Below, in pieces: positions 1-64,000 of a DNA stretch of 64,000 bases. How positions within the stretch are numbered: position 1 is the stretch's first letter; the number at the start of each line of letters is the position of its first letter. Below the pieces are notes generated by a model. The model did no database searches and was not told the DNA's origin. It worked only from the letters and a program-made list of their open reading frames with translations. The stretch comes from an uncultured Methanosarcinales archaeon (GTDB lineage: Archaea; Nanobdellota; Nanobdellia; Woesearchaeales; CAYMBN01). The position numbers were made by a program, and so were the translations under genes. Location of the stretch: positions 12,962-76,961 of the forward strand of contig CAYMBN010000001.1 of the NCBI GenBank assembly GCA_964388715.1, written 5' to 3'.

Positions 1-274
1 GCACTGGATGTACAATAAGCATCTTTTTCTTATTTTTATCTTTGATTTCAACTTTGTAACTTCTTCCTGATTTTCCTTTTATAATTCCGATTTTACCATG
101 GAACCTCATATGATACATACCTTTTTGAACAGCAGGTTCTGCTTTAAGGCATACTTTAGTTCCTTGTTCAAGTTCTTGTATATATTGACTAATACTAAGT
201 TTTCCTTTTCTCTTAATGTGTTTAGTTAGTTTATGTCTTGATTTTCTTCTAGGTCCGCCTATTCTCTTTGCCAT
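1..274 (-). CDS. rpl21e: 50S ribosomal protein L21e (about 91 N-terminal codons; the 3' end runs off the window start)
   Basis: Reverse-strand ATG at 272-274 translates to MAKRIGGPRRKSRHKLTKHIKRKGKLSISQYIQELEQGTKVCLKAEPAVQKGMYHMRFHGKIGIIKGKSGRSYKVEIKDKNKK.... This has the L21e signature (MAKR..G.R.K.RH..., H.RFHGK.G). It is absent from the ORF track because it is truncated by the window edge. L21e is an archaeal/eukaryotic protein. Confidence 0.8.
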   Translation of the reverse strand, partial: MAKRIGGPRRKSRHKLTKHIKRKGKLSISQYIQELEQGTKVCLKAEPAVQKGMYHMRFHGKIGIIKGKSGRSYKVEIKDKNKKKMLIVHPV

Positions 275-719
275 TTCGTTTCACACCCTCTATATCTTTA
301 TCTACTTAAAACTTAATATTATGGTATAAAAAGGTTTCTATTTAAAAACTTTTGGAAATTTTTATAGGATTTTCAAAAGGTTTAAAATCTCGGTTTTAAA
401 AGGTTTTGTAGAAAAAAAATTAAAAAAATTAATTTAAAATAATTTCCAAAACAAAAACCAAAAGATTTATATACTATTGTAGTATCCTAATAGTAGTGAA
501 TTTAAAATGCAAAAAATGGTTGTTTTCACAAACGGAAAGAGTAAATGTGATTTAATTAGTTGCGCAACCACAAATTCTAGAGATGCATTCCATAGCTAGC
601 TGCTGCTAGCCCTATAACCTAAATCCAATTCTAAATGAATCTTTTTCGTCGAGAAAAGACTGTTTTGTTCTCCTTTTGTCGTCGAGAAAATGAACTTTTA
701 CACTTAGTGTAAACTCTAT

Positions 720-792
720 GGTCATGGTAGTGTAATGGTTAGCACGTCAGGTTGTGGACCTGGAGGAGTGGGTTCGACTCCCACCCATGACC
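720..792 (+). tRNA. tRNA-His (anticodon GTG) with a genomically encoded G-1 and no encoded CCA
   Basis: The cloverleaf folds by hand: G-1 at 720, acceptor stem GTCATGG/CCATGAC, D-stem GTGT/GCAC, anticodon stem TCAGG/CCTGG with loop TTGTGGA (GTG at 34-36), variable loop AGGA, T-stem GTGGG/CCCAC with TTCGACT loop, and discriminator C73 pairing with G-1. The next bases, TTCAAAA, carry no CCA. Confidence 0.85.
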
Positions 793-814
793 TTCAAAAA
801 AAGAAGGAAAAAAG

Positions 815-1339
815 ATGACGGAGGAAAAAATGAAAATAGTTGAAAATAAACCAAGGATGAATGATCCAAGACCAATTGAAGATGTTGTCAAGGAAAGAGG
901 ACTTTATAGGATACTTTATCTAGAAAGTGATCCTTATGTTAAAGGTTACATAGAAGATTTTATAGCAATGAGACAAAAACTTCAATCCGCAGCAGACGAG
1001 ATTAATGCTAAACTAGATATTGTTCCATATGATAAATGGGAATCAGTTGCAGGTTGTTATCCCCCAGAGACAAGACTAAGACGAGTTTTAGGTGAAGAAG
1101 AATATAGTTTTGTAGTTGTAAGTCAAACTTTGCTAAATAATAATTCCAGACCTGCACCATATCAATTAGCTTCAGTTTTGATTGGACTTTTCAATTTAGT
1201 AGGGGATAAAGTTTATTTTATGGTAAGTTCCTCACAAAATGAACAAAAATTAGGTTATATTAAAGAAAAAATCCTTGATGGTTTTAAGGAACAAAAAGCA
1301 ATAGACAAATATGATCTCACAGACTTACTTGTAAAATAA
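815..1339 (+). CDS. hypothetical protein (174 aa)
   Basis: A long ORF immediately downstream of tRNA-His, followed by a T-tract at 1341-1356. No motif recognised. Confidence 0.5.
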   Translation: MTEEKMKIVENKPRMNDPRPIEDVVKERGLYRILYLESDPYVKGYIEDFIAMRQKLQSAADEINAKLDIVPYDKWESVAGCYPPETRLRRVLGEEEYSFVVVSQTLLNNNSRPAPYQLASVLIGLFNLVGDKVYFMVSSSQNEQKLGYIKEKILDGFKEQKAIDKYDLTDLLVK

Positions 1340-1340
1340 T

Positions 1341-1356
1341 TTTTTTATTTTTTTTA
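1341..1356 (+). terminator. oligo-T tract (archaeal-type terminator) after the 815..1339 gene
   Basis: TTTTTTATTTTTTTTA lies directly after the stop codon. Confidence 0.4.
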
Positions 1357-1602
1357 TCTCAAAAAAAGAAAACGTTTGGATAAAGGAGGAAAAACAAAAT
1401 GAAAAAAATGAATTTAGAGGAGAAATGCACTGATGGTGCTGGTTGTATTCATACCAGAGAGACCAACACAAAAATATTTGGATGAGTATTTGAGAGTTTC
1501 AAGACTTTACCGGGAGGGTAAGGTTTCTGAAGATGACCTCAAAAAAGCAGAACAAGAATATCAACAAGTTGTTGAAGCATATAAATGGAGGAGTGGTTAA
1601 AA

Positions 1603-3129
1603 ATGAAATTTGGAAAAGAAGATTTGTCAGTTAAAGATGTTGAAAAGATTGCAAGATCTGAAGAGAAGATTGAACTTTCAGAAGAAAGTAAACAGAGAAT
1701 GCAGAAGAGTAGGGACTTTGTTGAAAAGATGTTTAGGGAAAAACGTCCAGCATATGGTACAACAACAGGTATTGGCGAATTAGCAAATGTTTTTTTAACA
1801 CCAGAGCAAGCTAGAAAGTTTTCAAAATATCTTATCTATAGTCACTCTGGAGGTTATGGTAAACCAGTAAGTAAGGAAAATGTTAGAGCAGCTATAGCTA
1901 CTAGATTGAATGTACTTTGTAAAGGTGTGTCTGGAGTTAGAGTTGAAGTTGTTGAGTTTATTACTGAAATGTTGAATCGTGGAGTAACTCCAATAATGTA
2001 CCCTGCTTCAGTGGGTGCATGTGGTGACCTAGCACCTTTAGCACAAGCAATGTTAGTTCCATTAGGAGAAGGTGAAGCATTTTACAAAGGTAAAAGATTG
2101 TCAGGTAAGGAAGCTTTGAAAAGAGCTGGCTTAGAACCAATCACTTATGAAATTAGAGATGGTTTAGCTGTGATAAATGGTTCACAACTTATTGTTGGGA
2201 TGGGTGCACTAGAAGTAAAAGACACAGATGTTTTAACGAAGACATCTGAGATAGTAGCTGCACTTACTTTTGAAGCACTTAAAGCAGTAACAATGGCATT
2301 TACTGATGAAATTTTGCGCTTAAGAGGTTTTGTTGGTGGAATTAAGTGTGCAAGTAATATTAGAAGATTAATTGAAGGTTCAACTATTCTAGGAAAACAA
2401 GAAAGAGTGCAAGATGCTTATAGTATTCGTTCAACACCCCAAGTGGTTGGTACTATAAAAGATTGTCTTGATTTTGTTAGAAAACAGGTTGAGATAGAAC
2501 TTAATGGTGCAGCAGATAATCCTTTGTTTGTTCCTGAAGGTGATGATGGAAGGTATCTTGCAGGTGCAAATTTCCAAGGTACTCCTGTTGCATTACCATT
2601 AGAACTTTTGGGAATGGGTGCAACAACAATCTCAGTAATTTCAGAAAGAAGATTAAATCGGTTGGTTAATCCAAATTTGAATATTGGATTACCTGGATTT
2701 TTGATTGAAGGAGCAGGATTATACTCTGGCATAATGATTCCTCAATACACTGCAGCATCATTAGTTTGTCAGAACAGAGTGCTTTGTACACCCGCAGCTA
2801 TTGGTTCAATACCTACTGCAGCTGATCAGGAAGATTTTGTTAGTATGGGTACAAACACTGCAATAAAAACAAGAGAAATAATTGACAATAGTTTTGCAGT
2901 AGTTGCAATTGAATTGTTAGCAGCAGTACAAGCAGTTGACTTAAGAATTAAGAAGGAATCTGGGCAGTTAGGAAAAGGAACACAAGTTGCATATAATGTC
3001 GTTAGGAAATATGTGAAGTTCCTGGATGAAGATAGACCTTTGTATCCTGACATTGAAAGATTAGTTAAAGTTGTTAAAAGTGGAGAATTGTTGAAAGCTG
3101 TTGAAGAGGTGATTGGAGAACTGGAATAA
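1603..3129 (+). CDS. hutH: MIO-dependent ammonia-lyase of the histidine/phenylalanine ammonia-lyase family (HAL-like); MIO triad Ala-Cys-Gly
   Basis: Matches HAL blocks: GTTTGIGE, VSGVR, the MIO region SVGACGDLAPLAQAMLVPLGEGEA (canonical is GSVGASGDLAPLAH), NGSQ, SIRSTPQV, ADNPLF and TAADQEDFVSMG (HAL: SANQEDHVSMA). True start ATG 1603 is preceded by GGAGG at 1588-1592. The track start at 1585 is an in-frame upstream ATG lying on the SD. Confidence 0.8.
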   Translation: MKFGKEDLSVKDVEKIARSEEKIELSEESKQRMQKSRDFVEKMFREKRPAYGTTTGIGELANVFLTPEQARKFSKYLIYSHSGGYGKPVSKENVRAAIATRLNVLCKGVSGVRVEVVEFITEMLNRGVTPIMYPASVGACGDLAPLAQAMLVPLGEGEAFYKGKRLSGKEALKRAGLEPITYEIRDGLAVINGSQLIVGMGALEVKDTDVLTKTSEIVAALTFEALKAVTMAFTDEILRLRGFVGGIKCASNIRRLIEGSTILGKQERVQDAYSIRSTPQVVGTIKDCLDFVRKQVEIELNGAADNPLFVPEGDDGRYLAGANFQGTPVALPLELLGMGATTISVISERRLNRLVNPNLNIGLPGFLIEGAGLYSGIMIPQYTAASLVCQNRVLCTPAAIGSIPTAADQEDFVSMGTNTAIKTREIIDNSFAVVAIELLAAVQAVDLRIKKESGQLGKGTQVAYNVVRKYVKFLDEDRPLYPDIERLVKVVKSGELLKAVEEVIGELE

Positions 3130-3175
3130 GTTTTTTCAAAAGGTTTATATAGATTGAGGTATAAAAATACATAGA

Positions 3176-4459
3176 ATGAAACTATCAACTGCAAAAGGAA
3201 CTCGGGATTTTGCGCCTGAAGAGAAAATCATCAGGCAAGAAGTAGTGGGAACTTTCAAAAGAATCTTTGAAATTTATGGATATAATCCTTTAGAAACTCC
3301 ACTTATTGAACGTTATGATACATTAGGTGCTAAATTTGCAGCTGGTGATGCATCTGATGCTCTGCGCGAAACTTTTAAATTAACTGATCAAGGTAAACGT
3401 GAGTTAGGGTTAAGGTTTGATCTTACTGTTCCTTTTTGTCGTTTTGTTGGTATGAATTCTAATATGAAAATGCCGTTTAAGAGATATCAAATGGGGCCTG
3501 TTTTTAGAGATGGTCCAATTAAACTTGGAAGGTATAGGCAGTTTGATCAGTGTGATGTTGATATAGTTGGATCAAGTAATCCTTTGTCTGATGCAGAAAT
3601 TTTAATGGTTGTTGATTCTTTTTTTAAAGCATTAGGAATGCCTGTTTTAATTGAAGTTAATAATAGGAAAATCCTGAATACAATTCTTGATTATGCAGGA
3701 GTTGAAGAACAAAAACGTTTTGAAGCGATGATTTCAATTGATAAATTAAAAAAGATTGGTGAAAAAGAAGTTAAAAAAGAATTGAAACAAAGAGGACTTA
3801 AAGATGGACAAATTAAAAAAATTATAAAATGTTTTGTTAAAGCTAAAAATAATAAAGCAACATTGGCTGGATTGAAAAAAATTATTAAATGTGAAGATGG
3901 TTTAAAGCAAGTTGAAGAGATTCTTGGTTATCTTTCTGTTGCTGGTGTTAAAGATGTTGTTTTTGAGCCAACTTTGGCTCGTGGTTTGGCTTATTATACT
4001 GGACCAATATTTGAGGTTTTTTTGAAAAAGTCTGAAATTAAAAGTTCTGTTGCTGGTGGTGGCAGGTATGATAAGATGATTGGTCAGTATTTGGGAACTA
4101 ATAAACAATTTCCTGCAACAGGAATATCTTTTGGAGTGGATGTTATTTGTGAGGCACTTAAGTTGAAGAGGAAGATGGTTAAAAAGTCTGTTGCAGATGT
4201 TTTTGTTATTCCAATTGGAACTTTAAAAGAAAGTTTAAAGATTGCGCAGGAGTTAAGGAGTAAAGGTATTAAGGTGGACATGGATATTGTTGGAAAAGGG
4301 ATTAGTAAGAATCTGAATTATGCAAATAGTTTGAATATTCCTTATGTAATATTTGTTGGTGAAGATGAAGTTAAGAAGAAGAAAGTTAAATTGAAGAATA
4401 TGCAGAGTGGTAAAGAGAAATTATTAGCTGTTTCTGGTGTTATTAAAGAGCTGAAATGA
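3176..4459 (+). CDS. hisS: histidyl-tRNA synthetase
   Basis: Class II HisRS motifs: KGTRDFAPEE, RFDLTVPFCRFV, GGGRYD, GISFGVD, plus a C-terminal anticodon-binding-like region. Full length, 427 aa. Confidence 0.9.
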   Translation: MKLSTAKGTRDFAPEEKIIRQEVVGTFKRIFEIYGYNPLETPLIERYDTLGAKFAAGDASDALRETFKLTDQGKRELGLRFDLTVPFCRFVGMNSNMKMPFKRYQMGPVFRDGPIKLGRYRQFDQCDVDIVGSSNPLSDAEILMVVDSFFKALGMPVLIEVNNRKILNTILDYAGVEEQKRFEAMISIDKLKKIGEKEVKKELKQRGLKDGQIKKIIKCFVKAKNNKATLAGLKKIIKCEDGLKQVEEILGYLSVAGVKDVVFEPTLARGLAYYTGPIFEVFLKKSEIKSSVAGGGRYDKMIGQYLGTNKQFPATGISFGVDVICEALKLKRKMVKKSVADVFVIPIGTLKESLKIAQELRSKGIKVDMDIVGKGISKNLNYANSLNIPYVIFVGEDEVKKKKVKLKNMQSGKEKLLAVSGVIKELK

Positions 4460-4549
4460 CTACTTTTTGGTGAGTTTGAAATTTCTTTGTTTTTCCGAAA
4501 ACTTTAAATAAGATAAGCTCATACTTTATATGATAGTGTCATATAATGT

Positions 4550-5566
4550 ATGATATTTAGCAAAAATGAGGTGTGTGAAGTGATTTTTGTTGATGAACAG
4601 GAACTTGAACAGGATATTACAAGTATGATTCTTGATAAGAAATATGAAGATGCTCATCGCTTATTAATGTTACACATTGATCATCCTATTTCTCTTAGAT
4701 ATCTTAAAAAAATTGAAAATGATTTAAGAAGGAGGATTAAAGGACGGGATGATAATATGACTAGTATTTGGAGCAAATATCTTTGGAAAATAGTTGGTAA
4801 AATAGCTGTTTTAGAATGGAAAAATAATAATCATGAGGTGATTAAATTGAAAAAAAATAAAAGAGAATTAGAAGAGGTTGTTTTTGACCCTACTAGTAAA
4901 GATTCTATTGATGGTAGATTTTTTGGGTATCAGCTTGGTGTAAGACTTAATGAAATTGTGAATAATACTGTCTATTTAGATAGTTCTGATGTCATAAATG
5001 GAACTATTCCAAAGAATCTCAGAAGTTTGACAGAGAGAAGTATGAATTATGTGCTTGTACATGTTAAACCTTTGTCTGATGCTCCGGATTCTGAAAGTGA
5101 TTTTTTAGAAGAAAATGGAGAAGTGCCGAGGTTTCAATATTCTGTTAAAGGAAAAGAAGGAATTGCATATTCTTTTTCAGATATAACAAGTGTTATCTCA
5201 AAAGCTCAATCTTTTAATCCTACACAAGACATTATTGTTTATGTTGAACATGCTGAAAGACTTTTGAGTAATAGGTATCACTATGATCATTTCAAAAGAT
5301 TAGCAAGTAATGGTTGTGCTGATTATGGTGTAATACTTGACTTTAAAGAAAGGTTTGATGATGCGGGTGTAAGACCGCAGGATTATAAATTTAAACTAAA
5401 AGAACATCCAAGGCCAGAAATGACAGATGCAGAAGCTCAGGAGTATATGTCAGAGAGAGCTGAATTAGCTGTAAGAGAAATGGTGCCAGAACCTGTTCCT
5501 GTTGGTGAACCTGTTGGAACAACTATTCAGCGACCTAGAAAGGTTGTTCATAAAAGAGCACAATAA
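4550..5566 (+). CDS. hypothetical protein (338 aa)
   Basis: A long ORF with no recognisable motif, followed by T-tract 5567-5582. Confidence 0.5.
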   Translation: MIFSKNEVCEVIFVDEQELEQDITSMILDKKYEDAHRLLMLHIDHPISLRYLKKIENDLRRRIKGRDDNMTSIWSKYLWKIVGKIAVLEWKNNNHEVIKLKKNKRELEEVVFDPTSKDSIDGRFFGYQLGVRLNEIVNNTVYLDSSDVINGTIPKNLRSLTERSMNYVLVHVKPLSDAPDSESDFLEENGEVPRFQYSVKGKEGIAYSFSDITSVISKAQSFNPTQDIIVYVEHAERLLSNRYHYDHFKRLASNGCADYGVILDFKERFDDAGVRPQDYKFKLKEHPRPEMTDAEAQEYMSERAELAVREMVPEPVPVGEPVGTTIQRPRKVVHKRAQ

Positions 5567-5593
5567 TTTTTTATTTTTTTTGTTGAGAAAAAA

Positions 5594-6202
5594 TTAGAAT
5601 TCTCGGTAAGCAGTTGCCCATCCTTCTTTTAGTAAATTTGGGTTAGTAATGTTTTTAAGTCTACTTTTTTTAATGTTTTTATTACATTCCTTAGTTTCTC
5701 CCCAATCAAGTGGATCTCCTGTTAAGTCATCACATAACCATACAATGTAATTATTAAATCTGTTAAATCTTCCAAAAAATGGAGCAAATGTTGAAATTAA
5801 TTCATGTCCAACTGCAGACCAAAATCCTTTTTTTCGGAAAACTTGTTTAATAGTTCTAAGGTATTTGATTGTTGCTGTGTATTCATCTAATCTTTCATCA
5901 AGTGGTACTGTTATTTCTGCTTTGCATCTTTCAATCTTTTCTTTGTGATTTGCGATTACCATGTCTTCAAGAAGAACTAAACTTGCTGCTCTTCCATCAT
6001 AAGATGCTGTTCTCATCAAAAGATCATGGTCAGTCATTGTAACTTGTAAAACATCTTCTGCAAGAAACTTTGCTCTTGCTTCTGGATCTGTTTCTGGAAG
6101 ACCATGTGCTTCATATAGTTTTCTTAGAGGTTCATAATCTTTTGCTTGAGATACATACTTACCCCTTTCTAGTTTTGACCACATTTTAACCTTAGAAAGC
6201 AA
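5594..6202 (-). CDS. hypothetical protein (202 aa)
   Basis: ORF convergent with the previous gene. No family recognised. Confidence 0.5.
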   Translation of the reverse strand: MLSKVKMWSKLERGKYVSQAKDYEPLRKLYEAHGLPETDPEARAKFLAEDVLQVTMTDHDLLMRTASYDGRAASLVLLEDMVIANHKEKIERCKAEITVPLDERLDEYTATIKYLRTIKQVFRKKGFWSAVGHELISTFAPFFGRFNRFNNYIVWLCDDLTGDPLDWGETKECNKNIKKSRLKNITNPNLLKEGWATAYREF

Positions 6203-6274
6203 GGTTTATTTTTAAAGTTTTATGGTTTCGAGGATATAAAAACCCAAAGATTTTTAAACTATGTTGACTATTTT

Positions 6275-6940
6275 TTGTGTATGAAAAAAGCTATCATTAC
6301 TGGGGGAAGTAGTGGACTGGGTTTTGAAGTTGTTTCTAAATTAATTGAGAAAGGAGTAAAAGTAGTTAACTTATCAAGAACACCTTGTAAACTTGATGTT
6401 GTTAATATTAAAGTTGATCTTAATAAGAACAAAGATATTGAGAAAGCTATTGAATTAACTAAAAAAGAACATAAGGATGTTGATGTTTTGATATTGTGTG
6501 CAGGTGTTCTTCACTGGCATAGTGTTAACAAGAATATTACTGATGAAATTGATAGTGATTTTGCTGTAAATGTAACTGGAACAATGAAGATTGTTAGTGG
6601 TTTGATTGATCTGATTAAGAAAAATAAAGGTGATATTGTTATTGTTGGATCAACAAGTTCATTTGTTAGTTATGGAGATGATTCTGTTTATGTTGCTGCA
6701 AAACATGCTGTGCTTGGTTTTATAAAATCTTTACAAAAAGAGTATAAAAAAGAAGATGTTAGGATAATTGGATTTCATCCTGGTGGTTTTAGGTCCCAGT
6801 TACATGTTAAAGCTGGTTCTGGTCTTGATCCAAAAGACTTGATGGATCCAAAAGATTTGGCTGGACTGATTGTGTATACTCTAGAATTGCCAAGGAATAT
6901 GGAAGTTTCAGAGATAATTGTAAATAGGAAGAAAAAATGA
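6275..6940 (+). CDS. short-chain dehydrogenase/reductase (SDR) family oxidoreductase
   Basis: N-terminal TGGSSGLG Rossmann motif, the NAG-equivalent VIVGSTSS, and the catalytic YVAAKHAV (YxxxK). The likely start is the second ATG (MKKAIITGG). Confidence 0.8.
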   Translation: MCMKKAIITGGSSGLGFEVVSKLIEKGVKVVNLSRTPCKLDVVNIKVDLNKNKDIEKAIELTKKEHKDVDVLILCAGVLHWHSVNKNITDEIDSDFAVNVTGTMKIVSGLIDLIKKNKGDIVIVGSTSSFVSYGDDSVYVAAKHAVLGFIKSLQKEYKKEDVRIIGFHPGGFRSQLHVKAGSGLDPKDLMDPKDLAGLIVYTLELPRNMEVSEIIVNRKKK

Positions 6941-7191
6941 ATGTGATTGAAGTAACAGGTTATGCTGCGATGATTGTTATGGCTATTTCTCTTACTCCGC
7001 AGGTTATTAAGTCGTGGAGAACTAAGTCAACAAAAGATATTTCTCTTCTTTGGAATTCACTTTATCTTTTTGGATTGTTTCTTTGGTTAATATATGCTGT
7101 TGGAATTAAAGCAATACCACTTGCAGGAGCGTCTATATTAGAATCAATATTAGCGATTTCTTTGATAGTGTTGAAGTTGATGTATGGTTAG
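6937..7191 (+). CDS. SemiSWEET / PQ-loop small membrane transporter
   Basis: 84 aa with 3 predicted TM helices and a PQ motif (LTPQVIKSWRTKST) in TM1. It overlaps the SDR stop by 4 nt (ATGA). Confidence 0.6.
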   Translation: MNVIEVTGYAAMIVMAISLTPQVIKSWRTKSTKDISLLWNSLYLFGLFLWLIYAVGIKAIPLAGASILESILAISLIVLKLMYG

Positions 7192-7233
7192 AAGATATAA
7201 ATATTTATAAGTAATTCTTAATTTTGGATTTTT

Positions 7234-7821
7234 ATGAGGCAAATAGTATTATCTGGAACATCTCATGCAGGGAAAACTGATCTATTCAATACTTTTGTTG
7301 CAAAAGGTTTTAATACAGTAGAAGAATCAGAAACATCAATTGTACAATGGTTAAAGAATAGATATGGTGCAGAAGCAGCTGGAGAATGGATATTAGCAAA
7401 TTATTTTGAATTTAAAAGTAGGGTTGCAAAAAGACAAGCTAGATTAGAATCAAAGATTGTTGCTGCAGATAATGAAATTGTTATTTATGATAGATCTGCA
7501 ATATGTTGGATTGCTTATTGTAATTTAAGAAACATTCCTGTACCACCTTTGTTAGAAGAACTAGCAAGTCAGTATAAGTTTGAACATGTGTTCTTTTGTG
7601 AAATGTTGCCTAATTTTAATGAGAGAAGAGAAGAAGGTAGAGTAATGAAAGTGGAAGAAGCTATTAAACTCCAAGGGTTAATTGATTATGAGTACAGAAA
7701 AAGAGGTTATGATCCATTTTATCTTCCTAATATATATTCTGACAGAAAACAAAATAATCAGGCTAGATTAGAATGGATTGAAAAAGTTATAAGTTCAAAT
7801 AAATATGTTAGAACTTGGTAA
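7234..7821 (+). CDS. P-loop NTPase / kinase-like protein
   Basis: Walker A motif GTSHAGKT at the N-terminus and a Walker B-like IVIYDRS; about 195 aa. The family is uncertain (NadR/AAA_28-like). Confidence 0.5.
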   Translation: MRQIVLSGTSHAGKTDLFNTFVAKGFNTVEESETSIVQWLKNRYGAEAAGEWILANYFEFKSRVAKRQARLESKIVAADNEIVIYDRSAICWIAYCNLRNIPVPPLLEELASQYKFEHVFFCEMLPNFNERREEGRVMKVEEAIKLQGLIDYEYRKRGYDPFYLPNIYSDRKQNNQARLEWIEKVISSNKYVRTW

Positions 7822-7915
7822 ATTTACCTAAGAGTTTATAAAGAAAGCTGCTTTATCACTTAATATGGGAAATATTTGCTCTATTTTTTGAATATAATGT
7901 TTTCTTACTTGAAAA

Positions 7916-8035
7916 ATGGTCGACTATAAAATAATTAAATTTTGTAAATGGTGCAAGGCAAGGTTTGTAGTACAGAAAGGAGAATCTAGAAGATATCTTT
8001 GTGATAAATGTGAAAAACAACAAAAAAAACAATAA
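7916..8035 (+). CDS. possible small zinc-ribbon protein (39 aa)
   Basis: Unlisted ORF MVDYKIIKFCKWCKARFVVQKGESRRYLCDKCEKQQKKQ with CxxC-x17-CxxC. No SD. It could be spurious. Confidence 0.25.
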   Translation: MVDYKIIKFCKWCKARFVVQKGESRRYLCDKCEKQQKKQ

Positions 8036-8066
8036 GTTTAATAATTGAACCAAAAATCTTCTTACT

Positions 8067-9395
8067 ATGAAAAAAATCCTATTAATTTACCTTCCGTTTT
8101 GTACTCCTGCAAGCCCGCCTTATTCAGTTATTTCTCTTTATTCATTTCTAAAAAATAATTCTAATCATAAAATAGAAGTTTTAGATTTAAACTTAGAGTT
8201 TCATAAGCTTAAATTTTCAAAATATCAAAAATATTTTCAGAATTCGAAAAAATGGAAGGATTATGATAAAGTTACGAAGGAATTTCAGGAATTATCTAAA
8301 AAAACGTACTCTGAAAACAATAAAAAAGTTGTTGATGGGAAAAAACCAGAATTTTTTGAACAAATATTATGGAAAATAAAAGAAAAAAAACCAGATATAA
8401 TTGCTTTTAGTATTGTTTATTCAAGTCAAGCGTTTTATGCATATGCTTTAATGAAAGAATTGAAGAATGTTGTGATTGGTGGACCAGCTGTGAATGAAAA
8501 ATTGATTAAATTGGCTGATAAATGCTTGAATAATGAAATGGAACTTCTTGATTTTGTTAGTGGTCAGGAAATAAAACATGACAAACTTAAATTTAATTTT
8601 CCTCTTGACTTTTCTGTTCTTGATTTAAAACAATATTTTACTCCGTATCCTGTTATACCTATCAGAACATCAAATACCTGTAATTATAAACAATGTACAT
8701 TTTGTTCTCACTTTAGCACTGTGTCATATTGTGAATTTGATTTGAATGTTGTGAAGAAAACTGTTGTTGGTTCAGGGCAGAAGTATTTCTTTATAATAGA
8801 CGATACAATTCATAAAAAAAGATTGTTGGAAATAGCTAAAATGTTGAAACCTTTGAAAGTTAACTGGATGTGTCAATTAAGGCCAGTGAATGGGTTGGAT
8901 TTTAAAACTTTGAAGAAGTCTGGGCTTAAAATGATTATCTGGGGTGTTGAGTCTGGTTGTCAACGTGTTTTGAATCTTATGAAGAAAGGTACTCAGAAAA
9001 AAGATGTGATTAAAGTTTTATCTGATTCGCATAAAGCAGGAATTAAGAATGTTTTGTATATTATGTTTGGGTTTCCTGGAGAAAGCAAGGAAGAATTTTT
9101 GGAAACTATTGATTTTTTGAAACAGAATGATGTGAATATTGATTTGATTTCGGTTTCTGTGTTTGGTTTGCAAAAAGGTACAGAGATTTATAAAAATTAT
9201 AAAAAGTTTGGAATTACTAGAATCATTGAAAAGAAAAGGACTGTTCTAGAACCAAAGATTAGTTATGAAGTTAAAGAAGGGTTAAGTCAGGAACAGGTAT
9301 TGAAGTTAAGAAAAGGGCATAAGAAAACAATTGATAACATCAATAAGTATCCTAAATTAATGAATTTCTTTAGAGAACATATGTTTATCTTGTAA
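8067..9395 (+). CDS. B12-binding domain / radical SAM protein
   Basis: N-terminal B12-binding-like domain (IIAFS...VIGGPAV). Cluster motif CNYKQCTFC (Cx4Cx2C, at 8679-8705). Radical SAM core motif WGVESGCQRVLNLMKKGT. Confidence 0.7.
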   Translation: MKKILLIYLPFCTPASPPYSVISLYSFLKNNSNHKIEVLDLNLEFHKLKFSKYQKYFQNSKKWKDYDKVTKEFQELSKKTYSENNKKVVDGKKPEFFEQILWKIKEKKPDIIAFSIVYSSQAFYAYALMKELKNVVIGGPAVNEKLIKLADKCLNNEMELLDFVSGQEIKHDKLKFNFPLDFSVLDLKQYFTPYPVIPIRTSNTCNYKQCTFCSHFSTVSYCEFDLNVVKKTVVGSGQKYFFIIDDTIHKKRLLEIAKMLKPLKVNWMCQLRPVNGLDFKTLKKSGLKMIIWGVESGCQRVLNLMKKGTQKKDVIKVLSDSHKAGIKNVLYIMFGFPGESKEEFLETIDFLKQNDVNIDLISVSVFGLQKGTEIYKNYKKFGITRIIEKKRTVLEPKISYEVKEGLSQEQVLKLRKGHKKTIDNINKYPKLMNFFREHMFIL

Positions 9396-10269
9396 AAATA
9401 ACTGGCTTTTCTCTAACAATAACAGAATGTTCTGCTTGGGAGACTAATCCGTGTTGTTTGTCTGGCAATGGTGGGAATGCTTTTATCATTTCCATGTCTG
9501 TCATTTGTTTTAATGCAAAGCGTGTTTTTGCTTGCCCAAACTTTTTTGTGAGCCAGCGTGTTGTGAATGGGAGTTCACCATACTTTACAACATGTTTAAG
9601 AATGTTTCTTACCATTTGCATTCTAACTGGTTTTAATGTTTTTAATTGGTAAACAGTTGGATGGCCACTTTCATATATTTTTCCTGCGCCTGTTGAAGCG
9701 AATGGTTCGATTGCGATTACCATGTCTTGTTTTAATTCTGTTTTATCATTTGTATCATAATTAGGTATTTGTGGTTTGTCATGGATATTGAAATGGCTCA
9801 AACCGTGGCCGCATAGGTTTTTGACTGGTGAAAAACCATATTTTGTGATTGTGTCATGTATTACTTTACCTATTTCACCTAATGTGATTCCTGGTTTGAT
9901 TATTTCTAGTGCATTGTTCAAAGCTTCACGTGATGCTTTTACTAGATCTTGGTGTTTTCCTGAGAGATCTACTGTAGTTGCTGTATCTGCAATGTATCCA
10001 TTGATGTGAACACCAATGTCAAGATTGCATAATTGGTCTTTGAATACTGTTTCATCATCTGATGTTGGGCAGTAATGTGCTGCAACATCGTTCATTGAGA
10101 TTTGGACTGGGAATGCGATTTCTCCACCAAGTTCAATTATCTTTTTTTCGACTTGATTGCACACATCAACTACTTTATTGTCTGGTTTGATTAAAGAAGC
10201 GCCGAATTCTAGTGCTTGAGCTGCGATTTTCCCTGCTTTTATGTATGAATCATAAACATCTTGTTCCAT
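9385..10269 (-). CDS. map: methionine aminopeptidase, type 2 (archaeal)
   Basis: MetAP2 blocks: AAHYCP, DIGVHINGYIADTA, HGLSH, AIEPF. 294 aa. Confidence 0.85.
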   Translation of the reverse strand: MEQDVYDSYIKAGKIAAQALEFGASLIKPDNKVVDVCNQVEKKIIELGGEIAFPVQISMNDVAAHYCPTSDDETVFKDQLCNLDIGVHINGYIADTATTVDLSGKHQDLVKASREALNNALEIIKPGITLGEIGKVIHDTITKYGFSPVKNLCGHGLSHFNIHDKPQIPNYDTNDKTELKQDMVIAIEPFASTGAGKIYESGHPTVYQLKTLKPVRMQMVRNILKHVVKYGELPFTTRWLTKKFGQAKTRFALKQMTDMEMIKAFPPLPDKQHGLVSQAEHSVIVREKPVIFTR

Positions 10270-10303
10270 AATTGGAAAGAATAAAAAGGGTTATTTAAAG
10301 TTA

Positions 10304-11332
10304 TTGGTGTCATCTTTTGAAAATAGTAAACTTTATATAAAATGTTTATTTTTTACATGTAGCATGAGTTTAGAAAGAATAACAATTGAACCTGTACCAG
10401 AATTTATGAGTTTAGAAAAATCTGCTGATGATTATTTTAAAGCAAAATATAATCTTTTACCTTTGCTAAAAAATATGGTTATTTCTCCTTTTGAAAAACT
10501 TCTTAAGGAATATACTGGGTTTAGTACTGAAAATCTTCCAGAGGAAACAACAACCACTGAATTAAAATTAGGTGACATAACTTTCTCTATTACCTCCAGT
10601 AAAAAAGTCAAAAAACCAAAAGTATCTGAGACCTATAATGGTTTAGTAAATTATTTAACTTTTCTTAAGGAAGGATACCAAAAAGGGATCGGAAGAAAAG
10701 GAGTTAAAACCTTTGGTCAGAAGCCTTATGTTTTACTTGATGATATTTTTACCAAATTAGATGAACTCAAGAAAGAAGTTACTCTGGATAATATCAAACA
10801 AAGTTTATCACATGATTATTCAGAAGAGTATTCAGGAAGATTAGTTATTCCACTTTCTGGAGAATTATCTCTTTCAGAAAGTGATGCTTTACTTTACGTA
10901 AGGGCAAAATTACTTGAGGAAATTCTTAGAACAAGTACTGTTAAACCTTATGAAGAAAAATTAAAAAAACAAACAGGTTATAGTAAAAATAATGTTCCTG
11001 AAAAAATGAAAACTAAATGTGTTCAAGTACAAGGGAACCTTATTATAATCAAATCAATACCAGAATCAACTGTTAAGTATACTAACTTATTCAATAGTTT
11101 AATTAAAGAGCCTCCTAAAAAGGTTACCAAGAGAACTAAAATAGGTGAGTTAGTAGCAATTAGGGATGATCATGAATTAAAACCAGAATTAATTTCTTTC
11201 TATCAACCAAAATCACATAAAAATCAAAAATATATTAGTATTAATGGTTTTTTAGAAAGATTAAAACAATTAAAAGAATTAAATACCAATCCAAGTCTTA
11301 ATCAAAAAATAGATTATTATCCAGCAATTTAA
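10304..11332 (+). CDS. hypothetical protein (start possibly at 10364, MSLERI)
   Basis: Long Lys-rich ORF with no motif recognised. The N-terminal 20 codons are doubtful. Confidence 0.4.
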   Translation: MVSSFENSKLYIKCLFFTCSMSLERITIEPVPEFMSLEKSADDYFKAKYNLLPLLKNMVISPFEKLLKEYTGFSTENLPEETTTTELKLGDITFSITSSKKVKKPKVSETYNGLVNYLTFLKEGYQKGIGRKGVKTFGQKPYVLLDDIFTKLDELKKEVTLDNIKQSLSHDYSEEYSGRLVIPLSGELSLSESDALLYVRAKLLEEILRTSTVKPYEEKLKKQTGYSKNNVPEKMKTKCVQVQGNLIIIKSIPESTVKYTNLFNSLIKEPPKKVTKRTKIGELVAIRDDHELKPELISFYQPKSHKNQKYISINGFLERLKQLKELNTNPSLNQKIDYYPAI

Positions 11333-11844
11333 TAAATAACAGCAACAACCATTCCTACTATTTGCTCAAATCTGACCTTTTGAGGGTCTCTAAAGGCATT
11401 ATTGTCACCTTTTACTTTGCAATACCAACCGTTTTGGTCTTGGCCTGTTTCCATTACTCTATGAATTACAATGCCATCTACAAAGTCTGCGTTGTATGAG
11501 ATTATGTCTCCTACTTTAATTTCAGAAGGGTTCTGGGGCACTATTTCGATTGAATTAGAGCCTGCATCTATAATAGGATCCATTGAGTTTGTATCTGTAA
11601 AACCTGCCCATGATGCATCTTCTAGTTTGATTACAACCTTGTCTGGAAATACTTTTATTTGATCTTCTTTAATATGATCAGAAGGTGACTTTAGTTCATT
11701 TGCTGTTACAAGGCCTAAGAAGCTCGGTTTCTGCAGATCTAGGTTTTGGTAATAACTGAATGCACTGTTAGCTATCCAACCTAAAGTAAAGACTAGTACA
11801 AATAACATTACAAGATGTCTAAAGCTAGATTTGAATAGGTTCAT
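11329..11844 (-). CDS. signal peptidase I (archaeal/ER type, S26B)
   Basis: N-terminal TM, a catalytic Ser box (TNSMDP, cf. SM(E/D)P), and a later GDIISY....IVIHRV block typical of S26B. Confidence 0.6.
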   Translation of the reverse strand: MNLFKSSFRHLVMLFVLVFTLGWIANSAFSYYQNLDLQKPSFLGLVTANELKSPSDHIKEDQIKVFPDKVVIKLEDASWAGFTDTNSMDPIIDAGSNSIEIVPQNPSEIKVGDIISYNADFVDGIVIHRVMETGQDQNGWYCKVKGDNNAFRDPQKVRFEQIVGMVVAVIY

Positions 11845-11904
11845 ATTGTATAAGAAGTATGTTTTAGTATTTAAATCTTTCTGTTTTTTGTTACTGTGAG
11901 GTGG

Positions 11905-12348
11905 TTAATTAACAGGTTTATCCTTTTCTTCTCTGAGGTTGAATTCTTGGACAACTTTCTCAAAGAGTTTTGGTTCTACCTTAAGAATGTCTTTTATTGT
12001 TATGAAACCAACCATGTCATTCTCATCAACAACAGGCATGTGTCTTATGTTGTGCTTGTTCATTTCAGTGATGGCATCATAAATGTCTTTGTCAGGATGA
12101 ATTGTTACTAATTTTTTATGCATGACATCTTTAACTAGTGTTGTTTTAGGATCAAGGCCTTTTCCAACAACTTTTCTTACAACATCTTGCTCTGTTAGAA
12201 TTCCAAGAAGTGTTTCTTCTTCAACTATTAAAGAACCAACATGTTTTTGAGTCATAACTGTAGAACATTGTTCAACTGTTGCATCTTCAGCTACAGTGAT
12301 TGGTTGCTTTGTCATAGCTTCCTTAACTTTAACACCTGTTTTCATCAT
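11905..12348 (-). CDS. CBS domain pair protein
   Basis: Two CBS repeats, with repeat boundaries near VKEAMTKQPITV and VKDVMHKKLVTI. Confidence 0.7.
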   Translation of the reverse strand: MMKTGVKVKEAMTKQPITVAEDATVEQCSTVMTQKHVGSLIVEEETLLGILTEQDVVRKVVGKGLDPKTTLVKDVMHKKLVTIHPDKDIYDAITEMNKHNIRHMPVVDENDMVGFITIKDILKVEPKLFEKVVQEFNLREEKDKPVN

Positions 12349-12381
12349 ATCCGGAAATAATTTGGTTATTTATAAACTTTT

Positions 12382-15300
12382 TTATTCAATCTTATCAAAC
12401 ATTACTTCAAATTCTTCTCTTCTGACTTTTTCTTTAGAGTTATGAGTGTGTTCTTTGGCAGGGTCCATGTTAGAAATCCTAATATGTTCTGCACCGCACT
12501 TTTGTTTGATCATTTTTTCATATGATTTAACCATTTCAAGCAGATCGTCACTTACTTTTATGAATAATGTGATGTTGTCTGTTTTTTGTAAGCCAGCTTT
12601 TTTACGTGCAGCTTGTACTCTACGCATTATTTCACGAGCATAACCTTCTGCGTCAAGTTCGTCAGTACGTTCTGCGTTAATGTAAACAAAACCACCTCTG
12701 AATTCTGCTTCGTGATAAGGACTAGGAACTTCACGAATATGTATTAAATGTTCTTTCACAATTGAAACACTTTCTCCATTTACAACAAGTGGAAGTTTTC
12801 CTTGTTTTTCAATCTTACTCAGGATTGTATTTGGACTCATTGTTGCTAATTGTGCAATTATTGCAGGTGATTTGTTACCAAAGTCAGGGCCAAGTTTGTT
12901 AAAATCTGCTTTAACTGATTCTTTGATCTTGTCAAAGCTTTTGACAACAGTAATTTCTTTTACATTTGTTTGATTTTTTATGATGTCACTTAGTTTATCA
13001 ATAGCTTCTTCTGCTGTTTTTGTTTTTGCAACAATAACAACTTCTTTAAGTGGCCATCTAATTCCTAACTTAGCTTTTTCTCTTGCATATAAGATTGATT
13101 GTATAATTTGTTTGATAATGTCCATGTTTTTTTCAAGTTCTTCATTGATCAGGTTTATATCTGCCTGAGGCCAATTGAAAAGGTGAATACTTTCTTGTTC
13201 TAGTGCAAAGTTCATTTTTAGGTTTTGGTACATTGCTTCTGTTATGAATGGTGCAACAGGTGCAAACAGTTTTAATGTTCCAAGTAAGACATGATATAGT
13301 GTGTAAAGGATTGTCTTTTTGTCTTCTTCTGTTCCAAAAGTAGATTTTTCTCTTATCAATTGTACATATGTTCTGCTTAGACTAAGGAAAATTTCTTCGA
13401 TAGCCCAAGGAATTTCGTTTAATTGGTATTGATTGAATAGTTCAGTTACTTTTACAATTGTTGAATTAAGTTTTGAGAATATGTATTTTTCTTCTAATGC
13501 TAATTTGTTTTTTGCAATGAACTTAGGGTTTTGGTTAAGTTCTTTTGAAAGTTGTATTAAATAATTATGAAGGTTCCATAATATGCTGAGGTTTCTGTTT
13601 TTAACTTTCATATCTTCAAAATTATAATTGATGTCAACTCCTGGGACAGTGCCGCCTATCATGTAGTATCTTAAAGTGTCTGCACCATACTTGTCAACAA
13701 CTTCTTCAGGTAAAATATAATTACCAAGACTTTTGCTCATCTTTCTACCTTGTGAATCTTGGATAAAGCCGTGCATATAAACTGATTTGAAACTTGGTTT
13801 TTGCATTCCAACCATTGAGCATACCATGAGAATGTTGAACCAACCTCTGATATGGTCTTTACCTTCTAAAATGAATTCAGAAGGAAACATTTTCTGAAAT
13901 AAATCTGTTCTTTGTGGATAATCAAGACATGTCCATGAAGTTGTACCTGCGTCAACCCATACGTCAAGTACATCAGGGATTCTTATCATTGTTCCGCCAC
14001 ATTTGCATGGATATTTAACTTCATCAATCCATGGTTTGTGTAAATCTTCTGGAACTTGTTTTGCTTTTTGTTGAAGTTCTTTAACACTTCCTATAACATC
14101 ATATAAATCACATTTGTCACATCTCCAGATTGGCACTGGACATCCCCAGTAACGTTGTCTTGTGATACTATTATCTCTAAGATTAGTTAACCATGCGTCA
14201 AATTGTGCAGCGCCTGCCCAATTAGGTTGCCAGAATATTTTTTTGTTGTACTCAATCATTTGTTCAACCATATCTTCTGCTTTAAAGAACCATTGTGTTG
14301 TTGTTCTGAATATAACAGGACTTTTACAACGCCAACAATGTGCATAATCGTGTTCAACTTCTGTTGATTCAATTAAGATACCTCTTTCTTTGAAGTCTTC
14401 AATAAACTTATGATCATCATCTTTTGCAATCCAGCCTGAGTATTTTCCCATGTTATCTGGGAATACGCCTGTTTCATTCAGGTTATTGAATGGTGGGATA
14501 TTGTTTCTGTGGCCAACTTCATAATCTTCAGGGCCGCAACCAGGTGCTGTGTGTACTAAGCCAGTACCTGCGCTTAAGTCAACATATTCTTTTGATAAAA
14601 GTACTGTGTGTGTTTTTGGATGGTTGTTTTTGATTTCTTTGAAATCAACTTGGTCTTCTAATGGGTTAATATATTCAAGACCTTCTAATTTTTCTCCTTT
14701 GAATTCTTCTAGAATTTCATATTTTTTACTGATTAATCCTAGGAATGCACCAAGTAAACCTTTTGAAACAATCCAGACTTCGTCATCTACTTTTGCTCTT
14801 ACATAATCTAGTTCAGGATTAACCATGATTGCTAAATTAAAAGGAATTGTCCATGGAGTTGTTGTCCAGACAATCAGGAATTCATTTTCTTTGTTTTTTA
14901 CTTGGAATTTTAAGAAAACAGAATCATCTTTTACATTTTGATATTCAAGCTCGTGTTTTGCTAAGGCTGTTCCACATTTAGGACACCAGGTCATTGTTTT
15001 TTCGCCTTCATACAGACGTTTGTTTTTGTGTGCTTGTTTGATTAACCACCATTCACCTTCAATAAATGATGTTTTTATTGATTGGTATGCGTTTTCAAAG
15101 TCCATCCAGACACCTAAACGTTGGAAATCTTTGTTCATCTCTTTCATATTGTCTGTGCAAAGTTTTATACATTCTTTAACGAATTTGTCTACGCCAAACT
15201 TAGGAATTTCATCTTTATGTTTGATGCCTAACTTTTTTTCTACTGCATGTGCTGTTGGTAATCCGTGCATGTCATAACCTGCTCTGTCCCAAACATCAAA

Positions 15301-15510
15301 ACCATTCATTCTTTTGAATCTAAGAACCATATCTTTTAGTGCTTTGTTCCAAGCAGTACCAAGATGTACTTTACCTGATGTGTATGGAGGACCATCTAAG
15401 AAATAGAAGTGTTTTCTATCTTCATTCTTTTTCTGAGCTTTTTGATGAATCTGGTTCTTTTTCCAGAATTCAAGTGTCTCAGGTTCTTGTTTTAATGGTT
15501 CGTATTTCAT
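12382..15510 (-). CDS. ileS: isoleucyl-tRNA synthetase
   Basis: 1042 aa. Class I signature PPYTSGKVHLGTAWNK (HIGH-type), KMSKSLGN, CP1 editing-domain length, C-terminal Zn-binding cysteines (CPKCGT, CWRCKSP, CDKC). Confidence 0.95.
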   Translation of the reverse strand: MKYEPLKQEPETLEFWKKNQIHQKAQKKNEDRKHFYFLDGPPYTSGKVHLGTAWNKALKDMVLRFKRMNGFDVWDRAGYDMHGLPTAHAVEKKLGIKHKDEIPKFGVDKFVKECIKLCTDNMKEMNKDFQRLGVWMDFENAYQSIKTSFIEGEWWLIKQAHKNKRLYEGEKTMTWCPKCGTALAKHELEYQNVKDDSVFLKFQVKNKENEFLIVWTTTPWTIPFNLAIMVNPELDYVRAKVDDEVWIVSKGLLGAFLGLISKKYEILEEFKGEKLEGLEYINPLEDQVDFKEIKNNHPKTHTVLLSKEYVDLSAGTGLVHTAPGCGPEDYEVGHRNNIPPFNNLNETGVFPDNMGKYSGWIAKDDDHKFIEDFKERGILIESTEVEHDYAHCWRCKSPVIFRTTTQWFFKAEDMVEQMIEYNKKIFWQPNWAGAAQFDAWLTNLRDNSITRQRYWGCPVPIWRCDKCDLYDVIGSVKELQQKAKQVPEDLHKPWIDEVKYPCKCGGTMIRIPDVLDVWVDAGTTSWTCLDYPQRTDLFQKMFPSEFILEGKDHIRGWFNILMVCSMVGMQKPSFKSVYMHGFIQDSQGRKMSKSLGNYILPEEVVDKYGADTLRYYMIGGTVPGVDINYNFEDMKVKNRNLSILWNLHNYLIQLSKELNQNPKFIAKNKLALEEKYIFSKLNSTIVKVTELFNQYQLNEIPWAIEEIFLSLSRTYVQLIREKSTFGTEEDKKTILYTLYHVLLGTLKLFAPVAPFITEAMYQNLKMNFALEQESIHLFNWPQADINLINEELEKNMDIIKQIIQSILYAREKAKLGIRWPLKEVVIVAKTKTAEEAIDKLSDIIKNQTNVKEITVVKSFDKIKESVKADFNKLGPDFGNKSPAIIAQLATMSPNTILSKIEKQGKLPLVVNGESVSIVKEHLIHIREVPSPYHEAEFRGGFVYINAERTDELDAEGYAREIMRRVQAARKKAGLQKTDNITLFIKVSDDLLEMVKSYEKMIKQKCGAEHIRISNMDPAKEHTHNSKEKVRREEFEVMFDKIE

Positions 15511-15767
15511 TAGTTAAAAGAGAAATGAGGGTATTTATAAATATTATGGAAAAATATTTATAGTTGTTATGTTTTCTAATAAATTATGAGAGCAATACAT
15601 TATTTTGCGTGGACTCTGTAAATTTATTTTCTTAGACTTATGTATTTTTAAAACTTCAAACGGATTCTGGTGTTAGTTTATTCTCTATAAAAATTTACAA
15701 TTTGAGTTTCAGATAGCTGGAGCTCTATAAAAAAGTCGCGTGGACTCAAAACACGGAGGAAAATAAA

Positions 15768-16607
15768 ATGAAACAAAAAAATTTAATATCTGTTATCAAA
15801 GCAATGGTTCCTCAAGCAGAGGAATTAGACTTTGATAGAATTGGAAAAATTAGATCAGCATCAAGACTAATTCAAAAAGTAGGGTTTTGCGTTGATTTGA
15901 CTAAGTATGTGATGGAACAAGTGCGTGAAAAAGGGATTGATTACTTAGTAATCCATCATGGACATGGTAAGTTAGTGAAACAACAAGTGGATAAATTAGG
16001 AATTGGTGCATATGGATTACATTTGGTACTAGATACAATGGACAATGGATTAATTGACTCCTTTGCAGACCTTTTTGGAATGAAAGAGGTTAAACCAATA
16101 GAATTCGTGTACAAAGGGAAAAAAGTACCAAAGGGAGCAGTAATTGGTAAAGTTGAGAGTAGGCTGTCATATGAAGTAGTAGGAGAATATACGCCTTATC
16201 CATCAATACAAGCAATGTTCAAGCAAGAACCAAAGTATGAACGAAGTTGTTTCACACCAACATTAGATTTTTACTTGAAGAGGATCAATAATTCACTTGG
16301 AAAAGAATTAAGTCAAGTAAATCTTGGGGTTGTTAGTGGAAAACAATCTATTTTAAACGATGTAGTAGTCTCTACTGGACCTGCAATAAGGAAAGAATTC
16401 ATGGAACAGATTTCTGATCCTTATGAATTGTTTATTGCTGGTAGTATTAAGGATGGTGCAGCAGAATATGCAAGAGAAAAAGGAATAACTTTGATTACAG
16501 TTGGTGACTTTGAATCACATTACCATGGTGCCAAGAAGTTTGTTGAAAAATTAGCAGCAAAGACTGGATTAGATGTGGAACTAATTCCTAACTACAAAAT
16601 AAAGTAA
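15768..16607 (+). CDS. Nif3-like (DUF34) dinuclear metal-centre protein
   Basis: 279 aa with YLVIHHGHG and C-terminal GDFESHYHG motifs reminiscent of the NIF3/YqfO family. SD GGAGGA at 15755-15760. Confidence 0.5.
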   Translation: MKQKNLISVIKAMVPQAEELDFDRIGKIRSASRLIQKVGFCVDLTKYVMEQVREKGIDYLVIHHGHGKLVKQQVDKLGIGAYGLHLVLDTMDNGLIDSFADLFGMKEVKPIEFVYKGKKVPKGAVIGKVESRLSYEVVGEYTPYPSIQAMFKQEPKYERSCFTPTLDFYLKRINNSLGKELSQVNLGVVSGKQSILNDVVVSTGPAIRKEFMEQISDPYELFIAGSIKDGAAEYAREKGITLITVGDFESHYHGAKKFVEKLAAKTGLDVELIPNYKIK

Positions 16608-16631
16608 TTTTTTTTCTTTTTTTATTTTTTC
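16607..16631 (+). terminator. oligo-T tract after the Nif3-like gene
   Basis: TTTTTTTTCTTTTTTTATTTTTT lies directly after the stop codon. Confidence 0.4.
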
Positions 16632-16667
16632 ATTACAATAATATTTAAATAATAGTTAGTTAGTTGA

Positions 16668-17375
16668 TTGAGTATGGCTGAATATATTGATGATTTTTTG
16701 GGGATATTTCAGGAGGAACGTGTTAGTAGAGCTAGACTTGAAGAGTTTTCTTTTGCGTTTAGTAAGAGAATATACAAACGGGATATAATTTGTGACCTAC
16801 TAAGAGAAATTAATGAAGTTCATGAAAAGATGATTGCGGATCCATTTAATAAACCAGCTTATTTTGCTTCAAAAGATAAAAAATATCTTGAACAACATTT
16901 TGATGAACCGCGTATTGATGTTGGATTCTCACATAAAAATAATCAAACTATTATTTCTGGGATTGAAAGGTTTAAATCAATTAATGATTTAATTCCACAA
17001 TCTATGTATACTGTCACAGTTGTGAATAATGGAGACTTAATATATCGATATATTAAATTTTATCATAATTTGTTCAAGGAAGAAGCTGTAGACCCTACAG
17101 AATTAAGTGATGCTACAGTTTTAGAATCTATAAAACCTGAAATTGATGTTAGCCATTTACCTCTTGGGGCAACTGAAACAATATATAAATTTGAAGGTGA
17201 ACTTGATGACTTTTTTAGCAGATTTGCTGATGAATATTTAACAGCTCTTCGAATGGGGAATACCCATAGAGCAGTGATATTAGGTTCTGCATTTGACTTT
17301 ATAAGAAACCTTGGATGTTATTATGAAAAAGCTTTAGAAGATTTTCAGCGAAGATTAAAAGAAAGATTTGGATGA
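16668..17375 (+). CDS. hypothetical protein (235 aa); first gene of a coupled pair
   Basis: Long ORF. Its stop overlaps the next start by 4 nt (ATGA). No motif recognised. Confidence 0.5.
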   Translation: MSMAEYIDDFLGIFQEERVSRARLEEFSFAFSKRIYKRDIICDLLREINEVHEKMIADPFNKPAYFASKDKKYLEQHFDEPRIDVGFSHKNNQTIISGIERFKSINDLIPQSMYTVTVVNNGDLIYRYIKFYHNLFKEEAVDPTELSDATVLESIKPEIDVSHLPLGATETIYKFEGELDDFFSRFADEYLTALRMGNTHRAVILGSAFDFIRNLGCYYEKALEDFQRRLKERFG

Positions 17376-18142
17376 ATAATTACAAGATGACATATCCAGG
17401 AAAACTAAACTTTAATAACCCAGAACCAGGATTATATCAGGAATTCTTATGTTGTAAACCACATGATAGAATTCCTACTTTTATTTTAGTATATTATATT
17501 TCTGGGGAAAAAGGTGAGGGTTTGCAACCTGAATCAAGAATGAATGTTCCAGGGTTAAGGGCTTTTAATTTTGGTGGGAGTAATCCTTTGATTGATAGGA
17601 TTGATGCAGAAAAATTTTATAAGGTTACAGATCAACAATTAGAAGGACTATTAGCATCTGAAGATTTACCAGAAAATTTTATAGAATGGCTTTGTTCTTT
17701 TGGGACTAAAGTAAATATTGAATTATACATACAGGAAATCATAGATGAAAAAAAGCGAGTTGGATTCAGTAGTAAGGAGTTTAAGAAAAGTGTTGGTTTT
17801 TTAGGCAAAGCAAGGGAAGCAATGAGTGTTGATGCTGCAGCTGATTCTTTTTTTAAAGCTTATCAAAATTTACAAATTATTAATGTTAGGCCTAGGTATC
17901 ATGATAGATTACATCGAGTGTTGTCAAATTTAAGTATTTATGCTGCAACATTATATGATTATGCGTTATTTCATCATGGTGTTTATACACAGACAGGATT
18001 GGAAAATGCAAATAGATTGAATAAAATAAGGAAAATAGCAGAAGCAAACATAATCATGAATTATCCTAGGTTAAGAAGTATTGAGAAGGATCTTGTTGGG
18101 TATTATTTCTCAACAGAATTAGATCATTTGGAAATGGTTTGA
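17372..18142 (+). CDS. hypothetical protein (256 aa); second gene of the coupled pair
   Basis: Long ORF translationally coupled to 16668..17375. No motif recognised. Confidence 0.5.
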   Translation: MNNYKMTYPGKLNFNNPEPGLYQEFLCCKPHDRIPTFILVYYISGEKGEGLQPESRMNVPGLRAFNFGGSNPLIDRIDAEKFYKVTDQQLEGLLASEDLPENFIEWLCSFGTKVNIELYIQEIIDEKKRVGFSSKEFKKSVGFLGKAREAMSVDAAADSFFKAYQNLQIINVRPRYHDRLHRVLSNLSIYAATLYDYALFHHGVYTQTGLENANRLNKIRKIAEANIIMNYPRLRSIEKDLVGYYFSTELDHLEMV

Positions 18143-18151
18143 ATTTAAATT

Positions 18152-18538
18152 TTATTGATATTTTATTAAGACTTGTTCTATTTTTTGCTCTAAAAGATGT
18201 CTATTATTAAAAACATCTTTTTTATTCATAAAATCATCAGCACCTGCATTAAACCATCTCTGATGAAAATTTTCACTTGACATGCCAATAATTCCAATTT
18301 CTTTTCCATATTCTGTTCCTTTAATATCTCTACAAATATTATCTCCAGAAACTCTAGGCATAAGTGTATCCATTAAAATCAAATGAGGCATATAACTTCT
18401 AGCAAGAGCTACAATATTTCTTCCATTATCTCTTGTTTTAATTCTAGAATAACCAAGATATTGTAAACTTTTAACAACCTTATTCAAATGTTTTTGTTCA
18501 TCATCCACTACTAATATTTTTATATCTTCTTTGTTCAT
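18152..18538 (-). CDS. single-domain response regulator (CheY-like receiver)
   Basis: Acidic pair VVDDE, phospho-acceptor LILMDTLMP, and the IGMSSE and MNKKD blocks. 128 aa with no output domain. Confidence 0.7.
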   Translation of the reverse strand: MNKEDIKILVVDDEQKHLNKVVKSLQYLGYSRIKTRDNGRNIVALARSYMPHLILMDTLMPRVSGDNICRDIKGTEYGKEIGIIGMSSENFHQRWFNAGADDFMNKKDVFNNRHLLEQKIEQVLIKYQ

Positions 18539-18939
18539 CTTGCATATTCTCTTAGAACTCTTTTAATGTCTTCTTCTAATTGATTTAAATCTCCTTTGTG
18601 TACACAAGCGTCTGCGTTGTCCCATTTGTACCTCATGGATATGTTTCTTCCCACAGTTAGTCCAATAATACCTATTTGGTCACCATATTGTTTTTGTCTT
18701 ATTTGTGAACATACTTGCGGTCCGTTTTCTCCTGGAAGTATTGTGTCAATAAGAATTAAATCTGGTAGTTCTTGTGATAAGTGGTATTGGTCTAATTTTT
18801 TTATTGCTTGTTCACCATCTTCAACATGTTCAAACTTAGTTGGACCAATAGCAGTGGTTATACATTGGAATAAGCTTTCTACGTATAATTCACTAGATCT
18901 ATTATCTACAAGCATTATTTTTGTATCTTTCATTTTCAT
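18535..18939 (-). CDS. single-domain response regulator (receiver) with a degenerate acidic pocket
   Basis: Receiver fold with LILIDTILPG and IGIIGLT, but MLVDNRS in place of the DD pair. It overlaps the downstream REC gene by 4 nt. Confidence 0.6.
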   Translation of the reverse strand: MKMKDTKIMLVDNRSSELYVESLFQCITTAIGPTKFEHVEDGEQAIKKLDQYHLSQELPDLILIDTILPGENGPQVCSQIRQKQYGDQIGIIGLTVGRNISMRYKWDNADACVHKGDLNQLEEDIKRVLREYAR

Positions 18940-18969
18940 AATCTATCTAGAACACCCTATGGTTGAGAA

Positions 18970-19329
18970 TTGAGGTTTCTTTTTAAATTTTTCCCAAAAT
19001 TTATAAGTAAAAACATTCTAAATTATGTTATGCAGGAAAATGTTAAAGGGTTAACACTCGCAGAGATTCTGAATTACAGTCCACATTTATTTGTTAATTG
19101 TATTGTTTTTTCTCCAAAAAGAGTTTATGCTATTGATGCTCAACAAGCAGTAATATTATCTTACCTCCTAAAACAACCAAGAGAACTTTCTGATGCAGAA
19201 AGGTTAATTATGCAAGGTTGTGATAAGGAACTATACAATTGTGGTAAACCAACACAAGAAGCAATTGATTCAACTTATGAACTCCTTTCAAGAGATTGTC
19301 TTCGTGCGAATATTGTTGATTTGTTTTAG
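18970..19329 (+). CDS. hypothetical protein (likely start 19030, MQENVKG)
   Basis: ORF of about 100-119 aa with no motif recognised. Confidence 0.35.
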   Translation: MRFLFKFFPKFISKNILNYVMQENVKGLTLAEILNYSPHLFVNCIVFSPKRVYAIDAQQAVILSYLLKQPRELSDAERLIMQGCDKELYNCGKPTQEAIDSTYELLSRDCLRANIVDLF

Positions 19330-19386
19330 ATAACTTCTATCTATCTTGAACCTAAAGAAAACTATATATAATATAACTGTTTTCTG

Positions 19387-19992
19387 TTGTTTATGGCAAA
19401 GAAAAACTTTTTATTGTTATCCTTAGAAGATGAGCAGGCAAAGAAGGTTGCTAACATTGTTAGTAATGATTCCTGTAGAAAGATTCTTGATTATCTTGCT
19501 GAGAATGAAGCTACTGAAAGTGAGTTGTCTAAAAAGTTGGGAATACCTATTTCTACTGTGCATTATAATTTGAAGCAATTAATGAAATCTGGTCTTGTTG
19601 ATGTTGAAGAGTTTCATTATAGTGAGAAAGGTAAAGAAGTTAATCATTATAAGCTTGCGAATAAGTATATTATCATTACTCCTAAAAAGGTTACTGGGAT
19701 TATGGGAAAGTTGAAAAATATCTTACCAATTGGTTTGATTACATTAGGAATGGCTGGTGTAATTCAGTTTTTGCCAAAGTTAATGCCTAAGTTTGGTGCT
19801 GTACAAGAAGCTGCTCCAATGTTAGCAAAGAGAGCTGTTGAAGAGGTTGAGTTTGATGTAATACCTGTTGCTGCAGAAGTTGTAAGGACTTCTTTTACAC
19901 AATATCCTGGATTATGGTTTTTGTTAGGAGCAGTGTTTGTTCTTATTGTTTATTTGATAATGTTTTGGTGGAAGAATAGAAAATTAAATTAA
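19387..19992 (+). CDS. membrane-anchored winged-helix (ArsR-like) transcriptional regulator
   Basis: N-terminal HTH region (ESELSKKLGIPISTVHYNLKQLMKSGLV) followed by two C-terminal TM helices. Confidence 0.55.
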   Translation: MFMAKKNFLLLSLEDEQAKKVANIVSNDSCRKILDYLAENEATESELSKKLGIPISTVHYNLKQLMKSGLVDVEEFHYSEKGKEVNHYKLANKYIIITPKKVTGIMGKLKNILPIGLITLGMAGVIQFLPKLMPKFGAVQEAAPMLAKRAVEEVEFDVIPVAAEVVRTSFTQYPGLWFLLGAVFVLIVYLIMFWWKNRKLN

Positions 19993-20496
19993 ATCTTTTA
20001 TTAATTTCATATCATTAACAATAGCATAAGCAAGATACTTCATGTTTTGGATGTCTTGAATCTTTGGTTTTCTTTGAGCTAGCTCAGAACAAAACATATT
20101 CATAACAGTACCACTTGAGATTAGGAAGATGGTTTCTGCTTGTTTAAGTGACTTGATTCCTTTTGTGAATCTTTCTTTTGCTTGGTTTAGTGATTCATTT
20201 CCTTGAACAACTTTGTTAAAGTTGTTCCAACCTAATTGTTCTTGTTCAAAATATTCCGAATCTGGTAAATTTAGTGATTGCAGATTCCATTCTTTAAGAA
20301 AATTTAGTATTTTGAAGTCTTTTGAGAATACTTTAGCAGTATCAATACATCTATTATAAGGACTTGAATAAACAATATCTGGTTTTGGTAGTTTATTTTT
20401 TAGTTCTTTGATAGGTTCGAGGTCTTCTACATATGATTCGTAGAAGTTATTGTCTTTTATTACAGGTTTTCCGTGTCTTATTATGTATATTTTCAT
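19984..20496 (-). CDS. histidine phosphatase (phosphoglycerate-mutase-like) family protein
   Basis: N-terminal IYIIRHGKP (RHG catalytic motif). 170 aa. Confidence 0.6.
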   Translation of the reverse strand: MKIYIIRHGKPVIKDNNFYESYVEDLEPIKELKNKLPKPDIVYSSPYNRCIDTAKVFSKDFKILNFLKEWNLQSLNLPDSEYFEQEQLGWNNFNKVVQGNESLNQAKERFTKGIKSLKQAETIFLISSGTVMNMFCSELAQRKPKIQDIQNMKYLAYAIVNDMKLIKDLI

Positions 20497-20597
20497 GAGA
20501 AGGATTAATTTGAGTTTATTTAAAAAATTAACTGTATAACTTCAACTCAGATAGAAGTATTCGATGGATATTTATATATGTTTGATCTACCTTATTA

Positions 20598-22652
20598 TTG
20601 GTGATTATTATGAAACAAATGATTGGAATGGTTATGTTGATTTTACTGGTAATAGCTTGTGCTCCAAAGGGGGTAATTACACCAGATGTTACAATAAAAG
20701 GTACAAATGAACTTAAAAAGATTGAAAATGTTGTACAGCTTAAGTCATTATTAGATAGTGTGCAAGCAGAATCTCTTTATGGTTATCGAGCAAGCTTTGC
20801 AAAGACAATGGTTGCAGAACCTGCCTTTGAGATGGAAGAAACAGCTGTTGCAATGGATGTTGCAGCAGGTGGTGCAACTGAATTTTCACAGACAAATATC
20901 CAAGAAGCAGAAGTTGATGAAGCTGACTTTATGAAAAATGATGATAAATACATATATACTTTGTCTGGAAACAAACTTGTTATTATTGAAGCGTTTCCTG
21001 CAGAAGATGCTTCTGTGTTATCTACTCTTAAAATAGATGGTCGTGCTCGAGATATGTTTATTAATGGTGATAAGTTAGTTGTTTTTGTTGAAAAAAGTGA
21101 TCAAGTGTTTGTAATTGGAGAATATGATTACGTTCCAAGGCAAAGATATGCACAAAAAACACATGCTTTAGTTTATGATGTTTCAGATCGGAAACAACCT
21201 GAACTTGTTAATGACTTTAATTTAAACGGAAACTATTTTCAAGCAAGAATGATTGGTGATTATGTATACTTTATTACAAAGGAGAATATATATTATTCAG
21301 GTGGTTTGATTGATATGCCTGTTGTTCGAAGTGAGAAAATTAGTGTTGAACCTGAAATCTATTACTTTGATTCGCCTGAAACAAATTATAATTTCCATAC
21401 AATAACTTCCTTTGATGTGAATGAAGGAGATCTTAATTCAAAAACATTTATGTTAGGTTATTCAAACAATCTTTATGTTTCAAAGAATAATATCTACATC
21501 ACGTATCAGAAGAACCTTCCCTACACAGATACAAGAAAAGATATGTTCTTTGAGGTTGTGGTACCACTACTTCCAATATCTGTAAATAAAGAAATGTCTT
21601 GGGAAGAAATATCTTCTAAATTAGAAGATATGTATAATAAGATGGAAGAAAATGCTAAGAAAGAGTTGCAGAAAAGAATTGCTGAAGCTGTTGAAGAATA
21701 TCAGTTAAAGTTAGAACAAGAAAGAAGAAAAACAATTGTGCATAGGATTGCGATTAACAATGGTGACATTGATTATGGTGCAAAAGGTGAAATAAACGGT
21801 TATTTACTTAATCAATTTTCAATGAGTGAGCATAATGATAAATTAAGAGTTGCAACAACTACATATATTTATCGTGGTGAAAATACTATGTACAACAATG
21901 TTTATGTTTTGGACATGGATATGGATGTTGTTGGATCTTTGGAGGATATTGCACCTGATGAAAGGATTTATTCCACTCGTTTCATGGGGAATAGATTGTA
22001 TATGGTAACATTCAAGAGAGTTGATCCATTGTTTGTGATTGATCTTGACTCGTTAAAGATACTTGGAGAGTTAAAAATCCCTGGATTTAGTGATTATTTA
22101 CACCCATATGATGAGAATCATATCATTGGAATTGGAAAAGAGACTGAATCAAATGAATGGGGCGGAGTTTCAATGAAAGGAGTAAAACTGTCATTATTTG
22201 ATGTCAGTGATGTTTCAAATCCTAAACAGGTTGATAAGTATGAGATTGGTGCTCGTGGAAGTGATTCAGAAGCTTTACACGAACACAAAGCGTTTTTGTT
22301 TGATCTTAAGAAGAATTTACTTGTGATTCCTGTAAGAGAAGTTAATGCTGAGCGGTATTATAATGAAAAACTAGGTTATTATACCCAAGATGTCTGGCAA
22401 GGAGCTTATGTTTTCAATCTGGATGAAGAAGGATTTACTGTGAAGGGTAAAGTTTCTCATAGTGATGGTGAAGAAAGATATAGTTATTGGGGATCACCAA
22501 ATGCAGTTCGAAGAAGTTTGTACATGGATGATGTCCTTTACACAGTATCTTCAGGAAAGATAAAGGCAAATGATTTGGAAAGTATGGAAGAGATTACTGA
22601 AGTGGAATTGCCTTATGAAGAGAATAACGGGAGAGAAATAATTGTTTATTAA
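20598..22652 (+). CDS. secreted lipoprotein, possibly of the archaeal beta-propeller-domain family
   Basis: Signal peptide with lipobox (LLVIAC). 684 aa with repeated aromatic-rich beta-strand-like segments. The family assignment is tentative. Confidence 0.5.
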   Translation: MVIIMKQMIGMVMLILLVIACAPKGVITPDVTIKGTNELKKIENVVQLKSLLDSVQAESLYGYRASFAKTMVAEPAFEMEETAVAMDVAAGGATEFSQTNIQEAEVDEADFMKNDDKYIYTLSGNKLVIIEAFPAEDASVLSTLKIDGRARDMFINGDKLVVFVEKSDQVFVIGEYDYVPRQRYAQKTHALVYDVSDRKQPELVNDFNLNGNYFQARMIGDYVYFITKENIYYSGGLIDMPVVRSEKISVEPEIYYFDSPETNYNFHTITSFDVNEGDLNSKTFMLGYSNNLYVSKNNIYITYQKNLPYTDTRKDMFFEVVVPLLPISVNKEMSWEEISSKLEDMYNKMEENAKKELQKRIAEAVEEYQLKLEQERRKTIVHRIAINNGDIDYGAKGEINGYLLNQFSMSEHNDKLRVATTTYIYRGENTMYNNVYVLDMDMDVVGSLEDIAPDERIYSTRFMGNRLYMVTFKRVDPLFVIDLDSLKILGELKIPGFSDYLHPYDENHIIGIGKETESNEWGGVSMKGVKLSLFDVSDVSNPKQVDKYEIGARGSDSEALHEHKAFLFDLKKNLLVIPVREVNAERYYNEKLGYYTQDVWQGAYVFNLDEEGFTVKGKVSHSDGEERYSYWGSPNAVRRSLYMDDVLYTVSSGKIKANDLESMEEITEVELPYEENNGREIIVY

Positions 22653-22669
22653 TTTTTTTTATTTTTTTA
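22653..22669. terminator. bidirectional oligo-T tract between convergent genes
   Basis: TTTTTTTTATTTTTTTA between 20598..22652(+) and 22667..23371(-). Confidence 0.4.
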
Positions 22670-23371
22670 TCTATAACTTTCTCTCAAAGGATTAGGTTGG
22701 TTCCATTCTTGGTATCTTTTTACTAGTGATGGAGAAATATTGTTAGCTAATCCTTTTGAAACTATCTTTCTGTACCATTTGTCATTTTTTTCAAAGCTTG
22801 CTTCTAATGTAGGTTTAAAATGTTTTATTACGAGTCCAGAAGAAATAACTCTGTTGTTATAAAAGAATCTTTCTTTACAATAATATAATAATTCACTATA
22901 ATTTTCAAAAGTATTCCTATATCTTACTTTTTTAGAATTAATAAAGTATCTTGGATTATGTGTGCCTGGTGAATCCCATCGGAACTTCACATGATCATTA
23001 GCATAAATGTTTCTGAACAAAAAATTGTAACCCAATATATCTTCAAATTGTTTATTTTGTAATGTTAAGAAATCTTCTTTTGTTAATCTTTCATCTGCAT
23101 CTAGTATTAAGACTTTTTTGGTTTTTACATTGTCTAAGGCAAAGTTTCTTGAAGATGCAAAGTCATCAAACTGTCTGTCTAGGATGGCAAGATTAGGGTA
23201 TTTTAATTGAAGATGTTCAAGAACTTCTCTTGTGCCATCAATAGAACCAGTATCAACAATAACAGCTTGTTCTACAAATGGAACAGTTGAATCTATGAAA
23301 TCAATGATTCCTCCTGCTGGATTGATCATTTCGTCGCGAACTATTGTGCATAAGGTTGTATCTAATAGCAT
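22667..23371 (-). CDS. glycosyltransferase family 2
   Basis: VIVDTGSIDGT (nucleotide-binding DxGSxDxT) and ILDADE (DxD). 234 aa. Confidence 0.75.
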   Translation of the reverse strand: MLLDTTLCTIVRDEMINPAGGIIDFIDSTVPFVEQAVIVDTGSIDGTREVLEHLQLKYPNLAILDRQFDDFASSRNFALDNVKTKKVLILDADERLTKEDFLTLQNKQFEDILGYNFLFRNIYANDHVKFRWDSPGTHNPRYFINSKKVRYRNTFENYSELLYYCKERFFYNNRVISSGLVIKHFKPTLEASFEKNDKWYRKIVSKGLANNISPSLVKRYQEWNQPNPLRESYR

Positions 23372-23464
23372 TTTATAAGAGAATTAGGGATGGGTTTTTA
23401 AAGGTTTAGTTGATTCCCCAACAATACCATAACCAAAAATACTTTTTAAATCTTTTCCTTCTTA

Positions 23465-23620
23465 TCATTTCAATAACTTATACTTTGAAGTAGCTATAAG
23501 TGCCAGGCCCACTATTAAAATTACAGTATGACTTGGATGAAAAGTTCCAAAGAATGTCCAAGCAGCTGACCCAAGTGCCAATGCCAATCCAATATAAAAT
23601 TGTATTATGTCCTTTTTCAT
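23465..23620 (-). CDS. possible small membrane protein (51 aa)
   Basis: Unlisted ORF MKKDIIQFYIGLALALGSAAWTFFGTFHPSHTVILIVGLALIATSKYKLLK. It is preceded by an SD-like GAGGTGG 7 nt upstream and has two hydrophobic segments. Confidence 0.35.
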   Translation of the reverse strand: MKKDIIQFYIGLALALGSAAWTFFGTFHPSHTVILIVGLALIATSKYKLLK

Positions 23621-23664
23621 TTAATCCACCTCTTTGATATGTAACTAAAAATGATATTTAAACT

Positions 23665-24060
23665 TTACCCTCTGATACATCCGTGAGGGATGTGTACGTG
23701 GACATCTTTATTTCTGAAAGTGTATTCGCTGTGATTAGAATTAGCAATGTTGAATGTTCTTAAGTCACGCTCTCTTCTTAATACGTCATCTGATACTCCA
23801 TTTCTTGTTCTTAAATTATAATTTCCATCAGGTAATCTTATTGTGATATGTACTCTACGTTCATCATATTCAGTGTCTCTGCTAACTTCAAGGACTACTG
23901 GAAATGCTTTACCTTTCTGTTGATCTAGATTAAGATATTGTGCATTCCTAAGCGCCCATTGAATATCTCCTTTTCGGCCATTAGTTTGAATTACATCAAC
24001 TAAAGTTCCTTCTGGGAAAACTATGTTAGAATCCTCTGGTAATTGATAATTTCCTGTCAT
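23665..24060 (-). CDS. hypothetical protein (131 aa)
   Basis: ORF only. Confidence 0.45.
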   Translation of the reverse strand: MTGNYQLPEDSNIVFPEGTLVDVIQTNGRKGDIQWALRNAQYLNLDQQKGKAFPVVLEVSRDTEYDERRVHITIRLPDGNYNLRTRNGVSDDVLRRERDLRTFNIANSNHSEYTFRNKDVHVHIPHGCIRG

Positions 24061-24083
24061 TTAGGAGAATAATTAAGTTTTAT

Positions 24084-24533
24084 TTATAAATTTTTTTCAA
24101 ATAGAACATCCTGAGGTGGATTTGAGAAATAAACTCTAACATTGAATTCAGGGTCCATAAGTTCAATCATTTCAAAGTTTTCTCTTGTGATTAGCTTTAA
24201 ATCACTGTGTTTTTTCTTGAAATCTTGGTAATTAGAAACAGTAAAGTCAGCATCACCTCTTTCTGATCTTGTTGGATCATGAATACGGATTTTTAGTAAT
24301 TGTAATTTTCCTGAATCTGTTTCTATTTGTACTTTGAACAAAGGTCCTGTTGGTGTTTGTTTTATTATTGTTCCAATCTTGTTTGCAGCTTCAAGTAATT
24401 CTTCATATTCTTGTTTGTTTTGAGAAAAAATGCAAGCATAGTTAACTAAAGCGTTTTTTTCATCAGTATGTTTGTCTTTCAGAATGCATGCTTGTTTTAC
24501 AATGTTTTTGATGAGTGTTTTTATGTCTTGCAT
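24084..24533 (-). CDS. hypothetical protein (149 aa)
   Basis: ORF only. Confidence 0.45.
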   Translation of the reverse strand: MQDIKTLIKNIVKQACILKDKHTDEKNALVNYACIFSQNKQEYEELLEAANKIGTIIKQTPTGPLFKVQIETDSGKLQLLKIRIHDPTRSERGDADFTVSNYQDFKKKHSDLKLITRENFEMIELMDPEFNVRVYFSNPPQDVLFEKNL

Positions 24534-24535
24534 AG

Positions 24536-25027
24536 TTATTTTTTTATCTTTCTTAATAAGTTCTGTGGTTCTGTAGTGTCTTCGATTCCTAAGAAAGTTA
24601 TCTCTGGTCTTCCACGCATTCCTGCTGTTTGAATGCCTAAGTTAGAAACATGGAACATTCTCTCAAAGATATTTTGATGTATTGTGGTGTCTGTTATCTT
24701 ATTGAAATCAATACTTCTTTGTCTTCTTGAGATAATGCCTGCCTCTGCATAGACTCTTTTGTTTGTTATAATATATTTGTGTGATTTGATTAAAAAGATT
24801 GTGTAAATGAATTTTAGGACTAAGATGAGGATAAGAGCAATTACATAATAAATTAATCCTGGAACACTTTTTTTAAGAAGAAGACTAAAAAACAAAGGAA
24901 ACCATCCAAAAACAAGTAAAATTAAAAATCCAAAACCTAGAACTTTTGTTAAAAACCAATATCCTAGCATGCCTGAACCAGGTGATTTCTCATAAAGAAT
25001 CTTTTCATTTGGTTGTAAGTTGATCAT
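24536..25027 (-). CDS. membrane protein with a bacterial PH-like (bPH_2/YdbT-like) domain
   Basis: Two TM helices followed by the YIITNKRVYAE...SIDFNKITD block typical of the bPH_2 (DUF304) family. Confidence 0.5.
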   Translation of the reverse strand: MINLQPNEKILYEKSPGSGMLGYWFLTKVLGFGFLILLVFGWFPLFFSLLLKKSVPGLIYYVIALILILVLKFIYTIFLIKSHKYIITNKRVYAEAGIISRRQRSIDFNKITDTTIHQNIFERMFHVSNLGIQTAGMRGRPEITFLGIEDTTEPQNLLRKIKK

Positions 25028-25062
25028 GTTAAGAGGTATTTTTTTGGTGTTTATAAAAGTTA

Positions 25063-25509
25063 CTAAACATAACGATCAATTATGGACGTACAAAGATTAG
25101 CCGGCATTTTTTTGAACTCATTATCTTTAAGTCCTTTTAGCATCTTTTCTTTTAATACTTTACCAAAAGCAACCATGTCATTGTTGCATTCGATTCCATA
25201 ATCTCCTGCAATTTCTTTAGCATATGATTCCTTTATACCTAGTAGATGAATTCCATCCTCTGCGTATCCAGATGCAAGTCTAACTTTTCTTGTGTTCTCA
25301 ACTAATTCTACTAAATCATCAAATTTAACAAATTTGACATCATTAATTCTTATGCACTCCCATCTACCAATGTCAGAGGCTTTAACTACTCCAATATATT
25401 TTATAGGTGAATCCTCAATTATAATTGGATGACTATTTTTTAATAATGAGCCATCTTGACTTATTGAATATTCACTTCCGGTCCTGGTGATGTATTTAAT
25501 TTTTGACAT
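25063..25509 (-). CDS. hypothetical protein (148 aa)
   Basis: ORF only. Confidence 0.45.
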   Translation of the reverse strand: MSKIKYITRTGSEYSISQDGSLLKNSHPIIIEDSPIKYIGVVKASDIGRWECIRINDVKFVKFDDLVELVENTRKVRLASGYAEDGIHLLGIKESYAKEIAGDYGIECNNDMVAFGKVLKEKMLKGLKDNEFKKMPANLCTSIIDRYV

Positions 25510-25571
25510 GTTAATAACCTCCTAAAGAACCTCTTTTACACACTAGAATCGTGTGTTATTTTTAAATATTG

Positions 25572-26105
25572 CTACTTTTTCCATTCAATGAATCCAAGGT
25601 GATGAAGTGCCATGTATGCTAGTTCTAGGTCTGTTAATAGTCCTTTTCTGACTTGTTCAAGAAATTCGTTTAATGGTTTTTCAATGACTTCAATGAATTC
25701 ATTTTCATCGTGTTTTGGTTCGCATACTTTTTTGCAGTTTTTTGCGATAAAACAATGTCTAAATAGATTTCTGTAAGCACAGTCAACACATTTTCCTATG
25801 TATTCCATTTCACCTTGATAACCTGTTTCTTCAAGTAATTCTCTTTTTGCAGATTCAAGTGGTGTTTCGTCTTTGTCAAACTGGCCAGCAGGCATTTCAT
25901 CATAGAATTTTTCAGTGCCTGGTCTGAATTGTCTTACTAGGATGACTTTATTATCTTTTGTTAATGCAAGAATTCCGTTTGCATCATTAGTTGTGACAAT
26001 ATCAAAGTCTGCTTTTTTTCCATTAGGCATTATGAATGTTTTTCTAACTATCTTTCTATAACCATCATATACTAGTTTTTCATCAACTTTGTTCCATGGT
26101 TTCAT
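25572..26105 (-). CDS. NUDIX hydrolase
   Basis: Nudix box GQFDKDETPLESAKRELLEETGY (Gx5Ex7REUxEExGU). 177 aa with a Cys-rich C-terminus. Confidence 0.8.
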   Translation of the reverse strand: MKPWNKVDEKLVYDGYRKIVRKTFIMPNGKKADFDIVTTNDANGILALTKDNKVILVRQFRPGTEKFYDEMPAGQFDKDETPLESAKRELLEETGYQGEMEYIGKCVDCAYRNLFRHCFIAKNCKKVCEPKHDENEFIEVIEKPLNEFLEQVRKGLLTDLELAYMALHHLGFIEWKK

Positions 26106-26171
26106 ATATAGAGGAGAATGAGTGTGTTTTTTTAAATGTTTCCTAATTATGTATTTGAAAAAATAAAAAAA

Positions 26172-26720
26172 TTATCTTTCTGCTTTCATTTGTTTACTTT
26201 CATTAGCTGCTGCAAAAAGTCCTGTATAACCTGTCCTGAAAAGAAGATTGTCATAAACTTCTAAACCCTTACCAGGTTGTACCATTACATGTGGACTAAA
26301 TTCTCCTAGAATAAGAGGTAATTGAAGCCATTCATAACTTGAAAGTCTGTTAGCTTCTTTATGAAATGCATGACCTTCTTGTATGTATCTTTCAGCTGCA
26401 ATTTCTAATCCAGAATCAGTTATTATTTCTCCAATTTCTTCACCAGCATATATAGGAAGTGTTAATAAACCAATTGCAACTAATTCACCTAACCTATGCA
26501 TTTCCATTAATTCAGGATTTTGAGCAACTTTTTGACTATATCCTTGTGTTCCTACTAAAGTGTTTACTTGTGCTTCAAAAAATCTTTGATATGCCTCGGA
26601 ATCAGGAACATGTTGTTCTCTTAATTTTTCTAGAAATTCTCGTGTTATTTCTCCTTTATTCAAGGATTGTGAGAAGTAATGTTTTTTTATTGCTCTAAGC
26701 AGTGTTATATTTTTTTCCAT
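26172..26720 (-). CDS. hypothetical protein (182 aa)
   Basis: ORF only. Confidence 0.45.
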   Translation of the reverse strand: MEKNITLLRAIKKHYFSQSLNKGEITREFLEKLREQHVPDSEAYQRFFEAQVNTLVGTQGYSQKVAQNPELMEMHRLGELVAIGLLTLPIYAGEEIGEIITDSGLEIAAERYIQEGHAFHKEANRLSSYEWLQLPLILGEFSPHVMVQPGKGLEVYDNLLFRTGYTGLFAAANESKQMKAER

Positions 26721-26759
26721 TTTATTAAGTGATTATTTAATTTATTTATAAATTTTTAT

Positions 26760-27740
26760 TTACTTGAGTCTGTAAGTGATAGTTTCAACTCCATTGACTG
26801 TTTTTGTTTCTTTGTTAAAGAGATCTCTATAATCACCATGGCTTTGTCCTGATTTTGGATCAGGTCCTTTGCCAGATGCTTTTGCAAGACCACCAACTGC
26901 ATTTATGAAAGCATCATACTCTTCCTGTACTTTTCCAGGTATTTCTTCAGTAGGAGTACTTTGTGGTACTATGACTATAGGAGGGAATACACTTGGTGAA
27001 GCATTTTTTAACTCTTCACTTGCGTTTTCTTCCCAGACTCCATAAACATCTTCTTCTTCGTTATAGAAATCAACATTGGTTTCAGATAGATTTTCGTCAT
27101 TTCCAAAGTCATATGGGGCAACTTTTTTTTGATATACACCATCTATTATATTAGTTAAACTAATATCAACATTAACTCCATCTATTATAACATAAGTTTT
27201 TACACCATCAACAAATGCTTTTGTTTTCTTTAATGATTCAGCATTTTCTGGAGTGATTGGTATTCTAACATATCTTTGAGTGTTTGCTGGGATGTGTGTT
27301 CCATCATAATTCCATCCCATGTTACCAGTTGTGACAGGGAAACAAATACTGTCAGCTGTAACAACAACATTTTTAGGAGTATAAGGTTGGTCTGTAGAAG
27401 GATCACCACCTAAAATATAATCAATTGCTTTTCGAGTGTTGCTAACAGGAGGAAAGAATACTTTATATTTGTTTAATTCAGTTGAATCAATTTCTACAGA
27501 ATCTGGAAAATTTTGTTCAATTGGTAATGAATCTGCTTGTCTTGATTCTGCATCTGATTTGTAAGTTTCATTGAAAACCGTTCCTTGAACTTGTTGAGTT
27601 GTTCCGGTGCCACTACCTCCTCCGCCACCGCCTCCACCACAGCCCATGGCTAAAGGCATGAAAATTAAAAGTCCTCCTACAATAATTACTCTAACAGCTA
27701 CTCCAATAGATGATTTTCTTGTTATATTTTCTAGACTCAT
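26760..27740 (-). CDS. secreted lipoprotein with a poly-Gly linker; last gene of the giant-protein locus
   Basis: N-terminal TM/signal with lipobox LAMGC followed by GGGGGGGGSGTGT. 326 aa. It lies 63 nt downstream of the giant gene. Confidence 0.55.
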   Translation of the reverse strand: MSLENITRKSSIGVAVRVIIVGGLLIFMPLAMGCGGGGGGGGSGTGTTQQVQGTVFNETYKSDAESRQADSLPIEQNFPDSVEIDSTELNKYKVFFPPVSNTRKAIDYILGGDPSTDQPYTPKNVVVTADSICFPVTTGNMGWNYDGTHIPANTQRYVRIPITPENAESLKKTKAFVDGVKTYVIIDGVNVDISLTNIIDGVYQKKVAPYDFGNDENLSETNVDFYNEEEDVYGVWEENASEELKNASPSVFPPIVIVPQSTPTEEIPGKVQEEYDAFINAVGGLAKASGKGPDPKSGQSHGDYRDLFNKETKTVNGVETITYRLK

Positions 27741-27803
27741 TATTTACCCCTCATTGTTTGTTTTCTTATTTCTATATTTAAATCTTTTGTTTTTTCACCA
27801 CTT

Positions 27804-30800
27804 TTAAACAGTTACACTTCCAGTTTGTTGATTATTGTCTTCATTTATTTCTTGGATTAAGTTATCATAATCAGCTGTCACAGTAACTGGGTAAGTTCCA
27901 CTTTCAGTAAATTTAACTAAAGTGTAAACAATTGTATCTTGACCAACTTCAACTGTTAATGGTTCTTTGTTAACTGGGTTATTACCCTCAGGGCCTGTGT
28001 CAATTATCCAGTTAACGTTTTCAGCTTTTTTATTTCCTTTATTTGAGATTATGAATTTAACAAACATATTAGTTCCTATTTTTCTTGCAGGTTCAAAGTT
28101 GCTAACTTCTAGATCTGGTAAAGGATTGACTGTGATTTTAATCCTTTCTGTATCACTAAATTGGTTGTCACTTACTGTGATTCTGAATTTGTGTGTACCA
28201 AAATCACCTGAATCTGTCTGCCAGGTGAATACATTGTCATTTTGTTCAAATCTTGAATCATCTATTGAATATTCAAGTTGATCTTTGTCAGGGTCTGATC
28301 CTTGAACAGTGATAATGATTTCATCTGTTTCAGTATATTCAATTTCATAATCAATTGAATCAATCTTTGGTCTGTGCAGGTTTTGATAATCACATGGATA
28401 AGTGTTGTTTTCTGGTGGATTATTATCATCTTCTAGGTCTGTTAATTCAAAACAATTGTTTATGTCATTATACCAACCATTGATTAAGTTATTTTCCATG
28501 CATCCTGTTTTTTCTTCAACCCATTCAGGAGCACAATAGTCACAGGAAAGTGCTTTGTAATCAGTAAATATTATATCATCAACTTCATCGCAGTTGTGTT
28601 CATCATATTGTGTTAAGGTTCTTATTTGTAATTGAGTATCATTGTTTAAACATTCTGTGTGATCTGACCATTCGCTCCAAGAAGTGTTTGAGAGTAATGG
28701 AGTACATGAATCACATGTTCTTGATTGTGTTTCATTTGCATGTGGGTTTTCTTCAGCACAATTGTAAATGTCATAATAATATTTTGTTCTTGTTTTTAAA
28801 TCATCTATGCACTCACTCCATTCTGTATAATCAAATTCCCAGTTAGGTGTACAATAATCACAAGGGATTGTTTGATAATCAGTGAATGTTAGATTGTCAA
28901 TTTCATTACAATTGTACTCATCATACTGTGTTAATGATTTTACTTGTTCTTTGGTGTTATCACTTTGACATTCAGTATGGTTGGACCATTCACTCCATGA
29001 TGTGTTTGTGAGTAATGGTGTACATGAATCACATTCTTGTGTTTGAGTTTCATTTTCATAAGGATTTTCTTCATCACAGATTTTTGCATCAAAGTAAAAT
29101 TTGGTTCTAGTTTCTAAATCATTTACACACTCACCCCAATCAGTATAATCTGGAAGCCAATCTGGAGTGCAAAAGTTACATGATATTGTTTGGTAATCAG
29201 TGAATGTAGTATTATCAATTTCATTGCATGTTTTTTCATCGTATTGAATTAGTGTTCTAATTTGTTGTTGAGTATCATCTGGTTGGCATTCTGTGTGATT
29301 AGACCATTCTGTCCAGGAAGTATTGGTTAGTAAAGGTGTACAATAGTCACATGTTTGGTTGATTACAGAAGTTGAATTGTACTTAATCTGTATCTCATAT
29401 AAATATAGGTTTCTTCCTGTTACAAAAGACCTTCCATAAATATCAATAGCTAAATCTGAATTATAGGAAATGCATTCTTGTGGTATCTTAATGTCAGTGA
29501 GACTATTAACACTTGAGGTAAACTCTTTAAATGTTGTAAAGGAATTAGTATCATAACTGAAACAATTGAATTTTAATTCTACATTACCCCATGAGCCTAT
29601 TACTTTATGTTGAAGTATAACACCATCTTCAAATTGTGGTAAATAAGAATAATTTACATAAATATGTCCTGATCTTGGCCAACCAGTTGATCCGTCTAAG
29701 TTTGAGTAAGTTGATAAATCACTATCAAATGCTCTTTCATAGTGGGACCATTGTCCAACTTCAATTATACTTTTTTCATTATTAGATTCAACTAACTCTG
29801 TAAATTCTTCACCACATCCCTTAGTGTCATAATAATTTTTAAATTGAATATCAGTTGGTTCACATTCTGTCCAGGTTTCATTCAAAACCCAGTGAGGTGT
29901 GCAGTAATCGCATGCTTGTTTTTGTGTAATATTATTATGTGGGTTAGGTTCTTCGCAATTATTTGAATCATAATAATATCTTATTCTTGATTTAGTATCG
30001 TCTGGTTGACAGTCTGTCCATTCTGTGTAATTAACTTCCCAATTGGGTATGCAAAAGTCACAAGTTACTGTTTGATAATCTTCAAATGTTGTATTTTGGA
30101 TTTCATTACATGTTTTCTCGTCATATTGGGTTAAGGTTCTGACTTGTTGTTGAGTATCATTTGGTTGACATTCTGTGTTGTTGGACCATTCGCTCCATGT
30201 GGTATTGGTTAGTTGTGGTGTGCAATAATCACAAGTTTGATTTATTTGGGTGAAAATTGGTATTTCAGTATGCCACCATATTGCTTCTTCATAAAAGACC
30301 ATTGCAGATGGATTTAAACACATCCATCTATTACCTCCATAAGTACACCCAGTGTTATAATCATTGTCGTACATTTTAGTAGGAGAACTATATCCTGTAC
30401 CTCCGCAAGAAGTTCCTTTAGTTCCTGCGCCCAAATTTTTCCAACCTGTTTTTGTGAGGCATTGGGGTTGGATTCTAAAGGCAGCACATACTCCAACTCT
30501 TAAAATTAAATGATCTTCATCATGATTGTAGCAATCTGAATTTGTATTAATGGAAATATTTTCAAATATTACATTGTCACTTCTATTTTGATATTTTAAC
30601 TGCCATTTTGCATCATAACCCTTCTTTTTTGTATAATTTACATAAAGGAAACCATTGAGCGGGTGGGCTTTGTCAGCTTGTTCTTGGAATAAAAGTACTT
30701 GTTCCATTGGTTCTTCTTCACAATTGTTAGTGTCATACCAATTAGTATATTGAATATCACCTAGTTCACATTCTGTCCAGGTTTCGTTCAAAATCCAATT

Positions 30801-33800
30801 AGGAGTACAGTAATCGCAAGATATTGTTTGGTAATCAGTGAATGTAACATTGTTAACTTCATCACAGGTGTTTTTGTCATATTGCGTTAATGCTCTGACT
30901 TGCTCTTGAGTATCATCTGGTTGGCATTCTGTATTGTTGGACCATTCGCTCCATGAAGTGTTGGTTAGTTGTGGTGTACAGAAGTCACAAGTTACTGTTT
31001 GGTAATCAGTGAAAGTAACATTGTCTACTTCTTTACAAGTATTCTCGTCATACTGAGTTCTTGTTCTACTTTGCATTTGATTATCATTGACTGAACATTC
31101 TGTATCATTTATCCATTCACTCCAGGATGTATTTGTTAGTAATGGTGTGCAGAAATCACATTTGTAAGTATTGTTTTCTGGAAGTTGATCTGATTCTAGA
31201 TTGGTTGTTTCATAACAATTGTTATTGTCTGTGTAAAATTCAATTATTTCATCTGAAACTAAGCAAGATGTGTTATGTGCTACAAAGTCTGGAATACAAT
31301 GGTCACAACTTATTGTAAGGTTATCCATGAATCCTTCAAGGTCTGATTCAAGTTGTGTTTGTGCATGACAATTGTTTTCATCTAATAAATATAATGTGTA
31401 ATTATCTCGGATACTACATTTTGTTTGATGTTCAATCCAGTTTGGTGAACAATAATCGCATTCATAAGTATTGTTTTCTGGTAATGAATCACTTACAAGT
31501 TGAGTTTGTGAATAACAATTGTTATTATCTGTATAGTATTCAATGATTTCATCTGAAGGTGAACATGATGTGTTATGAGCTACAATATCTGGTGTACAAC
31601 AATCATAAAAGATGATTTCAGTTTCATTTGCATGAGGATTTTCTTCTGCACAGTTGTTTGTATCATAATAATATTTTATTCTTGTTTTTAAGTCAGCTTG
31701 GCAGTCGCTCCATTCTGTGTAATTAACTTGCCAATCTGCTACACAAACATCATTAACAGTAACAATCATATATTCATAGGTTTTGGCTTTGTTTTCATCT
31801 TCTGCAATAAAAGTAATATTGTATTTTCCAGCATCATCATAGCCAGGAGTAAAATATAAAGCATAACTATTTTCACCTATTTTGTTTTGAGTAATCCAAT
31901 TAGGAAGATTTTCATAGGAAAGATTAACTTTATCTCCATCTTTATCTGAAACTTGGAATGATATAAGTGTCCCTCCTTGACTTTCATTTAATTCTATATT
32001 GGAAATGGCGGTTATCTCAGGAGGCCTGTTTATATTGTTTACAGTTATAGTGGCAACTTTCTCATCGCTTCCACCTTTACCATCTTCTGCAATAAAGGTG
32101 ATTGGGTAAACTCCTGCTTGGTCAAAATTAGGGGTCCAACTAAATTCACAATAAGTGCCTTGGGTTACTGGGTCATAATGTAAAATACTACAATCAAGTT
32201 CAGCACCTTGTGGTAAGGTTTCAGATGAGTTTAGTTTAACTCTGCTTCCTTCTGGGTCTAATGCTAATATATGGAATGAAACTTTTTTGCCTTCGTCAAC
32301 TTGAGTGTCATCAATATCGTCTATAAAAGGCGCATAGTTAAGCACTTTTAATATAAGGTTGTCATATGTTGGTCCTGGTTGTGAATGTAACCAACCACCA
32401 AGTAATATTTCAGATGTTTCGAATTGAGTATCATTTGTATCTATATCTAAAACAATTGTGTCATCATAATATGCTTTGTAATTACCGTCTCTAAATACAA
32501 GTTTATAATAATGCCAATCTTTATCTCCGTTTAAGTCTGTTTTATATCTGTTATTGTTAACTACTAATAATAAATCATTGTGACCGTTCCATGCTTTACA
32601 ATAATCAGCACCATAACTTAGTGTTTCATTTCCAGATTGGTTTTTGAATCTTACTGTTGCACCTCTACAATCTAATTTGTTTAGGTTTGCATAAAAGCCA
32701 ACTTCAAAGTAATTTGTATTAAGGTTCATTGGTTTGCTTAATCTAGGACTACAGAAACCACAGGTTGGAGTTAAATGATTATCTATAACATCCCAAGTGC
32801 CAACTTTTTTTGTCCAATCATCAATAGAGTCGTCATTAAAATTATCACAGAGTTCATATTCTCCTTCACAATTTTCTTCAGGTATACTTTCTATTACAAC
32901 TATTTTTATTGGACTTGAGGCACTGTATGTACCATCACTTACTGTAACTTCAATATCATATTCACCTGCATCATCGTAATTTGTTTGCCAGATAAATGTT
33001 GAACTGTGGGATTGGAATCTATCGTCGTTAATTGAATAATTTAGATCATCTTCATCTGGATCAGATGCTTCTACTGTGATTATTATTTCATCACCTTCAT
33101 TATATTCTTCTTGATAATTAATTGAATTAATGGTTGGTGCATGTAAGGATTCATAATCGCATTCATAGGTGTTGTTTTCTGGGAGTTGATCTGATTCTAA
33201 ATTAGTTGTTTCATGACAATTATTATTGTCAGTATAATATCCAATAATTTCGTTTGATGTTAAACAAGACGTATTATGTTGAATTGGGTCAGGTATGCAA
33301 TAGTCGCACTGTTCCATTTCTGTAACATTGTCATGAGGATTTGGTTCTTCACAAGTGTTTAAGTCATAATGGAATTGTATTCTTGATTTAGTATCATCTG
33401 ATTGACAATCTGTCCATTCTGTGTGATCTATCTGCCAGTCTGGAGTACAGAAGTCACAGAAGATTGTTTGATAATCTGTGAAGGTAGTATTGTCCACTTC
33501 GTTGCAGGTATTTTCATCGTATTGGGTTAGTGATCTTACTTGTTCTTGAGTGTCATTTGGTTGACATTCTGTATGATTAGACCATTCAGTCCAAGAAGTG
33601 TTTGTTAGTAAAGGTGTACAATAGTCACAGGAGATGGTTCTGTAATCAGTAAATGTTGCATTGTCAACCTCATTGCAGGTGTTTTCATCGTATTGAGTTA
33701 ATGTTCTTGTTTGCTCTTGTGTATCATCAGCTAAACATTCTGTACCATTTATCCATTCACTCCATGAAGTGTTTATTAGAGACGGTGTACAATAATCGCA

Positions 33801-36800
33801 CCAAGCAGTTGTGTCTTCTGGTTTATTACAATCTGAAAGTAAGCTTGTTTGTTCACAACATAAGTTAATATATTCATAAGTTACATCATAGTAATCATCT
33901 GGATGGCAAGTTGAATTTTCGTTTCTCCAAGTTGAGTTACAATAATTACATTCAATTGTTTGATTGTTTGTTTGGTTTTCTAAGTCTGATGCTAGATTTG
34001 TTTGTGCATGACAAGTGTTTTCATCTAAATAATATTCTATATAATTATCCAGTGTTGAACAGTCTGTTTCGTGTTTGATCCAGTTAGGTGTACAATAATC
34101 ACATTGTTCTATTTCTGTAACATTGTCATGAGGATTTGGTTCTTCACAAGTGTTTAAGTCATAATGATATTGTATTCTTGATTTAGTGTCATCTGATTGA
34201 CAATCTGTCCATTCTGTGTGATCTATCCGCCAGTCTGGAGTGCAGAAGTCACAGAAGATTGTTTGGTGATCTGTGAATGTTGTATTGTCTACTTCATTGC
34301 ATGTATTTTCGTCGTATTGTGTTAGTGTTCTTGCTTGTTGTTGAGTGTCATTTGCTAAGCAATCTGTGTTGTTTATCCATTCTGACCATGATGTGTTTGT
34401 TAATTGTGGTGTACAATAATCGCAGGACTGGTTGATTATTGGTGATGATATTTGTTTTTCCCACCATACTCCTGATTCATATAATTTAGCAGAACTATCA
34501 AGACCTCTTGCTAGAGCAAGGAATCTTTCAAATAAGTTTTGCCATCCACCTGAATTATAATTAAAACATTGAGCTTCAAATTCCACATATTCTTCATCTA
34601 TTATTATCAAAGGATCTGTATAGTCTACAAAGAATCTTAATTGTAAAATGCTACTATTTAAACAACCAGATGGGATAGATGCATTGGTAAAATGCTCTTG
34701 ATCCATTACATCTGAATCAAAGTGTATCTTATATTGTACTTTAGCATCTTCTGTATTAAAAGGAATTGAATAATTAAAGAAGTATTCATAAGGTTCTTCC
34801 TGTACCATATTATCATAAGTTGACCAATCATTATCACATGCTTGATCACAATTATCTGAATATCCTATTTCTTGTTCTTGATAGTCCCATAATAAAGATG
34901 AAATGAATTCTTCTTCACACATGTTCAAATCATATACATTTCTGTATTGAATGTCAATTGGATCACATTCTGTCCATGTTTGGTTTAATCTCCAATCCGG
35001 AGTACAAAAGTCGCAAGATATTATTTGGTAATCAGTAATGGTAGTATTGTCTACTTCATCACAGTTGTTTTCATCATATTGTGTTAAAGTTCTGCTTTGT
35101 TCTTGGGTGTCATCAGATAAACAATCTGTATCATTTATCCATTCTGTCCATGAGGTGTTTGTTAGTTGTGGTGTACAGAAGTCACATTGTTCCACTTCTG
35201 TAACATTGTCATAGGGATTAGGTTCTTCACAAGTGTTTGAATCGTAATGGAATTGTATTCTTGATTTTGTATCTCCTGGTTGACAATCTGTCCATTGTGT
35301 GTAATTAATTGTCCAATTTGGTGCACAGGGATTAGGTATATGTTTTATTGATAAGTTAAATATTTCTAATTCTGTTGCTTCTTGAGATTCAATTGTTAAT
35401 GGAATTAAACAATATTTATTTTCGTCAGCTTCACAACTTTCTAATAAACTATTTAACTCATTGTTAAATTCAAGAACTTCTTGGTTGTCAAATATTGAAA
35501 TATCTTTTATTTTCTTATTTTCAAGATAAACTGAAAAATCGTAATATATTGGGCAACCTTCATCTATTTGATTATCACAATCATCATTAATACTATTACA
35601 AATTTCAGTGGCAGCTGGATTTACATTAGTATTAGCGTCATTACAATCAAGATTGTTTGAAACATAACCAGCAGGAGCATTACAAGCTTGTGTTGTTGTT
35701 GAGGAATCACCATATGTGTCTTCATCAGCATCCCTATAGAATGTTGATTGTACATTTTCATCTTCTTCACCATCACAATCATTATCTAAACCATCACAAA
35801 CTTCTTCTTCTGGACCTACTAAACCTTCACAAGTGCCCCATTGTCCATCAGTACATGTTTTTGTTCCGGTTTGACACTCTCCTACGTCAATACCACAGAC
35901 TTCAGTCTCACCATTAATACATTCACAACCACCATCTACTGATCCATCACAATTATCATCAATCCCATTACAAATTTCAGTTGCACCAGGATTTATATTT
36001 GCGTTGTTGTCGTTACAATCTTGATTATTTGAAACATAACCACTTGGTGCACTACAAGCTTGTTTTGTTGTTGAGGAATCTCCGTAGGAATCAGCGTCAG
36101 CATCTCTATAAAATGTTGATTGTACACCTTCATCAGTGCTTCCATCGCAATCATCATCTTTGTTATTACATACTTCTCCTGCATTAGGATTAATATTTCT
36201 GTCAGTATCATCACAGTCATCAGCTTTGCAGATATCAAAGTAATCTCCGTCATACAAATCTTCATCTTGATCACATCTATCTAAACTAGAATCAATTCTA
36301 TAACCACAAGCATCATCTCCAACAGGGATGTAAGTTTTAAGATAATAATATAAAACACCTTCCCGTGCTTCAAATTCTATTTTCTCTTGTTCTGTTCCTG
36401 AGTTATGTGATTCTCCGATAGGCTCACTCGCTGAACATGAATCATAAAGTTCAATATCATAATTTGTATCACATCCTTCCATATTATTTCCAATGAATAA
36501 ACCCATACCATTTTCATTTGCGAAAATTTTATGCCAAGCCATACCTACACTTACAGGCCAACTAGCTCCAAAAGTTTTTTCAGAAGCACTTGAACAAGTA
36601 TCTCCTTGAGTAACAAAACTTTCTGTTACGTAATCTGGATCTTTCCTTAATGCAAAACTACTATTTACAGTTAAAGAATATTTTGGCATTTTGAAATAAA
36701 CAGTATTGTTTCCTGCTTCATTATAAGTTAAAACTTTTGATGTTGTTCCATCTGTAAAGGTTGATAATTCTATATTACAGTCTAGTGAACAGGTTGTGTA

Positions 36801-39800
36801 ATTTTCGTCTGGTTCGTCACAAATATCATTACCACAGAATGCGAGATTATTGACGAGAATATTTATTATTTGTGTATCTTCAAATTCACCATCATTTACA
36901 ATTAACTTGAATTGATATTCCCTGGCATCTTCATAATTGGTTAGCCAAGTGAATATGTTATTATTTTGTTCAAACCTTGAATCATTAATAGAGTAGTTTA
37001 ATTTATCATTATCTGAGTCAGATGCATATACTGTGATTGTAATTTCATCGGTTTCATTATATTCTGTTTGGTAATCAATTGAGTTAATAATTGGTGCATG
37101 TAGTGATTCATAATCACAGATTATTGTTTGATAATCTGTGAATGTGGTATTATCAACTTCATTACAGGTATTTTCATCGTATTGAGTTAATGTTCTAATT
37201 TGTTGTTGAGTATCATTAGTTAAGCATTCTGTGTGGTTTGACCATTCGCTCCAAGAAGTGTTGGTTAGAGATGGAGTGCAATAATCACATACTTCTGTTG
37301 TGTTTTGTGGTATATTGCAGTCTGTTGGTAATTGTGTTTCTGTACAACATTGATTTGTGTAATAATAATCTACTCTTTGTGCGTTATTTGTTTTACATTG
37401 TCCTGTTATATTTGTCCATTCTGGAACACAATAGTCACATTCAGTGCTTTCTGTTTCATTATCATGAGGATTTTCATAATAACAATTGTTTGCATCATAA
37501 TAGTATTTTGTTCTGTATTTGGTATTATTTAACAAGCATTCATTCCAATTAGTGTAAGTAGATGTCCAATCAGGATCACATGGTTCATGTACATTAACTT
37601 TAAATTTTTGCCAATCTTCAAACAAGCCATTGCTAACATTTAGATTAAAGTCATATTCTCCAACTTCACTTTCATCTGTTTGCCATGTGAAGACATTATT
37701 ATTTTGGTAGAATTTTCCAAAGTCAATTGTACCTACGTGTACACCATGTAGAGTAAAGAAACTACGATGACGGTTAGGCTTAACAATCATTCCTACTGCT
37801 GGATAATAAGGAGGTACTAAATTACCTAAATCAAAAGTTTCTTTTGCAAGATAATCATTTTCTTTAAAGAAAATTGCTATGTTTTTATCTCTATTTATAC
37901 CTACACTACATGTTTTTCCCATTGTACTAAATTCACATTTACCTAATTGTAAATAATCACCATTACTGTCATACACAAAAACATAGAATTCACTAAATTC
38001 TCTACCAACAATATTACCAACCTCAGCTTTCCAGTAATCATATGGGTTTTTGCTGATCAACATGATTCTTCCATCTGTGTTATTTGTTGCATTAGCCCAA
38101 AAGTAAATAAATCCATTATGGTGATAGAAAGTGTTACCTGTTCCAGTGATTTCTGTTCTCCATAGCTGATCGTCTATAACAAAAGGATAATTAAAAGTAT
38201 CATATAACTCTTCTTCAACATCAATTGAATCATTTATTGAATAGGTTAAAGGTCTATCAAATGGATCTTGTGCATTTGCTTCTACTCTCACTATTTCTCC
38301 TGCGTGTGTGTTGATATCATTAATATGTTCAAGTACAGGAGCTTCACTTGTTCCGTTTACTGAAACATGAACTACCATGTTGTTAACTTTTTCTCCGTCG
38401 CTAACTTTAACTTCAAAATCATATTCTCCAATGTCTGAGGAATTTGTTTGCCATGTAAAGGTATTATTATCTTGTTTAAATCTAGTGTATTCTTTGTTAG
38501 CAAAATATATCTCTTTGATCATTACAACAGATGTTACATAAACCCCATTAGGTTCCTTAGAATTACCAGTCATAATTGCAACCATTGCTGGATAATAATC
38601 AGGACCACTTAATTGGCTTATATCAACAATTACAGGATCTTCACCTTGTTTAATAAAGGTTGCAGTATGATCTTTTCTATTTACTTCAACAGAACAGTTA
38701 TTGGCAAAAGGATCACCTTGACATCTTCCAATTTCTAAACCATTGCCATTTTTATCATATAAGTATAGGAAAAAACTATCATTTATGAAACGAAATTCTT
38801 GGAAAGATCTCATTTGAACTTTGAAATAGTCTGAAGGAATTTTGCTTGTGATTGTTCTTGTTTCTCCTTTTTCAGCACCTTGGAAGCTCAAATATCCACT
38901 ATCAGGGATAATTTTTGCATAAGTGCCTGTTAACTCAATTTCCCATTTATTGCTATCAATTGAATCAAATTTATCATGTAGATATTCTTTTATACTGATT
39001 GTGTCATTGATTGAATATGTAAGATTGTCACCATCTGCATCAGCTGAGTCAACTGTGATGTTTACTATTTCTCCTTCATTTACTTCAGTGTCTCCTAGTA
39101 TTACCATTGTTGGAACATTGTTTATGTTTATTATTCCAATTGTAATCTTTCTTGTTACAAGGTTTTGACCATCATCAACTCCAACAAGCACATCAAAGAT
39201 TTTGTCTGCTAATTCCCAAGGATCATTAACACAGTCTAAGCTTTTTCTTTCAATATCATATTCACAATCTCCGATAGTACATCTTGGATTATAGTATTTG
39301 GTTGTTCCTTGACAATGTTCTTCACATTTATTACCACAAGCACCACAATTATTTAGGTCATGTTGAGAGTTGATTTCACAACCATCAACTAAATTATCAT
39401 TACAATCACGGAAACCAAGTGCACATGCATCTATTGAACAAGTGCCAAGAGAACACATTGCATTAGAGTTTGTGAAACCACATACAGTGCCACAAGTTCC
39501 ACAGTTATTTACGTCATTGTGTAGATCTGCTTCACATGCGTCAAATATATTAGTTTCCCAGTTACAATTTTGGTGGTTTGTTGGACATGATTCACATTGT
39601 CCTTGGTTACAGAATTGATTAATTGAATCTGAGCAAGTACTGCCACAGGAACCACAATTATTAGTATCATATTCAATGTTTACTTCACAACCATTGTTCC
39701 AATTACCATCACAGTTTGCAAATCCTGGTTCACATGAACATTCTTCTGAGTAGGAATCACATTTTGAATTTGAACCACATTCTATATTATTACAAGGATC

Positions 39801-42800
39801 TTCTCTGCATTCCCATGTTGTCCAGTCTCCTCTTGCATCACAAATATTTCCTTCACCACAGTCTTCATTACGAATGCATCTTACTGAATACTTTGTTCTC
39901 ATATCTGTTGAGCCATATCCTTGTTGTAAACAAGATGTACAATCATCTACTCCATAATTTTTATCATAGGCAAAAAATAAATAGTTTGTGAATGATGTTG
40001 GTGGTTCAAATAATGTGATTTCTCCATTACTTATTTCTTCTGCATCATATTTTACACAATCGTCTTCTCTACATTTCATTCCATCGCCAGAACCTTCAAC
40101 AAGACAATTTAGTTTTTGGTTGCAATTATCCCAACAATCTTTAACAAGGAAAAGGTTATCTCCTCTATCCATTCTTACAGTTGTTGTTAATGGACCGATT
40201 ATACATACAGAAGGTTCATTGTTGACAGTGCAAATTCTTGCAGGTAGATTAAATGTTGAACCTTGCATTTTTGTTCTTGCTTCTGCAGTGCATTCATCAT
40301 GTTCAAAAGTAGCTTCTGAACACCAATCATAACCTGAGTCTGGTGTACAATCCGAAGTAGTTGGTTCATTTGACATTGTGCTAAAGTCTGTTAAACATGT
40401 GCTTGGTAAAGTATTCCCCATTGCACCATAATCTAAACTAAGTGATCCAAAATTAGTTGTTTCAAAAAGTTCTGATAATGTTGCTTTCCATGTAAAAGTA
40501 TTTTCATTTTTTTCAAATCGTGAATCATTGATATAATATGAAAGAGTATCATTTTCAGGGTCTGTTGCATTGACTGTTATTGTGACTAGTTCTCCTTCAT
40601 TTACAAGATGTTGTTGTTGTACTTGAACAACTGGTTCTTGGTTTGTATTACACTCTTTTTGTTCTTCTGGTTTACCTTCATCTGTTAAACATTCGTTTAA
40701 GTCTGTACAGGTTCTTGTTTGTGAACTGTTTGTACAGTCTGACCAGTTTCCACAGGTCCAGTCAGGGTCACAAGCTGGTGGATCTGGCATTGTTTGTGGA
40801 AAGATTGTTAAATCGTGTAATTCAGTATCATTATCGTGTTCGTAGTCTGCAATGACTTTTATTGAATAACTATCTGCACTAATATCTAGTGGCCAGGTTA
40901 TATTGAATTGATGTTCTCCTGGTATTGTTTCTTGTTCTGAATCAGAAGAAATTGCCCATAATAATTTGCCTTCATAATATCTTTTTGGAGTGTTTCTTCC
41001 ATCTGTTACCATAGTAAAGCCACCTTCTGCTTTAATCCATTCATCATTACTCATATATTCTGTTGGACATTCAACAAAGTTTTCAAACATTCCAAATGTC
41101 ATCATGCAACCTTGATCATTCCATGCTAATAATTTTGTTCTTAGTTGTAAAGTTGATTCTGATGTGTTTACCTCAGGCAATGAGCATGAGAATGTTAATT
41201 GGTCTGATGTTTTTATTGTCCAGTTGATTTCAGTTGAATCTTGAGGCATTGTATAATTTTCATATATGTAATAATATGCAGTGCATCCTGGGCCAGGATA
41301 GGAAGCAGTGTAAGCAGAAGTGTTCCAATCATTATCTGATGCTTTATCACAATCCACAATCATATTGTTTGATGTAGGAGTACAGCTGTAGCTCTGTGCT
41401 GAATCTTCTTCAAACCATTCTGAATCATAATTAGTTGTTGCAGCTGGGACCTGTACTTGACTGGTTGAGTAATTGCCAATTAATTCTTGGTTATCAAGTA
41501 GTTGTAGCTTGATAGATGTGTTTAATGGTTGATCATAGTAATTTGAAAATGTTACTGAGATATCTAAAGGTGTTTGTTCTGTTATATTATTAGTGAAATT
41601 AACTTGTTTGATGATTGCTATTATTTGTTTTAATACAGTTAGGGTTATGATTTTAGAATCATTAAGTTCACTGTCACTTGCGCTGACTGTTATGTTGTAT
41701 TCACCAGCATCACCGATTTGTGTGATCCATTCAAACCAGTTATCACCAATCTTGTTGAAGTTTGAGTTTGATACGTTGTAAGTTAAGTTATCTCCGTCGA
41801 TATCTTCAGCATAAAGTAGTAAAGAAGCTACATCTTCTTCAGTGATTGTGATGTTTTGTACTGATTCTAATTCTGGTTTAAAGTTTCCTTTGATGATGTA
41901 TACCTTGATTTTTCTTTCAACAGTTGCTATGCCATCTGAGGCAGTGATTGTGATATTATGTTCTCCAATATCATCTTCTGATGCAACCCAAGGTGAGTCT
42001 TGTGCACCATCTATGTTAATATCAACTTGATCGTTATCAAGGTCAGTAGCACTAATGTTAAGGTCAATTGTATCGCCTACTCTTGCATAGATATTTTCAG
42101 CTGTAATAAATGGTTTATGATTTGTTACAATGATGTCAGAAAGTATTTTTCTTTGATTTAGATATTCAACATAAACTACTAATTCATAGTTCTGGGTTTG
42201 TTTTAGTAGATTGTCTACGACAAACTCAATTGTGTTTTCTCCTGGATTAAGAGTTGTTTCCTGTTTGTAAAATTCTCCGTTTTCAACTGTTTCTGCTGTG
42301 ATATTAACAAGGAGGTTTTGGTCTAAATGGTTTGATAAGTGAAGTTGGGTGGTTACTTGATTATTATTGTAATCTCCAACTAATATTTGTGCTTCTAGAA
42401 CTTTAACTTCCATGCTGAATGTTGCTTCAGTTAAGGTTACATTAGGATTATTATCTTCTTTTTTGCTAACATTGTATTCTATTTTGTAGTTATAATTTCC
42501 TTCTTTCTGAGGAGTTGTAATTGTTATTTCATAATTATCTAATTCTTCTTTAATATCTTTCTGATATACTATTTCTTGGTTTCTTGTTAAAGTTAATGTT
42601 CCGTTAACTGTTTCTTCACTCACATATTCAAAATCAAAATAAAGTGGAAGTTCTTTGTTTGGTGGAACTATTTTATCAATTGTAATATTATCAAAGTAAA
42701 ATGGTGAGGAAGGCATGTATTCAATTGAATAACTTGTAGTGTTAAACAATGTGAAATTACCTTGGTCACAATCATCAATTCTTAGAGGATAAAGATAAAC

Positions 42801-44087
42801 AACAACTTCATCATAATTATCTCTTTCATATATTTCTTTTATAACTGTAGAATTTTCAAATGAATCATAACAGTTTCTGTCTGTAAAATTTCCATCAGCC
42901 ATTGAAGGATAATCATCAAGGTTAATTGGAGTTGAATCTGAAAGAGAATATTCAATGTTTTTAACAATGCTTCCTTTTGGTAATTTGTGTTTTCTTATGG
43001 TGTATATGTTGATAATGTTTGGATTATCATAGTCATAAGAAAAGTCTGTTGAATTAATTAATCTAAAGGTTTTATTGCTAGTGTTTGAGTTTCTTACATT
43101 TGCAATGTTATAATCAAAGTTGAGTGTGTTTTCGAATTTTAGGTTTTCGTCGGATTGAATACTAAATCCTTGATAATTATAGTCTGCTGGAGAAACATAA
43201 TATTCTTTACATGGATTAAACCACTCATCCAAGTCCCACCAACCATGCCCTTTTTTAATGTATTCACTGTAAGCGTCAGGAACATTGACTCTGGTTAATG
43301 GATTTCCGTATAATGAGTAGGATTTTAAGACTAAGCCTGGCATGTTCTGGTCGTCTGGGTCTGTTGTTGTGTAATATTTTGATCGTGATCTTCTATAAAT
43401 ATCTCCAATTCTTTCTTGTTGGTCTAGATTACATAAAAGTGCTGTCATAAATTCAGATGATCTTACATCTTTTGGAGCGACAATTGTTGAATATCTTGTT
43501 AATTCACTAACATAACTTGGTTCATGTGGTAGTGCGAGTCCGCCCATTTCAATGTTCATTAAAAATAATGGGTTTGTTTCTGCGAATTTGTCTTTCCATT
43601 CTTTGACATTTTCTGGATAAATTTTGTCTGATTTAGTAATTTTTTTAGCATATATTCCAAAATCATCACTATCCATGTAAGATTCTAAGACAAATAATTC
43701 GTTTGGTTGGAATTTATTGATTTCATTGGTTATGGAATCATAACCACCTGTCCATTTTTTTGGTTTGTCCCAGAATTTTAGGTAAGACCATCTTGATCCT
43801 TCTGGAATATCGCCTTTGATGTTGTAATTATCTTCATCAAATCCTGCAACAATCATCTTGTTGCTAGTGAAATCTTCTAAGAAAGGCAATCTACTTGCTA
43901 AGTGTGTTGCGTGATGGATGTCAATTTGTTTTGTATCCAATTGATTGATTAAATCGTATGGTGAATCACCAACTAATCTTGAGATTGATGAATCTTCTTT
44001 AACAGTACCAGAAGTTCTTACTGCAGAGACTGTACTTATAATTAGTAAGATGATGATGCACATTCCTGTTATTATTTTTTTATTCAT
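27804..44087 (-). CDS. giant secreted Cys-rich modular surface protein (5427 aa), adhesin-like
   Basis: An uninterrupted 16.3-kb ORF with an N-terminal signal peptide ([22 protein letters not shown]). It carries cadherin/Ig-like modules (e.g. [20 protein letters not shown]), three LamG/ConA-like jelly-roll modules, a Cys-rich NNCGxCGxxC region, three MopE-like CDDxDxxINPxAxExCNxxDDDCDG repeats, a tandem array of more than 25 disulfide-type modules (WSEWS...[10 protein letters not shown], CTPDW.....TKSRI.[15 protein letters not shown]), and a C-terminal CARDB domain. It has very many NxS/T sequons. Confidence 0.85.
   Translation of the reverse strand: [5427 protein letters not shown]
27807..28130 (-). 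other. CARDB-like C-terminal domain of the 5427-aa protein
   Basis: [34 protein letters not shown].....[21 protein letters not shown] matches the CARDB pattern. Confidence 0.6.
28550..37300 (-). repeat. intragenic tandem array of related 50-65-aa Cys-rich modules, with near-identical stretches at the nucleotide level
   Basis: The reverse complement of TSWSEWS (ccattc[ga]ctccatga-type) recurs at roughly 28.67, 28.99, 29.30, 30.20, 30.94, 31.11, 33.59, 33.76, 34.38, 35.14 and 37.25 kb. At least 11 copies of ...[22 protein letters not shown].C and at least 8 copies of CTPDW....TKSRI.[15 protein letters not shown] were counted. Confidence 0.8.
35550..36320 (-). repeat. three MopE-like putative metal-binding repeats (CDDxDxxINPxAxExCNxxDDDCDGxxDEG)
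   Basis: [60 protein letters not shown] and [30 protein letters not shown]. Boundaries are approximate. Confidence 0.6.
39280..39830 (-). repeat. EGF-like Cys-rich region with three NNCGxCGxxC units
   Basis: [20 protein letters not shown] and [10 protein letters not shown] within a roughly 180-aa Cys-dense stretch. Boundaries are approximate. Confidence 0.5.
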
Positions 44088-44638
44088 ATTATCCAGTTTT
44101 TCCTCTTTTCCTTAACTTCTTGTAAGCTAAGTATTTCTGATTCAGGAACATTTTTTAGATCCATTAATTTATCATAAAGAGCTTTGATCTCTGGATCTGT
44201 TGATCTTTTATCAAGGTCTTTGTGTTTAAGTTTCAAGAGTTCGTAAGTTATGATGAATATTCTAAAGAATTGTTCTTTGATTTTCTTAATAAAATCTTGT
44301 TTGGAAATGTTGTAATCTAGTTTTCCTTCTTTGTTAGGGATCATTAGCTCTTTGTCTAATATTAATTTGTCTAAGAAGATTTTACCTTTAAGATCATATA
44401 AGAAATTGACTACTGCTTCTTCAATAGGAATATTTTCGTATTTTTTATAATTCTCTTTAATTAATTCAAATATTGTCTTTATGACCCAGGACCATTGCGC
44501 AAAGAAATTCCTATGATTAAAAAATTCATAACAAATTTCATGTTTGCAAAAATTTCTTAGGTATTTGCTTTCTTTTACTATTGTTATTGCTGGATGATGT
44601 TCTTTCCTTTCCATTTTTATATTAAAACTTTCATTCAT
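44084..44638 (-). CDS. hypothetical cytoplasmic protein (184 aa) between the two giant genes
   Basis: Lys-rich ORF with no signal peptide. It starts 10 nt after the 2792-aa gene stop, and its own stop overlaps the 5427-aa gene start by 4 nt (ATGA). Confidence 0.5.
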   Translation of the reverse strand: MNESFNIKMERKEHHPAITIVKESKYLRNFCKHEICYEFFNHRNFFAQWSWVIKTIFELIKENYKKYENIPIEEAVVNFLYDLKGKIFLDKLILDKELMIPNKEGKLDYNISKQDFIKKIKEQFFRIFIITYELLKLKHKDLDKRSTDPEIKALYDKLMDLKNVPESEILSLQEVKEKRKNWII

Positions 44639-44648
44639 TTAGTGCACC

Positions 44649-47600
44649 TCATACAAATATTGATAATAATTCGTCTGTATATCTTATTATTCTGTCAACT
44701 ACACTTGATTGTGCTACGTCATCAGCAATATCTAATAATCCACTTGCCCGATGGTATTCATCTGCTAAATTGCTGATAGCTGCTCCTTTAACACCTTTTC
44801 TTTTTATTATTCCCATGAATTTTTTATATACTCCAGGATTATGCCCTTTTGCCTGTGCTAATAAATTAGCTGTTCTATCTGGTAATACGGCAGGGTTGTC
44901 AATCAATGTTTCAAAATGAACTTTAGGATATGGAAGATTGTCAACATCAGATAAAACATGACCTGCAATGTGTTTTTTTGCAACGCTCTCTGTTAAAAAT
45001 TCTTCAAATTCTAATGGTAACTGTGATCTAACTTCTACAGGCAACTTTTGATTAATAAAATTGTGAGCAAATTCATGATTAATTACATTTTCTAGAACTT
45101 CTTTTGGATTAGCATTTTTTGAAACATAAATAATTTGTTCTTCAGCGTCAAGTCTGGCAGGAATTCCTTCTGGTAGATTATCAACAAATTCAATCTTCTT
45201 GATCTTTTTAGCTGCGTCATCTAGTGGGAGAGAGTTGTCTGCTTGTCCAATTGTTTTGATTAATTTCTTTTGCTGGACAGCATCATAAGTATCTGGAACT
45301 TGTTTTAGGAAATCATCAATACTACCATAAGCTTTTTTAATTTGAACGATTCCATCATCAAGATGCTTTAATTCATCTAAACTATCGCTTACCTTTACAG
45401 TAGCTTCTAAAGCATCGTCTGCATATTTGAGTGTATCATCGCTGAACTTTGCTAATTCTTCAATATCAGCTTTTTTCCAAGTCTCTGTTGTTTTATCCAT
45501 AATCTTTAATAACTTACTAGATGAATCTCCTTTCTTACTAGCTATCTTTGCTATGCTTTCTAGGACGTCATCACCTGCACTAGCGTGTTTCTTGACAACA
45601 CTTCCAATTGCATCTAATAGTTCGTCATTGTTTGTTAAGGCTGCTCTTTTGATGTTGGATTTCATAAAGACTTTTGTGAATGGTTTTATGAAATCGTCGT
45701 CAGCTATTTTTCCTGCCGAGTCAATGTTCTGTGCAATGACTTTAATGAATTGTGGATATTTTGCTTTTGGAACTTTAGTAAGAACACTTGCAGCATCACC
45801 TGATTTTACAGTGAATGATGTGGCTGCTCTTCTGTATAATGCGATTTCATCAGCACTTCCTGCCATTGTATCAACTGTTTTCATGAACTTGGCAACCCTG
45901 ATCTTACCTACTGCTTTACCTACACCATAAGAAGCAATTGGTGCTAATGTTAAACCACATTCAACAACCTCCATTGTGCCATTAGGAAGTCTGCCTCTTC
46001 TTACATAACATGTATCGATTGCATCTATTCCTGAAACTACCAAGTCTGTTATAAGAACTGCTTTTACAACTGCAGCACCACCGAGGTAGCCTGCACTTGC
46101 ACCAAAACTGATTGGGATTAAAGCTATTGATACTGCAGTAATAGTGTCGTGGAAAAGCATGTAACCTCTTCCATGGAGACTTTCATAAGTTCCATTTGGT
46201 AGGATTTCATCTGCAAAGCCATTGATTGTTTTTGGATTGTTTGTATTGAAAATGATTGCAGCACTGTCACCGTTCCAAACACTTGGTTCAATAGAGATAA
46301 CATCTTCAAACTCGCCTGTTGTGTACATTGGGTAACAGTTTAGAGCAGGGTTTGTTTCTTTTGTTCCAATAATAATTGGTACGTCTAGTGCATCGAATAA
46401 CCACCAATCTCCAAAGAGATTGAAATCATTACAATTAAGTTCACTACCTTGGATTTCACTGAAATATTCTTTTTTGTCAACTAATTTTTCTGCTACTAAT
46501 TTATTTTTGAAATTTTCAATTGCACTTCGCATTTCAGAAGTTACTGTGTTAGGAAGAATTATTTTTACTTCATTACCTCTTGTTGCTTCGTCATGTCTGA
46601 ATAATTCGTCTATGTTTGAGAAATCATATTCCATGTTTCTTTGTACCATGCTTTGGTCAGTGTACATGTTTTTGATGACAATATCGTCTGGCAATAATTT
46701 ACCAGGATCTGGGAAAGTCATGTCACTTAGTTCAGGACTAACTTGATCATAGAGTTGTTTCATAGGGCCTAATCCACTTATATAATAGAGATATTTTGCA
46801 TTAGACTTGATTGTGTTGTACCAAGGTCTTAACCAAGCAGGAAGTGAACCTGCTCTTATTGAATAAATTTCTCTACTGTGTGGAATAACATAATCATCTC
46901 CAACTAAAACTACATTACCTGCAAAACTTAATTGGTCTTGAATAAACTTGGTTACTTCTTGTGCATAAGAATTATCATTCATCTTTGGGAATAATCTGTC
47001 TTCAGAATATTCACTAAAAGGTATGTCAAAAGGATGTGTGTTATTATATTCATCTAAATGTTGAAATTGTAGATCTAAATCATGGACAACACCATAGTTT
47101 GCTGCTGCTTCTTCATAAACCTTGGTTAATAATAATTTGACTGCTTTTTCATCATTATAACGTCTTAATAGTTGTTTTTTGTTTGTGATATAAGCAATAA
47201 CTGGATCTTGTCCAATTGTATAGATTCTTTGTGAATCTTTGCCAAAAGTAAAAAGGTATGTTTTACTTGGTAATGAATTTACATAGAAATAACATTTATT
47301 ATCACCTTGATTATAATTTTGGTTTAAGCATGCATCTCCTTCAATTAATTCAAAGTTTGTTTCATCATATTCAAGTTGTGTGTCAGGGTCAACATAACCA
47401 TTGATTTTTACATTAACTCCCATAATAGTATGTTGTTGTTTGTTAAGTGTTATTCCTGGAGGTGCATCGTCTATTACAAGATCATAATTTCCAATATTAA
47501 CACAAGCTTCTTGATCAGCCATACATATTTGTTTTCTTGTGCAACCTGTGACATACATCCAATCTTTGTATTTTTCTTGTTGTTCACATCTGTATAATGC

Positions 47601-50600
47601 ATTGTCTTTGCATTTGAATTCGTCAATTGTGTTACATTGATCTTCATATTCTATTGGAATACAATCGTTAAAAATTTGTCCAAATCTACATTCTGTATCT
47701 GGTTCATGGTCAGTACAATCTTCATCACTATGGCATTGACAGTTTTCAGATGAACCATCTGGTAAACCTGTGCAAGGTCCATTGAATTCACATTTACCAT
47801 TACCTAAATTACAGGTTTCATTGTCAAAACATTTGTAAGCATCTTCTAAACATGAACATTCTGGGAAGGTTCCAAAAGGATGTACACATTCTCGTTCACC
47901 AACAATGTATGTTGCATAATTAAAATGTTCATAATTTCCTCCACTAGGATGGAGATAAGTGCCTGCAATGATTCTAAATTCATCATCCCAAGCACTTGCT
48001 TTTGGAGTATTATCATCACAATCATTCACTGAACTTCTGTTTGGAGCAATTACTTCAAATTCAACATCTTCTGTTTGGCCTGGTTCAAGTTCTTCAATTA
48101 TTTTGTAATCATAAAATTTGTTTCCAGGACAGATTTCGATAATGTTATCAATAACTGTTTGAGTTGAAAAAGGTTCTAAAGGATAAATAATATCTCTCCA
48201 ACTTTCTGGAACAACAGCACCTTCAATAAATATGTTTCCTGTAACTGTTCCTTGATTTTTTACTTGTGCTGTGAAAGTAACTACTTGATTTTCTTCTGCT
48301 TCATCTGGATTAACATTTTTTATTGTTTCTATGATTATGTCAGAATAACAATCATCTTCACAATTATATTCTGTTTCACCATCTTCGCAAATACCATCTC
48401 CGCATAATGGCACACATTCATGTGTTGTTGTATCACAACCACCTGGACAGTCTCTAAACTTCCATAAACCATCTTCTTCTGTACAATATAAACCTCCTCT
48501 TTGGTCACATGCATTTAGATGACCCCACAAGTTTGAACAAGGTGCCCAACCAAGATTATCTTCACAGAAATATTGAGGATAAGCTGTGTCTTCGCTATCA
48601 TCTTCATCATCACCTGAACAACAGAATGTATCAACTTCATTACATGTTTTCCAAAAGTAACTTGTACATTGATTATCATTACAAATTGGAGTGACTTCTA
48701 TGCTTTGTTCTCCTGTTGATGAATAATAATCTTCACCACATGCAGAGTATGCACCTGCTATTACAACAAATGAATCTCCCCAAGCAGAGTTTGGTGGTGG
48801 GTCTTGATCACATGCGTCAACTGATATTTTTGATGGTGCTTTTAAATTAAATGCAGAGTATCTTTGTTCACCTGGATCACGTGTTACTTCTTTAGTTGCA
48901 AAATAAGTGTTGTTTTCACAGCAACCTGTGATTCGATGTGAGCTAGATGTTTGACCAGTGAAATCTTGAGTATAAAAGTCTGAAGCATACATGCCTACTT
49001 CAACTTTTCCTGTTTGAATTACTGTTCCATCATTTCTTATTGAAACATTAATTGTAATATTTTCATCTTCCTCAACAGAGGATTGTAATTGGAAAAAGCC
49101 TACTATTACTAAACAATCTTTTGGACAATCTTCTCCTGGGTGACAGGTTCCATCACCGCATGAAGGTGTGATACATTGACCATCAGAACAACCATGAGTG
49201 CAATCTTCTGTTAAATAAGAACAACTACCACTTAAGCAAGATCCACTATATTTTCTTGTGTCGCCATCACATGTATCATCACAAGTTACTCCTGTACATG
49301 GGTCAGGGTTACATTGTTCACCAGAACAACCATGTTCACATTCTCTAAACATCCATAAGCCATCTTCTTGTGTACAATATAAGTCATCTCTTTGTTCACA
49401 TCCTTCTAGATGTCCCCATAGGTTTGAACAAGCTGACCAGTCAAAGTTATCTTCACAATAATATTGTGGATAAGCTGTGTCAGAATTTCCATCACTCTCA
49501 TCACCTGAACAACAAAAGGTATCTACTTCATTACATGTTCTCCAATGGTAGCTTGTACATTGGTCATCATCACAAATAGGTGTAATATCTATACTTTGCT
49601 CTTCTGTTGTTGAGTCATAACCACTGCCACACTCTGAATATGAGCCTGCAATTATTACAAATGAATCTCCCCAAGCAGAGTTTGGTGGTGGGTCTTGATC
49701 ACATGCGTCAACTGAGAGTTTAGATGGGGTTGTTAAATAAAAAGTAGTAGTTTGTCTCTCACCTGCTCCGCGAGTTACTTGTCTTGTATCAAAATATTTG
49801 TTTTCTTCGCAACAACCTGTAATGCCTTCGGAACTTCCGTGTGTTGTAAAATCTTGTGTATAAAAATCACTAGAATAAATGCCTACTTCTACCTTACTTG
49901 TTTGAGAAACTGTTCCAATGTTTTCTATTATAACTTTAACTGTAACATTTTTATCTTCTTCAAATGAAGATGGTAATTCGTAAAAGCCAGCTATAACTAA
50001 ACAATCTTTTGGGCAGTTTTCTCCTTGGTGACATGTTCCATCACCGCATGTTGCTGTGATACATGATCCACTGGAACAACCGTGGGTACATGATTCTGTG
50101 TTTGAATAATAACAAGTGCCTCCTGAACAATATCCATTATATTTTCTTGTATTACCATCACATGTATCACCACAATTTTTATTTGCACATGGATCAACAT
50201 CACATTGGTAAGTGCTTGGGTTGCATCGTTCATCAGAGTCGCAACTTCTATAGCTTTGCCAAGAGTCCCATGAAGTACTTCCACTGCAAGAAGAACTTGA
50301 TCCAGAACAATATCTTCTTTTGTATCTTCTACCTACATCATCTCCTAAATCAGTGCCCCATGGACAACCATACTCTGTATCATATTGATAATTACATGTC
50401 CAAGATGATGGTCTATAATATCCATAAGAATCACAACAACTTCCAGAAGTACAGTCTCTTAAATCAACTTCAAATTCATATTCAACAACAGTATTTTCTG
50501 GAATGTTTTTTGATATTTCATGGTTATAATCTTCATTAGTTACTAAATTAAGACCTTTTATTTGTATTTCGTGAGTTCCAGCTGAAAGTTCATAATCTGG

Positions 50601-53027
50601 TTCAACTACCCATCTAGTATTACCTGCAAGATCTTCAAAATAATCATATAATGTACCATCTATCCATACGCTCATCCAATAATTAGAAGGTTCATGGATG
50701 TCCATGTATACTCTTGCATAGCCGTTTTCTTCTTCTTCTTCTTCAAATGATGCTTCAAAATAATAATATTCAGAACCATAATCTCCTGAGTAACCGTAAA
50801 TTTTAACATAAACTTTGTCTGCATTTTCTATTGGTTCAGATACTGTTTCATCACTGCCTTCTCCATTGTAGGATCCATCTATAAAGTTATTACACGGGCT
50901 ATAAACTTCTAGTTCATAATCTCTGTTACTAGGCACTTCTAAATTAACAGTTATGATTCCTGTTCCAGATCCTGGTATGTCAAACTCAAACCAATCATCA
51001 TCTTCGTCGTGATCAATCTTTGATTGATATCTTGTATCTAAATTTAGATTTTCAGCGTCACTACATTCATTGTTTTGTATTGAAAAGTCATCTGATTGAC
51101 AAGTTTCAGCTTGATAGGTTTCATGATTATTAATGGATGTATTAAGATTAAGGTTTATGCTTAATCTTTTAATAAGTTCTATATCTTCTTTTCCTAATTT
51201 TCTTCTTTTAATAATAATAGTATTATTAGTTTTGTTAATAACTTCAAAAGTATAATTGAATTCTGAGCATCCATCATTACATAATGTTAATTTGATGTTG
51301 TGAGTGCCTATGGTAGAAGTATCTGTGAGATTATAATAAAAACCATAGCCTTGGAAGGTTTGTTCAGCAACCTTGCTTAGGTTGTTTTCAATTAATAATG
51401 TTATATTATCATAATAGTCTTCACTGTTGAAACTAATAAAACTGGTTTCATTTAAATTGATAACTTTTCTAAAATCAAGTTCTATGTTGGTGTCAGTGGT
51501 TTGGTTGGTCTTATTAGTTTTATTGGTTTGGTTTGTTTCATTTATTACAGTTGTTTCATTACTTTCTTGTGTTTCATTAATTTCTAGGAAGAGTTTCTCA
51601 GCGTCGATGAATCCGCTTCCGTAATAGATGTCTTTGCCTTCTTGACCAAGGTCAATTGCTTTGTTTTCAAGTAATTGTTTTATTTCAGAAGGATTAAGAG
51701 AATTGTTTTTTTCTAATAATAATGCAGTGATTCCCGCTATGTGTGGAGCTGACATTGAAGTTCCGTCTAGTGTTTCATAAGTGTTTCCATAGAATGAAGA
51801 AGTGATTTCTTTACCAGGAGCAACTATGTCTGGTTTTAGGTATTGACCAAAGTCTTGGCCTGATGAAAAGCATGCCCATTCAAGATTATCATCAACAGCG
51901 CCAACTGTGATTGCATCTTTGAAATTACCAGGAGTTGTTACTCCAACAAAACCTTTACATCTTTCACTAGGGCATGTTTCTCCACAATTACCAGCAGAGA
52001 TAACAACAGTAGTACCCATGTCAATTGCATCTTTAAGTGTTCCAATTACAGGACTGTTTGCATCATTGAATGGTGCTCCTATGCTTAAAACAATAACATC
52101 TGCACCGTCATCTGTTTCAGAATTGTTATCAGGGTCAATTGCCCAGTTAATTCCTGCAATAATGGTTTCTGTTGAACCTTTTCCTTTACTTGTTAAGACT
52201 TTTGCATTAATAAGAGATGCATCTGGTGCAACACCTTTATACTCACCATTACCTAAAGCAATACCTGCAACATGTGTTCCATGACCATTTTTATCATTAG
52301 TATCTCCCTCATTAGTAAATTCTTTGGATAAAATAGTTTTGTTAAGAAACATTTCGTGATTTTCATCAATACCTGTGTCAAGTACAGCTATTTTGATACC
52401 TTTTCCTGTGAAATTAAGGTTCCATGGGATAGGAATATTCATTAGGTCAACTGAGCTGTCTAACATTAAACTGTATTCTCTGTTTGGCCAGGTACTGTTA
52501 ACAGAAATATCCTTAGTGACTTCTTCAACTTTGGATGCTGGGATTTCAGCAGAAATAGTTTTACCTACATCATAAGTTGCTTTTACTTTTCCACCTGTTT
52601 GTTTAATTTTGTCAGAAATTTCTTGAAATTGAGATTCATTTTGTACTACAATAATAATATCAACATTTGATTCATTGTCATCTTCTATTTTTTTGTTAAC
52701 TAATTTGTGAACTTTGTTATTATCTATATTGTTTTCTGGTGGTCTTGGAGAGCTTCCACCACCACTGCCACCTCTGAAGGTTATTATGGGTTCTTCAGTG
52801 GTTTCTGTTATATTTGGTTCTTGTGTATCATTGAAATCAAAGTCTAGTAGTATGATATTTGCTGTGGTTTGATTAGTTTCTTGCACTGGAGCCTTTAATT
52901 CAATGGTATTATTAGATATTATGGTTGGAATGAGTTCTTCTTTAGGGTTTTGAAGCAAAATTGGAGTGATGATGATAAAGAAAAGAAATATAGTGATTAA
53001 TATAGGTATTTTAACCTGCCTGACCAT
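44649..53027 (-). CDS. giant secreted subtilisin-like (S8) serine protease with Cys-rich duplicated modules, CARDB-like domains, a membrane-spanning segment and a C-terminal HExxH-containing tail (2792 aa)
   Basis: Signal peptide, then an I9-like propeptide. S8 catalytic triad blocks: AVLDTGID (Asp about residue 217), NGHGTHVAG (His about 249), GTSMSAPHIAG (Ser about 424). PPC-type domain (DHDEDDDWFEFDIPG). A roughly 295-aa tandem duplication. Hydrophobic segment ITAVSIALIPISFGASAGYLGGAAVVKAVLITDLVVSGI. A 455-aa tail with VINHEFAHNF. Confidence 0.85.
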   Translation of the reverse strand: MVRQVKIPILITIFLFFIIITPILLQNPKEELIPTIISNNTIELKAPVQETNQTTANIILLDFDFNDTQEPNITETTEEPIITFRGGSGGGSSPRPPENNIDNNKVHKLVNKKIEDDNESNVDIIIVVQNESQFQEISDKIKQTGGKVKATYDVGKTISAEIPASKVEEVTKDISVNSTWPNREYSLMLDSSVDLMNIPIPWNLNFTGKGIKIAVLDTGIDENHEMFLNKTILSKEFTNEGDTNDKNGHGTHVAGIALGNGEYKGVAPDASLINAKVLTSKGKGSTETIIAGINWAIDPDNNSETDDGADVIVLSIGAPFNDANSPVIGTLKDAIDMGTTVVISAGNCGETCPSERCKGFVGVTTPGNFKDAITVGAVDDNLEWACFSSGQDFGQYLKPDIVAPGKEITSSFYGNTYETLDGTSMSAPHIAGITALLLEKNNSLNPSEIKQLLENKAIDLGQEGKDIYYGSGFIDAEKLFLEINETQESNETTVINETNQTNKTNKTNQTTDTNIELDFRKVINLNETSFISFNSEDYYDNITLLIENNLSKVAEQTFQGYGFYYNLTDTSTIGTHNIKLTLCNDGCSEFNYTFEVINKTNNTIIIKRRKLGKEDIELIKRLSINLNLNTSINNHETYQAETCQSDDFSIQNNECSDAENLNLDTRYQSKIDHDEDDDWFEFDIPGSGTGIITVNLEVPSNRDYELEVYSPCNNFIDGSYNGEGSDETVSEPIENADKVYVKIYGYSGDYGSEYYYFEASFEEEEEENGYARVYMDIHEPSNYWMSVWIDGTLYDYFEDLAGNTRWVVEPDYELSAGTHEIQIKGLNLVTNEDYNHEISKNIPENTVVEYEFEVDLRDCTSGSCCDSYGYYRPSSWTCNYQYDTEYGCPWGTDLGDDVGRRYKRRYCSGSSSSCSGSTSWDSWQSYRSCDSDERCNPSTYQCDVDPCANKNCGDTCDGNTRKYNGYCSGGTCYYSNTESCTHGCSSGSCITATCGDGTCHQGENCPKDCLVIAGFYELPSSFEEDKNVTVKVIIENIGTVSQTSKVEVGIYSSDFYTQDFTTHGSSEGITGCCEENKYFDTRQVTRGAGERQTTTFYLTTPSKLSVDACDQDPPPNSAWGDSFVIIAGSYSECGSGYDSTTEEQSIDITPICDDDQCTSYHWRTCNEVDTFCCSGDESDGNSDTAYPQYYCEDNFDWSACSNLWGHLEGCEQRDDLYCTQEDGLWMFRECEHGCSGEQCNPDPCTGVTCDDTCDGDTRKYSGSCLSGSCSYLTEDCTHGCSDGQCITPSCGDGTCHPGEDCPKDCLVIVGFFQLQSSVEEDENITINVSIRNDGTVIQTGKVEVGMYASDFYTQDFTGQTSSSHRITGCCENNTYFATKEVTRDPGEQRYSAFNLKAPSKISVDACDQDPPPNSAWGDSFVVIAGAYSACGEDYYSSTGEQSIEVTPICNDNQCTSYFWKTCNEVDTFCCSGDDEDDSEDTAYPQYFCEDNLGWAPCSNLWGHLNACDQRGGLYCTEEDGLWKFRDCPGGCDTTTHECVPLCGDGICEDGETEYNCEDDCYSDIIIETIKNVNPDEAEENQVVTFTAQVKNQGTVTGNIFIEGAVVPESWRDIIYPLEPFSTQTVIDNIIEICPGNKFYDYKIIEELEPGQTEDVEFEVIAPNRSSVNDCDDNTPKASAWDDEFRIIAGTYLHPSGGNYEHFNYATYIVGERECVHPFGTFPECSCLEDAYKCFDNETCNLGNGKCEFNGPCTGLPDGSSENCQCHSDEDCTDHEPDTECRFGQIFNDCIPIEYEDQCNTIDEFKCKDNALYRCEQQEKYKDWMYVTGCTRKQICMADQEACVNIGNYDLVIDDAPPGITLNKQQHTIMGVNVKINGYVDPDTQLEYDETNFELIEGDACLNQNYNQGDNKCYFYVNSLPSKTYLFTFGKDSQRIYTIGQDPVIAYITNKKQLLRRYNDEKAVKLLLTKVYEEAAANYGVVHDLDLQFQHLDEYNNTHPFDIPFSEYSEDRLFPKMNDNSYAQEVTKFIQDQLSFAGNVVLVGDDYVIPHSREIYSIRAGSLPAWLRPWYNTIKSNAKYLYYISGLGPMKQLYDQVSPELSDMTFPDPGKLLPDDIVIKNMYTDQSMVQRNMEYDFSNIDELFRHDEATRGNEVKIILPNTVTSEMRSAIENFKNKLVAEKLVDKKEYFSEIQGSELNCNDFNLFGDWWLFDALDVPIIIGTKETNPALNCYPMYTTGEFEDVISIEPSVWNGDSAAIIFNTNNPKTINGFADEILPNGTYESLHGRGYMLFHDTITAVSIALIPISFGASAGYLGGAAVVKAVLITDLVVSGIDAIDTCYVRRGRLPNGTMEVVECGLTLAPIASYGVGKAVGKIRVAKFMKTVDTMAGSADEIALYRRAATSFTVKSGDAASVLTKVPKAKYPQFIKVIAQNIDSAGKIADDDFIKPFTKVFMKSNIKRAALTNNDELLDAIGSVVKKHASAGDDVLESIAKIASKKGDSSSKLLKIMDKTTETWKKADIEELAKFSDDTLKYADDALEATVKVSDSLDELKHLDDGIVQIKKAYGSIDDFLKQVPDTYDAVQQKKLIKTIGQADNSLPLDDAAKKIKKIEFVDNLPEGIPARLDAEEQIIYVSKNANPKEVLENVINHEFAHNFINQKLPVEVRSQLPLEFEEFLTESVAKKHIAGHVLSDVDNLPYPKVHFETLIDNPAVLPDRTANLLAQAKGHNPGVYKKFMGIIKRKGVKGAAISNLADEYHRASGLLDIADDVAQSSVVDRIIRYTDELLSIFV
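44652..46016 (-). other. C-terminal 455-aa tail distal to the hydrophobic segment, predominantly alpha-helical, with HExxH (HEFAH about 45063-45077)
   Basis: VLENVINHEFAHNFINQ, with Glu-rich LEFEEFLTES 20-30 residues downstream. There are no Cys residues here, in contrast to the ectodomain. Confidence 0.5.
48420..50200 (-). repeat. intragenic tandem duplication (2 x roughly 880-900 nt) encoding paired Cys-rich plus CARDB-like modules
   Basis: DPCANKNCGDTCDG...CEHGCSGEQC is followed by PDPCTGVTCDDTCDG...CPGGCDTTTHEC with the same order of motifs (CLVI.GF, VEVG.Y.SDFYTQDFT, VDACDQDPPPNSAWGDSF, CNEVDTFCCSGD, LWGHL). Plus-strand shadow ORFs at 48509 and 49370 are also alike. Confidence 0.75.
51588..52460 (-). 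other. S8 subtilase catalytic domain within the 2792-aa protein
   Basis: Asp/His/Ser blocks as above, with the oxyanion-region sequence ISAGNCGE. Coordinates are approximate, derived from residue counting. Confidence 0.75.
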
Positions 53028-53181
53028 ATAGTACCCTCATTAAGTTATTCAATTTTATCCCCCTTTATTACTAATTATAGGGTTATCTTAATTTATAAAG
53101 GTTGTGATAATATATCGGAATATTTCCGGCAGCTAATTCTTCATAAAAACCTTTATAAAACTAACTATTTTTTTAAGTATT

Positions 53182-53994
53182 ATGATTGAAACAACTGTAA
53201 AGAATACTATTAAGAAGTATAAATTGCTTAGTAAAAAGGATAAGGTTATTGTAGCTTGCTCAGGTGGAAAGGATTCTACTGTTGTTTTATATTTGTTGAA
53301 GAAGTTAGGTTATAATGTAGAAGCAATGACAATTGATCTTAAGATAGGTGATTGGTCAAAAAAGAATTTGAAAAATTTGAAAGAGTTTTGTGATAAGTAT
53401 GGAGTTAAGTTACACATTATTGATATTAGAAAAGAGTTTGGCTTTTCAATGTGTTATATCCGTTCTGCTATTCAAGAGAAGAAAAAATTAACCAACTGTA
53501 TGATTTGTGGAATTATAAAAAAATGGTTGATTAATAAAAAAGCAAGAGAGTTGGGTGGTAGTAAGTTAGTAACTGGTCATAATCTGGATGATGGTGCTGA
53601 GACTGTTATGTTGAATCTTTTGAAAGGTAATCCTGAATTAGGAGTTGGAACAGGACCAATGACTGGTGTTATTCGTGATAAAAAGTTTGTTCCAAGAGTG
53701 AAACCATTGTACTTTTGTTTCAATTCTGAAATCATGAAGTTTTCGAAAAAAATGAAGTTTCCTGTATTGTATGAGGCTTGTCCTTGTTCAAATAACACTG
53801 TGTTTAGGAGAAGAATTAGAAATCAATTGAATGAAATGGATAGTAAAGTAAAGGTAAATATCGTGAATAAATTCATAAAGATTGTTCCAAAATTGAAAAG
53901 AGCAAAAGGAAAGCTGAATTATTGCGAGATCTGTGGAGAACCTTCAAGGAGAGAGGTTTGTAGAATGTGTGAGTTGTTGAAAGTTATTTCTTAA
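53182..53994 (+). CDS. tRNA 2-thiolation PP-loop ATPase (TtcA/NcsA family)
   Basis: PP-loop ACSGGKDS, GHNLDDGAETVMLNLLKG, and C-terminal Zn-ribbon cysteines (CEICG....CRMC). Confidence 0.7.
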   Translation: MIETTVKNTIKKYKLLSKKDKVIVACSGGKDSTVVLYLLKKLGYNVEAMTIDLKIGDWSKKNLKNLKEFCDKYGVKLHIIDIRKEFGFSMCYIRSAIQEKKKLTNCMICGIIKKWLINKKARELGGSKLVTGHNLDDGAETVMLNLLKGNPELGVGTGPMTGVIRDKKFVPRVKPLYFCFNSEIMKFSKKMKFPVLYEACPCSNNTVFRRRIRNQLNEMDSKVKVNIVNKFIKIVPKLKRAKGKLNYCEICGEPSRREVCRMCELLKVIS

Positions 53995-54653
53995 CTTTCT
54001 GTTGGTCCTTTTTCATCAGGATATAACATATTGATTTCTTCTTGAGCAGAACTAAGAAGTCCTTTTTTAGTGTCTGTGTAACCTTGTGATAATAAGATAT
54101 ATTCTTTATGTAAAGCAATAAATCTACCTACCTTTTGCATTAAATATTCAGGTATTTTATCATTATGTTCTTCAACAAAAGTTTCAAATTTCTTTAGTTT
54201 ATCCTCATCTTCTCTTTCTCTTTCACTATCCTTTTCTAGTGTAGATTCACCTTCTTTAATTACCTCAGTATAAAGTCCTTTTTTTGTTCTTCCAGTACTA
54301 ACTACACATCTAGCTTTTGACATTAGTTTTGCAAGTCCTGATAAACCATAATCCCCTGTCCTTTCAAGTGCTCCTTTTCTATCTCTATTTCCTTCAATAA
54401 GAGAACCTAGAAAAAGATTACAAACACTATTGTATTGTCTCCTTAAATCATTTAATCTTTCATAAGCTTCAATCCTAGGTGTTAAATATTGATCAAAAGT
54501 TTCCTCAAATCTTTGTTCGTCAGTAACAGATTCTTTGAGTTGTTTCCAATTAACTCTATCTCCAGAAGTCTGACTAAGCATGTTATTATAATCATCATAC
54601 TCTTGTTCTATCTCCTTTAATCTAGTGCTTAATCCACTAATATCTTGAGCCAT
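53991..54653 (-). CDS. hypothetical coiled-coil protein (220 aa)
   Basis: ORF only, with charged heptad-like segments. Confidence 0.45.
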   Translation of the reverse strand: MAQDISGLSTRLKEIEQEYDDYNNMLSQTSGDRVNWKQLKESVTDEQRFEETFDQYLTPRIEAYERLNDLRRQYNSVCNLFLGSLIEGNRDRKGALERTGDYGLSGLAKLMSKARCVVSTGRTKKGLYTEVIKEGESTLEKDSEREREDEDKLKKFETFVEEHNDKIPEYLMQKVGRFIALHKEYILLSQGYTDTKKGLLSSAQEEINMLYPDEKGPTES

Positions 54654-54795
54654 TTTAATTCTAAGAAATTTATTTACTTATAAATATTTATATTCTTAAG
54701 TTTTCTAATTCTTTGTCTGAAATCTTTTGATTTTATACAATATAAATATTTATAAATCCTTGATGATTACTTTATAAAATAAGGAGGGGATATTT

Positions 54796-55653
54796 ATGGA
54801 AAACACAAGTCAACCAATGGATCATTTAAAACAATTTTCCGATTATTATGCACGTTTTGCTGAGATGCTTGTAAAAGCAGAGGAAATAAATAAAATATTT
54901 GGCAGAACAGTTGTGATAGAAAATGCAATCAACCAATTTGATAAGTCTGGTGAAAGTCTTAATGTCCTTCTTAAGGAATATTTTCCTTCTCACACACTAC
55001 CAGATAATCTTAAAAAGAAACTTGGCCTGGATGATGTAGAGAAAGTCATTAAACAAATAACTAAAAAATCTGATTTAGAAAAATCTATTAAAAACTTTAA
55101 TAAAGAATACACTCGGAAAGGGAGTGGCCAAACCTTATTCTATACACATATACAATTAAAAAAAGATGATAATGGTCAAAAGAGTATTAAATTAGATTAT
55201 AATTTTAAAGAAATGCAGAAAGGTTTCCCAGTAAAATTTGAACTACCTATTTTAACTAATATATTAGGAAGTGCTTATTGCGCATTGTTTGTTCTTGATT
55301 TAACTATTGAAGATTCAACTCCTTCAGATGTAAGGAATAAGGTTTTGGAGTATTTGGATACTCTAGCTAGTATGCTTGGAAGTGAAGGTTTAAAGGCAAT
55401 TAGTGTAGGAGAGCCAACTATGCCGATCTATGATTTAATTGCGCCTTCTGGTCTAGAGCAAAAACAAGCAGCAGAATTCTGCAATAAAATTGGAATAATA
55501 AAACCTTCCTCTCTTAGTGGAGGGAAATATGAGATTACTCCTTTAGGTAAAAATTTGTTTTCTTATCTAGGTAATTCAGGTAAAACATTTGACTCATATC
55601 CACATATCAAGCAATATTCAAAACAATTAAGAGCAGAGAAAACCTTAAAATAA
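54796..55653 (+). CDS. hypothetical protein (285 aa)
   Basis: ORF preceded by the SD-like AAGGAGGGG. No motif recognised. Confidence 0.5.
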   Translation: MENTSQPMDHLKQFSDYYARFAEMLVKAEEINKIFGRTVVIENAINQFDKSGESLNVLLKEYFPSHTLPDNLKKKLGLDDVEKVIKQITKKSDLEKSIKNFNKEYTRKGSGQTLFYTHIQLKKDDNGQKSIKLDYNFKEMQKGFPVKFELPILTNILGSAYCALFVLDLTIEDSTPSDVRNKVLEYLDTLASMLGSEGLKAISVGEPTMPIYDLIAPSGLEQKQAAEFCNKIGIIKPSSLSGGKYEITPLGKNLFSYLGNSGKTFDSYPHIKQYSKQLRAEKTLK

Positions 55654-55668
55654 TTTTTTATTTTTTTA
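55654..55668. terminator. bidirectional oligo-T tract between convergent genes
   Basis: TTTTTTATTTTTTTA. Confidence 0.4.
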
Positions 55669-55669
55669 A

Positions 55670-56677
55670 TTAAATTCTTAACCTTTCTAATTCTTCATCA
55701 GAAATGCTTTCAACAATTATTTCTTTTTTATTGTAGTTGATGGTTACTTTGTCTGTTTTTGCGTCTGAGTAACGTGCTGTTAGTTGTGCCGCGATTAGGA
55801 TTGCTTTTTTTGTCTTTTTTCCTTGAAGGAGTGTTGTTGGGCCCATGATGTCTTTTGCTTCGAAAACATAATCTGTTTTGTTTTTTTGTTTTAGAAGTTG
55901 TTGGTTGTCTTGTAGGTTTCTGCCAACTATGATTTTGTTTGTTCTAAATCTGAAATGTCTCCCTAGTTTGAGAAGTTTTACATCATTGATTGTGAATTTG
56001 TGATTGAATAGGTCTTTTAGTTTTTTAGAATATGCTTCGCATGTTAATAAACATCCTCCTGCAGGTGTTTCGTAGTTAGTTATTTTGAATTTTTTTGCAA
56101 GAGCAAATTGTCTTTTTCTACTTCTACCTCTGAGGTTCATGAGTTTTTGTCTATCAACATATGCTTTTTCTTCTGCTTCTGTCTCAGGTAATAGTTTTGC
56201 TGATAATGGTCTAAGTAGTTTGTTTTTTAATCCTGCTTCTTGTGCAACAATATCTAATGATTTTCTGTTTTGGCTCATTGGTCTTTCATCAAGAACTTCT
56301 CCTGTGAAAATGAATTTTGCGTTTATTTTTTTTGCAAAAGCTTTTGCTTTTTTTATCATATAAGCATGGCAGTCAATGCAAGGGTTCATGTTTTTACCAT
56401 GACCATGCTTTGGTTTTTTAACCATTTTAAGATAATTCATGCCAAGATTAATGAATTTTATCTTGAATCCTTGTTGTTTTGCAACTTGTTGCATTTTTTG
56501 CATTTTTTTGTCAGAAACAAAGAATGGAGAACGAAATGCAACTGCAGTGACATCAATATTTTGTTGTTGAATGAGTTTTATAGCTAGCAAAGAGTCAAGT
56601 CCTCCTGAAAATAAACTTACGGCTTTTACAAAAACCTTTGGTTTTTCTAAACTTTTTTCATTCTTCAAAAATTTCAT
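55670..56677 (-). CDS. PP-loop ATPase, MnmA/ThiI-like tRNA sulfurtransferase
   Basis: SGGLDS PP-loop near the N-terminus. An NPC motif (NMNPCIDCH) about 65 aa later resembles MnmA NPDILCN. A second Cys sits in TPAGGCLLTC. 335 aa. Confidence 0.55.
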   Translation of the reverse strand: MKFLKNEKSLEKPKVFVKAVSLFSGGLDSLLAIKLIQQQNIDVTAVAFRSPFFVSDKKMQKMQQVAKQQGFKIKFINLGMNYLKMVKKPKHGHGKNMNPCIDCHAYMIKKAKAFAKKINAKFIFTGEVLDERPMSQNRKSLDIVAQEAGLKNKLLRPLSAKLLPETEAEEKAYVDRQKLMNLRGRSRKRQFALAKKFKITNYETPAGGCLLTCEAYSKKLKDLFNHKFTINDVKLLKLGRHFRFRTNKIIVGRNLQDNQQLLKQKNKTDYVFEAKDIMGPTTLLQGKKTKKAILIAAQLTARYSDAKTDKVTINYNKKEIIVESISDEELERLRI

Positions 56678-57360
56678 TTTTTCATGTAAAATTTTCTTTT
56701 CTTTTCATCAAACTTTTCAATTGAGTATCTTAACATTGTTCTGGGCATTGTTTTGTAGTGTTTTTTTAGGAACTTCTCTTCTACTTCTTGATTTCTCTTG
56801 CCAATCTCTCTTAATCCCCAACCAACTGCTTTATGTATCAAGTCATGTTTATCTTTTAATAATAACTTAGATATTTTTAGTGAATCTTTAAAATCATTTT
56901 TATCAATAAAAGCAAATGTAGCTAGCATAGAAATTCTTCTTTCCCATAAACTATCTGATCTTGCAAGTTTGTATAAGATTTTTCTAGGTTTGTCTAACAG
57001 ATAGTCACCAATTATCTTTGGAGCAGAAAGGTCAATTAAGTCCCAATTGTTGATGTTTTTTGTGTTTTTTAAGTAGAAATTAAATATTTGTTTTTTATTA
57101 TCTGTTTTTTGGTATTGCGCAATAAGGATGAATATAGCAGTTAATCTTTGTTCATGTATTTTAGTGTTAAGAAGTTTTTGAATGTCTTTTAATGGAAGAT
57201 CCTTGTATTTTTGTGCTATTTTTCTTTGTTGTGGTACCATAACTCCAAGAAAAATGTCTCCTTCACCGTATTCTCCTTTGCCTGTTTTGAAGAAGCCTTG
57301 CAATAACTTTGCTTTTTCAGGATTTGCAACTTTTTTTAGGTCTTTTATTAGTTGTTTCAT
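56674..57360 (-). CDS. DNA alkylation repair protein (AlkD/AlkC-like HEAT-repeat glycosylase)
   Basis: The HKAVGWGLREIGKR block and overall HEAT-like repeats of the DNA_alkylation family. 228 aa. Confidence 0.7.
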   Translation of the reverse strand: MKQLIKDLKKVANPEKAKLLQGFFKTGKGEYGEGDIFLGVMVPQQRKIAQKYKDLPLKDIQKLLNTKIHEQRLTAIFILIAQYQKTDNKKQIFNFYLKNTKNINNWDLIDLSAPKIIGDYLLDKPRKILYKLARSDSLWERRISMLATFAFIDKNDFKDSLKISKLLLKDKHDLIHKAVGWGLREIGKRNQEVEEKFLKKHYKTMPRTMLRYSIEKFDEKKRKFYMKK

Positions 57361-58250
57361 ATTTTTTCAACTAAACCTCTGATATGCTCAACAGCTTTAC
57401 CAAATAATTCTTTTTCTTCATTACTTAAATCAATCTCAACAATCTCTTCAACACCGTTTTTTCCAAGTTTCACAGGCCATCCAATAAAAATATTGTCTTT
57501 AAAAACAGAACAAGGTACAATCTCTTTTTTGTCATTTACTATTATGTCTATCATTTTAACAATACTTGAGACAGGTGCATAACAAGTTAATCCAGCTAAT
57601 TTAATAACTTCTGCTCCTGCTTTTTTTGTTTTTTCAATAATTTCATTAATTTTTTCTTTTGGTAATAGTTCAGTAAGTTTTTTATCTTTCACAATTGTTT
57701 GGCTAGCAACAGGAACCATGCTGCCACCATGTTGACCAATAACAAATCCTTTAACATCATTGACAGAAACATTAAGTTCTTGAGCAACAAATGTTTTGTA
57801 TCGTGCTGTATCTAATATTCCACCCATTCCAATTATTCTTTGTTTTGGAAAACCACTTTCTTTTGCAACAACATAAGTCATAATGTCCATTGGATTTGTG
57901 ACAACAATTAAGATTGCATTTGGAGAATGTTTTATTATTTCTCTTGTGACTGATGTTATGATTTTTTTATTTATTTCTAACAAATCTTCTCTTGTCATGC
58001 CTGGTTTTCTTGGACTTCCAGCTGTAATTACAATAATGTCAGAATCTTTTGTGTCTGCATAATCATTTGTTCCTGAAATTTTGAAATCAGAACATTCTAC
58101 AGGAGCTGCTTGTAACATGTCAAATGCTTTTCCTTTTGCTAATCCTTCTACTATGTCTACTAATACAATATCTCCTAATTTCTTTAAGAAAGTAATATGA
58201 GCTGTAGTAGCACCAATACCTCCTGCTCCGATTATTGATATTTTAGTCAT
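57357..58250 (-). CDS. mdh: malate dehydrogenase (LDH-like family)
   Basis: GAGGIGAT NAD motif. ITAGSPRKPGMTREDLL with Arg at the substrate-specificity position (MDH-type). Catalytic IGQHGGSMVP. Confidence 0.85.
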   Translation of the reverse strand: MTKISIIGAGGIGATTAHITFLKKLGDIVLVDIVEGLAKGKAFDMLQAAPVECSDFKISGTNDYADTKDSDIIVITAGSPRKPGMTREDLLEINKKIITSVTREIIKHSPNAILIVVTNPMDIMTYVVAKESGFPKQRIIGMGGILDTARYKTFVAQELNVSVNDVKGFVIGQHGGSMVPVASQTIVKDKKLTELLPKEKINEIIEKTKKAGAEVIKLAGLTCYAPVSSIVKMIDIIVNDKKEIVPCSVFKDNIFIGWPVKLGKNGVEEIVEIDLSNEEKELFGKAVEHIRGLVEKI

Positions 58251-59263
58251 AATAATAGGTTAAATACATAACCTAGTAATAAAATTTGTGGTACTGTTAT
58301 TATTGGTAGCCATATTGCAGCTTTTTTTCCAATGTTTGACCAGATAAGTCCAATTTCTGTGTAATCAGTTGCAACTCCAGCCATTAAGAATGTGAAGCTG
58401 TTACCAAAAGCGCCTGTTTGTTTGAACAATTCAAAAGCTAGCACAGAACTCCCTTCTGAACAGACTTCGATTATTGTTGCAAATATTAAAGTTATGCCTA
58501 AGCCTAATAATGAAGGTCCAAGGTATTTCATAAAAAAGTGTTGTGGTACAAATGTTCTTGCCAATGCTGCTAAAATCATACCTATCAAAATCCACCAAAC
58601 AACCATTTTTGCAAGTGACCATGCACCAGCAACAACTCCATGGATGTCTTTTGTAGAAAATTTATAATTCTTGTACCTTTTTTTAATATCTTTTCTTATT
58701 GAGAATTTTTTAGAAACTTTTACACTGTGTGGATTTTTTTCTAGTTTACCTTTTTTATTTAATACTTGATAGATTAAACCAGTTGTGATTGCAATAATTA
58801 TTGCAGAAACTATAAGGAATAGTGCTTTTACTCCAAAAAAGCCAAACAAAAGTATGGTGATTGGTAAGTTTGCCCATGGTGATGCAAGTAAGAATGCTAT
58901 TGTTGATGCAACAGACGCACCTTTTTTGTAAAGTTGTATTGCAATTGCTAAAATACCATGACTACATGCACTCATGAGAAAGCCAAAGCCAACTGCGTAG
59001 AAGATGGACCTTTTTTTGTGCGTTGAAAGGAATTTTGATATGTATTCTCTTGGGATGAAATAATCAATTACTCCTCCGATTAACAAACCAAGTAGGACTG
59101 CCCACCAAATTACTCTGAAATAATCAATAAAAGCAGTGTATAATTTTGGTAATGAAAAGTAACTTGTGATTAACAGAACAATAGTTATCAAACTAACAAC
59201 ATAAAGCCTTTCTTTATACCAAGGTTGTTTTTTTGCAACACAATGTGGGCAGTTTTTTTTCAT
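58247..59263 (-). CDS. DUF318/ArsP-type permease with an N-terminal CPHC motif
   Basis: Multi-TM protein with ACSHG and EVCSEGSS segments. The likely start MKKNCPHC at 59263 overlaps the upstream stop by 4 nt. Confidence 0.65.
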   Translation of the reverse strand: MKKNCPHCVAKKQPWYKERLYVVSLITIVLLITSYFSLPKLYTAFIDYFRVIWWAVLLGLLIGGVIDYFIPREYISKFLSTHKKRSIFYAVGFGFLMSACSHGILAIAIQLYKKGASVASTIAFLLASPWANLPITILLFGFFGVKALFLIVSAIIIAITTGLIYQVLNKKGKLEKNPHSVKVSKKFSIRKDIKKRYKNYKFSTKDIHGVVAGAWSLAKMVVWWILIGMILAALARTFVPQHFFMKYLGPSLLGLGITLIFATIIEVCSEGSSVLAFELFKQTGAFGNSFTFLMAGVATDYTEIGLIWSNIGKKAAIWLPIITVPQILLLGYVFNLLL

Positions 59264-59622
59264 ATTTGTACCTCGCATTCACTACAATCTTCACACCCTG
59301 TTAAAGATGCAAGTTTTTCAAAACTTTGAAGTCCTGGATATTTTTCATTGTTGATAATCCAAGTTGGATAACCATCTATACCCATCATGTTACATTCTTG
59401 GCTGTTTTTGTCACAGTCAATGTAATTAATGTCTTTGAAATCATCTCCAAATAATTCTTTTTGTCTTTTACAATAACCACACCATTCAGTGCCATACATT
59501 GTTGCACCTTTTTCTGTCAAACATTGTGCAAGAGATTGTTCTTTAACTGTATTTGAAGTTGGGGTTCTAGAACATGCTGTTAATAGTACTAGAACAATTA
59601 ATAATATGATTACTTTCTTCAT
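59260..59622 (-). CDS. thioredoxin-fold lipoprotein (CxxC)
   Basis: Signal peptide with lipobox LLTAC, active site WCGYC, and C-terminal CEDCSEC. The start at 59622 forms an ATGA overlap with the upstream gene. Confidence 0.65.
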   Translation of the reverse strand: MKKVIILLIVLVLLTACSRTPTSNTVKEQSLAQCLTEKGATMYGTEWCGYCKRQKELFGDDFKDINYIDCDKNSQECNMMGIDGYPTWIINNEKYPGLQSFEKLASLTGCEDCSECEVQI

Positions 59623-60335
59623 CTTACACCTCCACAACCACAACTGCTTCCACTTCTTGCTGCACTGCAACTGCCGCAACAGGATGATGTTGCTATTGGT
59701 TGTTCTTTAATTTCTGAAGTTTTTAAAACTTGCGCTTGATATGTGTTGAAAACTTCTAATTTAAGAATTTCATTTTGTGATGTTTCACTTGAATCATATT
59801 GAACATCAAAATTATTAGGAAATCTAAATTTTATTGATTGAACACCGTTGATTGTTTTTAGTTCTTCGCTTATTAAAGGAGCATGACCTGGACATGGTAT
59901 GTCAACTTTTAGTGTAATGTTAGAGGATCCAGTGTAAATAGCTGCTCCTGTTGGTGTTGCCATTGTCATGTTAGCAGTAATTGGGAATATTACCATAAAC
60001 AATAACAAGTTAACACCAATTGTAGTTCCAAAAAGAACTGATAAATATTTCCATTTTTGTTTAACACCAGTAGTAGATAACATATTTCTTTTTTTGAGAT
60101 AAACTGAACCTGAAATACCTGCAAATACAAGTGATAGTCCTATTAATATATAGAAAAAATAAGCATTCATTAACAATGGTTTGAAAAGTGATGCTGCTGT
60201 TGTTACACCTAAAATTGTTAGAACAATAAATGCAATGCATCCTGTGTGTGGGATTAATCCATAAATTATTCCAGATAAGATACCTTTACTTTCTTTTTTT
60301 TCTTGACAACAATCATCCATAATAAACCACCTCAA
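59619..60335 (-). CDS. 3-TM membrane protein with an HMA-like domain (CPGH in place of CxxC) and a Cys-rich C-terminal tail
   Basis: N-terminal DDCC, three TM helices, TLKVDIPCPGHAPLISEELKTINGV (HMA beta1-loop-alpha1 pattern), and a C-terminal SSCCGSCSAARSGSSCGCGG. Confidence 0.5.
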   Translation of the reverse strand: MRWFIMDDCCQEKKESKGILSGIIYGLIPHTGCIAFIVLTILGVTTAASLFKPLLMNAYFFYILIGLSLVFAGISGSVYLKKRNMLSTTGVKQKWKYLSVLFGTTIGVNLLLFMVIFPITANMTMATPTGAAIYTGSSNITLKVDIPCPGHAPLISEELKTINGVQSIKFRFPNNFDVQYDSSETSQNEILKLEVFNTYQAQVLKTSEIKEQPIATSSCCGSCSAARSGSSCGCGGVR

Positions 60336-60427
60336 AACATAGGAAATACAAGGAAATAGATATATTTTAGTGCTGAAACTGAAGTGGTTAGAATGGCTGT
60401 ATTGTTAGAATTGTTTAAAGAGATCGT

Positions 60428-60961
60428 TTATAACGTGATTTTGAGGAAAACTTGCTTTGTTTTACCTTTTTGTTTTCTGGTGATGAGTTGTTTTTTTTCT
60501 AGGTTGTCTAAAACAATGCTTAATTTGGATTTATGTAAGTCTGTTCTGAATCTGAGAGTTTGTTGAGTGATGCCATCTTGTTCTTTGACTGCTTTGATGA
60601 CTTTTTGTTCTTCTTTGTTTAATCCTTTAAGTAATATGTTGAATTTTTCTTCATCTGTTTGAATTTGTTTTTGTTGTTCCAAAGTTGAAATGATTGCTTT
60701 TTGAGATTTTTCAAAGAAAATTAGGTAAATACCTAATGCTATTATAATTGCAGAAGTGATCCACGCAATAATGTAAAAAGTCATATCTTTATCTGCATGA
60801 AGACATGTTCCATCTTCAAGAAAACAACTTCCTTGTTCGCTTATAATTTTGTTAATTAGTGAATCATCTCTTAATTTGACTATATAGATAGAAGTACCTA
60901 AAACAATTCCTATTATTAATAGTATTACCCCTAATTTTTTGTTGTCCATTTTATTAAACAC
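60428..60961 (-). CDS. membrane protein with a C-terminal winged-helix-like domain
   Basis: Two TM helices, a CFLEDGTC loop, and a C-terminal DGITQQTLRFRTDLHKSKLSIVLDNLEKKQLI. Confidence 0.4.
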   Translation of the reverse strand: MFNKMDNKKLGVILLIIGIVLGTSIYIVKLRDDSLINKIISEQGSCFLEDGTCLHADKDMTFYIIAWITSAIIIALGIYLIFFEKSQKAIISTLEQQKQIQTDEEKFNILLKGLNKEEQKVIKAVKEQDGITQQTLRFRTDLHKSKLSIVLDNLEKKQLITRKQKGKTKQVFLKITL

Positions 60962-61985
60962 ACTTCTTTGGAGGGTTTTTTAGTAAGAAATTTAAAAGTT
61001 TGACTGTGTTGTCAATATCTTTTGTGTTTGCAATGCCTATTGTAGAATGTGAGTTTCTTACAGGAACTCCAACAACAGTTGCAGGTACTCCTCCACCAGA
61101 AAAATAAATATTAATTGCGTCAGTAGTTGTTCTGTCACTTACATCCCATTGAATTGGAATTTTTCTTTTTTTAGCGATTTCTTCTAGCCAAGTATTGATA
61201 CATTTGTTTCCAATCATGTCAGCATCTTTTGCTGTTATGCTTACACCTTTTCCAAGGACTTGAGTAGGTGTTTCTGCTTGTGCATCGTTTGCTTCTGTTG
61301 TGTCAATTGCAATTGCCCAGTCTGGTTTGATTTCATATGCAGAAGTTTTTGCTCCGTATAGACCCATTTCTTCTTGTACTGTGAATACAAAATATATTTC
61401 ACTTTTTCTTGTTTTGTTACATGCTTTTGCAAGTTGAATAAGAATATAACATCCAATTCTATCATCAAGTGCTTTACCACAGATGATTTCTTTTTTACTA
61501 AGAGTTGAATTTTCTTGGATTAAGTTGATAAAAGAACCAACTCTTACACCTAACTTAGAAAGTTCTTTTTTATTTAGGCCTGTGTCAATGATAATTTCTC
61601 CATCTTCAGGAAGTTCTTCTATTTCATCACTGTCGCTAAGATCTTTTGTAGTAACAACACCTTGGACAGGTTTATTTTTTGTTTCTATCCAAACTTTTTG
61701 GCCTATGATAACCATTGATTCAATGTCTCCAATCTTATCAACTTCTATTAAACCGTTTTGGTCAATGCTTTTTACCATTAGTCCAACTTCATCCATATGT
61801 GCTGCTAACATTACAGTTGGTTTAGGACCTTTTTGGTGTGCAATAAGATTACCTGATTTGTCTGTTTTTATTTTATCAACATAAGGTTTGATTTCTTTTA
61901 TAATTAGAGAACGTATTTTTGCTTCAGATCCACTGACCCCTCCAACATCCATGAGTCTTTTTAATAGTTTAAGATCAACCATCAT
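60954..61985 (-). CDS. M42 family (TET/FrvX-like) aminopeptidase
   Basis: The AAHMDEVG, GKALDDRIGC and VQEEMGLYGA metal-ligand blocks typical of M42. Confidence 0.8.
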   Translation of the reverse strand: MMVDLKLLKRLMDVGGVSGSEAKIRSLIIKEIKPYVDKIKTDKSGNLIAHQKGPKPTVMLAAHMDEVGLMVKSIDQNGLIEVDKIGDIESMVIIGQKVWIETKNKPVQGVVTTKDLSDSDEIEELPEDGEIIIDTGLNKKELSKLGVRVGSFINLIQENSTLSKKEIICGKALDDRIGCYILIQLAKACNKTRKSEIYFVFTVQEEMGLYGAKTSAYEIKPDWAIAIDTTEANDAQAETPTQVLGKGVSITAKDADMIGNKCINTWLEEIAKKRKIPIQWDVSDRTTTDAINIYFSGGGVPATVVGVPVRNSHSTIGIANTKDIDNTVKLLNFLLKNPPKKCV

Positions 61986-62020
61986 ATCACCTTTTTCATA
62001 TAAGGTATGTGTTAATGTTT

Positions 62021-62248
62021 TTAAACTTTGTCTTTATATATTGCTTGCATTGCAGAACCATAGGTTGCAACAGCATAAGGTACAAAGTAAGTTAAAAGGA
62101 TTTGTATAGTGTTAGTGTAAGTGAATGATGCAGTAATTATTGCATCATAATGGTTAATTAAAGCAAGTATAGTACCAATTACAAATGCAACTTTTAATGA
62201 TCTGATCACGCAAGCTCTATTTGTTGCGTGTTTTAAGAATTGTTTCAT
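62021..62248 (-). CDS. small membrane protein (75 aa)
   Basis: Two hydrophobic helices. Its start overlaps the dfx stop (ATGA). Confidence 0.4.
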   Translation of the reverse strand: MKQFLKHATNRACVIRSLKVAFVIGTILALINHYDAIITASFTYTNTIQILLTYFVPYAVATYGSAMQAIYKDKV

Positions 62249-62676
62249 TTGTTAATCCATAACCCATGCACATTGCACAATGCCCTTGCTGTAATGCCTT
62301 CTGTGTTTTCTAAACAAAAACTTGCTTCTGGTGTTTCTCCTGGTCTTAATCTTTTGCCTGCTATGATTGCATTGTTTTTTACTAGTTGTATCAGTTCAAT
62401 AAAATGTTTTTCTTCCATTGGATGATGTGTGGAACCTACTGTTACTTTTACATTATTTTCATTGATTTTTACAATAGGGACATGTTTTTCTTTACCTTGA
62501 TCTTGTGTGCTTTGAGACTTTGTCTCTAACCCCTCAGAAACTGAAGTTTTCTGAGATTTTTCTTTAAGTAGTTTCATTGGTTGCCCACAACAAACTAATT
62601 CACCAGCTCCTATCTCAATAACAGAAATAAGATTACCACAAATTTCACATTTATATATTTCATTTAGTTTAGTCAT
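62245..62676 (-). CDS. dfx: desulfoferrodoxin (2Fe superoxide reductase)
   Basis: Desulforedoxin module CEICG...(15 aa)...CCG. SOR centre with KHVP, HHPMEEKHFIE and C.NVHGLW. The likely start is MTKLNEIY (62676) rather than the track start. Confidence 0.8.
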   Translation of the reverse strand: MTKLNEIYKCEICGNLISVIEIGAGELVCCGQPMKLLKEKSQKTSVSEGLETKSQSTQDQGKEKHVPIVKINENNVKVTVGSTHHPMEEKHFIELIQLVKNNAIIAGKRLRPGETPEASFCLENTEGITARALCNVHGLWINK

Positions 62677-62681
62677 AAAAA

Positions 62682-62942
62682 TCACCTTTTTGCAAATAGT
62701 CCACAATGGCACATGCCTTTTGTTTCCCAAACTGGCTGTGTCCTGAAATTACATGGACAGATTCGATTATCTTTTTTATTCTCTGATATGATAATGCACG
62801 GACAATATCTATAACCATATTTTTTTTCGTTTTCAATTAGTCCATTAATTATCATATCTACGTGTTTTTGGTCAGGATTAAACTTGAAATCTTTATTTTC
62901 TATGAATTTCTCTAATAGTTTTAGTAATTCTTCTTTGTTCAT
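62682..62942 (-). CDS. ferredoxin:thioredoxin reductase catalytic-subunit-like protein
   Basis: CPC...CPC...CHC arrangement (YCPCII, ICPCNF, MCHCG) as in FtrB. 86 aa. Confidence 0.65.
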   Translation of the reverse strand: MNKEELLKLLEKFIENKDFKFNPDQKHVDMIINGLIENEKKYGYRYCPCIIISENKKDNRICPCNFRTQPVWETKGMCHCGLFAKR

Positions 62943-63277
62943 TCTTTTTTCACTACTTCAACTTTTGCTTTCATATTAGGATGTTGTGTGCAATGGTATT
63001 CAAAAGTTCCTATTTCATTAAAAGTGTAACTCCAAGTTTGGTTTGGTTCTATAATTCCTGAGTTAAAAATATTTGAAGTTACTGTGTGTTCTACTGTGTC
63101 CATGTTTGTCCATCTTACTGAAAATCCTTCTACAATCATGAATTCTGTTGGATTAAATTTACCTTCTTTTATTTCTACAGGTAAAACTATTGGTCCTTCT
63201 TCGTTTGAAGGTGTTGTTGTACTTGAACATCCTACTATTGATAGGATTAGAAAGATTAAAAAAATCTTTTTAAACAT
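62939..63277 (-). CDS. cupredoxin (amicyanin/plastocyanin-like blue copper protein) lipoprotein
   Basis: Lipobox IVGC. Type-1 Cu ligands: His in VEHTVT and the C-terminal YHCTQHPNM (C-x2-H-x2-M, cf. amicyanin YHCTPHPFM). Confidence 0.7.
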   Translation of the reverse strand: MFKKIFLIFLILSIVGCSSTTTPSNEEGPIVLPVEIKEGKFNPTEFMIVEGFSVRWTNMDTVEHTVTSNIFNSGIIEPNQTWSYTFNEIGTFEYHCTQHPNMKAKVEVVKKE

Positions 63278-63290
63278 TGGATCACCTCTT

Positions 63291-63524
63291 TTATAGTTTT
63301 AATAATTCTTTTATTTTATCTTGGTCAAAGCCGATAATGATTTCTCCGTCAATGTCTGTTACAGGAACACCCATTTGTCCTGATTTTTCAACCATTTCTT
63401 GTGCTTTTTCTTTATCTTCAGCAACGTTAATGTATTCAAATTTAACATTATTTTCTTTTAAAAATTCTTTTACTCTATCGCACCATGGACATGTTGGTGT
63501 TCCATATACAATTACTTTTGTCAT
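63291..63524 (-). CDS. glutaredoxin-like protein
   Basis: 77 aa with a CPWC active site and the GVPVT...G Grx fold blocks. Confidence 0.75.
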   Translation of the reverse strand: MTKVIVYGTPTCPWCDRVKEFLKENNVKFEYINVAEDKEKAQEMVEKSGQMGVPVTDIDGEIIIGFDQDKIKELLKL

Positions 63525-63535
63525 TTTGATTCACC

Positions 63536-64000
63536 TCAAATTGTCATCCAGTTTTCTTCTTCTGCATTGAAAATAACTGGATCTTTTATGTAATCATATG
63601 CTTTTTGTATTAATTGAAAATGTGCATTTTCTTGATGCATTAAAAATTTAAAAAATTGTTTCAGTTTTGGATCAGTTGTTTGATTGTATTGTTCCTGGTA
63701 AAAGTCATAAGCATTTTTTTCCAGTACTAATGCTGTTTTATAGGATTCTTCATCGTCACTGCTTAACTGTGTTTTTTCTTTGAATTCTTTTACTGTGGTT
63801 GAGAAAAATTTTTTTGTTTGTTCAAACTTGTCTCCTTTAAGTTCTATCTCTTGTACTTCTAAGTATTTTTTAATTTCCCATATATGATGCAATTCTTGAT
63901 CAGCTAAATATTGAAAAGTCTTTTTCACAATTGGATTTTGTGTTTTTTCTGCTGTTCCTTTGTAAATGTCATGGCCTTTTTGTTCAAAATCCAATGCTGT
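63536..64000 (-). CDS. rubrerythrin/ferritin-like diiron protein (5' end possibly beyond the window)
   Basis: Two ExxH motifs (QELHH, QENAH) on predicted helices. The reading frame stays open to the window edge, and the track start is a TTG. Confidence 0.5.
   Translation of the reverse strand, partial: TALDFEQKGHDIYKGTAEKTQNPIVKKTFQYLADQELHHIWEIKKYLEVQEIELKGDKFEQTKKFFSTTVKEFKEKTQLSSDDEESYKTALVLEKNAYDFYQEQYNQTTDPKLKQFFKFLMHQENAHFQLIQKAYDYIKDPVIFNAEEENWMTI

Follow-up and report, generated by a model that had tools for sequence, protein, structure and literature searches.

The locus analyzed here raises one question of chemistry and one of context: can a histidine ammonia-lyase (HAL) homologue whose cofactor-forming tripeptide reads Ala-Cys-Gly still make the MIO group, and what would such an enzyme do between a tRNA-His gene and the gene for histidyl-tRNA synthetase? 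MIO enzymes are the textbook case of a cofactor made from a protein's own backbone; to our knowledge, the precursor has always been described as X-Ser-Gly, and the PROSITE signature likewise demands Ser at the middle position of the triad. Within the window (the whole 64-kb stretch of DNA that was analyzed), the features relevant to both questions are as follows:

720 to 793, + strand: tRNA-His gene, anticodon GTG (ARAGORN; Rfam tRNA, 65 bits), the upstream end of the cassette
815 to 1339, + strand: 174-aa ORF between tRNA-His and the small ORF, from the ORF list, peculiar to this genome's cassette
1433 to 1600, + strand: 55-aa small ORF, annotated as a gene in the source contig; its end lies 2 nt from the start codon of HAL
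1603 to 3129, + strand: HAL homologue of 508 aa (Pfam, NCBIfam, and solved-structure matches)
2017 to 2025, + strand: presumed MIO-forming tripeptide Ala139-Cys140-Gly141 (gca-tgt-ggt), opposite the MIO residue of solved structures
3144 to 3151, + strand: TTTATATA element, a possible archaeal TATA box read from the sequence
3176 to 4459, + strand: hisS, histidyl-tRNA synthetase (HisRS), 427 aa, directly 3′ of HAL (Pfam tRNA-synt_His and HGTP_anticodon)

To place the protein within its family, we compared it with profile models and solved structures. Pfam Lyase_aromatic (PF00221) aligns over its entire length (profile positions 1 to 466 of 466) with residues 14 to 475 at 528.8 bits (cut-off, 27.3); the NCBIfam HAL subfamily model PRK09367/NF006871 scores 538.1, above its cut-off of 524, and the hutH equivalog TIGR01225 scores 521.3, just under its cut-off of 539.15. 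Homology to solved HALs is unambiguous: they are the closest solved structures (E = 1e-99 to 1e-77), the nearest relative being 7tqr, a probable HAL (E = 5.7e-99). Translation probably starts at the ATG at 1603, which is preceded by GGAGG at 1587 to 1591 and is where the database protein P0001 begins; a second ATG in the same frame, at 1585, is an alternative. The catalytic set, which in P. putida numbering is Tyr53, Ser-His83, Asn195, Gln277, Tyr280, Arg283, Phe329, and Glu414, corresponds here to Y51, H81, N192, Q270, Y273, R276, F324, and E410 by motif and spacing. Each of these positions, together with S80 of the S80-H81 pair, is 100% conserved in the clade of close relatives, and the same catalytic positions are 89 to 100% conserved among 281 other family members.

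The initial annotation described an Ala-Cys-Gly triad in an otherwise canonical surrounding motif, a description that both the sequence and the solved-structure alignments bear out. Direct reading from 2011 to 2040 gives gtg ggt gca tgt ggt gac cta gca cct tta, or V-G-A-C-G-D-L-A-P-L, with the triad codons in frame with the ORF at 1585..3129 (+) and Cys140 (P0001 numbering) encoded by tgt at 2020 to 2022; the triad is thus Ala-Cys-Gly in place of the canonical X-Ser-Gly (Ala-Ser-Gly) of the PF00221 family. In HMMER alignments with solved HAL and tyrosine aminomutase chains, "gacgdlapla" lies opposite "vgXdlapla", with X standing for the MIO residue of the crystal structures 7tqr, 6v6h, and 2rjr. 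This alignment places the Cys140 triad at the MIO position and excludes the concern, raised at the outset, that the motif had been misplaced.

The same annotation had named an error at 2020 to 2022 as a possible refutation, and one base does separate Ser from Cys codons (TCT or AGT to TGT); nevertheless, the probability that a true Ser codon lies behind this Cys is next to nil. Four recorded contigs encode exactly the same 508-aa protein, three of these records representing three samples (two ENA assemblies and one Logan run), and independent assemblies of different samples agree. At the DNA level, loci L001 and L002 are 100% identical over 12,279 nt. Ala-Cys-Gly is present in 42 of the 46 matched sequences of the clade (at least 66% identity), and Cys occurs in about 130 further sequences outside those 46 members. 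The Cys codon at the triad site is TGT in 35 cases and TGC in 101 across loci, and the use of both shows that the amino acid itself is selected. The identical protein from three samples and the two Cys codons rule out an artefact of sequencing or assembly.

The substrate, left open in the initial annotation, can be narrowed to histidine by the Ser-His switch, Glu410, the HAL subfamily model, and the tRNA-His/hisS neighbors; with no HAL catalytic residue lost, and with the Ser-His switch and the HAL-specific Glu among those retained, histidine is the most likely substrate. An ammonia-lyase for tyrosine or phenylalanine would share some of the observed features, as would a 2,3-aminomutase: the protein scores 380.8 bits with the tyrosine 2,3-aminomutase model and about 293 bits with solved tyrosine aminomutases, and the loop after the catalytic Tyr, "YGTTTGIGE", is nearer to "YGVTTGYGE" of SgTAM than to the HAL-typical "YGVNTGFG". 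However, none of the four curated TAL, PAL, TAM, and PAM models scored reaches its threshold (TIGR03832, 380.8 vs. 501; TIGR04475, 355.5 vs. 800; NF053541, 342.2 vs. 700; TIGR01226, 204.4 vs. 519), all lying far under their cut-offs, whereas the HAL subfamily model passes. E410 is of the HAL type, lying opposite Glu in both HAL alignments shown and opposite Gln in tyrosine aminomutase. The gene is moreover flanked by tRNA-His and HisRS, and relatives with the same features adjoin urocanase. We therefore regard a tyrosine or phenylalanine enzyme as highly improbable.

We then asked how exceptional the Cys is. The earlier description of it as uncommon holds family-wide, where Ala-Cys-Gly appears in 4 of 133 representatives of 50%-identity clusters (the less biased frequency), but fails in a large uncultured radiation in which it dominates: 77 of the 80 GTDB genome loci among the matches listed, from uncultured bacteria and archaea, carry Ala-Cys-Gly, a biased frequency in that the underlying scan was driven mainly by the peptide DQEDFVSM and returned almost only bacterial Ala-Cys-Gly HALs. 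A neighbor-joining tree of 326 sequences requires at least 15 Ser/Cys switches. Enzymes that are 92 to 95% identical differ at the middle residue of the triad, and in a group of 32 sequences with a median identity of 88%, Ser (14) and Cys (18) are interleaved. No co-varying column that would signal a compensating change accompanies the swap in that group, and the family-wide columns that discriminate Ser from Cys enzymes look phylogenetic. Within the DPANN clade, Cys is reconstructed as the ancestral state, from which Ser arose again about four times; one such revertant (P0018) sits in the same cassette of MazE-like gene, small ORF, HAL, and HisRS. Triads of the types SSG, CSG, and TSG were also found among the sampled relatives. 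Cys is a widespread natural alternative to Ser, the two repeatedly interchanging, and the pattern of exchange suggests that they are close to neutral alternatives at the triad middle.

The genomic surroundings of other Ala-Cys-Gly enzymes bear on whether they function. They lie directly beside urocanase in Poseidoniales (L072 and L073), and beside urocanase and an amidohydrolase in an Elusimicrobia genome (L085); these urocanase-adjacent cases support the view that Ala-Cys-Gly enzymes are catalytic. Among the matches listed, hutU is present in 3 of the 80 loci, and the bacterial Ala-Cys-Gly HALs have no dominant conserved neighbor among the 80 loci listed.

The best explanation of these observations, and one in which we place considerable confidence, is that the gene probably encodes a working MIO-dependent HAL of a DPANN archaeon, with Ala-Cys-Gly as the MIO precursor and loss of H2S during maturation. 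We infer MIO formation, departure of the sulfur as H2S, and histidine as substrate. In the proposed sequence, the Ala139 carbonyl would be attacked by the Gly141 amide nitrogen to close the ring, the ring would lose water, and the Cys140 side chain would leave as H2S, not H2O, leaving the exocyclic methylidene-imidazolone that canonical enzymes also carry; L-histidine would then be converted to trans-urocanate and ammonium by the usual deamination. The exchange of H2S for water is most likely by analogy with the S143C mutant of P. putida HAL, which reportedly matures to fully active enzyme in work attributed to Langer, Lieber, and Retey (1994).

Alternatively, Cys140 could be retained, in an unmodified loop or in a thiol-bearing heterocycle, and the protein could be a non-MIO thiol enzyme or could bind histidine without any catalysis, for instance as a sensor or partner of the neighboring HisRS/tRNA-His unit. 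MIO-free members of the fold do exist, as illustrated by ergothionase 6s7j, which is among the solved-structure matches and lacks MIO. Our literature search found no description of a natural Cys at the eliminated middle residue of the MIO triad and no natural Ala-Cys-Gly protein with a demonstrated MIO; the DPANN context is odd and non-catabolic, with tRNA-His and hisS flanking and no hut genes nearby; and the DPANN clade departs from the family at two positions that are at least 95% conserved (Gln74 to Ser and Gly135 to Ala/Thr). On the other hand, the clade shows 100% conservation of all residues for MIO chemistry and histidine binding, among them D142, N192, and F324, which contribute to cyclization and to packing around the MIO. 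In addition, Ser and Cys swap freely and uncompensated, even inside the same cassette, which is hard to reconcile with a distinct catalytic role for Cys; Ala-Cys-Gly enzymes occur in urocanase operons elsewhere; and the engineered S143C enzyme is reportedly fully active. Retention of the thiol is thus quite unlikely, and we favor its elimination as H2S.

The initial annotation had regarded a HAL/PAL-type enzyme as notable in a reduced archaeal genome; we agree, and the genomic context is even more unusual. tRNA-His is the sole tRNA gene in the 64-kb window, and a tRNA-His gene likewise precedes HAL, in the same orientation, in L005, L007 (two copies), L087, L089, L096, L172, and L173; the copy in L004 has an intron. 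The order in the DPANN clade is tRNA-His, small ORF, HAL, and HisRS; this cassette, with HAL followed by HisRS, is present in 14 of 14 loci with enough downstream sequence, and in close DPANN relatives without HAL, tRNA-His stands directly before hisS. The synthetase scores 373.2 with TIGR00442 (hisS; cut-off 286.75), and its relatives point to a Woesearchaeota/Nanoarchaeia-like organism. Pairwise identities of HAL and HisRS show only a moderate correlation (Spearman 0.49), which would fit one ancient insertion with subsequent losses and repeated transfer alike. No gene for urocanase (hutU) or imidazolonepropionase (hutI) was found in the 64-kb window or in the sequence flanking 15 related DPANN loci, so a catabolic purpose is not evident.

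Upstream of HAL, about 10 of 13 clade loci have an ORF of 45 to 82 aa that abuts the gene, and these ORFs have a weak C-terminal pattern in common. The 55-aa ORF belongs to this fast-evolving small-ORF family directly 5′ of HAL; it matches no credible Pfam family, and since its last codons overlap the GGAGG ribosome-binding site of HAL, the resemblance may in part be one of nucleotide sequence. The 174-aa ORF has no Pfam match and no counterpart in the other DPANN loci. The cassette is often preceded by an AbrB/MazE-type regulator gene. A sigma-70 promoter and terminator scan is uninformative for an archaeon. Downstream, the spacer between HAL and hisS, only 7 to 30 nt in most relatives, is 46 nt here and contains the TTTATATA element about 28 nt before the hisS ATG; if this is a TATA box, hisS could also be transcribed alone in this genome.

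For the physiological role, the reading that we favor is an overflow valve combined with co-transcription: surplus scavenged histidine would be shed as ammonium and excreted urocanate by a HAL expressed together with the histidine-charging machinery. HAL has a Km that is usually millimolar and HisRS one that is micromolar, so that competition between them would not arise at low histidine levels. The TATA-like TTTATATA element could uncouple hisS in this genome, which would count against co-transcription here. More generally, and only tentatively, the DPANN Ala-Cys-Gly HAL may be a non-catabolic part of a histidine-decoding module, in which a two-gene unit of small ORF and HAL entered an already existing tRNA-His/hisS pair precisely at its junction, perhaps on more than one occasion; in such a module HAL would set or supply the free histidine for tRNA charging, either as an overflow valve or by urocanate amination.

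The second of these modes would make the protein a normal MIO HAL that, in these host-dependent archaea, works mainly in the aminating direction, salvaging histidine from environmental urocanate and ammonium, with HisRS and tRNA-His drawing the product into translation. The equilibrium of MIO lyases lies strongly toward elimination, with a Keq of molar order, and opposes this direction, because micromolar histidine would need an unrealistically high product of urocanate and ammonium concentrations; furthermore, no urocanate transporter was identified. Consistent with amination are the position of HAL between tRNA-His and hisS in the 14 clade loci, set beside the direct tRNA-His/hisS adjacency of HAL-less relatives, the lack of downstream hut genes in the window and the 15 DPANN loci, and the general lack of amino-acid biosynthesis in DPANN archaea (PMC8421398; PMC8407392). 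A survey of DPANN mentions HutH in 12% of Micrarchaeota only, and searches of the literature for urocanate in DPANN and for the HAL equilibrium returned nothing relevant. On balance, net amination seems unlikely, and we retain the overflow valve as the favored role.

These results show extensive natural use of Cys in the eliminated position, chiefly among uncultured lineages, of which many come from low-oxygen habitats. If the proposed maturation holds biochemically, nature would have provided evidence of a route to MIO that releases H2S; signatures and annotation rules restricted to Ser would then have to be relaxed, and the set of templates for engineering MIO lyases, enzymes with uses in biocatalysis and therapy, would be wider. 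An amino-acid-degrading enzyme strictly between a tRNA-His gene and hisS is an unusual placement, and the cassette offers a testable handle on scavenged amino-acid pools in organisms unable to make amino acids.

Comparison with known systems sets these features in relief. The nearest solved relative, 7tqr, aligns at 335 bits over residues 12 to 505, with an MIO residue at the aligned position and the Ser-His motif common to both proteins; its triad is shown as X in the deposited chain, where the precursor is unreadable. The two differ in the residue after E-D, where "QEDH" of 7tqr has His and "QEDF" of the present protein has Phe, and in "NFHG" of 7tqr vs. "NFQG" here. Natural Thr-Ser-Gly, Ser-Ser-Gly, and Cys-Ser-Gly triads still give MIO; in these, the first residue is altered, whose side chain is not eliminated, whereas here the alteration falls on the eliminated middle residue, and Cys in place of Ser would make the leaving group H2S instead of water. 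P. putida HutH (1b8f, 1gkm, and other entries) has the same fold and belongs to the same family (263 to 273 bits to the solved chains), and its S143C mutant has the same Ala-Cys-Gly precursor; that triad was engineered, whereas the one described here is natural, selected, and lineage-wide. The canonical hutH-hutU-hutI arrangement is approached by the urocanase-adjacent Ala-Cys-Gly HALs of Poseidoniales and Elusimicrobia. In contrast to P. putida HutH, which resides in a hut operon, the HAL of this window is flanked by tRNA-His and hisS; hutU and hutI were found neither near it nor near its counterparts in the 15 DPANN loci, where the conserved neighbors are tRNA-His and HisRS.

Nucleotides 2011-2040 of the window read gtg ggt gca tgt ggt gac cta gca cct tta, and the triad codons lie in frame with the ORF at 1585..3129 (+), giving Ala139-Cys140-Gly141 in the numbering of P0001, the 508-aa database copy of the window's histidine ammonia-lyase (HAL), which starts with the ATG at 1603, preceded by a GGAGG at 1587-1591. 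HMMER alignments pair "svgacgdlapla" with "svgXdlapla" of the solved chains 7tqr and 6v6h, and the triad also pairs with the equivalent position of the solved tyrosine aminomutase 2rjr; in all three depositions, X is the MIO residue. Since the triad stands opposite this residue, a placement away from the MIO position fails, and the claim of the initial annotation that 2017-2025 encodes Ala-Cys-Gly as the MIO-forming triad of a HAL/PAL-family lyase is upheld. We also reject a sequencing error as the source of the Cys: a protein identical to P0001 is recorded on four contigs (the three places shown are three samples), two of these contigs (L001, the locus matching the window, and L002) are 100% identical in DNA across 12,279 nt, and the relatives use both Cys codons, TGT in 35 loci and TGC in 101.

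Pfam assigns the protein a single full-length Lyase_aromatic domain (528.8 bits), and the top two NCBIfam models are HAL models. At 538.1, the score for NF006871, the HAL subfamily model, exceeds its cut-off of 524, and that for the strict hutH equivalog model, 521.3, is below its 539.15; every score for the NCBIfam aminomutase, TAL, and PAL models is far under the cut-off. The closest solved structures are HALs: 7tqr (E = 5.7e-99), 6v6h, and P. putida entries. We assessed conservation in an alignment of 326 family members, with the P. putida catalytic set matched to the query by motif and spacing. Residues Y51, S80-H81, N192, Q270, Y273, R276, F324, and E410, as well as D142 directly after the triad, are 100% conserved in the query's clade and are highly conserved family positions matching the P. 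putida set. S80-H81 corresponds to the "substrate switch" known from HALs (PMC11432326). Opposite Glu410, both of the solved HAL alignments shown have Glu, and tyrosine aminomutase has Gln. The clade departs from the family at just three highly conserved positions: besides the Cys, Gln74 is replaced by Ser and Gly135 by Ala/Thr, two sites at which the other sampled family members are at least 95% conserved. The Gln74 site lies at about 1822-1824 of the window, within the "LQxNL..SH" stretch, and the Gly135 site at about 2005-2007, five residues ahead of the Cys. Judged from its sequence, the protein is most aptly called a HAL whose MIO precursor is a natural variant; the observation holds, and its first interpretation was essentially right.

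The query's clade is tight (P0001-P0047, at least 66% identity), with source labels of Aenigmatarchaeota, Nanoarchaeota, Diapherotrites, or plain "archaeon." Among its 46 members with a match at the motif, 42 carry Ala-Cys-Gly, and P0018, P0031, and P0036 carry Ala-Ser-Gly; Ser-Ser-Gly is found in P0071, which falls outside the clade. HMMER was run exhaustively against 1.84 billion 50%-identity representatives, and the 133 best matches with a recognizable motif comprised 118 Ala-Ser-Gly, 8 Ser-Ser-Gly, 4 Ala-Cys-Gly, 2 Cys-Ser-Gly, and 1 Thr-Ser-Gly; across the family, Cys is therefore rare (about 3%). In GTDB species genomes, a scan biased by its search pattern, the peptide DQEDFVSM, recovered Ala-Cys-Gly in 77 of 80 loci among the matches listed. 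These loci derive from Aminicenantes, Terriglobales, Eubacteriales, Cloacimonadota, Ignavibacteria, Zixibacteria, Elusimicrobia, Planctomycetota, Thermoplasmata, Poseidoniales, and other groups, and a metagenome scan added many further loci, which together therefore define a large, mostly uncultured radiation with Cys as its usual state. Thus, the description of the Cys as uncommon holds for the family as a whole but not within this radiation; Ala-Cys-Gly is a widespread, evolutionarily labile state and no singleton oddity. In the literature searched, no paper pairs Ala-Cys-Gly with MIO enzymes, and the variant state is not described there.

A neighbor-joining tree analyzed by Fitch parsimony requires at least 15 Ser/Cys changes, and residue 140 differs (Ser versus Cys) within enzyme pairs that are 92-95% identical. 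In a 32-member group (median identity 88%), 14 Ser forms are mixed among 18 Cys forms, and no other column follows the switch (best association 0.48). Within the DPANN clade, Cys is inferred to be ancestral, and Ser to have returned about four times; the clade's sister sequence is Ala-Cys-Gly too, and P0018, a Ser revertant, shares its gene cassette with the Cys forms. This pattern, which is expected if both residues give the same mature cofactor, shows the swap to be evolutionarily near-neutral and argues against a special catalytic role of the thiol.

The cassette (tRNA-His, small ORF, HAL, and histidyl-tRNA synthetase, HisRS, encoded by hisS) is arranged in the window as follows:

720-793, + strand, tRNA-His (GTG)
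815-1339, + strand, 174-aa ORF with no assigned function
1433-1600, + strand, 55-aa small ORF
1603-3129, + strand, HAL
3176-4459, + strand, HisRS

The tRNA-His(GTG) is the sole tRNA gene across the 64-kb window. The 55-aa ORF, in which no known domain was found, ends 2 nt ahead of the HAL start, and its 3' end overlaps the HAL ribosome-binding site. Within the 46-nt HAL-hisS spacer, some 28 nt ahead of the hisS ATG, the element TTTATATA at 3144-3151 may be an archaeal TATA box from which a leaderless hisS transcript would start, and with it hisS may have a promoter of its own in this genome. An isoleucyl-tRNA synthetase lies downstream of the cassette at 12382-15510 (-); six clade loci, including the window, L005 (2233-5292), L087, L088, and L089, have this gene 3-9 kb from the cassette, mostly upstream.

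HisRS follows HAL on the same strand in 14 of 14 DPANN-clade loci with enough downstream sequence (window/L001, L002, L004, L005, L007, L087, L088, L091, L092, L096, L098, L171, L172, and L173), usually after a spacer of 7-60 nt, and the flanks beyond the pair vary from locus to locus. L096 is an exception in its spacing, with ~1 kb (7110-8092) between HAL and hisS. Outside the clade, a HisRS match appeared in 1 of 79 loci of the genome set among the matches listed (L052, 1.3 kb from HAL) and in none of the 68 loci of the metagenome set; with both sets pooled, HisRS is nearby in 1 of ~147 such HAL loci, again among the matches listed. A tRNA-His lies upstream of HAL in nine loci (window, L004, L005, L007 with two copies, L087, L089, L096, L172, and L173), and no other tRNA type was found in these nine. 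The tRNA-His/HAL/HisRS cassette is specific to the DPANN clade, which adds some interest to the triad finding. The tRNA-His copy in L004, the complete 833-kb genome CP070662.1, spans 7853-7978 with a 54-nt intron after the anticodon loop; it was missed by ARAGORN and found by the Rfam tRNA model. An integrase-like ORF and a run of N stand just upstream of it.

In ~10 of 13 loci, a fast-evolving small ORF directly adjoins the HAL start; its family is weakly conserved, the L091 and L092 members being only ~35% identical versus 94% for their HALs. Often upstream of the unit is a small DNA-binding regulator of the AbrB/MazE/MraZ type (Pfam scores: MraZ, 32 bits; MazE_antitoxin, 34 bits), whose length is inflated in some loci where the called ORF continues through the tRNA-His gene:

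L004, 7615-8010, AbrB/MazE/MraZ-type gene
L005, 6813-7214, AbrB/MazE/MraZ-type gene
L088, 4915-5334, AbrB/MazE/MraZ-type gene
L097, 1-171, AbrB/MazE/MraZ-type gene
L171, 3627-3851, AbrB/MazE/MraZ-type gene
L173, 3530-3805, AbrB/MazE/MraZ-type gene

The regulator is absent from the window, which has the unrelated 174-aa ORF (815-1339) in its place.

The window's closest HisRS relatives (58-64% identity, labeled Woesearchaeota/Nanoarchaeota) are without HAL, and in three of the four examined, a tRNA-His lies 47-200 nt upstream of hisS:

L167, 3880-3951, tRNA-His; hisS start 4001
L169, 3727-3798, tRNA-His; hisS start 4001
L170, 3862-3953, tRNA-His; hisS start 4001

Because tRNA-His precedes hisS in these HAL-less relatives, this pair appears to be ancestral, with the small ORF and HAL inserted between its two genes in a subset of genomes. 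Between loci, HAL identities (64-78%) exceed HisRS identities (37-54%), and the correlation is only moderate; one ancient insertion with losses and repeated insertion at the tRNA-His locus are both possible. The contigs L001 and L002, which stem from different samples, match at 100% over 12,279 nt and then part abruptly inside hisS (about window 3881), which leaves their HisRS proteins at only 87% identity; recombination between strains, a variable insertion domain, and a join in the assembly are all possible causes of the break. Among DPANN HisRS homologues, some are longer fusions: P0272 (636 aa) has His_biosynth/PcrB-type Pfam matches, and a tRNA_SAD editing-type domain is present in P0277, P0323, and P0370 (580-593 aa).

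Neither the window nor the flanking sequence of 15 related loci yielded a urocanase or imidazolonepropionase homologue. We favor a reading in which HAL would act as an overflow valve: co-expressed with the charging machinery, it would shed scavenged histidine, with ammonium released and urocanate excreted. The main alternative, salvage of histidine by the reverse HAL reaction, is a good fit to the synteny; however, that direction is thermodynamically unfavorable, and we regard such salvage as very improbable. Two adjacent giant genes, 27804-44087 (-) and 44649-53027 (-), occupy 38% of the window and encode, respectively, a 5,427-aa product with Ig-like, PKD, He_PIG, and CARDB domains and a 2,792-aa product that begins with a subtilase domain at its N terminus (Peptidase_S8, 189 bits). 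Each has the look of a cell-surface or scavenging protein, as would be expected in DPANN archaea, and the subtilase-bearing one fits a peptide-scavenging lifestyle.

The precursor is Ala-Cys-Gly, and the machinery around the triad is intact. We propose that cyclization and dehydration would proceed as in other MIO enzymes, with β-elimination expelling H2S in place of water and yielding the same methylidene-imidazolone. Two Poseidoniales MAGs contain an Ala-Cys-Gly HAL that directly adjoins urocanase, and in an Elusimicrobia MAG, such a HAL adjoins urocanase and an amidohydrolase; these neighborhoods match the canonical hut arrangement. The P. putida S143C mutant, which Langer, Lieber, and Retey reportedly found in 1994 to mature to fully active enzyme, is a precedent for the H2S-eliminating route proposed for the window's HAL.

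Follow-up and report, generated by a model that had tools for sequence, protein, structure and literature searches.

The window, a stretch of 64,000 nt with a GC content of about 32%, carries four consecutive genes on the minus strand, which together cover 26,268 nt (41% of the window). In transcription order they encode G1 (44649-53027, 2792 aa), S184 (44084-44638, 184 aa), G2 (27804-44087, 5427 aa), and L326 (26760-27740, 326 aa). The stop codon of G1 is followed by a 10-nt gap containing GAGGTG, S184 and G2 overlap by four nucleotides (ATGA), and a 63-nt gap separates G2 from L326. The ORF listing and direct reading of the sequence thus agree exactly with the original prediction as to the set of ORFs, their lengths, their junctions, and their tight coupling. 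None of the four ORFs contains an internal stop. By hand calculation, about 7.6% of random codons at this GC content would be stops. Open frames as long as 5427 and 2792 codons therefore cannot arise by chance, and the four genes are confirmed as real. The intergenic region upstream of G1 (53028-53181, no strand assigned), common to G1 and a divergent PP-loop ATPase gene, includes TTTATAAA, a TATA-box-like element and putative promoter. Hydrophobic N-terminal leaders are present on G1, G2, and L326 and absent on S184, which had been called cytoplasmic.

G1 is a giant subtilase, putatively membrane-anchored, from a family restricted to DPANN archaea. Its leader (aa 1-29, 52941-53027, Kyte-Doolittle 2.89) is followed by a Peptidase_S8 domain (aa 208-472, 51612-52406), whose match to PF00082 (1.9e-55, 188.7 bits for a gathering cutoff of 21.8) bears out the subtilase label that the protein had been given; in NCBIfam this domain is Mycosin-like. 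The catalytic triad and the oxyanion Asn are intact, with D217 in VLDTG, H249 in HGTH, S424 in GTSMS, and N347 in SAGN, and the protease is apparently active, judging from these residues. Further along, Cys-rich repeats of about 297 aa (aa 918-1697, 47937-50276) occur as two close copies and one diverged copy, with 53-76% identity between copies by self-BLAST, and are also present in other family members. The ectodomain ends with a membrane-proximal module (aa 1850-2292, 46152-47480) composed of a beta-sandwich and an alpha/beta domain of the flavodoxin-like type, in which a GDD..P motif is invariant. The fold of this module is similar to those of tail-anchored BcsB and of an archaeal S-layer anchoring domain, with weak matches of which none reaches E<=1e-3. 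PDB sequence searches with the C-terminus of G1 and with the module profile gave nothing specific, and homology between the module and the head of G2 was ruled out (hhalign probability 1.5%).

The module is followed by a hydrophobic stretch (aa 2293-2375, 45903-46151) with conserved cysteines (D.C ... W.C), which is conserved across the family and which we regard, from hydropathy, as a putative membrane anchor. It could comprise anything from one to three segments, and AF2 models it with low confidence. The two sides of this stretch differ in composition: the ectodomain has 4.6% Cys, a net charge of -10 per 100 aa, and 34 N-glycosylation sequons, whereas the tail has 0.2% Cys, a net charge of -0.9 per 100 aa, and a single sequon, suggesting that the tail lies on the cytoplasmic side of the membrane. 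The description of G1 as secreted therefore holds as far as the leader is concerned, but the protein is not simply secreted, since the hydrophobic stretch is followed by a cytoplasmic-type tail of about 450 aa.

This tail has two parts. Part A (aa 2376-2544, 45396-45902) is helical and common to the closest orthologues only, with 41-43% identity to those of loci L005 and L006. The C-terminal domain (aa 2545-2792, 44652-45395) has an HExxH motif (HEFAH at 2651-2655) and is modelled by AF2 with a pLDDT above 90. Alignment of this domain shows an invariant Glu, an HExxH motif in 13 of the 17 homologues extracted, and an F-[DE]-E-[FL] motif further downstream. Comparison with SprT-like proteins, IrrE, and acutolysin gave weak, motif-level matches, which are consistent with a zincin-like metalloprotease.

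G2 is a secreted giant with 4.5% Cys, in which hydropathy indicates no C-terminal hydrophobic segment that could serve as an anchor. Its conserved head (aa 28-628, 42204-44006) begins with an alpha/beta region, continues with beta-sandwich domains, and contains the invariant cysteines C192, C266, C379, and C413. In the AF2 model, aa 290-613 form beta-sandwiches at a pLDDT of mostly 75-90; the model is poor over the first 290 aa, because word-indexed searches gave only five or six true homologues and the alignment was shallow. The fold matches of the head are generic (MG/FN3-like), and PDB sequence searches with the head and with its profile gave nothing specific.

Beyond the head, several modules that the original prediction had named are found above the Pfam gathering scores, including MopE-type repeats (aa 2690-2843, 35559-36020, putatively metal-binding; 1.8e-17 and 3.5e-17, 63.7 bits) and a C-terminal CARDB domain (aa 5324-5422, 27822-28118; 3.5e-08, 34 bits), after which no membrane anchor follows. 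The cadherin/Ig-like modules also appear in Pfam, as Ig, He_PIG (64 bits), Big_9 (44 bits), PKD, and cadherin-like domains. A large part of the protein, from about aa 2150 to 5240 (28368-37640), consists of a private repeat of 50-58 aa with four cysteines (CTPxLTNTSWSEW..C..R..YD..C..C), interrupted by Ig-like and other inserts. This repeat is absent from about 1500 related DPANN ORFs, and a profile of 21 units matches no PDB chain even at E<=10. It had been read as TSP1, an assignment that we reject at the sequence level: the likeness is confined to the WSxW motif, each unit has four invariant Cys rather than six, and TSP1_CFP_C scores 18.3 bits over 24 residues against a cutoff of 27. Neither LamG nor EGF, both of which had also been proposed, has a Pfam match at E<=0.5 in ten overlapping segments of G2. 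The sole related match is 3keto-disac_hyd (E 0.028), and the Cys-rich region at aa 1400-1700 matches a myxobacterial-type Cys repeat in NCBIfam. LamG domains are present in one relative, P0145.

An exhaustive HMMER search with aa 1850-2792 of G1 found 139 homologous cluster representatives. The 44 related genome loci lie almost all in DPANN metagenome-assembled genomes (MAGs), namely Woesearchaeota/Nanoarchaeota and others. This distribution, together with the GC content, agrees with the archaeal, AT-rich, small-genome origin that had been proposed for the window. Family members share the membrane-proximal module, the hydrophobic stretch, and a cytoplasmic-type tail of 250-550 aa, and about half of these anchors include the protease. 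The gene order is the same in all 28 informative loci, those that extend more than 1 kb downstream: after the G1-like gene come one or more small ORFs, usually overlapping the genes on both sides, and then a homologue of the G2 head, which the G2-head HMM matches in 26 loci with E values from 1e-60 to 1e-176. In several cases two cassettes occur within one MAG (L008 with L018, L016 with L028). The complete G2-like proteins have a leader in 20 of 20 cases and lack an anchor in 17 of 20; their typical size is about 1000 aa (median 1042 aa, G2 being 5.2 times this length), indicating that G2 is a lineage-specific expansion through its private repeat. The locus is thus an outsized version of a cassette of three genes that is conserved across DPANN, and the giant gene pair becomes a defined, recurrent unit whose family-defining domains are the G1 module and the G2 head.

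L326 is not part of this unit. It has a lipobox-like sequence (LAMGC) followed by a Gly8 linker, as expected from its earlier description as a Gly-linker lipoprotein, and it matches no family in Pfam or NCBIfam. No homologue was found in the 44 related loci, in which other lipobox proteins occur sporadically and at other positions, so a lipoprotein at a fixed position was rejected as a conserved member of the cassette.

The most variable part of the cassette is the end of the G1 tail. Among 87 family proteins, the C-terminal domains sort into nine or more unrelated classes, including the HExxH class of the window, a class of ADP-ribosyltransferase (ART) toxins, and classes with a D..ExK motif. 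These domains differ even between proteins whose modules are 59-67% identical (among them G1 and L006, and L005 and L006). The profile of the largest class, which occurs in relatives of the window, matches the toxin TreX (E 4.1e-11) as well as ScARP, ArtA, Scabin, and the A chains of cholera toxin and LT, and the R, STS, and ExE motifs are preserved, which makes it a bona fide ART toxin domain. The D..ExK tails were also considered as nucleases, but this is a motif-level likeness and a PDB profile search gave no nuclease, so we do not count them as confirmed.

The small ORF directly downstream of the G1-like gene changes with the class of the tail. All nine locus pairs with homologous small ORFs share the tail class (Fisher p 3e-11, in a test confounded by the relatedness of the loci). 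In the window this position is held by S184, a soluble orphan without a family match in Pfam, NCBIfam, or the PADLOC models, and without relatives in GTDB genomes, in a metagenome scan, or in the 44 loci (phmmer/jackhmmer). The small ORFs beside HExxH-class tails are heterogeneous, and hhalign detected no relationship between S184 and these partners. No known immunity or defence family was matched, the PADLOC models included. From its position and the covariation in relatives, S184 may be an inhibitor or immunity protein cognate to the tail effector.

Among known systems, the cassette can be compared with the SPEARE proteins of Nanohaloarchaeota (Hamm et al. 2019, PMC6642349). Both SPEARE and G1 are DPANN giants that combine a serine protease at the N-terminus with adhesion domains, in G1 the S8 domain and Cys-rich beta-sandwich repeats. 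In both, a membrane-spanning segment near the C-terminus would place an enzymatic domain on the cytoplasmic side, a topology that for G1 is deduced from hydropathy and composition. SPEARE-like intracellular regions have been reported in Woesearchaeota, Aenigmarchaeota, Micrarchaeota, and Altiarchaeales (PMC6642349), a spread that mirrors that of the G1 family. Nevertheless, the likeness of G1 to SPEARE proteins (NAR1_1133, AOV94740), which is one of layout, has its limits: the C-terminal domain of SPEARE, its most conserved part, resembles a type III restriction enzyme and is replaced by HExxH in G1, G1 lacks the LamG and BC-toxin-like parts of SPEARE, and the partner ORF and G2-like neighbour of the cassette are not described for SPEARE. 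Given this resemblance, the view that the combination of domains at the locus is undescribed stands for the private repeats and not for the overall kind of protein. Our literature search found no description of the cassette, with which Makarova et al. 2019 (mBio, on archaeal polymorphic toxins) may overlap.

The cassette also resembles the polymorphic toxins (CdiA/Rhs/LXG; Zhang et al. 2012, PMC3482391), in which a large conserved delivery part is combined with a C-terminal domain that is swapped between close relatives, and with a small co-varying gene immediately downstream. The toxin classes are comparable too (ART such as TreX, metallopeptidase-like, and nuclease-like domains), at motif level for HExxH and D..ExK, and subtilisin is among the processing peptidases of polymorphic toxins (PMC3482391). 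The cassette differs in its restriction to archaea of the DPANN group, in its obligatory secreted G2-like partner, and in having no match to a known immunity family. It differs further at the variable domain, which in G1 is preceded by a hydrophobic anchor, with no known pre-toxin or trafficking domain detected by Pfam. Polymorphic toxins of the classical kind are secreted in full and require no partner of the G2 type, and we know of no archaeal delivery route for such toxins.

An archaeal parallel for the arrangement is VARTIG of the Thermococcales (PMC8416519), a locus organised like a polymorphic toxin system around a large surface protein with Ig domains, whose C-terminus is hypervariable and which is followed by variable genes. 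VARTIG belongs to another lineage and involves other proteins, and its variable part is an Ig domain rather than an enzymatic tail. Lactococcal PrtP/PrtM also recalls the locus, since the multi-domain S8 protease PrtP, about 2000 aa long, is surface-anchored and its gene adjoins that of a lipoprotein. Unlike G1, however, PrtP is held by a sortase anchor and lacks a cytoplasmic tail, and L326 contains no PPIase domain and does not accompany the cassette in relatives.

We hypothesize that the locus encodes a SPEARE-like, polymorphic-toxin-like cell-contact cassette with putative effector and immunity functions, an interpretation to which we give about even chances. G1 would be its anchored component, an acidic, Cys-rich ectodomain with an S8 protease and adhesion-type repeats, whose conserved module would sit on the hydrophobic anchor with the tail on the other side of the membrane. 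The end of the tail would be an exchangeable effector domain, here a zincin-like one, with S184 as its inhibitor or immunity partner. The 600-aa head of G2 probably docks on the G1 ectodomain, and the long repeat arm, made of Ig-like, MopE, CARDB, and private 4-Cys units, could provide reach and binding to another cell. The cassette might then attach to the envelope of a partner or host and open it proteolytically and, where membranes or cytoplasms connect, the tail effector would gain access to the other cell, following the model put forward for SPEARE. We infer both the docking of G2 on G1 and delivery to a host from these arrangements, and the cell-surface, host-contact role suggested in the original prediction is plausible.

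A simpler interpretation, which we consider unlikely, is that G1 and G2 are plain surface machinery, an adhesin and a protease acting independently, with S184 and the tail in a housekeeping or assembly role, as chaperone or anchoring partner, and no effector involved. The S8, Ig-like, CARDB, and MopE domains and the leaders of both giants fit such machinery, as do the conservation of tail part A among close relatives and the lack of a match between S184 or the tail of the window and any known toxin or immunity family. However, it leaves unexplained the swapping of tail domains between close relatives, the presence of an ART toxin class, and the change of the downstream ORF with the tail class.

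Another reading is that the pair forms a two-component S-layer or envelope scaffold, as do SlaA and SlaB of the Sulfolobales. There, neighbouring genes encode one protein with a C-terminal anchor and an outer one that lacks an anchor, and we count the cassette pair as alike in combining a stalk protein with a glycosylated outer protein rich in Ig-like domains. G1-like proteins would then be SlaB-like anchors and G2-like proteins a SlaA-like canopy, both hugely decorated in this genome. Unlike SlaA/SlaB, with which it has no sequence homology, the cassette includes enzyme domains and polymorphic tails, places a cytoplasmic gene between the two large ones, and occurs in several copies per genome. 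An S-layer would be expected to rely on one dominant pair per genome, whereas several MAGs have two cassettes; lengths and domain content vary widely, about half of the anchors carry a protease, and toxin-type polymorphic tails are unexpected for a lattice anchor. With fold matches that stay above the E-value threshold given for the module, we find this scaffold improbable.

Slightly more doubtful still is a self-directed defence or abortive-infection sensor, whose ectodomain would sense a virus or an envelope insult, whose tail effector would act in its own cell, and whose small ORF would be an antitoxin or regulator. The cytoplasmic-type composition of the tail would suit such a sensor, and so would effector classes that are typical of defence systems (ART, HExxH, nuclease-like) and a tightly coupled small partner that co-varies with the tail. 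Nevertheless, no PADLOC model matches, a giant adhesin-rich ectodomain with an S8 protease and an obligatory secreted partner is unlike known sensors, and the cassette is restricted to DPANN lineages, which depend on hosts.

To our knowledge, the recognition, attachment, and exploitation of hosts by DPANN archaea are an open question, and none of their surface machinery has been characterised biochemically. Under the contact-dependent reading, the tail domain should pair with the product of the next gene as effector and inhibitor, the effector in relatives being a recognisable ADP-ribosyltransferase toxin. If true, the logic of polymorphic toxins would extend to symbiotic archaea, and the cassette would provide candidate host-manipulation effectors and a set of markers for finding such loci in metagenomes. 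As a more tentative extension, it is possible that these loci form a previously unrecognised contact-dependent effector system found throughout DPANN, of which SPEARE would be one branch. In such a system, an anchored protease-adhesin would carry a swappable toxin domain (ART, zincin-like, or nuclease-like) facing the cytoplasm, restrained by a co-evolving inhibitor, would reach the host via cytoplasmic bridges, and would depend on a secreted G2-family adhesin for target recognition.

The locus is found in at least four independent assemblies, with identical S184 and flanking genes on contigs from ENA, JGI (two samples), and Logan, and the 2792-aa G1 gene is called identically in two of them. 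Two of these contigs stop at residue 1050 of G2, and the full 16.3-kb ORF is therefore backed solely by the long ENA-type assembly. The DNA repeats within G2 are only 60-88% identical, so that no exact repeat has been collapsed. The concern that the long ORFs might be chimeras of collapsed or mis-joined repeats draws on these two contig ends, which fall at the start of the repeat-rich part, and on the size of G2 relative to its family, but such an artefact is very improbable in view of 16.3 kb of stop-free DNA at this GC content, the divergence of the repeats, the same gene lengths in another assembly, and N- and C-terminal ends that are collinear with relatives. For comparison, halomucin has about 9000 aa and the largest SPEARE protein 8553 aa (PMC6642349), and G2, with its 5427 residues, is among the largest archaeal proteins on record.

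The giant S8 protein G1 (2792 aa, minus strand, 44649-53027) belongs to a family spread across DPANN. With G1 aa 1850-2792 as query, an exhaustive HMMER search yielded 139 cluster representatives, mostly of 1000-3900 aa, which have in common a membrane-proximal module (alignment A2, G1 aa 1850-2292) in which GDD..P is invariant, a hydrophobic stretch and a 250-550-aa tail; an S8 head is present in about half of those that appear full-length. Two members, P0004 and P0057, have much longer tails (~800-1000 aa past the module) without Pfam match, which may represent further effector classes. A scan of GTDB species genomes gave 44 loci, nearly all in Woesearchaeota/Nanoarchaeota MAGs and a few in Aenigmat-, Micr-, and Altiarchaeia, supporting a DPANN origin of the window; L006 and L005 are the closest (58-59% identity). 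Loci L012, L015, L019, L022, L030, L036, L039, L041, and L042 stem from MAGs titled 'uncultured Methanosarcinales archaeon', and their cassettes group with DPANN; the titles probably reflect mislabelling within that bin collection.

The synteny that the original prediction proposed to look for in related genomes is present in all of the 28 loci with more than 1 kb of sequence downstream of the G1-like gene: each has, on the same strand, a homologue of the G2 head (HMM of G2 aa 28-628; E 1e-60 to 1e-176), preceded by one to five small ORFs. In most cases a single ORF of 150-300 aa fills this interval, overlapping the G1-like stop with its start and the G2-like start with its end. The window has S184, a 184-aa soluble protein (44084-44638), the 5427-aa Cys-rich giant G2 (27804-44087), and L326, a 326-aa putative lipoprotein (26760-27740), all called on the minus strand. 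The four ORFs of 26760-53027 and their junctions were as first described: a 10-nt gap between G1 and S184, with GAGGTG inside, a 4-nt ATGA overlap between S184 and G2, and a 63-nt gap between G2 and L326. L326 has no family match and no counterpart in the related loci. The order in L006 is a G1-like gene (2351 aa), a 241-aa ORF, a 126-aa membrane protein, and a G2-like gene (2325 aa) whose product is 49% identical to G2 across the first 855 aa. Just upstream of the G1-like gene of this locus (L006:1131-5887) lies a second coupled pair with a 4-nt overlap, encoding a 1442-aa protein with weak similarity to the G1 repeat and CARDB, and a 143-aa lipoprotein with a Gly/Ser linker.

Peptidase_S8 (1.9e-55, triad motifs intact) is the sole Pfam domain of G1, bearing out its designation as a subtilase, and a Cys-rich unit of ~297 aa occurs in three copies. 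The hydrophobic stretch at aa 2293-2375 divides two compositionally very different regions, an ectodomain with 4.6% Cys, a net charge of -10 per 100 aa and 34 N-glycosylation sequons, and a 450-aa tail with 0.2% Cys, a net charge of about 0 per 100 aa and one sequon, from which we infer that G1 is membrane-anchored. The hydrophobic segments (window 45903-46151) are flanked by two family-conserved cysteines (D.C ... W.C), the tail being otherwise Cys-free. The domain closing the tail contains HEFAH at aa 2651-2655. It is also C-terminal in relatives, with the Glu invariant and HExxH in 13/17 extracted homologues; ~40 aa further on, an F-[DE]-E-[FL] motif is conserved as well. The zincin matches of the domain (SprT-like, IrrE, acutolysin) do not extend beyond the motif. 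The AF2 model of aa 1850-2792 (mean pLDDT 72) is confident for a beta-sandwich, a flavodoxin-like alpha/beta domain and the helical HExxH domain (pLDDT >90), and unreliable in the hydrophobic region.

At least nine unrelated classes of C-terminal tail domain can be told apart among 87 G1-family proteins. The HExxH class has 16 proteins by BLAST clustering; when 27 loci were clustered separately with jackhmmer, G1 grouped with the HExxH-tail loci L008, L010, L029, and L044. The largest class (17 proteins) gave sub-threshold Pfam matches to Scabin-like, NarE, and Pertussis_S1; a 9-sequence profile matched the toxin TreX (E 4.1e-11), then ScARP, ArtA, Scabin, and cholera/LT A chains, and R, STS, and ExE motifs align with those of ADP-ribosyltransferase toxins. 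The domain of this class is a genuine ADP-ribosyltransferase toxin domain. A D-x9-E-x-K motif is invariant in three further classes, which gave no nuclease match. Tail class does not track module phylogeny: modules 59-67% identical are followed by unrelated C-terminal domains and downstream ORFs, as in G1 versus L006 or L005 versus L006, and only 31% of pairs with module identity above 45% have the same tail domain. Pairs with homologous first-downstream ORFs shared the tail class in 9/9 cases (27 loci; Fisher p 3e-11, which relatedness may inflate). The small ORFs between the G1-like and G2-like genes match no Pfam family and formed only small clusters; S184 has no family match and no relative even among partners of HExxH tails. 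Small ORFs following HExxH tails at L010:2953-3255 and L041:2841-3119 encode CxxC-rich, zinc-ribbon-like proteins of 92-100 aa, unlike S184.

G2 contains MopE repeats, many Ig-like modules (He_PIG, Big_9, PKD, weak cadherin-like) and a C-terminal CARDB, as originally predicted, whereas the TSP1, LamG, and EGF modules proposed alongside them matched no family above threshold. P0145, a 1551-aa G2-like protein, does match Laminin_G_1, _2, and _3. Each 'WSxWS' unit is a repeat of 50-58 aa that has four invariant Cys; a profile of 21 units found no PDB relative even at E<=10 and no further copy among ~1500 related DPANN ORFs, and the repeat is private to the window lineage. An NCBIfam myxobacterial-type Cys repeat matches aa 1635-1700. 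No relative of the head was found in Pfam or the PDB; its AF2 model (pLDDT 67) is confident for beta-sandwich domains only, with generic MG/FN3-like matches. Homology of the head to the G1 module was rejected by direct comparison. The 20 complete G2-like proteins all have a leader, 17 lack an anchor, and their median of 1042 aa and Cys content of 0.4-1.3% make G2 a Cys-rich member, expanded 5-fold, of a conserved family.

SPEARE proteins of Nanohaloarchaeota combine a serine protease and adhesion ectodomain, a near-C-terminal transmembrane segment and a cytoplasmic enzymatic domain, and SPEARE-like intracellular regions are reported from DPANN lineages (PMC6642349), the same ones as the G1 family, whose anatomy agrees. 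In polymorphic toxin systems a conserved body ends in an exchangeable C-terminal toxin domain, a co-varying small gene follows directly, and subtilisin is among the processing peptidases (PMC3482391); the body, swappable tail and co-varying downstream ORF of the cassette agree with this too. Because of both likenesses, we interpret the locus as a cell-contact cassette of DPANN archaea, for which we infer topology, docking, activity and delivery alike. G1 would be an anchored protease-adhesin bearing a swappable effector tail, HExxH in the window, S184 its cognate partner, as inhibitor or immunity protein, and G2 a secreted adhesin arm docking on G1. The rival readings are plain adhesins, a two-component S-layer, a self-directed defence sensor and an assembly artefact. 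We rate the cell-contact cassette as SPEARE-like and polymorphic-toxin-like, its new elements being the obligatory G2 partner and the exceptional lineage-specific size expansion in the window. No paper on this cassette was found in the literature; the archaeal polymorphic-toxin survey of Makarova et al. 2019 (mBio) may overlap.

An assembly artefact in the form of a collapsed-repeat chimera, the original prediction's own refuting case, is contradicted by the DNA repeats within G2, which are 60-88% identical, none of them exact. At the window GC of ~32%, stops are expected at ~7.6% of random codons (hand calculation), so the long G1 and G2 frames are not due to chance. An identical S184 with its flanking genes also occurs on ENA, JGI, and Logan contigs, two of which give G1 as 2792 aa. 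The independent short contigs L002 (JGI 3300009405) and L003 (Logan SRR8062331) both stop at G2 residue 1050 (window ~40938), the start of the Cys-rich repeat part, where assemblers evidently break; the full length of G2 therefore rests on the long assembly.

Beyond L326, further co-directional genes (NUDIX, bPH_2, GT2, others) look unrelated to the locus. A few kb downstream of the locus, the opposite (plus) strand encodes a secreted protein of 684 aa (20598-22652) that has a lipobox-like leader and, in full length, a Beta_propel domain (PF09826, 1.9e-158). Three adjoining plus-strand genes at 720-4459 form a histidine-themed cluster: tRNA-His (720-793), a histidine/aromatic ammonia-lyase (1585-3129; Pfam 1.5e-158) and histidyl-tRNA synthetase (3176-4459).

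Follow-up and report, generated by a model that had tools for sequence, protein, structure and literature searches.

Among the described systems closest to the protein analysed here are extracellular proteins made of small tandem modules. CCP/Sushi modules (factor H, CR1) are about 60 aa long and contain four Cys bonded 1-3 and 2-4; with their very short linkers and conserved Trp and Pro they form bead- or rod-like arrays of 20-30 modules. Thrombospondin type-1 repeats (TSRs) carry eukaryotic C-mannosylation and O-fucosylation motifs. The WSXWS motif of cytokine receptors lies in an FnIII domain of about 100 aa. DPANN archaea depend on cell-to-cell contacts, for which their giant surface proteins, mostly unannotated sequence, are prime candidates. 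The nanohaloarchaeal DPANN 'SPEARE' proteins (8880-9409 aa) are membrane-anchored, have a VirB4/TraG-like ATPase and were proposed to bind the surface of the host cell; association with a protease was also discussed (PMC10266531). Here we describe an array of Cys-rich modules in a giant protein encoded in a stretch of 64,000 nucleotides (the window).

The giant gene and its neighbours

The giant gene (27804..44087, minus strand) is an ORF encoding 5427 aa, and an identical copy of its product is found in public data (P0013). The protein has a signal-peptide-like hydrophobic segment at its N-terminus (aa 3-29). No further hydrophobic or TM-like segment was found in the rest of the sequence, and there is no C-terminal anchor; a search for an ATPase, a coiled coil or a TM anchor detected none. 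Besides the modules, the protein contains He_PIG/Big_9/PKD Ig-like domains, MopE-type Cys motifs and CARDB at the C-terminus, with PKD, He_PIG, Big and CARDB domains sitting between and after the module blocks. The signal-like N-terminus, the lack of other hydrophobic segments and the accompanying PKD/He_PIG/Big_9/CARDB domains suggest that the protein is secreted. The IleRS encoded in the window is closest to those of Ca. Woesearchaeota/Nanoarchaeota, and the host, as judged from sequence, is a tiny, symbiotic-type, Woesearchaeota-like archaeon.

A 184-aa gene (44084..44638, minus strand), whose stop overlaps the start of the giant gene in a 4-nt ATGA and whose product has neither a Pfam match nor a hydrophobic segment, is probably co-transcribed with the giant gene. 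The next gene (44649..53027, minus strand) encodes a 2792-aa subtilase (Peptidase_S8) with an N-terminal signal-like segment, Cys-rich repeats and a single TM-like segment (aa 2319-2337). Lying on the same strand, with only 10 nt between it and the 184-aa gene downstream, the subtilase gene is a probable operon partner of the giant gene. No oxidoreductase was identified within the window; an anoxic life, if the host leads one, would leave extracellular disulfide formation in need of explanation.

Layout and subtypes of the modules

The first-pass annotation reported more than 25 related Cys-rich modules at 28550-37300. An HMM built from the modules found 30 four-Cys copies of 47-57 aa, all of them in the giant ORF and not a single one in the remaining ORFs of the window; the location was right, the extent being slightly wider (28392-37580). 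The array consists of three blocks with Ig/PKD-type and other domains between them. Block 1 (37116..37580, minus strand, aa 2170-2324) has the order B-D-A, block 2 (33159..35327, minus strand, aa 2921-3643) the order B-A-E-A-B-C'-D-A-A-B-C, and block 3 (28392..31745, minus strand, aa 4115-5232) the order B-C-C'-C-A-A-E-A-B-E-A-B-A-B-A-C, where the last (A-B)x3 is a 318-nt higher-order repeat with 62-63% nucleotide identity. A divergent six-Cys module (40650..40772, minus strand, aa 1106-1146, CDPDWTCGNWSDC..QTRTC..NEC) is a 31st copy, akin to the F/X subtype of relatives. Cys makes up 6.8% of the array vs 3.2% of the giant protein elsewhere.

Instead of the three module types originally proposed, we found at least six subtypes: A (11 copies), B (8), C (4), C' (2), D (2, with six Cys) and E (3). 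All 30 modules fit the four-Cys frame C-x-P-x-W...C...Y-x-D-x-N-x-C...C, with a two-residue junction (D-Y, D-F or N-Y), and alignment of 53 modules of this and related proteins revealed four invariant Cys columns (C1, C19, C39 and C55 in module A numbering). In profile-profile comparison with hhalign, links connecting all six subtypes had probabilities of 73-98%. Because of these links and the four Cys columns common to all, the subtypes are, by sequence comparison, one superfamily. The WSEWS motif noticed earlier is indeed present, as W[ST]EW[SI], once in each of the 11 A modules. In these modules W10 and W13 are invariant, and variation at Q27, R29 (conserved in at least 90%) and Q33 is slight or absent. 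B modules have one Arg and two Trp seven residues apart, while C, C' and D modules are without W-x-x-W and Arg, yet are interleaved in the same rods. Identity between modules, first given as 70-95%, is actually lower: 60-85% (mean 73) among A modules, which are 67-84% identical in nucleotide sequence, 46-94% among B modules and 70-81% among C modules. A copies have a median pS of 0.66, and 32 of their 55 pairs have a dS above 1.5, close to saturation. These near-saturated synonymous sites, together with dN/dS values of 0.04-0.2 between module copies, indicate an old origin of the copies and purifying selection on them, the structural role of the modules being under constraint.

The E-type modules serve as hosts of another domain. 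In the first (34422..35006, minus strand, aa 3028-3222) a beta-sandwich of about 150 aa is nested in the C3-C4 loop; the other two hosts with a nested domain are at 30231..30809 (minus strand, aa 4427-4619) and 29349..29903 (minus strand, aa 4729-4913). A free-standing, non-nested copy of the beta-sandwich domain was found at 40908..41375 (minus strand, aa 905-1060). The nested domain is tentatively described as lectin/CBM-like, from an insert model that is poor overall (pLDDT 61); the host part of the AF2 model (pLDDT 35-48) is uninformative on the seating of the insert.

N-glycosylation sequons

The array contains 3.9 N-x-S/T sequons per 100 aa vs 1.8 expected from shuffles, with a z of 8.3 that is inflated by the relatedness of the copies; cytoplasmic neighbour proteins have 0-0.9 per 100 aa. 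The dense sequons of the first-pass annotation thus correspond to an approximately two-fold enrichment at conserved positions, but their number per module is 1-4 (A 2-4, B 1-3, C 1-2; mean 2.4), not 4-6. Homologous modules (n = 96) average 3.75 sequons each; among them, positions 7, 15, 44 and 22 of A-type modules were sequons in 74, 54, 60 and 38%, respectively. Heavy N-glycosylation of the array is plausible, because the host is archaeal, the N-terminus is signal-peptide-like, and the sequons are both enriched and positionally conserved.

Predicted fold and cysteine pairing

One A module (34251..34415, minus strand, aa 3225-3279) was used for structure modelling (mean pLDDT 90.3). The predicted structure is a three-stranded antiparallel ribbon, whose best fold matches are properdin TSRs; it has the elongated three-stranded antiparallel fold of 50-60 residues that characterizes TSRs. 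Sequence comparisons gave a different result. None of the 53 modules matched a TSP family in Pfam at E<=10, and the module profile found no TSR among PDB sequences (Atg10 and Dcp1a were chance matches with E about 1). When tested by hhalign against an alignment of TSP-1 repeats (checked at 100% identity to 7yyk_A) and properdin repeats (from the 1w0r alignment), every subtype scored 0.1-4% probability, with about 6-13 columns around W-x-x-W...C aligned. The six-Cys, three-disulfide framework of TSRs is also missing: four Cys are invariant, and six occur only in subtypes D and F/X, at other positions. The TSR resemblance proposed in the first-pass annotation therefore holds for the predicted shape but not for the sequence, where the refuting condition named in that annotation (modules failing to align to TSR profiles) applies; the Cys framework also differs. 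They are best described as TSR-like in predicted shape, with four Cys rather than six. A relationship to the WSXWS motif of cytokine receptors was rejected, the motif being located here in a Cys-bounded 55-aa module, and neither the beta-sandwich fold nor a profile match of CCP/Sushi was found for the modules.

We infer that in each module C1 is bonded to C3 ('bottom') and C2 to C4 ('top'). Among 121 adjacent A-A junctions family-wide, both junction Cys were present in 94, neither in 27 and exactly one in 0, and the first and last module in each block keep a lone terminal Cys. The coupling of the junction Cys and the retention of the lone terminal ones fit the C1-C3/C2-C4 map, not a C4-C1' bond across the junction. 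The latter arrangement (a vicinal CxxC disulfide plus a C2-C3 intramodule bond) was rejected on two grounds: in the model a 12-residue strand has C2 at one end and C3 at the other, and a lone C1 or C4 is retained by terminal modules.

Proposed role of the array

We think it rather likely that the array serves this giant, adhesin-like protein as a display scaffold and a rigid stalk, glycosylated and held together by disulfides; the rigidity and the role in adhesion or display are deduced from the features described above. Each module, about 50 residues long, would fold into a three-stranded antiparallel ribbon pinned by the two putative disulfides. With just two residues (D-Y/F) between C4 and the C1 that follows, successive modules would abut and make up a stiff rod, coated by N-glycans on the conserved N-x-S/T sequons. 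The alternation of three such rods with Ig-like/PKD domains, and the three host modules that would display a lectin/CBM-like beta-sandwich in a loop, make a protease-resistant glycosylated stalk or display scaffold the most likely function. By holding binding domains tens of nanometres off the very small cell, the stalk would serve attachment to a host cell or a polymer surface; the giant subtilase, encoded in the same orientation, may be a functional partner of the giant protein. The modules themselves might be ligand-binding units rather than passive spacers.

Alternative explanations

It was suggested previously that the array, with long near-identical nucleotide runs, is a likely substrate for recombinational expansion and contraction and for assembly collapse. 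Accordingly, the locus could be a contingency locus, in which recombination of near-identical copies alters copy number and the cell surface, or the array could be an assembly artefact of such repeats. Expansion does happen in the family, as shown by the runs of four and three identical tandem modules in one relative (L017). In the array itself the youngest duplication, an A-end+B unit (33258..33557, minus strand), matches 34053-34352 at 88% identity over 300 nt, and its B modules (B3282 and B3547) differ by a dS of 0.23 and a dN of 0.03. This is the best repeat, however; no exact repeat reaches 60 nt, and the synonymous differences between A copies are of the size given above. Moreover, two independent contigs from other samples, JGI 3300009374 and ENA SCRA20-1 (SAMN11854493), are 100% identical over 27804-37740 and 34084-54638, covering the whole array; the giant gene is called at 5427 aa in both, and all 19 differences are outside it. 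Neither expansion and contraction nor collapse is thus supported here, and we regard a contingency locus or an artefact as most improbable. Scarcely more probable is that the Cys bind metal, C2 and C4 forming a Cys4 (Zn or Fe) site at the C-x-x-C junction with C1' and C3' of the next module. C-x-x-C is the classic spacing of metal ligands, the predicted topology would make four Cys converge at each junction, and MopE-type 'putative metal-binding' motifs occur elsewhere in the giant protein. But terminal modules retain Cys pairs unable to complete such a site, the 27 junctions of relatives that keep two of the four Cys fit one inter-module disulfide and not a metal site, and subtypes D and F gain Cys in pairs, as disulfide-rich domains do.

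A stronger competitor of the stalk, though still an unlikely one, is that the modules are genuine, very divergent TSR homologues and the array is a multivalent binder, for example of acidic glycans or host surface proteins, acting through a Trp-Arg stacked face. TSRs were first in rank in two independent fold comparisons of the module A model, and the spacing of the near-invariant Trp, Gln and Arg residues of A modules would fit a strand A/strand B ladder. The sole stretch aligned by hhalign places SWSEW..C opposite GWSPW..C, in an equivalent place, and one relative (P0016) has a sub-threshold match to Pfam TSP1_CFP_C (25.2 bits vs a cut-off of 27). Against this, the method that linked the subtypes with 73-98% probability gave 4% at most to TSRs, none of the 53 modules matched a Pfam TSP family at E<=10, the framework has four Cys, and subtypes without W-x-x-W and Arg share the rods with A and B. 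With similarly low probability, DPANN archaea may possess a large diversified family of TSR-like adhesion modules, either true remote TSR homologues or an independent archaeal Trp/Arg-laddered ribbon, including a 'socket' subtype that nests foreign domains (beta-sandwich, RCC1 propeller). If so, the family would be a prokaryotic counterpart, possibly the source, of an adhesion module usually deemed eukaryotic. Common ancestry of the fold would bear on the origin of eukaryotic extracellular adhesion modules; otherwise the disulfide-pinned three-strand ribbon would be a clear example of convergent evolution.

The module family in public databases

Neither in Pfam nor in NCBIfam did any model match the modules when the whole protein and single modules were scanned, and representatives of the six subtypes and the three host modules had no Pfam match at E<=10. 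Matches to Aca2_YdiL, CoaE, XdhC etc. were without a stretch that passed and seem to be artefacts of composition or repeats. A word-indexed homologue search yielded 12 proteins; the family became visible by exhaustive profile search, in which the module profile matched 642 protein clusters at E<=1e-3 among 1.84 billion representatives. The giant protein was the best match (31 stretches) and has the largest array found. A Bacteroidetes-type repeat protein (P0123), aligned only at profile positions 15-38, was a spurious match. The junction residues family-wide are DY (319), DF (127) and NY (59). A contig scan (15 loci) detected the module in MAGs of Woesearchaeota, Pacearchaeota and Nanoarchaeota, a taxonomic range under-sampled by the use of an A-only alignment and one narrow pattern. 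Among the named genomes found, the superfamily appears to be confined to DPANN archaea. No description of it turned up when the literature was searched for TSR-like or Cys-rich DPANN modules; the superfamily is unnamed and is defined here by the C-D-[YF]-C junction and the four-Cys frame.

With its frame, junction, subtypes and clusters, this definition covers a sizeable unannotated part of DPANN giant surface proteins. The family is now searchable and suits a Pfam-type model. The module has a confident predicted fold, a putative disulfide map, conserved sequons and a recurrent domain-nesting site, and the family would offer small, well-behaved constructs for structure work, glycoproteomics and host-binding tests.

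Comparison with known systems

The modules share with TSRs a length of about 55 aa, three predicted antiparallel strands, an irregular first strand with W-x-x-W followed by Cys, a conserved Arg/Gln row on the second strand (subtypes A and B) and a putatively extracellular, tandem and glycosylated arrangement. They differ from the six-Cys TSRs in having four Cys with a probable 1-3/2-4 map, an additional Cys before strand A and the C-x-x-C junction. There is no profile-level sequence similarity, C, C' and D modules are without the Trp/Arg motif, N-glycosylation sequons stand in place of the C-mannosylation and O-fucosylation motifs, and the host is a DPANN archaeon. By general knowledge of CCP/Sushi modules, the likeness to these extends to size, four Cys, 1-3/2-4 bonds, short linkers, long arrays and Trp/Pro. 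With SPEARE proteins the giant protein has in common that it is a very large secreted or surface DPANN protein with tandem Ig-like and other adhesive domains; it differs in showing no sign of an ATPase, a TM anchor or a coiled coil, and the SPEARE domain description, as we read it, gives Ig-like/fibronectin-like repeats, not this Cys module (PMC10266531). Bacterial and archaeal repeat adhesins (PKD, He_PIG, Big, CARDB) are also made of small beta modules in series, and those domains are present here; the unit of the array, however, is much smaller, disulfide-framed and absent from Pfam/NCBIfam, and one of its subtypes hosts nested domains.

Modular organization of the 5427-aa protein

The minus-strand ORF 27804..44087 encodes a product of 5427 aa. 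When its translation was cut at the C-[DNS]-[YFSH]-C junctions and the pieces were aligned, 30 modules of 47-57 aa were obtained, grouped in three blocks on the minus strand. Block 1 (aa 2170-2324) has the subtype order B-D-A, block 2 (aa 2921-3643) B-A-E-A-B-C'-D-A-A-B-C, and block 3 (aa 4115-5232) B-C-C'-C-A-A-E-A-B-E-A-B-A-B-A-C. A module HMM likewise detected 30 copies here, whereas the other ORFs of the window contained none. The array of more than 25 related cysteine modules reported in the first-pass annotation is real. An additional, divergent copy with six cysteines is located at aa 1106-1146. The three module types originally distinguished (A, B and C) all exist, but C', D (with six cysteines) and E are present besides them. 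All subtypes have four invariant cysteine columns (C1-C4) in common, and the consensus of the module is C-T-P-x-W...W-x-x-C...D-T...R...Y-D-x-N-x-C...N-x-T...C. Profile-profile comparison linked the subtypes with probabilities of 98% (B-E), 97.6% (C-F, F being a subtype of the relatives), 97.5% (C-E), 96% (B-C), 89.5% (A-B) and 73% (A-E).

Pairwise amino acid identity was 60-85% between A modules (67-84% at the nucleotide level), 46-94% between B modules and 70-81% between C modules, lower than the 70-95% estimated earlier. Of the long near-identical nucleotide runs described in the array, one 300-nt repeat was the strongest, but it is only 88% identical, and no exact repeat of at least 60 nt was found in the array.

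The E subtype follows the pattern W-x-L-N-x-T-W-x-x-C...Q-[YF]-K-N-Y-Y-D-x-N-x-C, and its C3-C4 loop is usually 13 residues long. In three E modules of the giant protein, and in the relatives P0001 and P0133, this loop is occupied by a domain of ~150 aa; one nested beta-sandwich of the giant protein covers aa ~3061-3215. Two E modules of another relative, P0014, carry a ~280-aa RCC1-repeat propeller (aa 854-1165 and 1269-1580), in the loop that holds a beta-sandwich in the giant protein. The finding would gain interest if this domain-nesting 'socket' proved general. Comparison of the beta-sandwich copies of the window (30231-30809 with 34422-35006 and 29349-29903) showed that the motif D-x-D-[WLY]-x-T is near the N-terminus in two of them and in a free-standing copy, and near the C-terminus in the third and in P0001. 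The shift may reflect circular permutation or an alignment artefact.

Relationship to thrombospondin repeats and distribution of the family

The modules had been likened to thrombospondin type-1 repeats (TSRs). No matching model was found for them in Pfam or NCBIfam, even at E<=10, and a search of PDB sequences with the module profile found nothing. A TSR reference alignment was compiled from TSP-1 repeats 1-3, which match PDB 7yyk_A with 100% identity, and properdin repeats 1-5, taken from the 1w0r alignment. Comparison of the module profiles with this alignment by hhalign gave probabilities of only 0.1-4%, and the aligned region was limited to approximately 6-13 columns around SWSEW..C / GWSPW..C. 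The method has power at this module length, because it joins the subtypes at 73-98%; at the sequence level, therefore, membership of the TSR family is not supported. The resemblance held only at the level of predicted shape. AlphaFold2, run on module A with an alignment of 53 module sequences, predicted three antiparallel strands (5-7, 24-35 and 45-54) with a pLDDT of 90.3, and Foldseek independently placed properdin first (probability 0.96, TM 0.62, E 0.22). The model and this ranking suggest a TSR-like fold, with marginal statistics. The finding would gain interest if such a fold proved homologous.

A word-indexed homologue search returned just 12 relatives. When 1.84 billion cluster representatives were searched exhaustively with a profile, 642 proteins were identified at E<=1e-3, 233 of them at E<=1e-10; at least one of the lower matches among the 642 (P0123) is spurious. 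The giant protein was the top match, with 31 matched stretches compared with 23 for the runner-up in stretch count. Scanning 185,579 species genomes with the A-type pattern yielded 15 loci, the majority in MAGs of Woesearchaeota, Pacearchaeota and Nanoarchaeota, and the remainder in a MAG with the label Altarchaeum, in bins carrying the labels Methanosarcinales and Kuenenia, and in a single unclassified archaeal bin. Arrays at these loci contain up to 18 modules and interleave the same subtypes. The modules represent a new domain family in a protein of a known kind.

A ~130-aa domain with 'W-N-L-I-S-I-P-L ... G-Y-W-[IV]-K' motifs recurs in many of the relatives that bear modules. It is C-terminal in P0001, P0004, P0014, P0018 and P0025 and N-terminal in P0015, and it may serve in anchoring or partner binding. 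The giant protein does not have this domain and ends in CARDB instead.

Proposed cysteine pairing, and sequons

The two residues between the junction cysteines are D-Y (319 cases), D-F (127) or N-Y (59) across the family. At 121 adjacent A-A junctions both junction cysteines (C4 and C1 of the next module, C1') were present in 94 and neither in 27; loss of a single one was never seen. Each block of the giant protein opens with a lone C1 and closes with a lone C4. In the predicted topology one end of the ribbon carries C1 and C3 and the opposite end C2 and C4, so that pairing C1 with C3 and C2 with C4 would be the simplest disulfide map. At junctions that have lost both C4 and C1', the orphaned C2 and C3' would lie opposite one another and could pair. 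Neither a vicinal bond between C4 and C1' nor a Cys4 metal site in place of disulfides would account as well for the terminal cysteines that are kept at the block ends.

The density of N-x-S/T sequons in the array is 3.9 per 100 aa, compared with 1.8 in shuffled sequences and 0-0.9 in cytoplasmic neighbours. The modules contain 1-4 sequons each and not 4-6 as first counted. N-glycosylation of the modules is a plausible prediction, supported by the positional conservation of the sequons.

Age and stability of the array

Paralogous A modules had a median synonymous difference of 0.66 and a median non-synonymous difference of 0.14; in 32 of 55 pairs dS was above 1.5 and thus close to saturation, and dN/dS was 0.04-0.2 for the closest pairs. 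The most recent event in the array was duplication of a single A-B unit (dS 0.23). The repeats had been suspected of assembly collapse and of expansion or contraction. JGI 3300009374 contig Ga0118720_1000501 is 100% identical to the window over 23220-37740, and scaffold_471 of ENA SCRA20-1 (SAMN11854493) over 34084-54638. Over 16760-37740 scaffold_471 differs at only 19 positions, none in the giant gene, and each of the two contigs has a gene call of 5427 aa for it. The agreement of these independent contigs over the array gives no hint of a collapsed or mis-assembled array, or of variation in copy number, here. Expansions do happen in the family: a relative in a MAG labelled Candidatus Altarchaeum sp. 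(L017:2-7315) has runs of four and three identical 54-aa A-type modules, which indicate very recent tandem expansion, unlike the copies of the window, which are old and diverged.

Eighteen of the 19 differences crowd into 49 nt (window 23171-23219) in the 5' part of a GT2 glycosyltransferase gene (22667-23371, minus strand), and two contigs of JGI sample 3300009374 break at this site. The site has the appearance of a hypervariable patch of local extent in an otherwise clonal population. Contigs of JGI 3300009405 and Logan SRR8062331 both terminate exactly at window 40937 (aa ~1050), which falls outside the module array, towards the N-terminal end of the giant gene; candidate causes are a repeat and variation between strains.

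Source organism and gene context

The G+C content of the window is approximately 32%. Its isoleucyl-tRNA synthetase shares 60-65% identity with proteins named Candidatus Woesearchaeota or Nanoarchaeota and a TFIIE-alpha-type regulator is also encoded, therefore, judged from these genes, the source organism is a DPANN archaeon. A public protein identical to the giant protein (P0013) is found on two contigs, of which the longer measures 268,758 bp. The same-strand neighbours at window 720-4459 are tRNA-His (720-793), hutH for histidine ammonia-lyase (1585-3129) and histidyl-tRNA synthetase (3176-4459).

The only hydrophobic segment of the giant protein lies at aa 3-29, and no anchor was found at the C-terminus. 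Its other domains are He_PIG, Big_9, PKD, MopE-type Cys motifs (aa ~2650-2860) and the terminal CARDB. A separate Cys-rich region at aa ~1430-1630 (window ~39200-39800) contains repeated 'C-E-x-[ND]-x-x-x-D-x-N-N-C-G-x-C-G-x-x-C' units and weakly matches the NCBIfam model of myxosortase-dependent M36 peptidase repeats. Directly upstream, on the same strand, a 184-aa gene overlaps the giant gene start by 4 nt. Also upstream on this strand is a subtilase gene, whose 2792-aa product has a signal-like N-terminus and a single TM-like segment (aa 2319-2337). This close packing suggests an operon for a surface protease and an adhesin-like partner. The subtilase gene (44649-53027) contains an internal direct repeat of ~850 nt (48435-49284 and 49326-50175, 78% identity) encoding a Cys-rich unit, '...CGDGTCH.GE.CPKDC...'.

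Proposed role

In the most economical scheme each module would form a disulfide-pinned three-strand ribbon, the two-residue junctions would make the array a stiff rod, and the conserved sequons would provide it with a coat of N-glycans. Such rods would space out and display the Ig-like domains and the nested beta-sandwiches. With approximately 4-5 nm for each TSR-like module, 30 modules could extend the reach by something like 100 nm, a distance similar to the dimensions of such cells.

Cultivated nanohaloarchaea have giant surface proteins for which binding to host cells via Ig-like domains has been proposed (PMC10266531). The protein described here is of the same general kind, but it does not have the ATPase and the membrane anchor of the nanohaloarchaeal proteins, and it is mostly made of a different, undescribed module.

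Follow-up and report, generated by a model that had tools for sequence, protein, structure and literature searches.

The C-terminal end of a giant S8 protein encoded in the 64,000-nucleotide stretch of DNA analyzed here (hereafter, the window) most probably represents an exchangeable toxin tip with its own protection gene, rather than a signalling tail. We consider it probable that this tail acts as the toxic end of an archaeal polymorphic toxin of the DPANN (Woesearchaeota) type, and that the 184-aa ORF behind it neutralizes the tip. If this is true, the locus follows the same pattern as bacterial systems of cell-to-cell warfare.

According to this model, an N-terminal signal would export the giant, and its Cys-rich, adhesin-like repeats would display it on the cell. 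The C-terminal third would combine a variable tip of ~230 aa with a constant delivery module. In this module, the mid domain (alpha/beta) is followed by the marginally hydrophobic Gly/Ala/Ser stretch, a loop stapled by Cys residues, and the helical pre-toxin region. The tip-bearing fragment may be freed by the in-cis S8 domain or by another protease, the hydrophobic and helical module may aid its passage across the membrane of a target cell, and the metallopeptidase tip would then harm a cytoplasmic target. In the producer, the cytoplasmic 184-aa protein, encoded in the same operon, would bind and neutralize this particular tip. A previous sequence-only reading had offered two options, a cytoplasmic domain of a type-I membrane protein or a delivered toxin-like C-terminus with a cognate ORF. 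The comparative data fit the second; the first is less favoured because of the marginal hydrophobicity of the segment preceding the tail, the acidic C-side flank of this segment in most homologues, and the lack of Cys in the tails.

Organization of the locus

The S8 giant consists, in order, of a signal/anchor, the S8 domain, Cys-rich repeats, the mid domain, a hydrophobic stretch, a Cys loop, the pre-toxin region, and the HExxH tip (Table 1). The S8 domain was recognized at aa 208-472 (Peptidase_S8, E = 1.9e-55), with the D217, H249, and S424 motifs present. Cys residues are distributed unevenly, with 101 in aa 29-1912 versus 2 in aa 1913-2295, and the Cys-rich part thus stops well short of the ~2300 residues previously attributed to a Cys-rich ectodomain. 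The mid domain carries the invariant motifs GDDYV[IV]PH and NCYP; its model, of low confidence, resembles an archaeal S-layer anchoring domain.

The 184-aa ORF does lie immediately downstream, as had been observed from the sequence, and it contains no membrane segment, since its 19-residue hydropathy peaks at 0.95. It also lacks a signal peptide. An SD-like GAGGTG overlaps the stop codon of the S8 giant, and an ATGA joins the stop of the ORF to the next start. This next start belongs to a second giant, unmentioned in the sequence-only reading, whose N-terminal domain of ~600 aa is conserved in the matching gene of every related locus and whose remainder consists of Ig/PKD/CARDB/MopE-type repeats. 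In the related loci, the gene following the small ORF is always a giant with this N-terminal domain. The three-gene arrangement was found in at least seven independently assembled contigs from several samples, which excludes an assembly artefact.

Table 1 Features of the S8 giant and its neighbours (nucleotide positions within the window)
Feature	Residues	Position (nt)	Strand	Basis or remark
S8 giant, 2792 aa		44649..53027	(-)	ORF
N-terminal signal/anchor of the S8 giant	1-28			
Cys-rich repeats of the S8 giant	up to ~1912			
Cys-poor conserved mid domain	1913-2295	46143..47291	(-)	comparison with relatives
Gly/Ala/Ser-rich hydrophobic stretch, 39 residues	2296-2334	46026..46142	(-)	internal Lys and Asp
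Cys pair and loop	C2340...C2357	45957..46010	(-)	only Cys in the tail; present in 11/11 family members
Helical pre-toxin region	~2358-2545	45393..45956	(-)	29-44% identity with P0001-P0004
Variable C-terminal tip, HExxH, zincin-like (predicted)	~2560-2792	44652..45350	(-)	comparison and model
HEFAH (HExxH zinc-binding motif)	2651-2655	45063..45077	(-)	sequence
184-aa ORF, in the slot between the two giants		44084..44638	(-)	starts 10 nt after the stop codon of the S8 giant
Second giant, 5427 aa, third conserved component		27804..44087	(-)	start overlaps the stop of the 184-aa ORF (ATGA)

Variable tips and their partners in related loci

The family comprises about a dozen loci, and the statistics reported here thus rest on few independent lineages. 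In blastp comparisons with four other S8 giants, the match to the window protein began at the S8 domain and reached aa 2543 (P0001), 2556 (P0002), 2566 (P0004), and ~2615 (P0003), and the C-termini beyond it (140-576 aa) were mutually unrelated. The pre-toxin region, modelled with a pLDDT of 75-89, closes with the motif W-x-K-x-x-L-E-x-L-x-x-F-x-D-D. Several relatives end in tips bearing a D-x(10-13)-E-x-K motif, by which alone these tips are predicted to be nuclease-like. The HExxH tip of the window protein is common only to P0005, P0006, and P0008 (27-33% identity), where it rides a different, shorter stem, and, distantly, to the tip of locus L013 (hhalign probability 91.6%, E = 8e-7).

Recombination at the pre-toxin junction swaps the tips, and one relative stocks spare cassettes, each a tip plus its partner, with a homology tract of 95% identity. 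In this relative (L001), the main gene is followed by a 198-aa ORF, a 572-aa cassette (HExxH), a 207-aa ORF, a 536-aa cassette, and a 242-aa ORF, and a 300-nt repeat of that identity joins the main gene to the first cassette. Orphan cassettes of relatives retain the second half of the mid domain (from ~aa 2098); the 64-kb window itself holds no orphan cassette.

An ORF of 100-356 aa lies behind every giant, and those scanned for hydropathy contain no membrane segment. These small ORFs are unrelated wherever the tips are unrelated. Three HExxH tips precede mutually related zinc-ribbon proteins, and the L013 partner is another zinc-ribbon ORF, whose relation to the other zinc-ribbon partners was not demonstrated; overall, a zinc-ribbon ORF follows four of the five HExxH-type tips. 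The co-variation of tail and partner that the sequence-only reading proposed to test holds in that small ORFs vary with tips across loci, but it fails for the window pair itself, because the 184-aa ORF has no homologues beyond its own strain copies and no relation to the zinc-ribbon partners behind other HExxH tips. What is conserved at other loci is the slot, not this ORF, which we regard as a candidate cognate immunity protein. Searches against the Tox/Imm Pfam families matched no tip or partner, save for a generic TPR in one partner.

Hydrophobic stretch and topology of the tail

The hydrophobic segment described in the sequence-only reading is indeed present, but it is only putatively membrane-spanning. 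Its Kyte-Doolittle hydropathy reaches 1.5-1.8 over 19 residues, and its best 19-residue window scores ~+4.1 kcal/mol by a position-independent Hessa-scale sum, a crude measure, versus -2.5 for the N-terminal signal segment. On the same crude scale, the stretch ranges from +0.9 to +4.1 kcal/mol across members, and P0008, which is cut at its 5' end, reaches +6.0. Most members carry a net acidic flank on the C side of the stretch, where the window copy reads RRGR; the AF2 model is uninformative in the hydrophobic region (pLDDT <35). The stretch is better seen as a possible element of membrane insertion or translocation than as a firm stop-transfer anchor.

The tail that follows had been described as 455 Cys-free residues. 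It has 458, starting with the conserved C2340 and C2357, and the subsequent 435 (aa 2358-2792) are indeed without Cys. The pair likely forms a disulfide, and its loop is modelled, with low confidence, as a beta-hairpin. Beyond the pair, none of 4381 tail residues in 11 members is a Cys, versus 1.5% in the window's cytoplasmic proteins and 5.4% in the ectodomain. On the crude scale the stretch looks like a weak membrane anchor, and the tails of all 11 members lack Cys; each of these speaks for a tip that is exported and delivered rather than cytoplasmic.

The leading alternative, which we deem unlikely, is a type-I membrane protein: a true stop-transfer anchor would hold an ectodomain sensing contact or damage, and the tips would act inside the producer, in signalling, self-processing, or abortive suicide, with the small ORF serving as a cytoplasmic inhibitor or antitoxin. 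The Kyte-Doolittle values and the RRGR of the window copy would suit such an anchor, but crude insertion energies are positive for the window copy and the other members alike, most homologues have a net acidic flank, and the conserved Cys pair comes right after the segment. The same topology, with a cytoplasmic C-terminal enzyme, is predicted for the SPEARE giants of DPANN archaea (PMC6642349, PMC10266531), and the small ORFs are cytoplasmic; a reducing cytoplasm, however, would not select for the absence of Cys seen in all tails. Similarly, variable effector modules are typical of defence systems, yet PADLOC gave no match, and the orphan cassettes, with their homology tracts, are a signature of polymorphic toxins.

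The HExxH tip

HEFAH and the downstream LEFEEFLTES were found where the sequence-only reading had placed them. H-E-x-x-H and EFLTE are invariant among the HExxH tips of three other loci despite the low overall identity, and conservation of the motif in homologues, on which that reading had staked its claim, is thereby borne out. A single HExxH arose in 0.9% of shuffled tails and in 5% of shuffled whole proteins. The tip model is confident and zincin-like, in line with the metalloprotease-like fold suggested earlier, with modest fold-search scores; it places H2651, E2652, and H2655 in an active-site helix and E2676/E2680 (of EFLTE) in the next helix. A sequence-profile search against Pfam peptidase and Tox-MPTase families gave no match to the tip, even at E up to 5. 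Based on the model, we propose that the tip in the window genome is a zincin-like HExxH+E metallopeptidase of putative activity.

It is improbable that this domain is instead a maturation or releasing peptidase directed at the giant itself, or an extracellular lytic enzyme that digests a host's or competitor's envelope, with the 184-aa ORF a chaperone or unrelated. Metallopeptidase domains of polymorphic toxins are often releasing peptidases (PMC3482391), and the S8 domain is already another protease in the protein. Such a releasing peptidase, however, would sit upstream of its cargo and there is no cargo here, so the position argues against this role; the same extreme C-terminal place is filled in relatives by unrelated, nuclease-like tips. 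That the 184-aa ORF has nothing in common with the partners of other HExxH tips would fit a chaperone or an unrelated protein, but the recurrence of zinc-ribbon ORFs behind such tips (three scanned, all without a membrane segment) is as expected of toxin-immunity pairs.

Finally, a functionless, fast-evolving tail under low constraint, with an incidental HExxH and a spurious 184-aa ORF, is very improbable: neither the tail nor the ORF matched any database family, but HExxH and EFLTE stay invariant while overall identity is 27-33%, the model is confident, a 184-codon frame at 32% GC has a chance probability of ~5e-7 (stops at ~0.076 per codon, a base-composition estimate), and the ORF, closely coupled to the genes on either side, sits in a slot filled in every related locus.

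Comparison with known systems

Colicin-type bacteriocins and the diphtheria toxin T-domain represent systems in which binding, translocation, and catalytic domains follow one another in order, as in the polymorphic toxin proposed here. In these systems, a weakly hydrophobic helical segment adjoins amphipathic helices, the translocated part is Cys-poor, and a cytoplasmic immunity protein is encoded immediately downstream. We detected no homology to them, and the targets here would be archaeal envelopes. Compared with small zincins (the minigluzincins selecase, proabylysin, and projannalysin; Wss1/SprT; Tox-MPTase1-5), to which its structural scores are modest, the tip has an extra C-terminal helical bundle of ~100 aa.

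The SPEARE proteins of Nanohaloarchaeota (Hamm et al. 2019, PMC6642349; reinterpreted in La Cono et al. 2023, PMC10266531) are likewise giant DPANN surface proteins with many adhesion domains, a C-proximal hydrophobic segment, and a C-terminal enzyme, and proteomics detected their C-terminal part in a separate size fraction, hinting at processing. However, the SPEARE C-terminus is the most conserved part, a VirB4/TraG-like ATPase predicted to be cytoplasmic, whereas the C-terminus here is the most variable, with HExxH or nuclease-like tips and their partners. SPEARE was set apart by description; an exhaustive phmmer search with the tail yielded eight matches, the longest of 2501 aa and none SPEARE-like (4,000-8,500 aa).

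In the S8-PTS of Gram-positive bacteria (Li, Tan & Zhang 2022, PMC9424270), S8 is proposed to cleave and activate a secreted toxin, and S8-dependent toxin activation was shown experimentally for S. aureus S8-Ntox35 (PMC13556192). Matching our observations, same-fold toxins of S8-PTS can have immunity proteins of different folds. S8-PTS nevertheless comprises a separate secreted S8 and a small toxin with BetaH, whereas here S8 is fused to the N-terminus of a 2792-aa archaeal protein; no BetaH domain was identified here, with a profile collection that lacked BetaH.

The earlier statement that neither architecture is standard for subtilases was overstated, since subtilisin inside Sec-exported toxins and metallopeptidase tips are both catalogued: in bacterial polymorphic toxins, the listed in-cis processing proteases include subtilisin, and the listed tips include HExxH metallopeptidases (Zhang, de Souza, Anantharaman, Iyer & Aravind 2012, PMC3482391). 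Classical polymorphic toxin systems are called rare in archaea in that work, and the present locus differs from them in its archaeal, DPANN-type host, in the conserved second giant that closes it, and in a constant module that matches no catalogued trafficking or pre-toxin domain. Yet it shares with the Sec-exported class the signal, the long repeats, the pre-toxin region, and the variable C-terminal tip, as well as an immunity-type gene directly downstream and, in a relative, spare tip/immunity cassettes.

The S8 giant and its probable operon

We judge that the 2792-aa S8 giant of the window is probably, though by no means certainly, an archaeal polymorphic toxin, with a zincin-like metallopeptidase tip and the adjacent 184-aa ORF as a candidate immunity protein. 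The protein has a strongly hydrophobic N-terminus, in keeping with export of a toxin protein, an S8 domain with its catalytic motifs, and Cys-rich repeats. Overall, 101 cysteines were counted in aa 29-1912, and the following mid domain (aa 1913-2295) is Cys-poor, with only two. A hydrophobic string then separates this ectodomain from a 458-aa tail that contains the HEFAH motif. The tail had been described, from the sequence alone, as free of cysteine; C2340 and C2357 in fact open it, and the description stands for the remaining 435 residues.

The 184-aa ORF begins 10 nt past the stop codon of the S8 giant, with a Shine-Dalgarno-like GAGGTG overlapping that stop, and its own stop overlaps the start of the 5427-aa second giant (ATGA). 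TATA-like TTTATAAA boxes lie ahead of the S8 gene, which suggests that all three genes form a single operon. At least seven contigs, assembled independently from several samples, show this three-gene arrangement.

Features of the window locus and of related loci (L-numbers); positions in the window unless a locus is named
Feature	Position	Strand	Remarks
S8 giant, 2792 aa	44649..53027	-	ORF
N-terminal hydrophobic segment	aa 1-28		KD 2.9, about -2.5 kcal/mol
Peptidase_S8 domain	aa 208-472		E 1.9e-55
DTG, HGTH, GTSM	aa 217, 249, 422		catalytic motifs, present in S8 domain
Cys-rich repeats			about 1,400 residues after S8 domain
Hydrophobic string	aa 2296-2334, nt 46142..46026	-	string quoted in the sequence-only reading
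HEFAH	aa 2651-2655, nt 45077..45063	-	motif of the sequence-only reading
Small ORF, 184 aa	44084..44638	-
Second giant, 5427 aa	27804..44087	-
Conserved N-terminal part of second giant	about 42288-44087	-	first ~1800 nt
2898-aa stretch with Aca2/YdiL-like match	27804-36500	-	second giant repeats, E 7.7e-9
Full polymorphic array	L001 524-12656		GCA_016192995.1
Small ORF, L001			198 aa
Small ORF, L006			241 aa, plus 126-aa membrane protein
Small ORF, L007			221 aa
Small ORF, L008			145 aa
Small ORF, L009			169 aa (TPR)
Small ORF, L013			100 aa, four CxxC pairs
Small ORF, L015			285 aa, plus 130-aa membrane protein
Small hydrophobic membrane proteins	L006 17671-18051; L015 8306-8698; L001 14307-15510
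Second zinc-ribbon C-terminus	L002 3071-3217
Conflict genes	L009 5437-9394		upstream of S8 giant
Rhs/TcdB/SpvB-type protein	L007 1-1271		2069 aa

A constant stem with unrelated C-terminal tips

An exhaustive phmmer search with the window tail, run against 1.84 billion representatives, returned eight homologous proteins (P0001-P0008). The first four (P0001-P0004, 2008-2501 aa) are giants built like the window protein; Peptidase_S8 lies inside three of them, and in P0002 it occupies a separate 998-aa gene directly upstream. Their alignments cover only the beginning of the tail (the initial 265-336 of 513 query residues), those of P0005, P0006 and P0008 only the HExxH part, and that of P0007 (117 aa) only the surroundings of the conserved Cys loop. 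A word-indexed search with the tail found nothing, and one with the HExxH alignment recovered two members, both already known. Scanning with that alignment yielded only the known Woesearchaeota contig in the genome collection and no match in the metagenomes. The family is rare, comprising about a dozen loci among roughly 15 billion predicted proteins.

Comparing whole proteins by blastp revealed similarity between the window protein and P0001, P0002, P0004 and P0003 in the S8 domain and in a second block starting at about aa 1530-1714 of the window protein. Similarity ends at aa 2543 (P0001), 2556 (P0002), 2566 (P0004) or about 2615 (P0003), and past this breakpoint the C-terminal tips, 140-576 aa long, are mutually unrelated. 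Shared N-terminal and central regions, a sharp breakpoint and unrelated C-termini together form the architecture of a polymorphic toxin. The window tail is itself composite: a pre-toxin region (about aa 2358-2545) as in P0001-P0004 is followed by a short linker, the motif IKTIGQAD and the HExxH domain. The same motif precedes tips on a different, shorter stem, on which the HExxH tip sits in P0005 and P0008, and a distant HExxH tip is found on L013 (hhalign probability 91.6%, E 8e-7, HExxH motifs aligned). Four other tips share Glu ... Asp-x(10-13)-Glu-x-Lys, a pattern typical of PD-(D/E)xK nucleases; as Pfam and PDB searches were silent on them, we call these tips nuclease-like at the level of the motif.

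Conservation and predicted fold of the HExxH tip

The zincin-type motif read from the window sequence proved to be conserved in homologues: H92, E93, H96 and E117/E121 are invariant in a four-sequence alignment (A1), as is E-F-L-T-E, located 21-25 residues downstream of HExxH in the window copy. The AlphaFold2 model computed from this alignment (pLDDT 78, pTM 0.76) consists of three strands (52-77), the HExxH helix (82-102) and a glutamate-bearing helix (114-127). This predicted layout, with the HExxH helix after a beta-sheet and a candidate third-ligand Glu on the next helix, would be that of a zincin. The best Foldseek match was the minigluzincin selecase (probability 0.94, E 0.15). In a fold search with the model no Z reached 8, and unrelated helical proteins obtained similar Z scores. 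Because of these modest scores, we consider the tip zincin-like with moderate confidence.

At permissive thresholds, the tip matched no Pfam, NCBIfam or PHROG family, and it belongs to no defined family of peptidases or Tox-MPTases. Its HExxH ... F[DE] pattern is reminiscent of the Tox-MPTase3 signature (PMC3482391), again with no Pfam match. More broadly, neither the tail, the mid domain nor the 184-aa ORF had a credible match in Pfam, NCBIfam, PHROGs or PADLOC. Searching PDB sequences with the tail and with profiles of the HExxH and nuclease-like tips turned up nothing significant, and a PDB profile search with the tip found nothing below E 0.78.

Orphan cassettes

One related locus, L001, contains a full polymorphic array. 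A 2295-aa S8 giant and a 198-aa ORF come first, then a HExxH cassette of 572 aa with a zinc-ribbon ORF of 207 aa, and last a nuclease-like cassette of 536 aa with a 242-aa ORF. Each of the two cassettes combines a signal-like N-terminus of its own with the final portion of the mid domain, the hydrophobic stretch, the Cys loop and a new tip, and has its own small ORF downstream. The main gene and the first cassette share a 300-nt direct repeat (95% identity). Together with the variable tip and partner of the main gene, such spare pairs make up the arrangement by which polymorphic toxin systems are defined (PMC3482391). Given their own signal-like N-termini, the cassettes may be expressed as small stand-alone toxins rather than serving only as silent spares. 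In the window, tblastn with the constant region found no orphan cassette.

Partner genes between two conserved frames

A small ORF lies at or just past the stop codon of every giant, and across loci these ORFs differ where the tips differ. No membrane segment was found in those scanned for hydropathy. In an all-against-all BLAST covering all but the L013 and L015 ORFs, they were mutually unrelated with one exception: the partners of three HExxH tips (L001, 207 aa; L002, 356 aa; L003, 193 aa) are related (27% identity over 195 aa, E 4e-13), being helical with a C-terminal zinc ribbon. A zinc-ribbon ORF also follows the HExxH tip of L013. In L002 the zinc-ribbon C-terminus occurs again about 750 nt further downstream, 63% identical to residues 303-351 of the 356-aa partner; this second copy may be left over from another cassette.

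The window's 184-aa ORF is a candidate immunity protein by its position, its coupling to its neighbors and its lack of a membrane segment. The sequence-only reading had suggested it as a possible cognate partner of the tail. The weakest link of this claim is that the ORF has no homologue and is unrelated to the zinc-ribbon partners of related HExxH tips. Remote kinship with these partners was ruled out by BLAST and hhalign. Toxins of one fold are documented to pair with immunity proteins of different folds (PMC9424270). The GC content of the ORF is 26-28%, versus 31-36% in its flanks; this dip would be weakly compatible with an accessory or acquired gene, and we judged it too slight to use as evidence of such an origin.

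Past the variable slot, the N-terminal ~600 residues of the second giant are conserved in all loci compared (25-53% identity; L001, L006, L008, L009, L013, L015 and a fragment in L002). Both variable elements, tip and small ORF, are therefore enclosed by a conserved frame on either side. This N-terminal region of the second giant has no Pfam match and seems to be obligatory, as a third component of the system. Within the repeats of the second giant, an extracellular region, we observed an Aca2/YdiL-like Pfam match above the curated cutoff (aa ~2085-2143 of a 2898-aa stretch); an anti-CRISPR-associated HTH-type family is unexpected at such a site, and the match could be spurious.

Other genes accompany some of the related loci. 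Small hydrophobic membrane proteins, probably multi-pass (126-265 aa, 24-35% mutual identity), adjoin the small ORF in several of them, and none occurs in the window slot. The conflict genes DarT, ADP-ribosylglycohydrolase and Fic lie near the L009 giant, and the L007 contig encodes an Rhs/TcdB/SpvB-type protein.

Topology of the tail and possible delivery

The membrane-spanning segment proposed from the sequence turned out to be the weakest part of that observation. Its KD of 1.5-1.8 is borderline, and a crude Hessa-scale sum, independent of position, comes to +4.1 kcal/mol, with the N-terminal signal scoring -2.5 kcal/mol on the same sum. Values in other members range from +0.9 to +4.1 kcal/mol (+6.0 in the 5'-cut P0008). 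The stretch is rich in Gly, Ala and Ser, with internal Lys/Arg and Asp. As read from aligned sequences, the flank on its C-side carries a net negative charge in most homologues, and a conserved Cys-x(9-16)-Cys loop directly follows the stretch. An AF2 model of aa 1913-2565 was poor (pLDDT 57 overall, below 35 in the hydrophobic region and 75-89 in the pre-toxin region), leaving the packing of the stretch unsettled.

Most informative is the Cys count: beyond the loop, all 11 family members, unrelated tips included, lack cysteine entirely (0 in 4381 residues), compared with 1.5% in cytoplasmic proteins of the window and 5.4% in the ectodomain. Cysteine avoidance is expected if the tail shares the oxidising exterior with the 101-Cys ectodomain, or if it unfolds to cross a membrane. 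A SPEARE-like topology, in which the tail is a cytoplasmic effector (PMC6642349, PMC10266531), is the main rival reading; it would leave the Cys-free tails unexplained, and we regard it as unlikely. Equating the tail with the SPEARE C-terminal domain itself was set aside, as the tail contains no ATPase or T4SS family and is the variable part of the protein.

In the polymorphic toxin that we favor, the tip would likely be released by the S8 domain, and the hydrophobic/helical module is a candidate for its translocation. Both steps are suggested by precedent, namely the in-cis subtilisin domains within polymorphic toxins (PMC3482391) and the S8-dependent toxin activation demonstrated in S. aureus (PMC13556192). 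More speculatively, and with rather low probability, the constant module present in every member and cassette could be a self-contained, secretion-system-independent delivery device, by which a DPANN episymbiont translocates interchangeable enzymes into a host or rival archaeon, with S8 as the release trigger. Its parts would be an S-layer-anchor-like alpha/beta domain, the marginally hydrophobic Gly/Ala/Ser stretch, the disulfide-stapled loop and the Cys-free helical region. Such a device would insert and pass the metallopeptidase or nucleases across the target membrane, and would, if real, represent a new archaeal mechanism of effector translocation.

Host, significance and relation to known systems

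Archaeal marker genes (Ribosomal_L21e and Rpb4 in L002, diphthamide synthase in L006) and the label Candidatus Woesearchaeota on one relative place the family in DPANN-type archaea. GC content is about 32%, and the housekeeping genes adjoining the window locus do not settle the domain of life.

Bacterial polymorphic toxin systems are well studied. Those of archaea have been predicted but not experimentally characterised (PMC8416519). The locus also bears on how DPANN archaea use giant surface proteins on host cells. It consists of well-delimited parts (an S8 domain fused in cis, a constant module that is a candidate for delivery, interchangeable enzymatic tips, private partner genes and a conserved second giant), so that toxicity of the tip, immunity by the partner, release by S8 and topology of the tail can all be tested directly. 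The locus also supplies new domain families: the HExxH tip, the zinc-ribbon partner family and the unclassified pre-toxin module.

The literature we covered, which does not include the main archaeal survey (Makarova et al. 2019, mBio 10:e00715-19), links polymorphic toxins to Woesearchaeota in passing mentions only. In the S8-PTS of Gram-positive bacteria (Li et al. 2022), S8 is a separate gene beside a BetaH-domain toxin, whereas here it is fused in cis, in an archaeal context. SPEARE proteins are described as having a conserved C-terminal VirB4/TraG-like (originally 'type III restriction') domain, a description that sets the window tail apart. This kind of system is already known; what distinguishes the present one is its archaeal DPANN host, the in-cis S8 domain, the unclassified constant module and tip family, and the conserved second giant that closes the locus.
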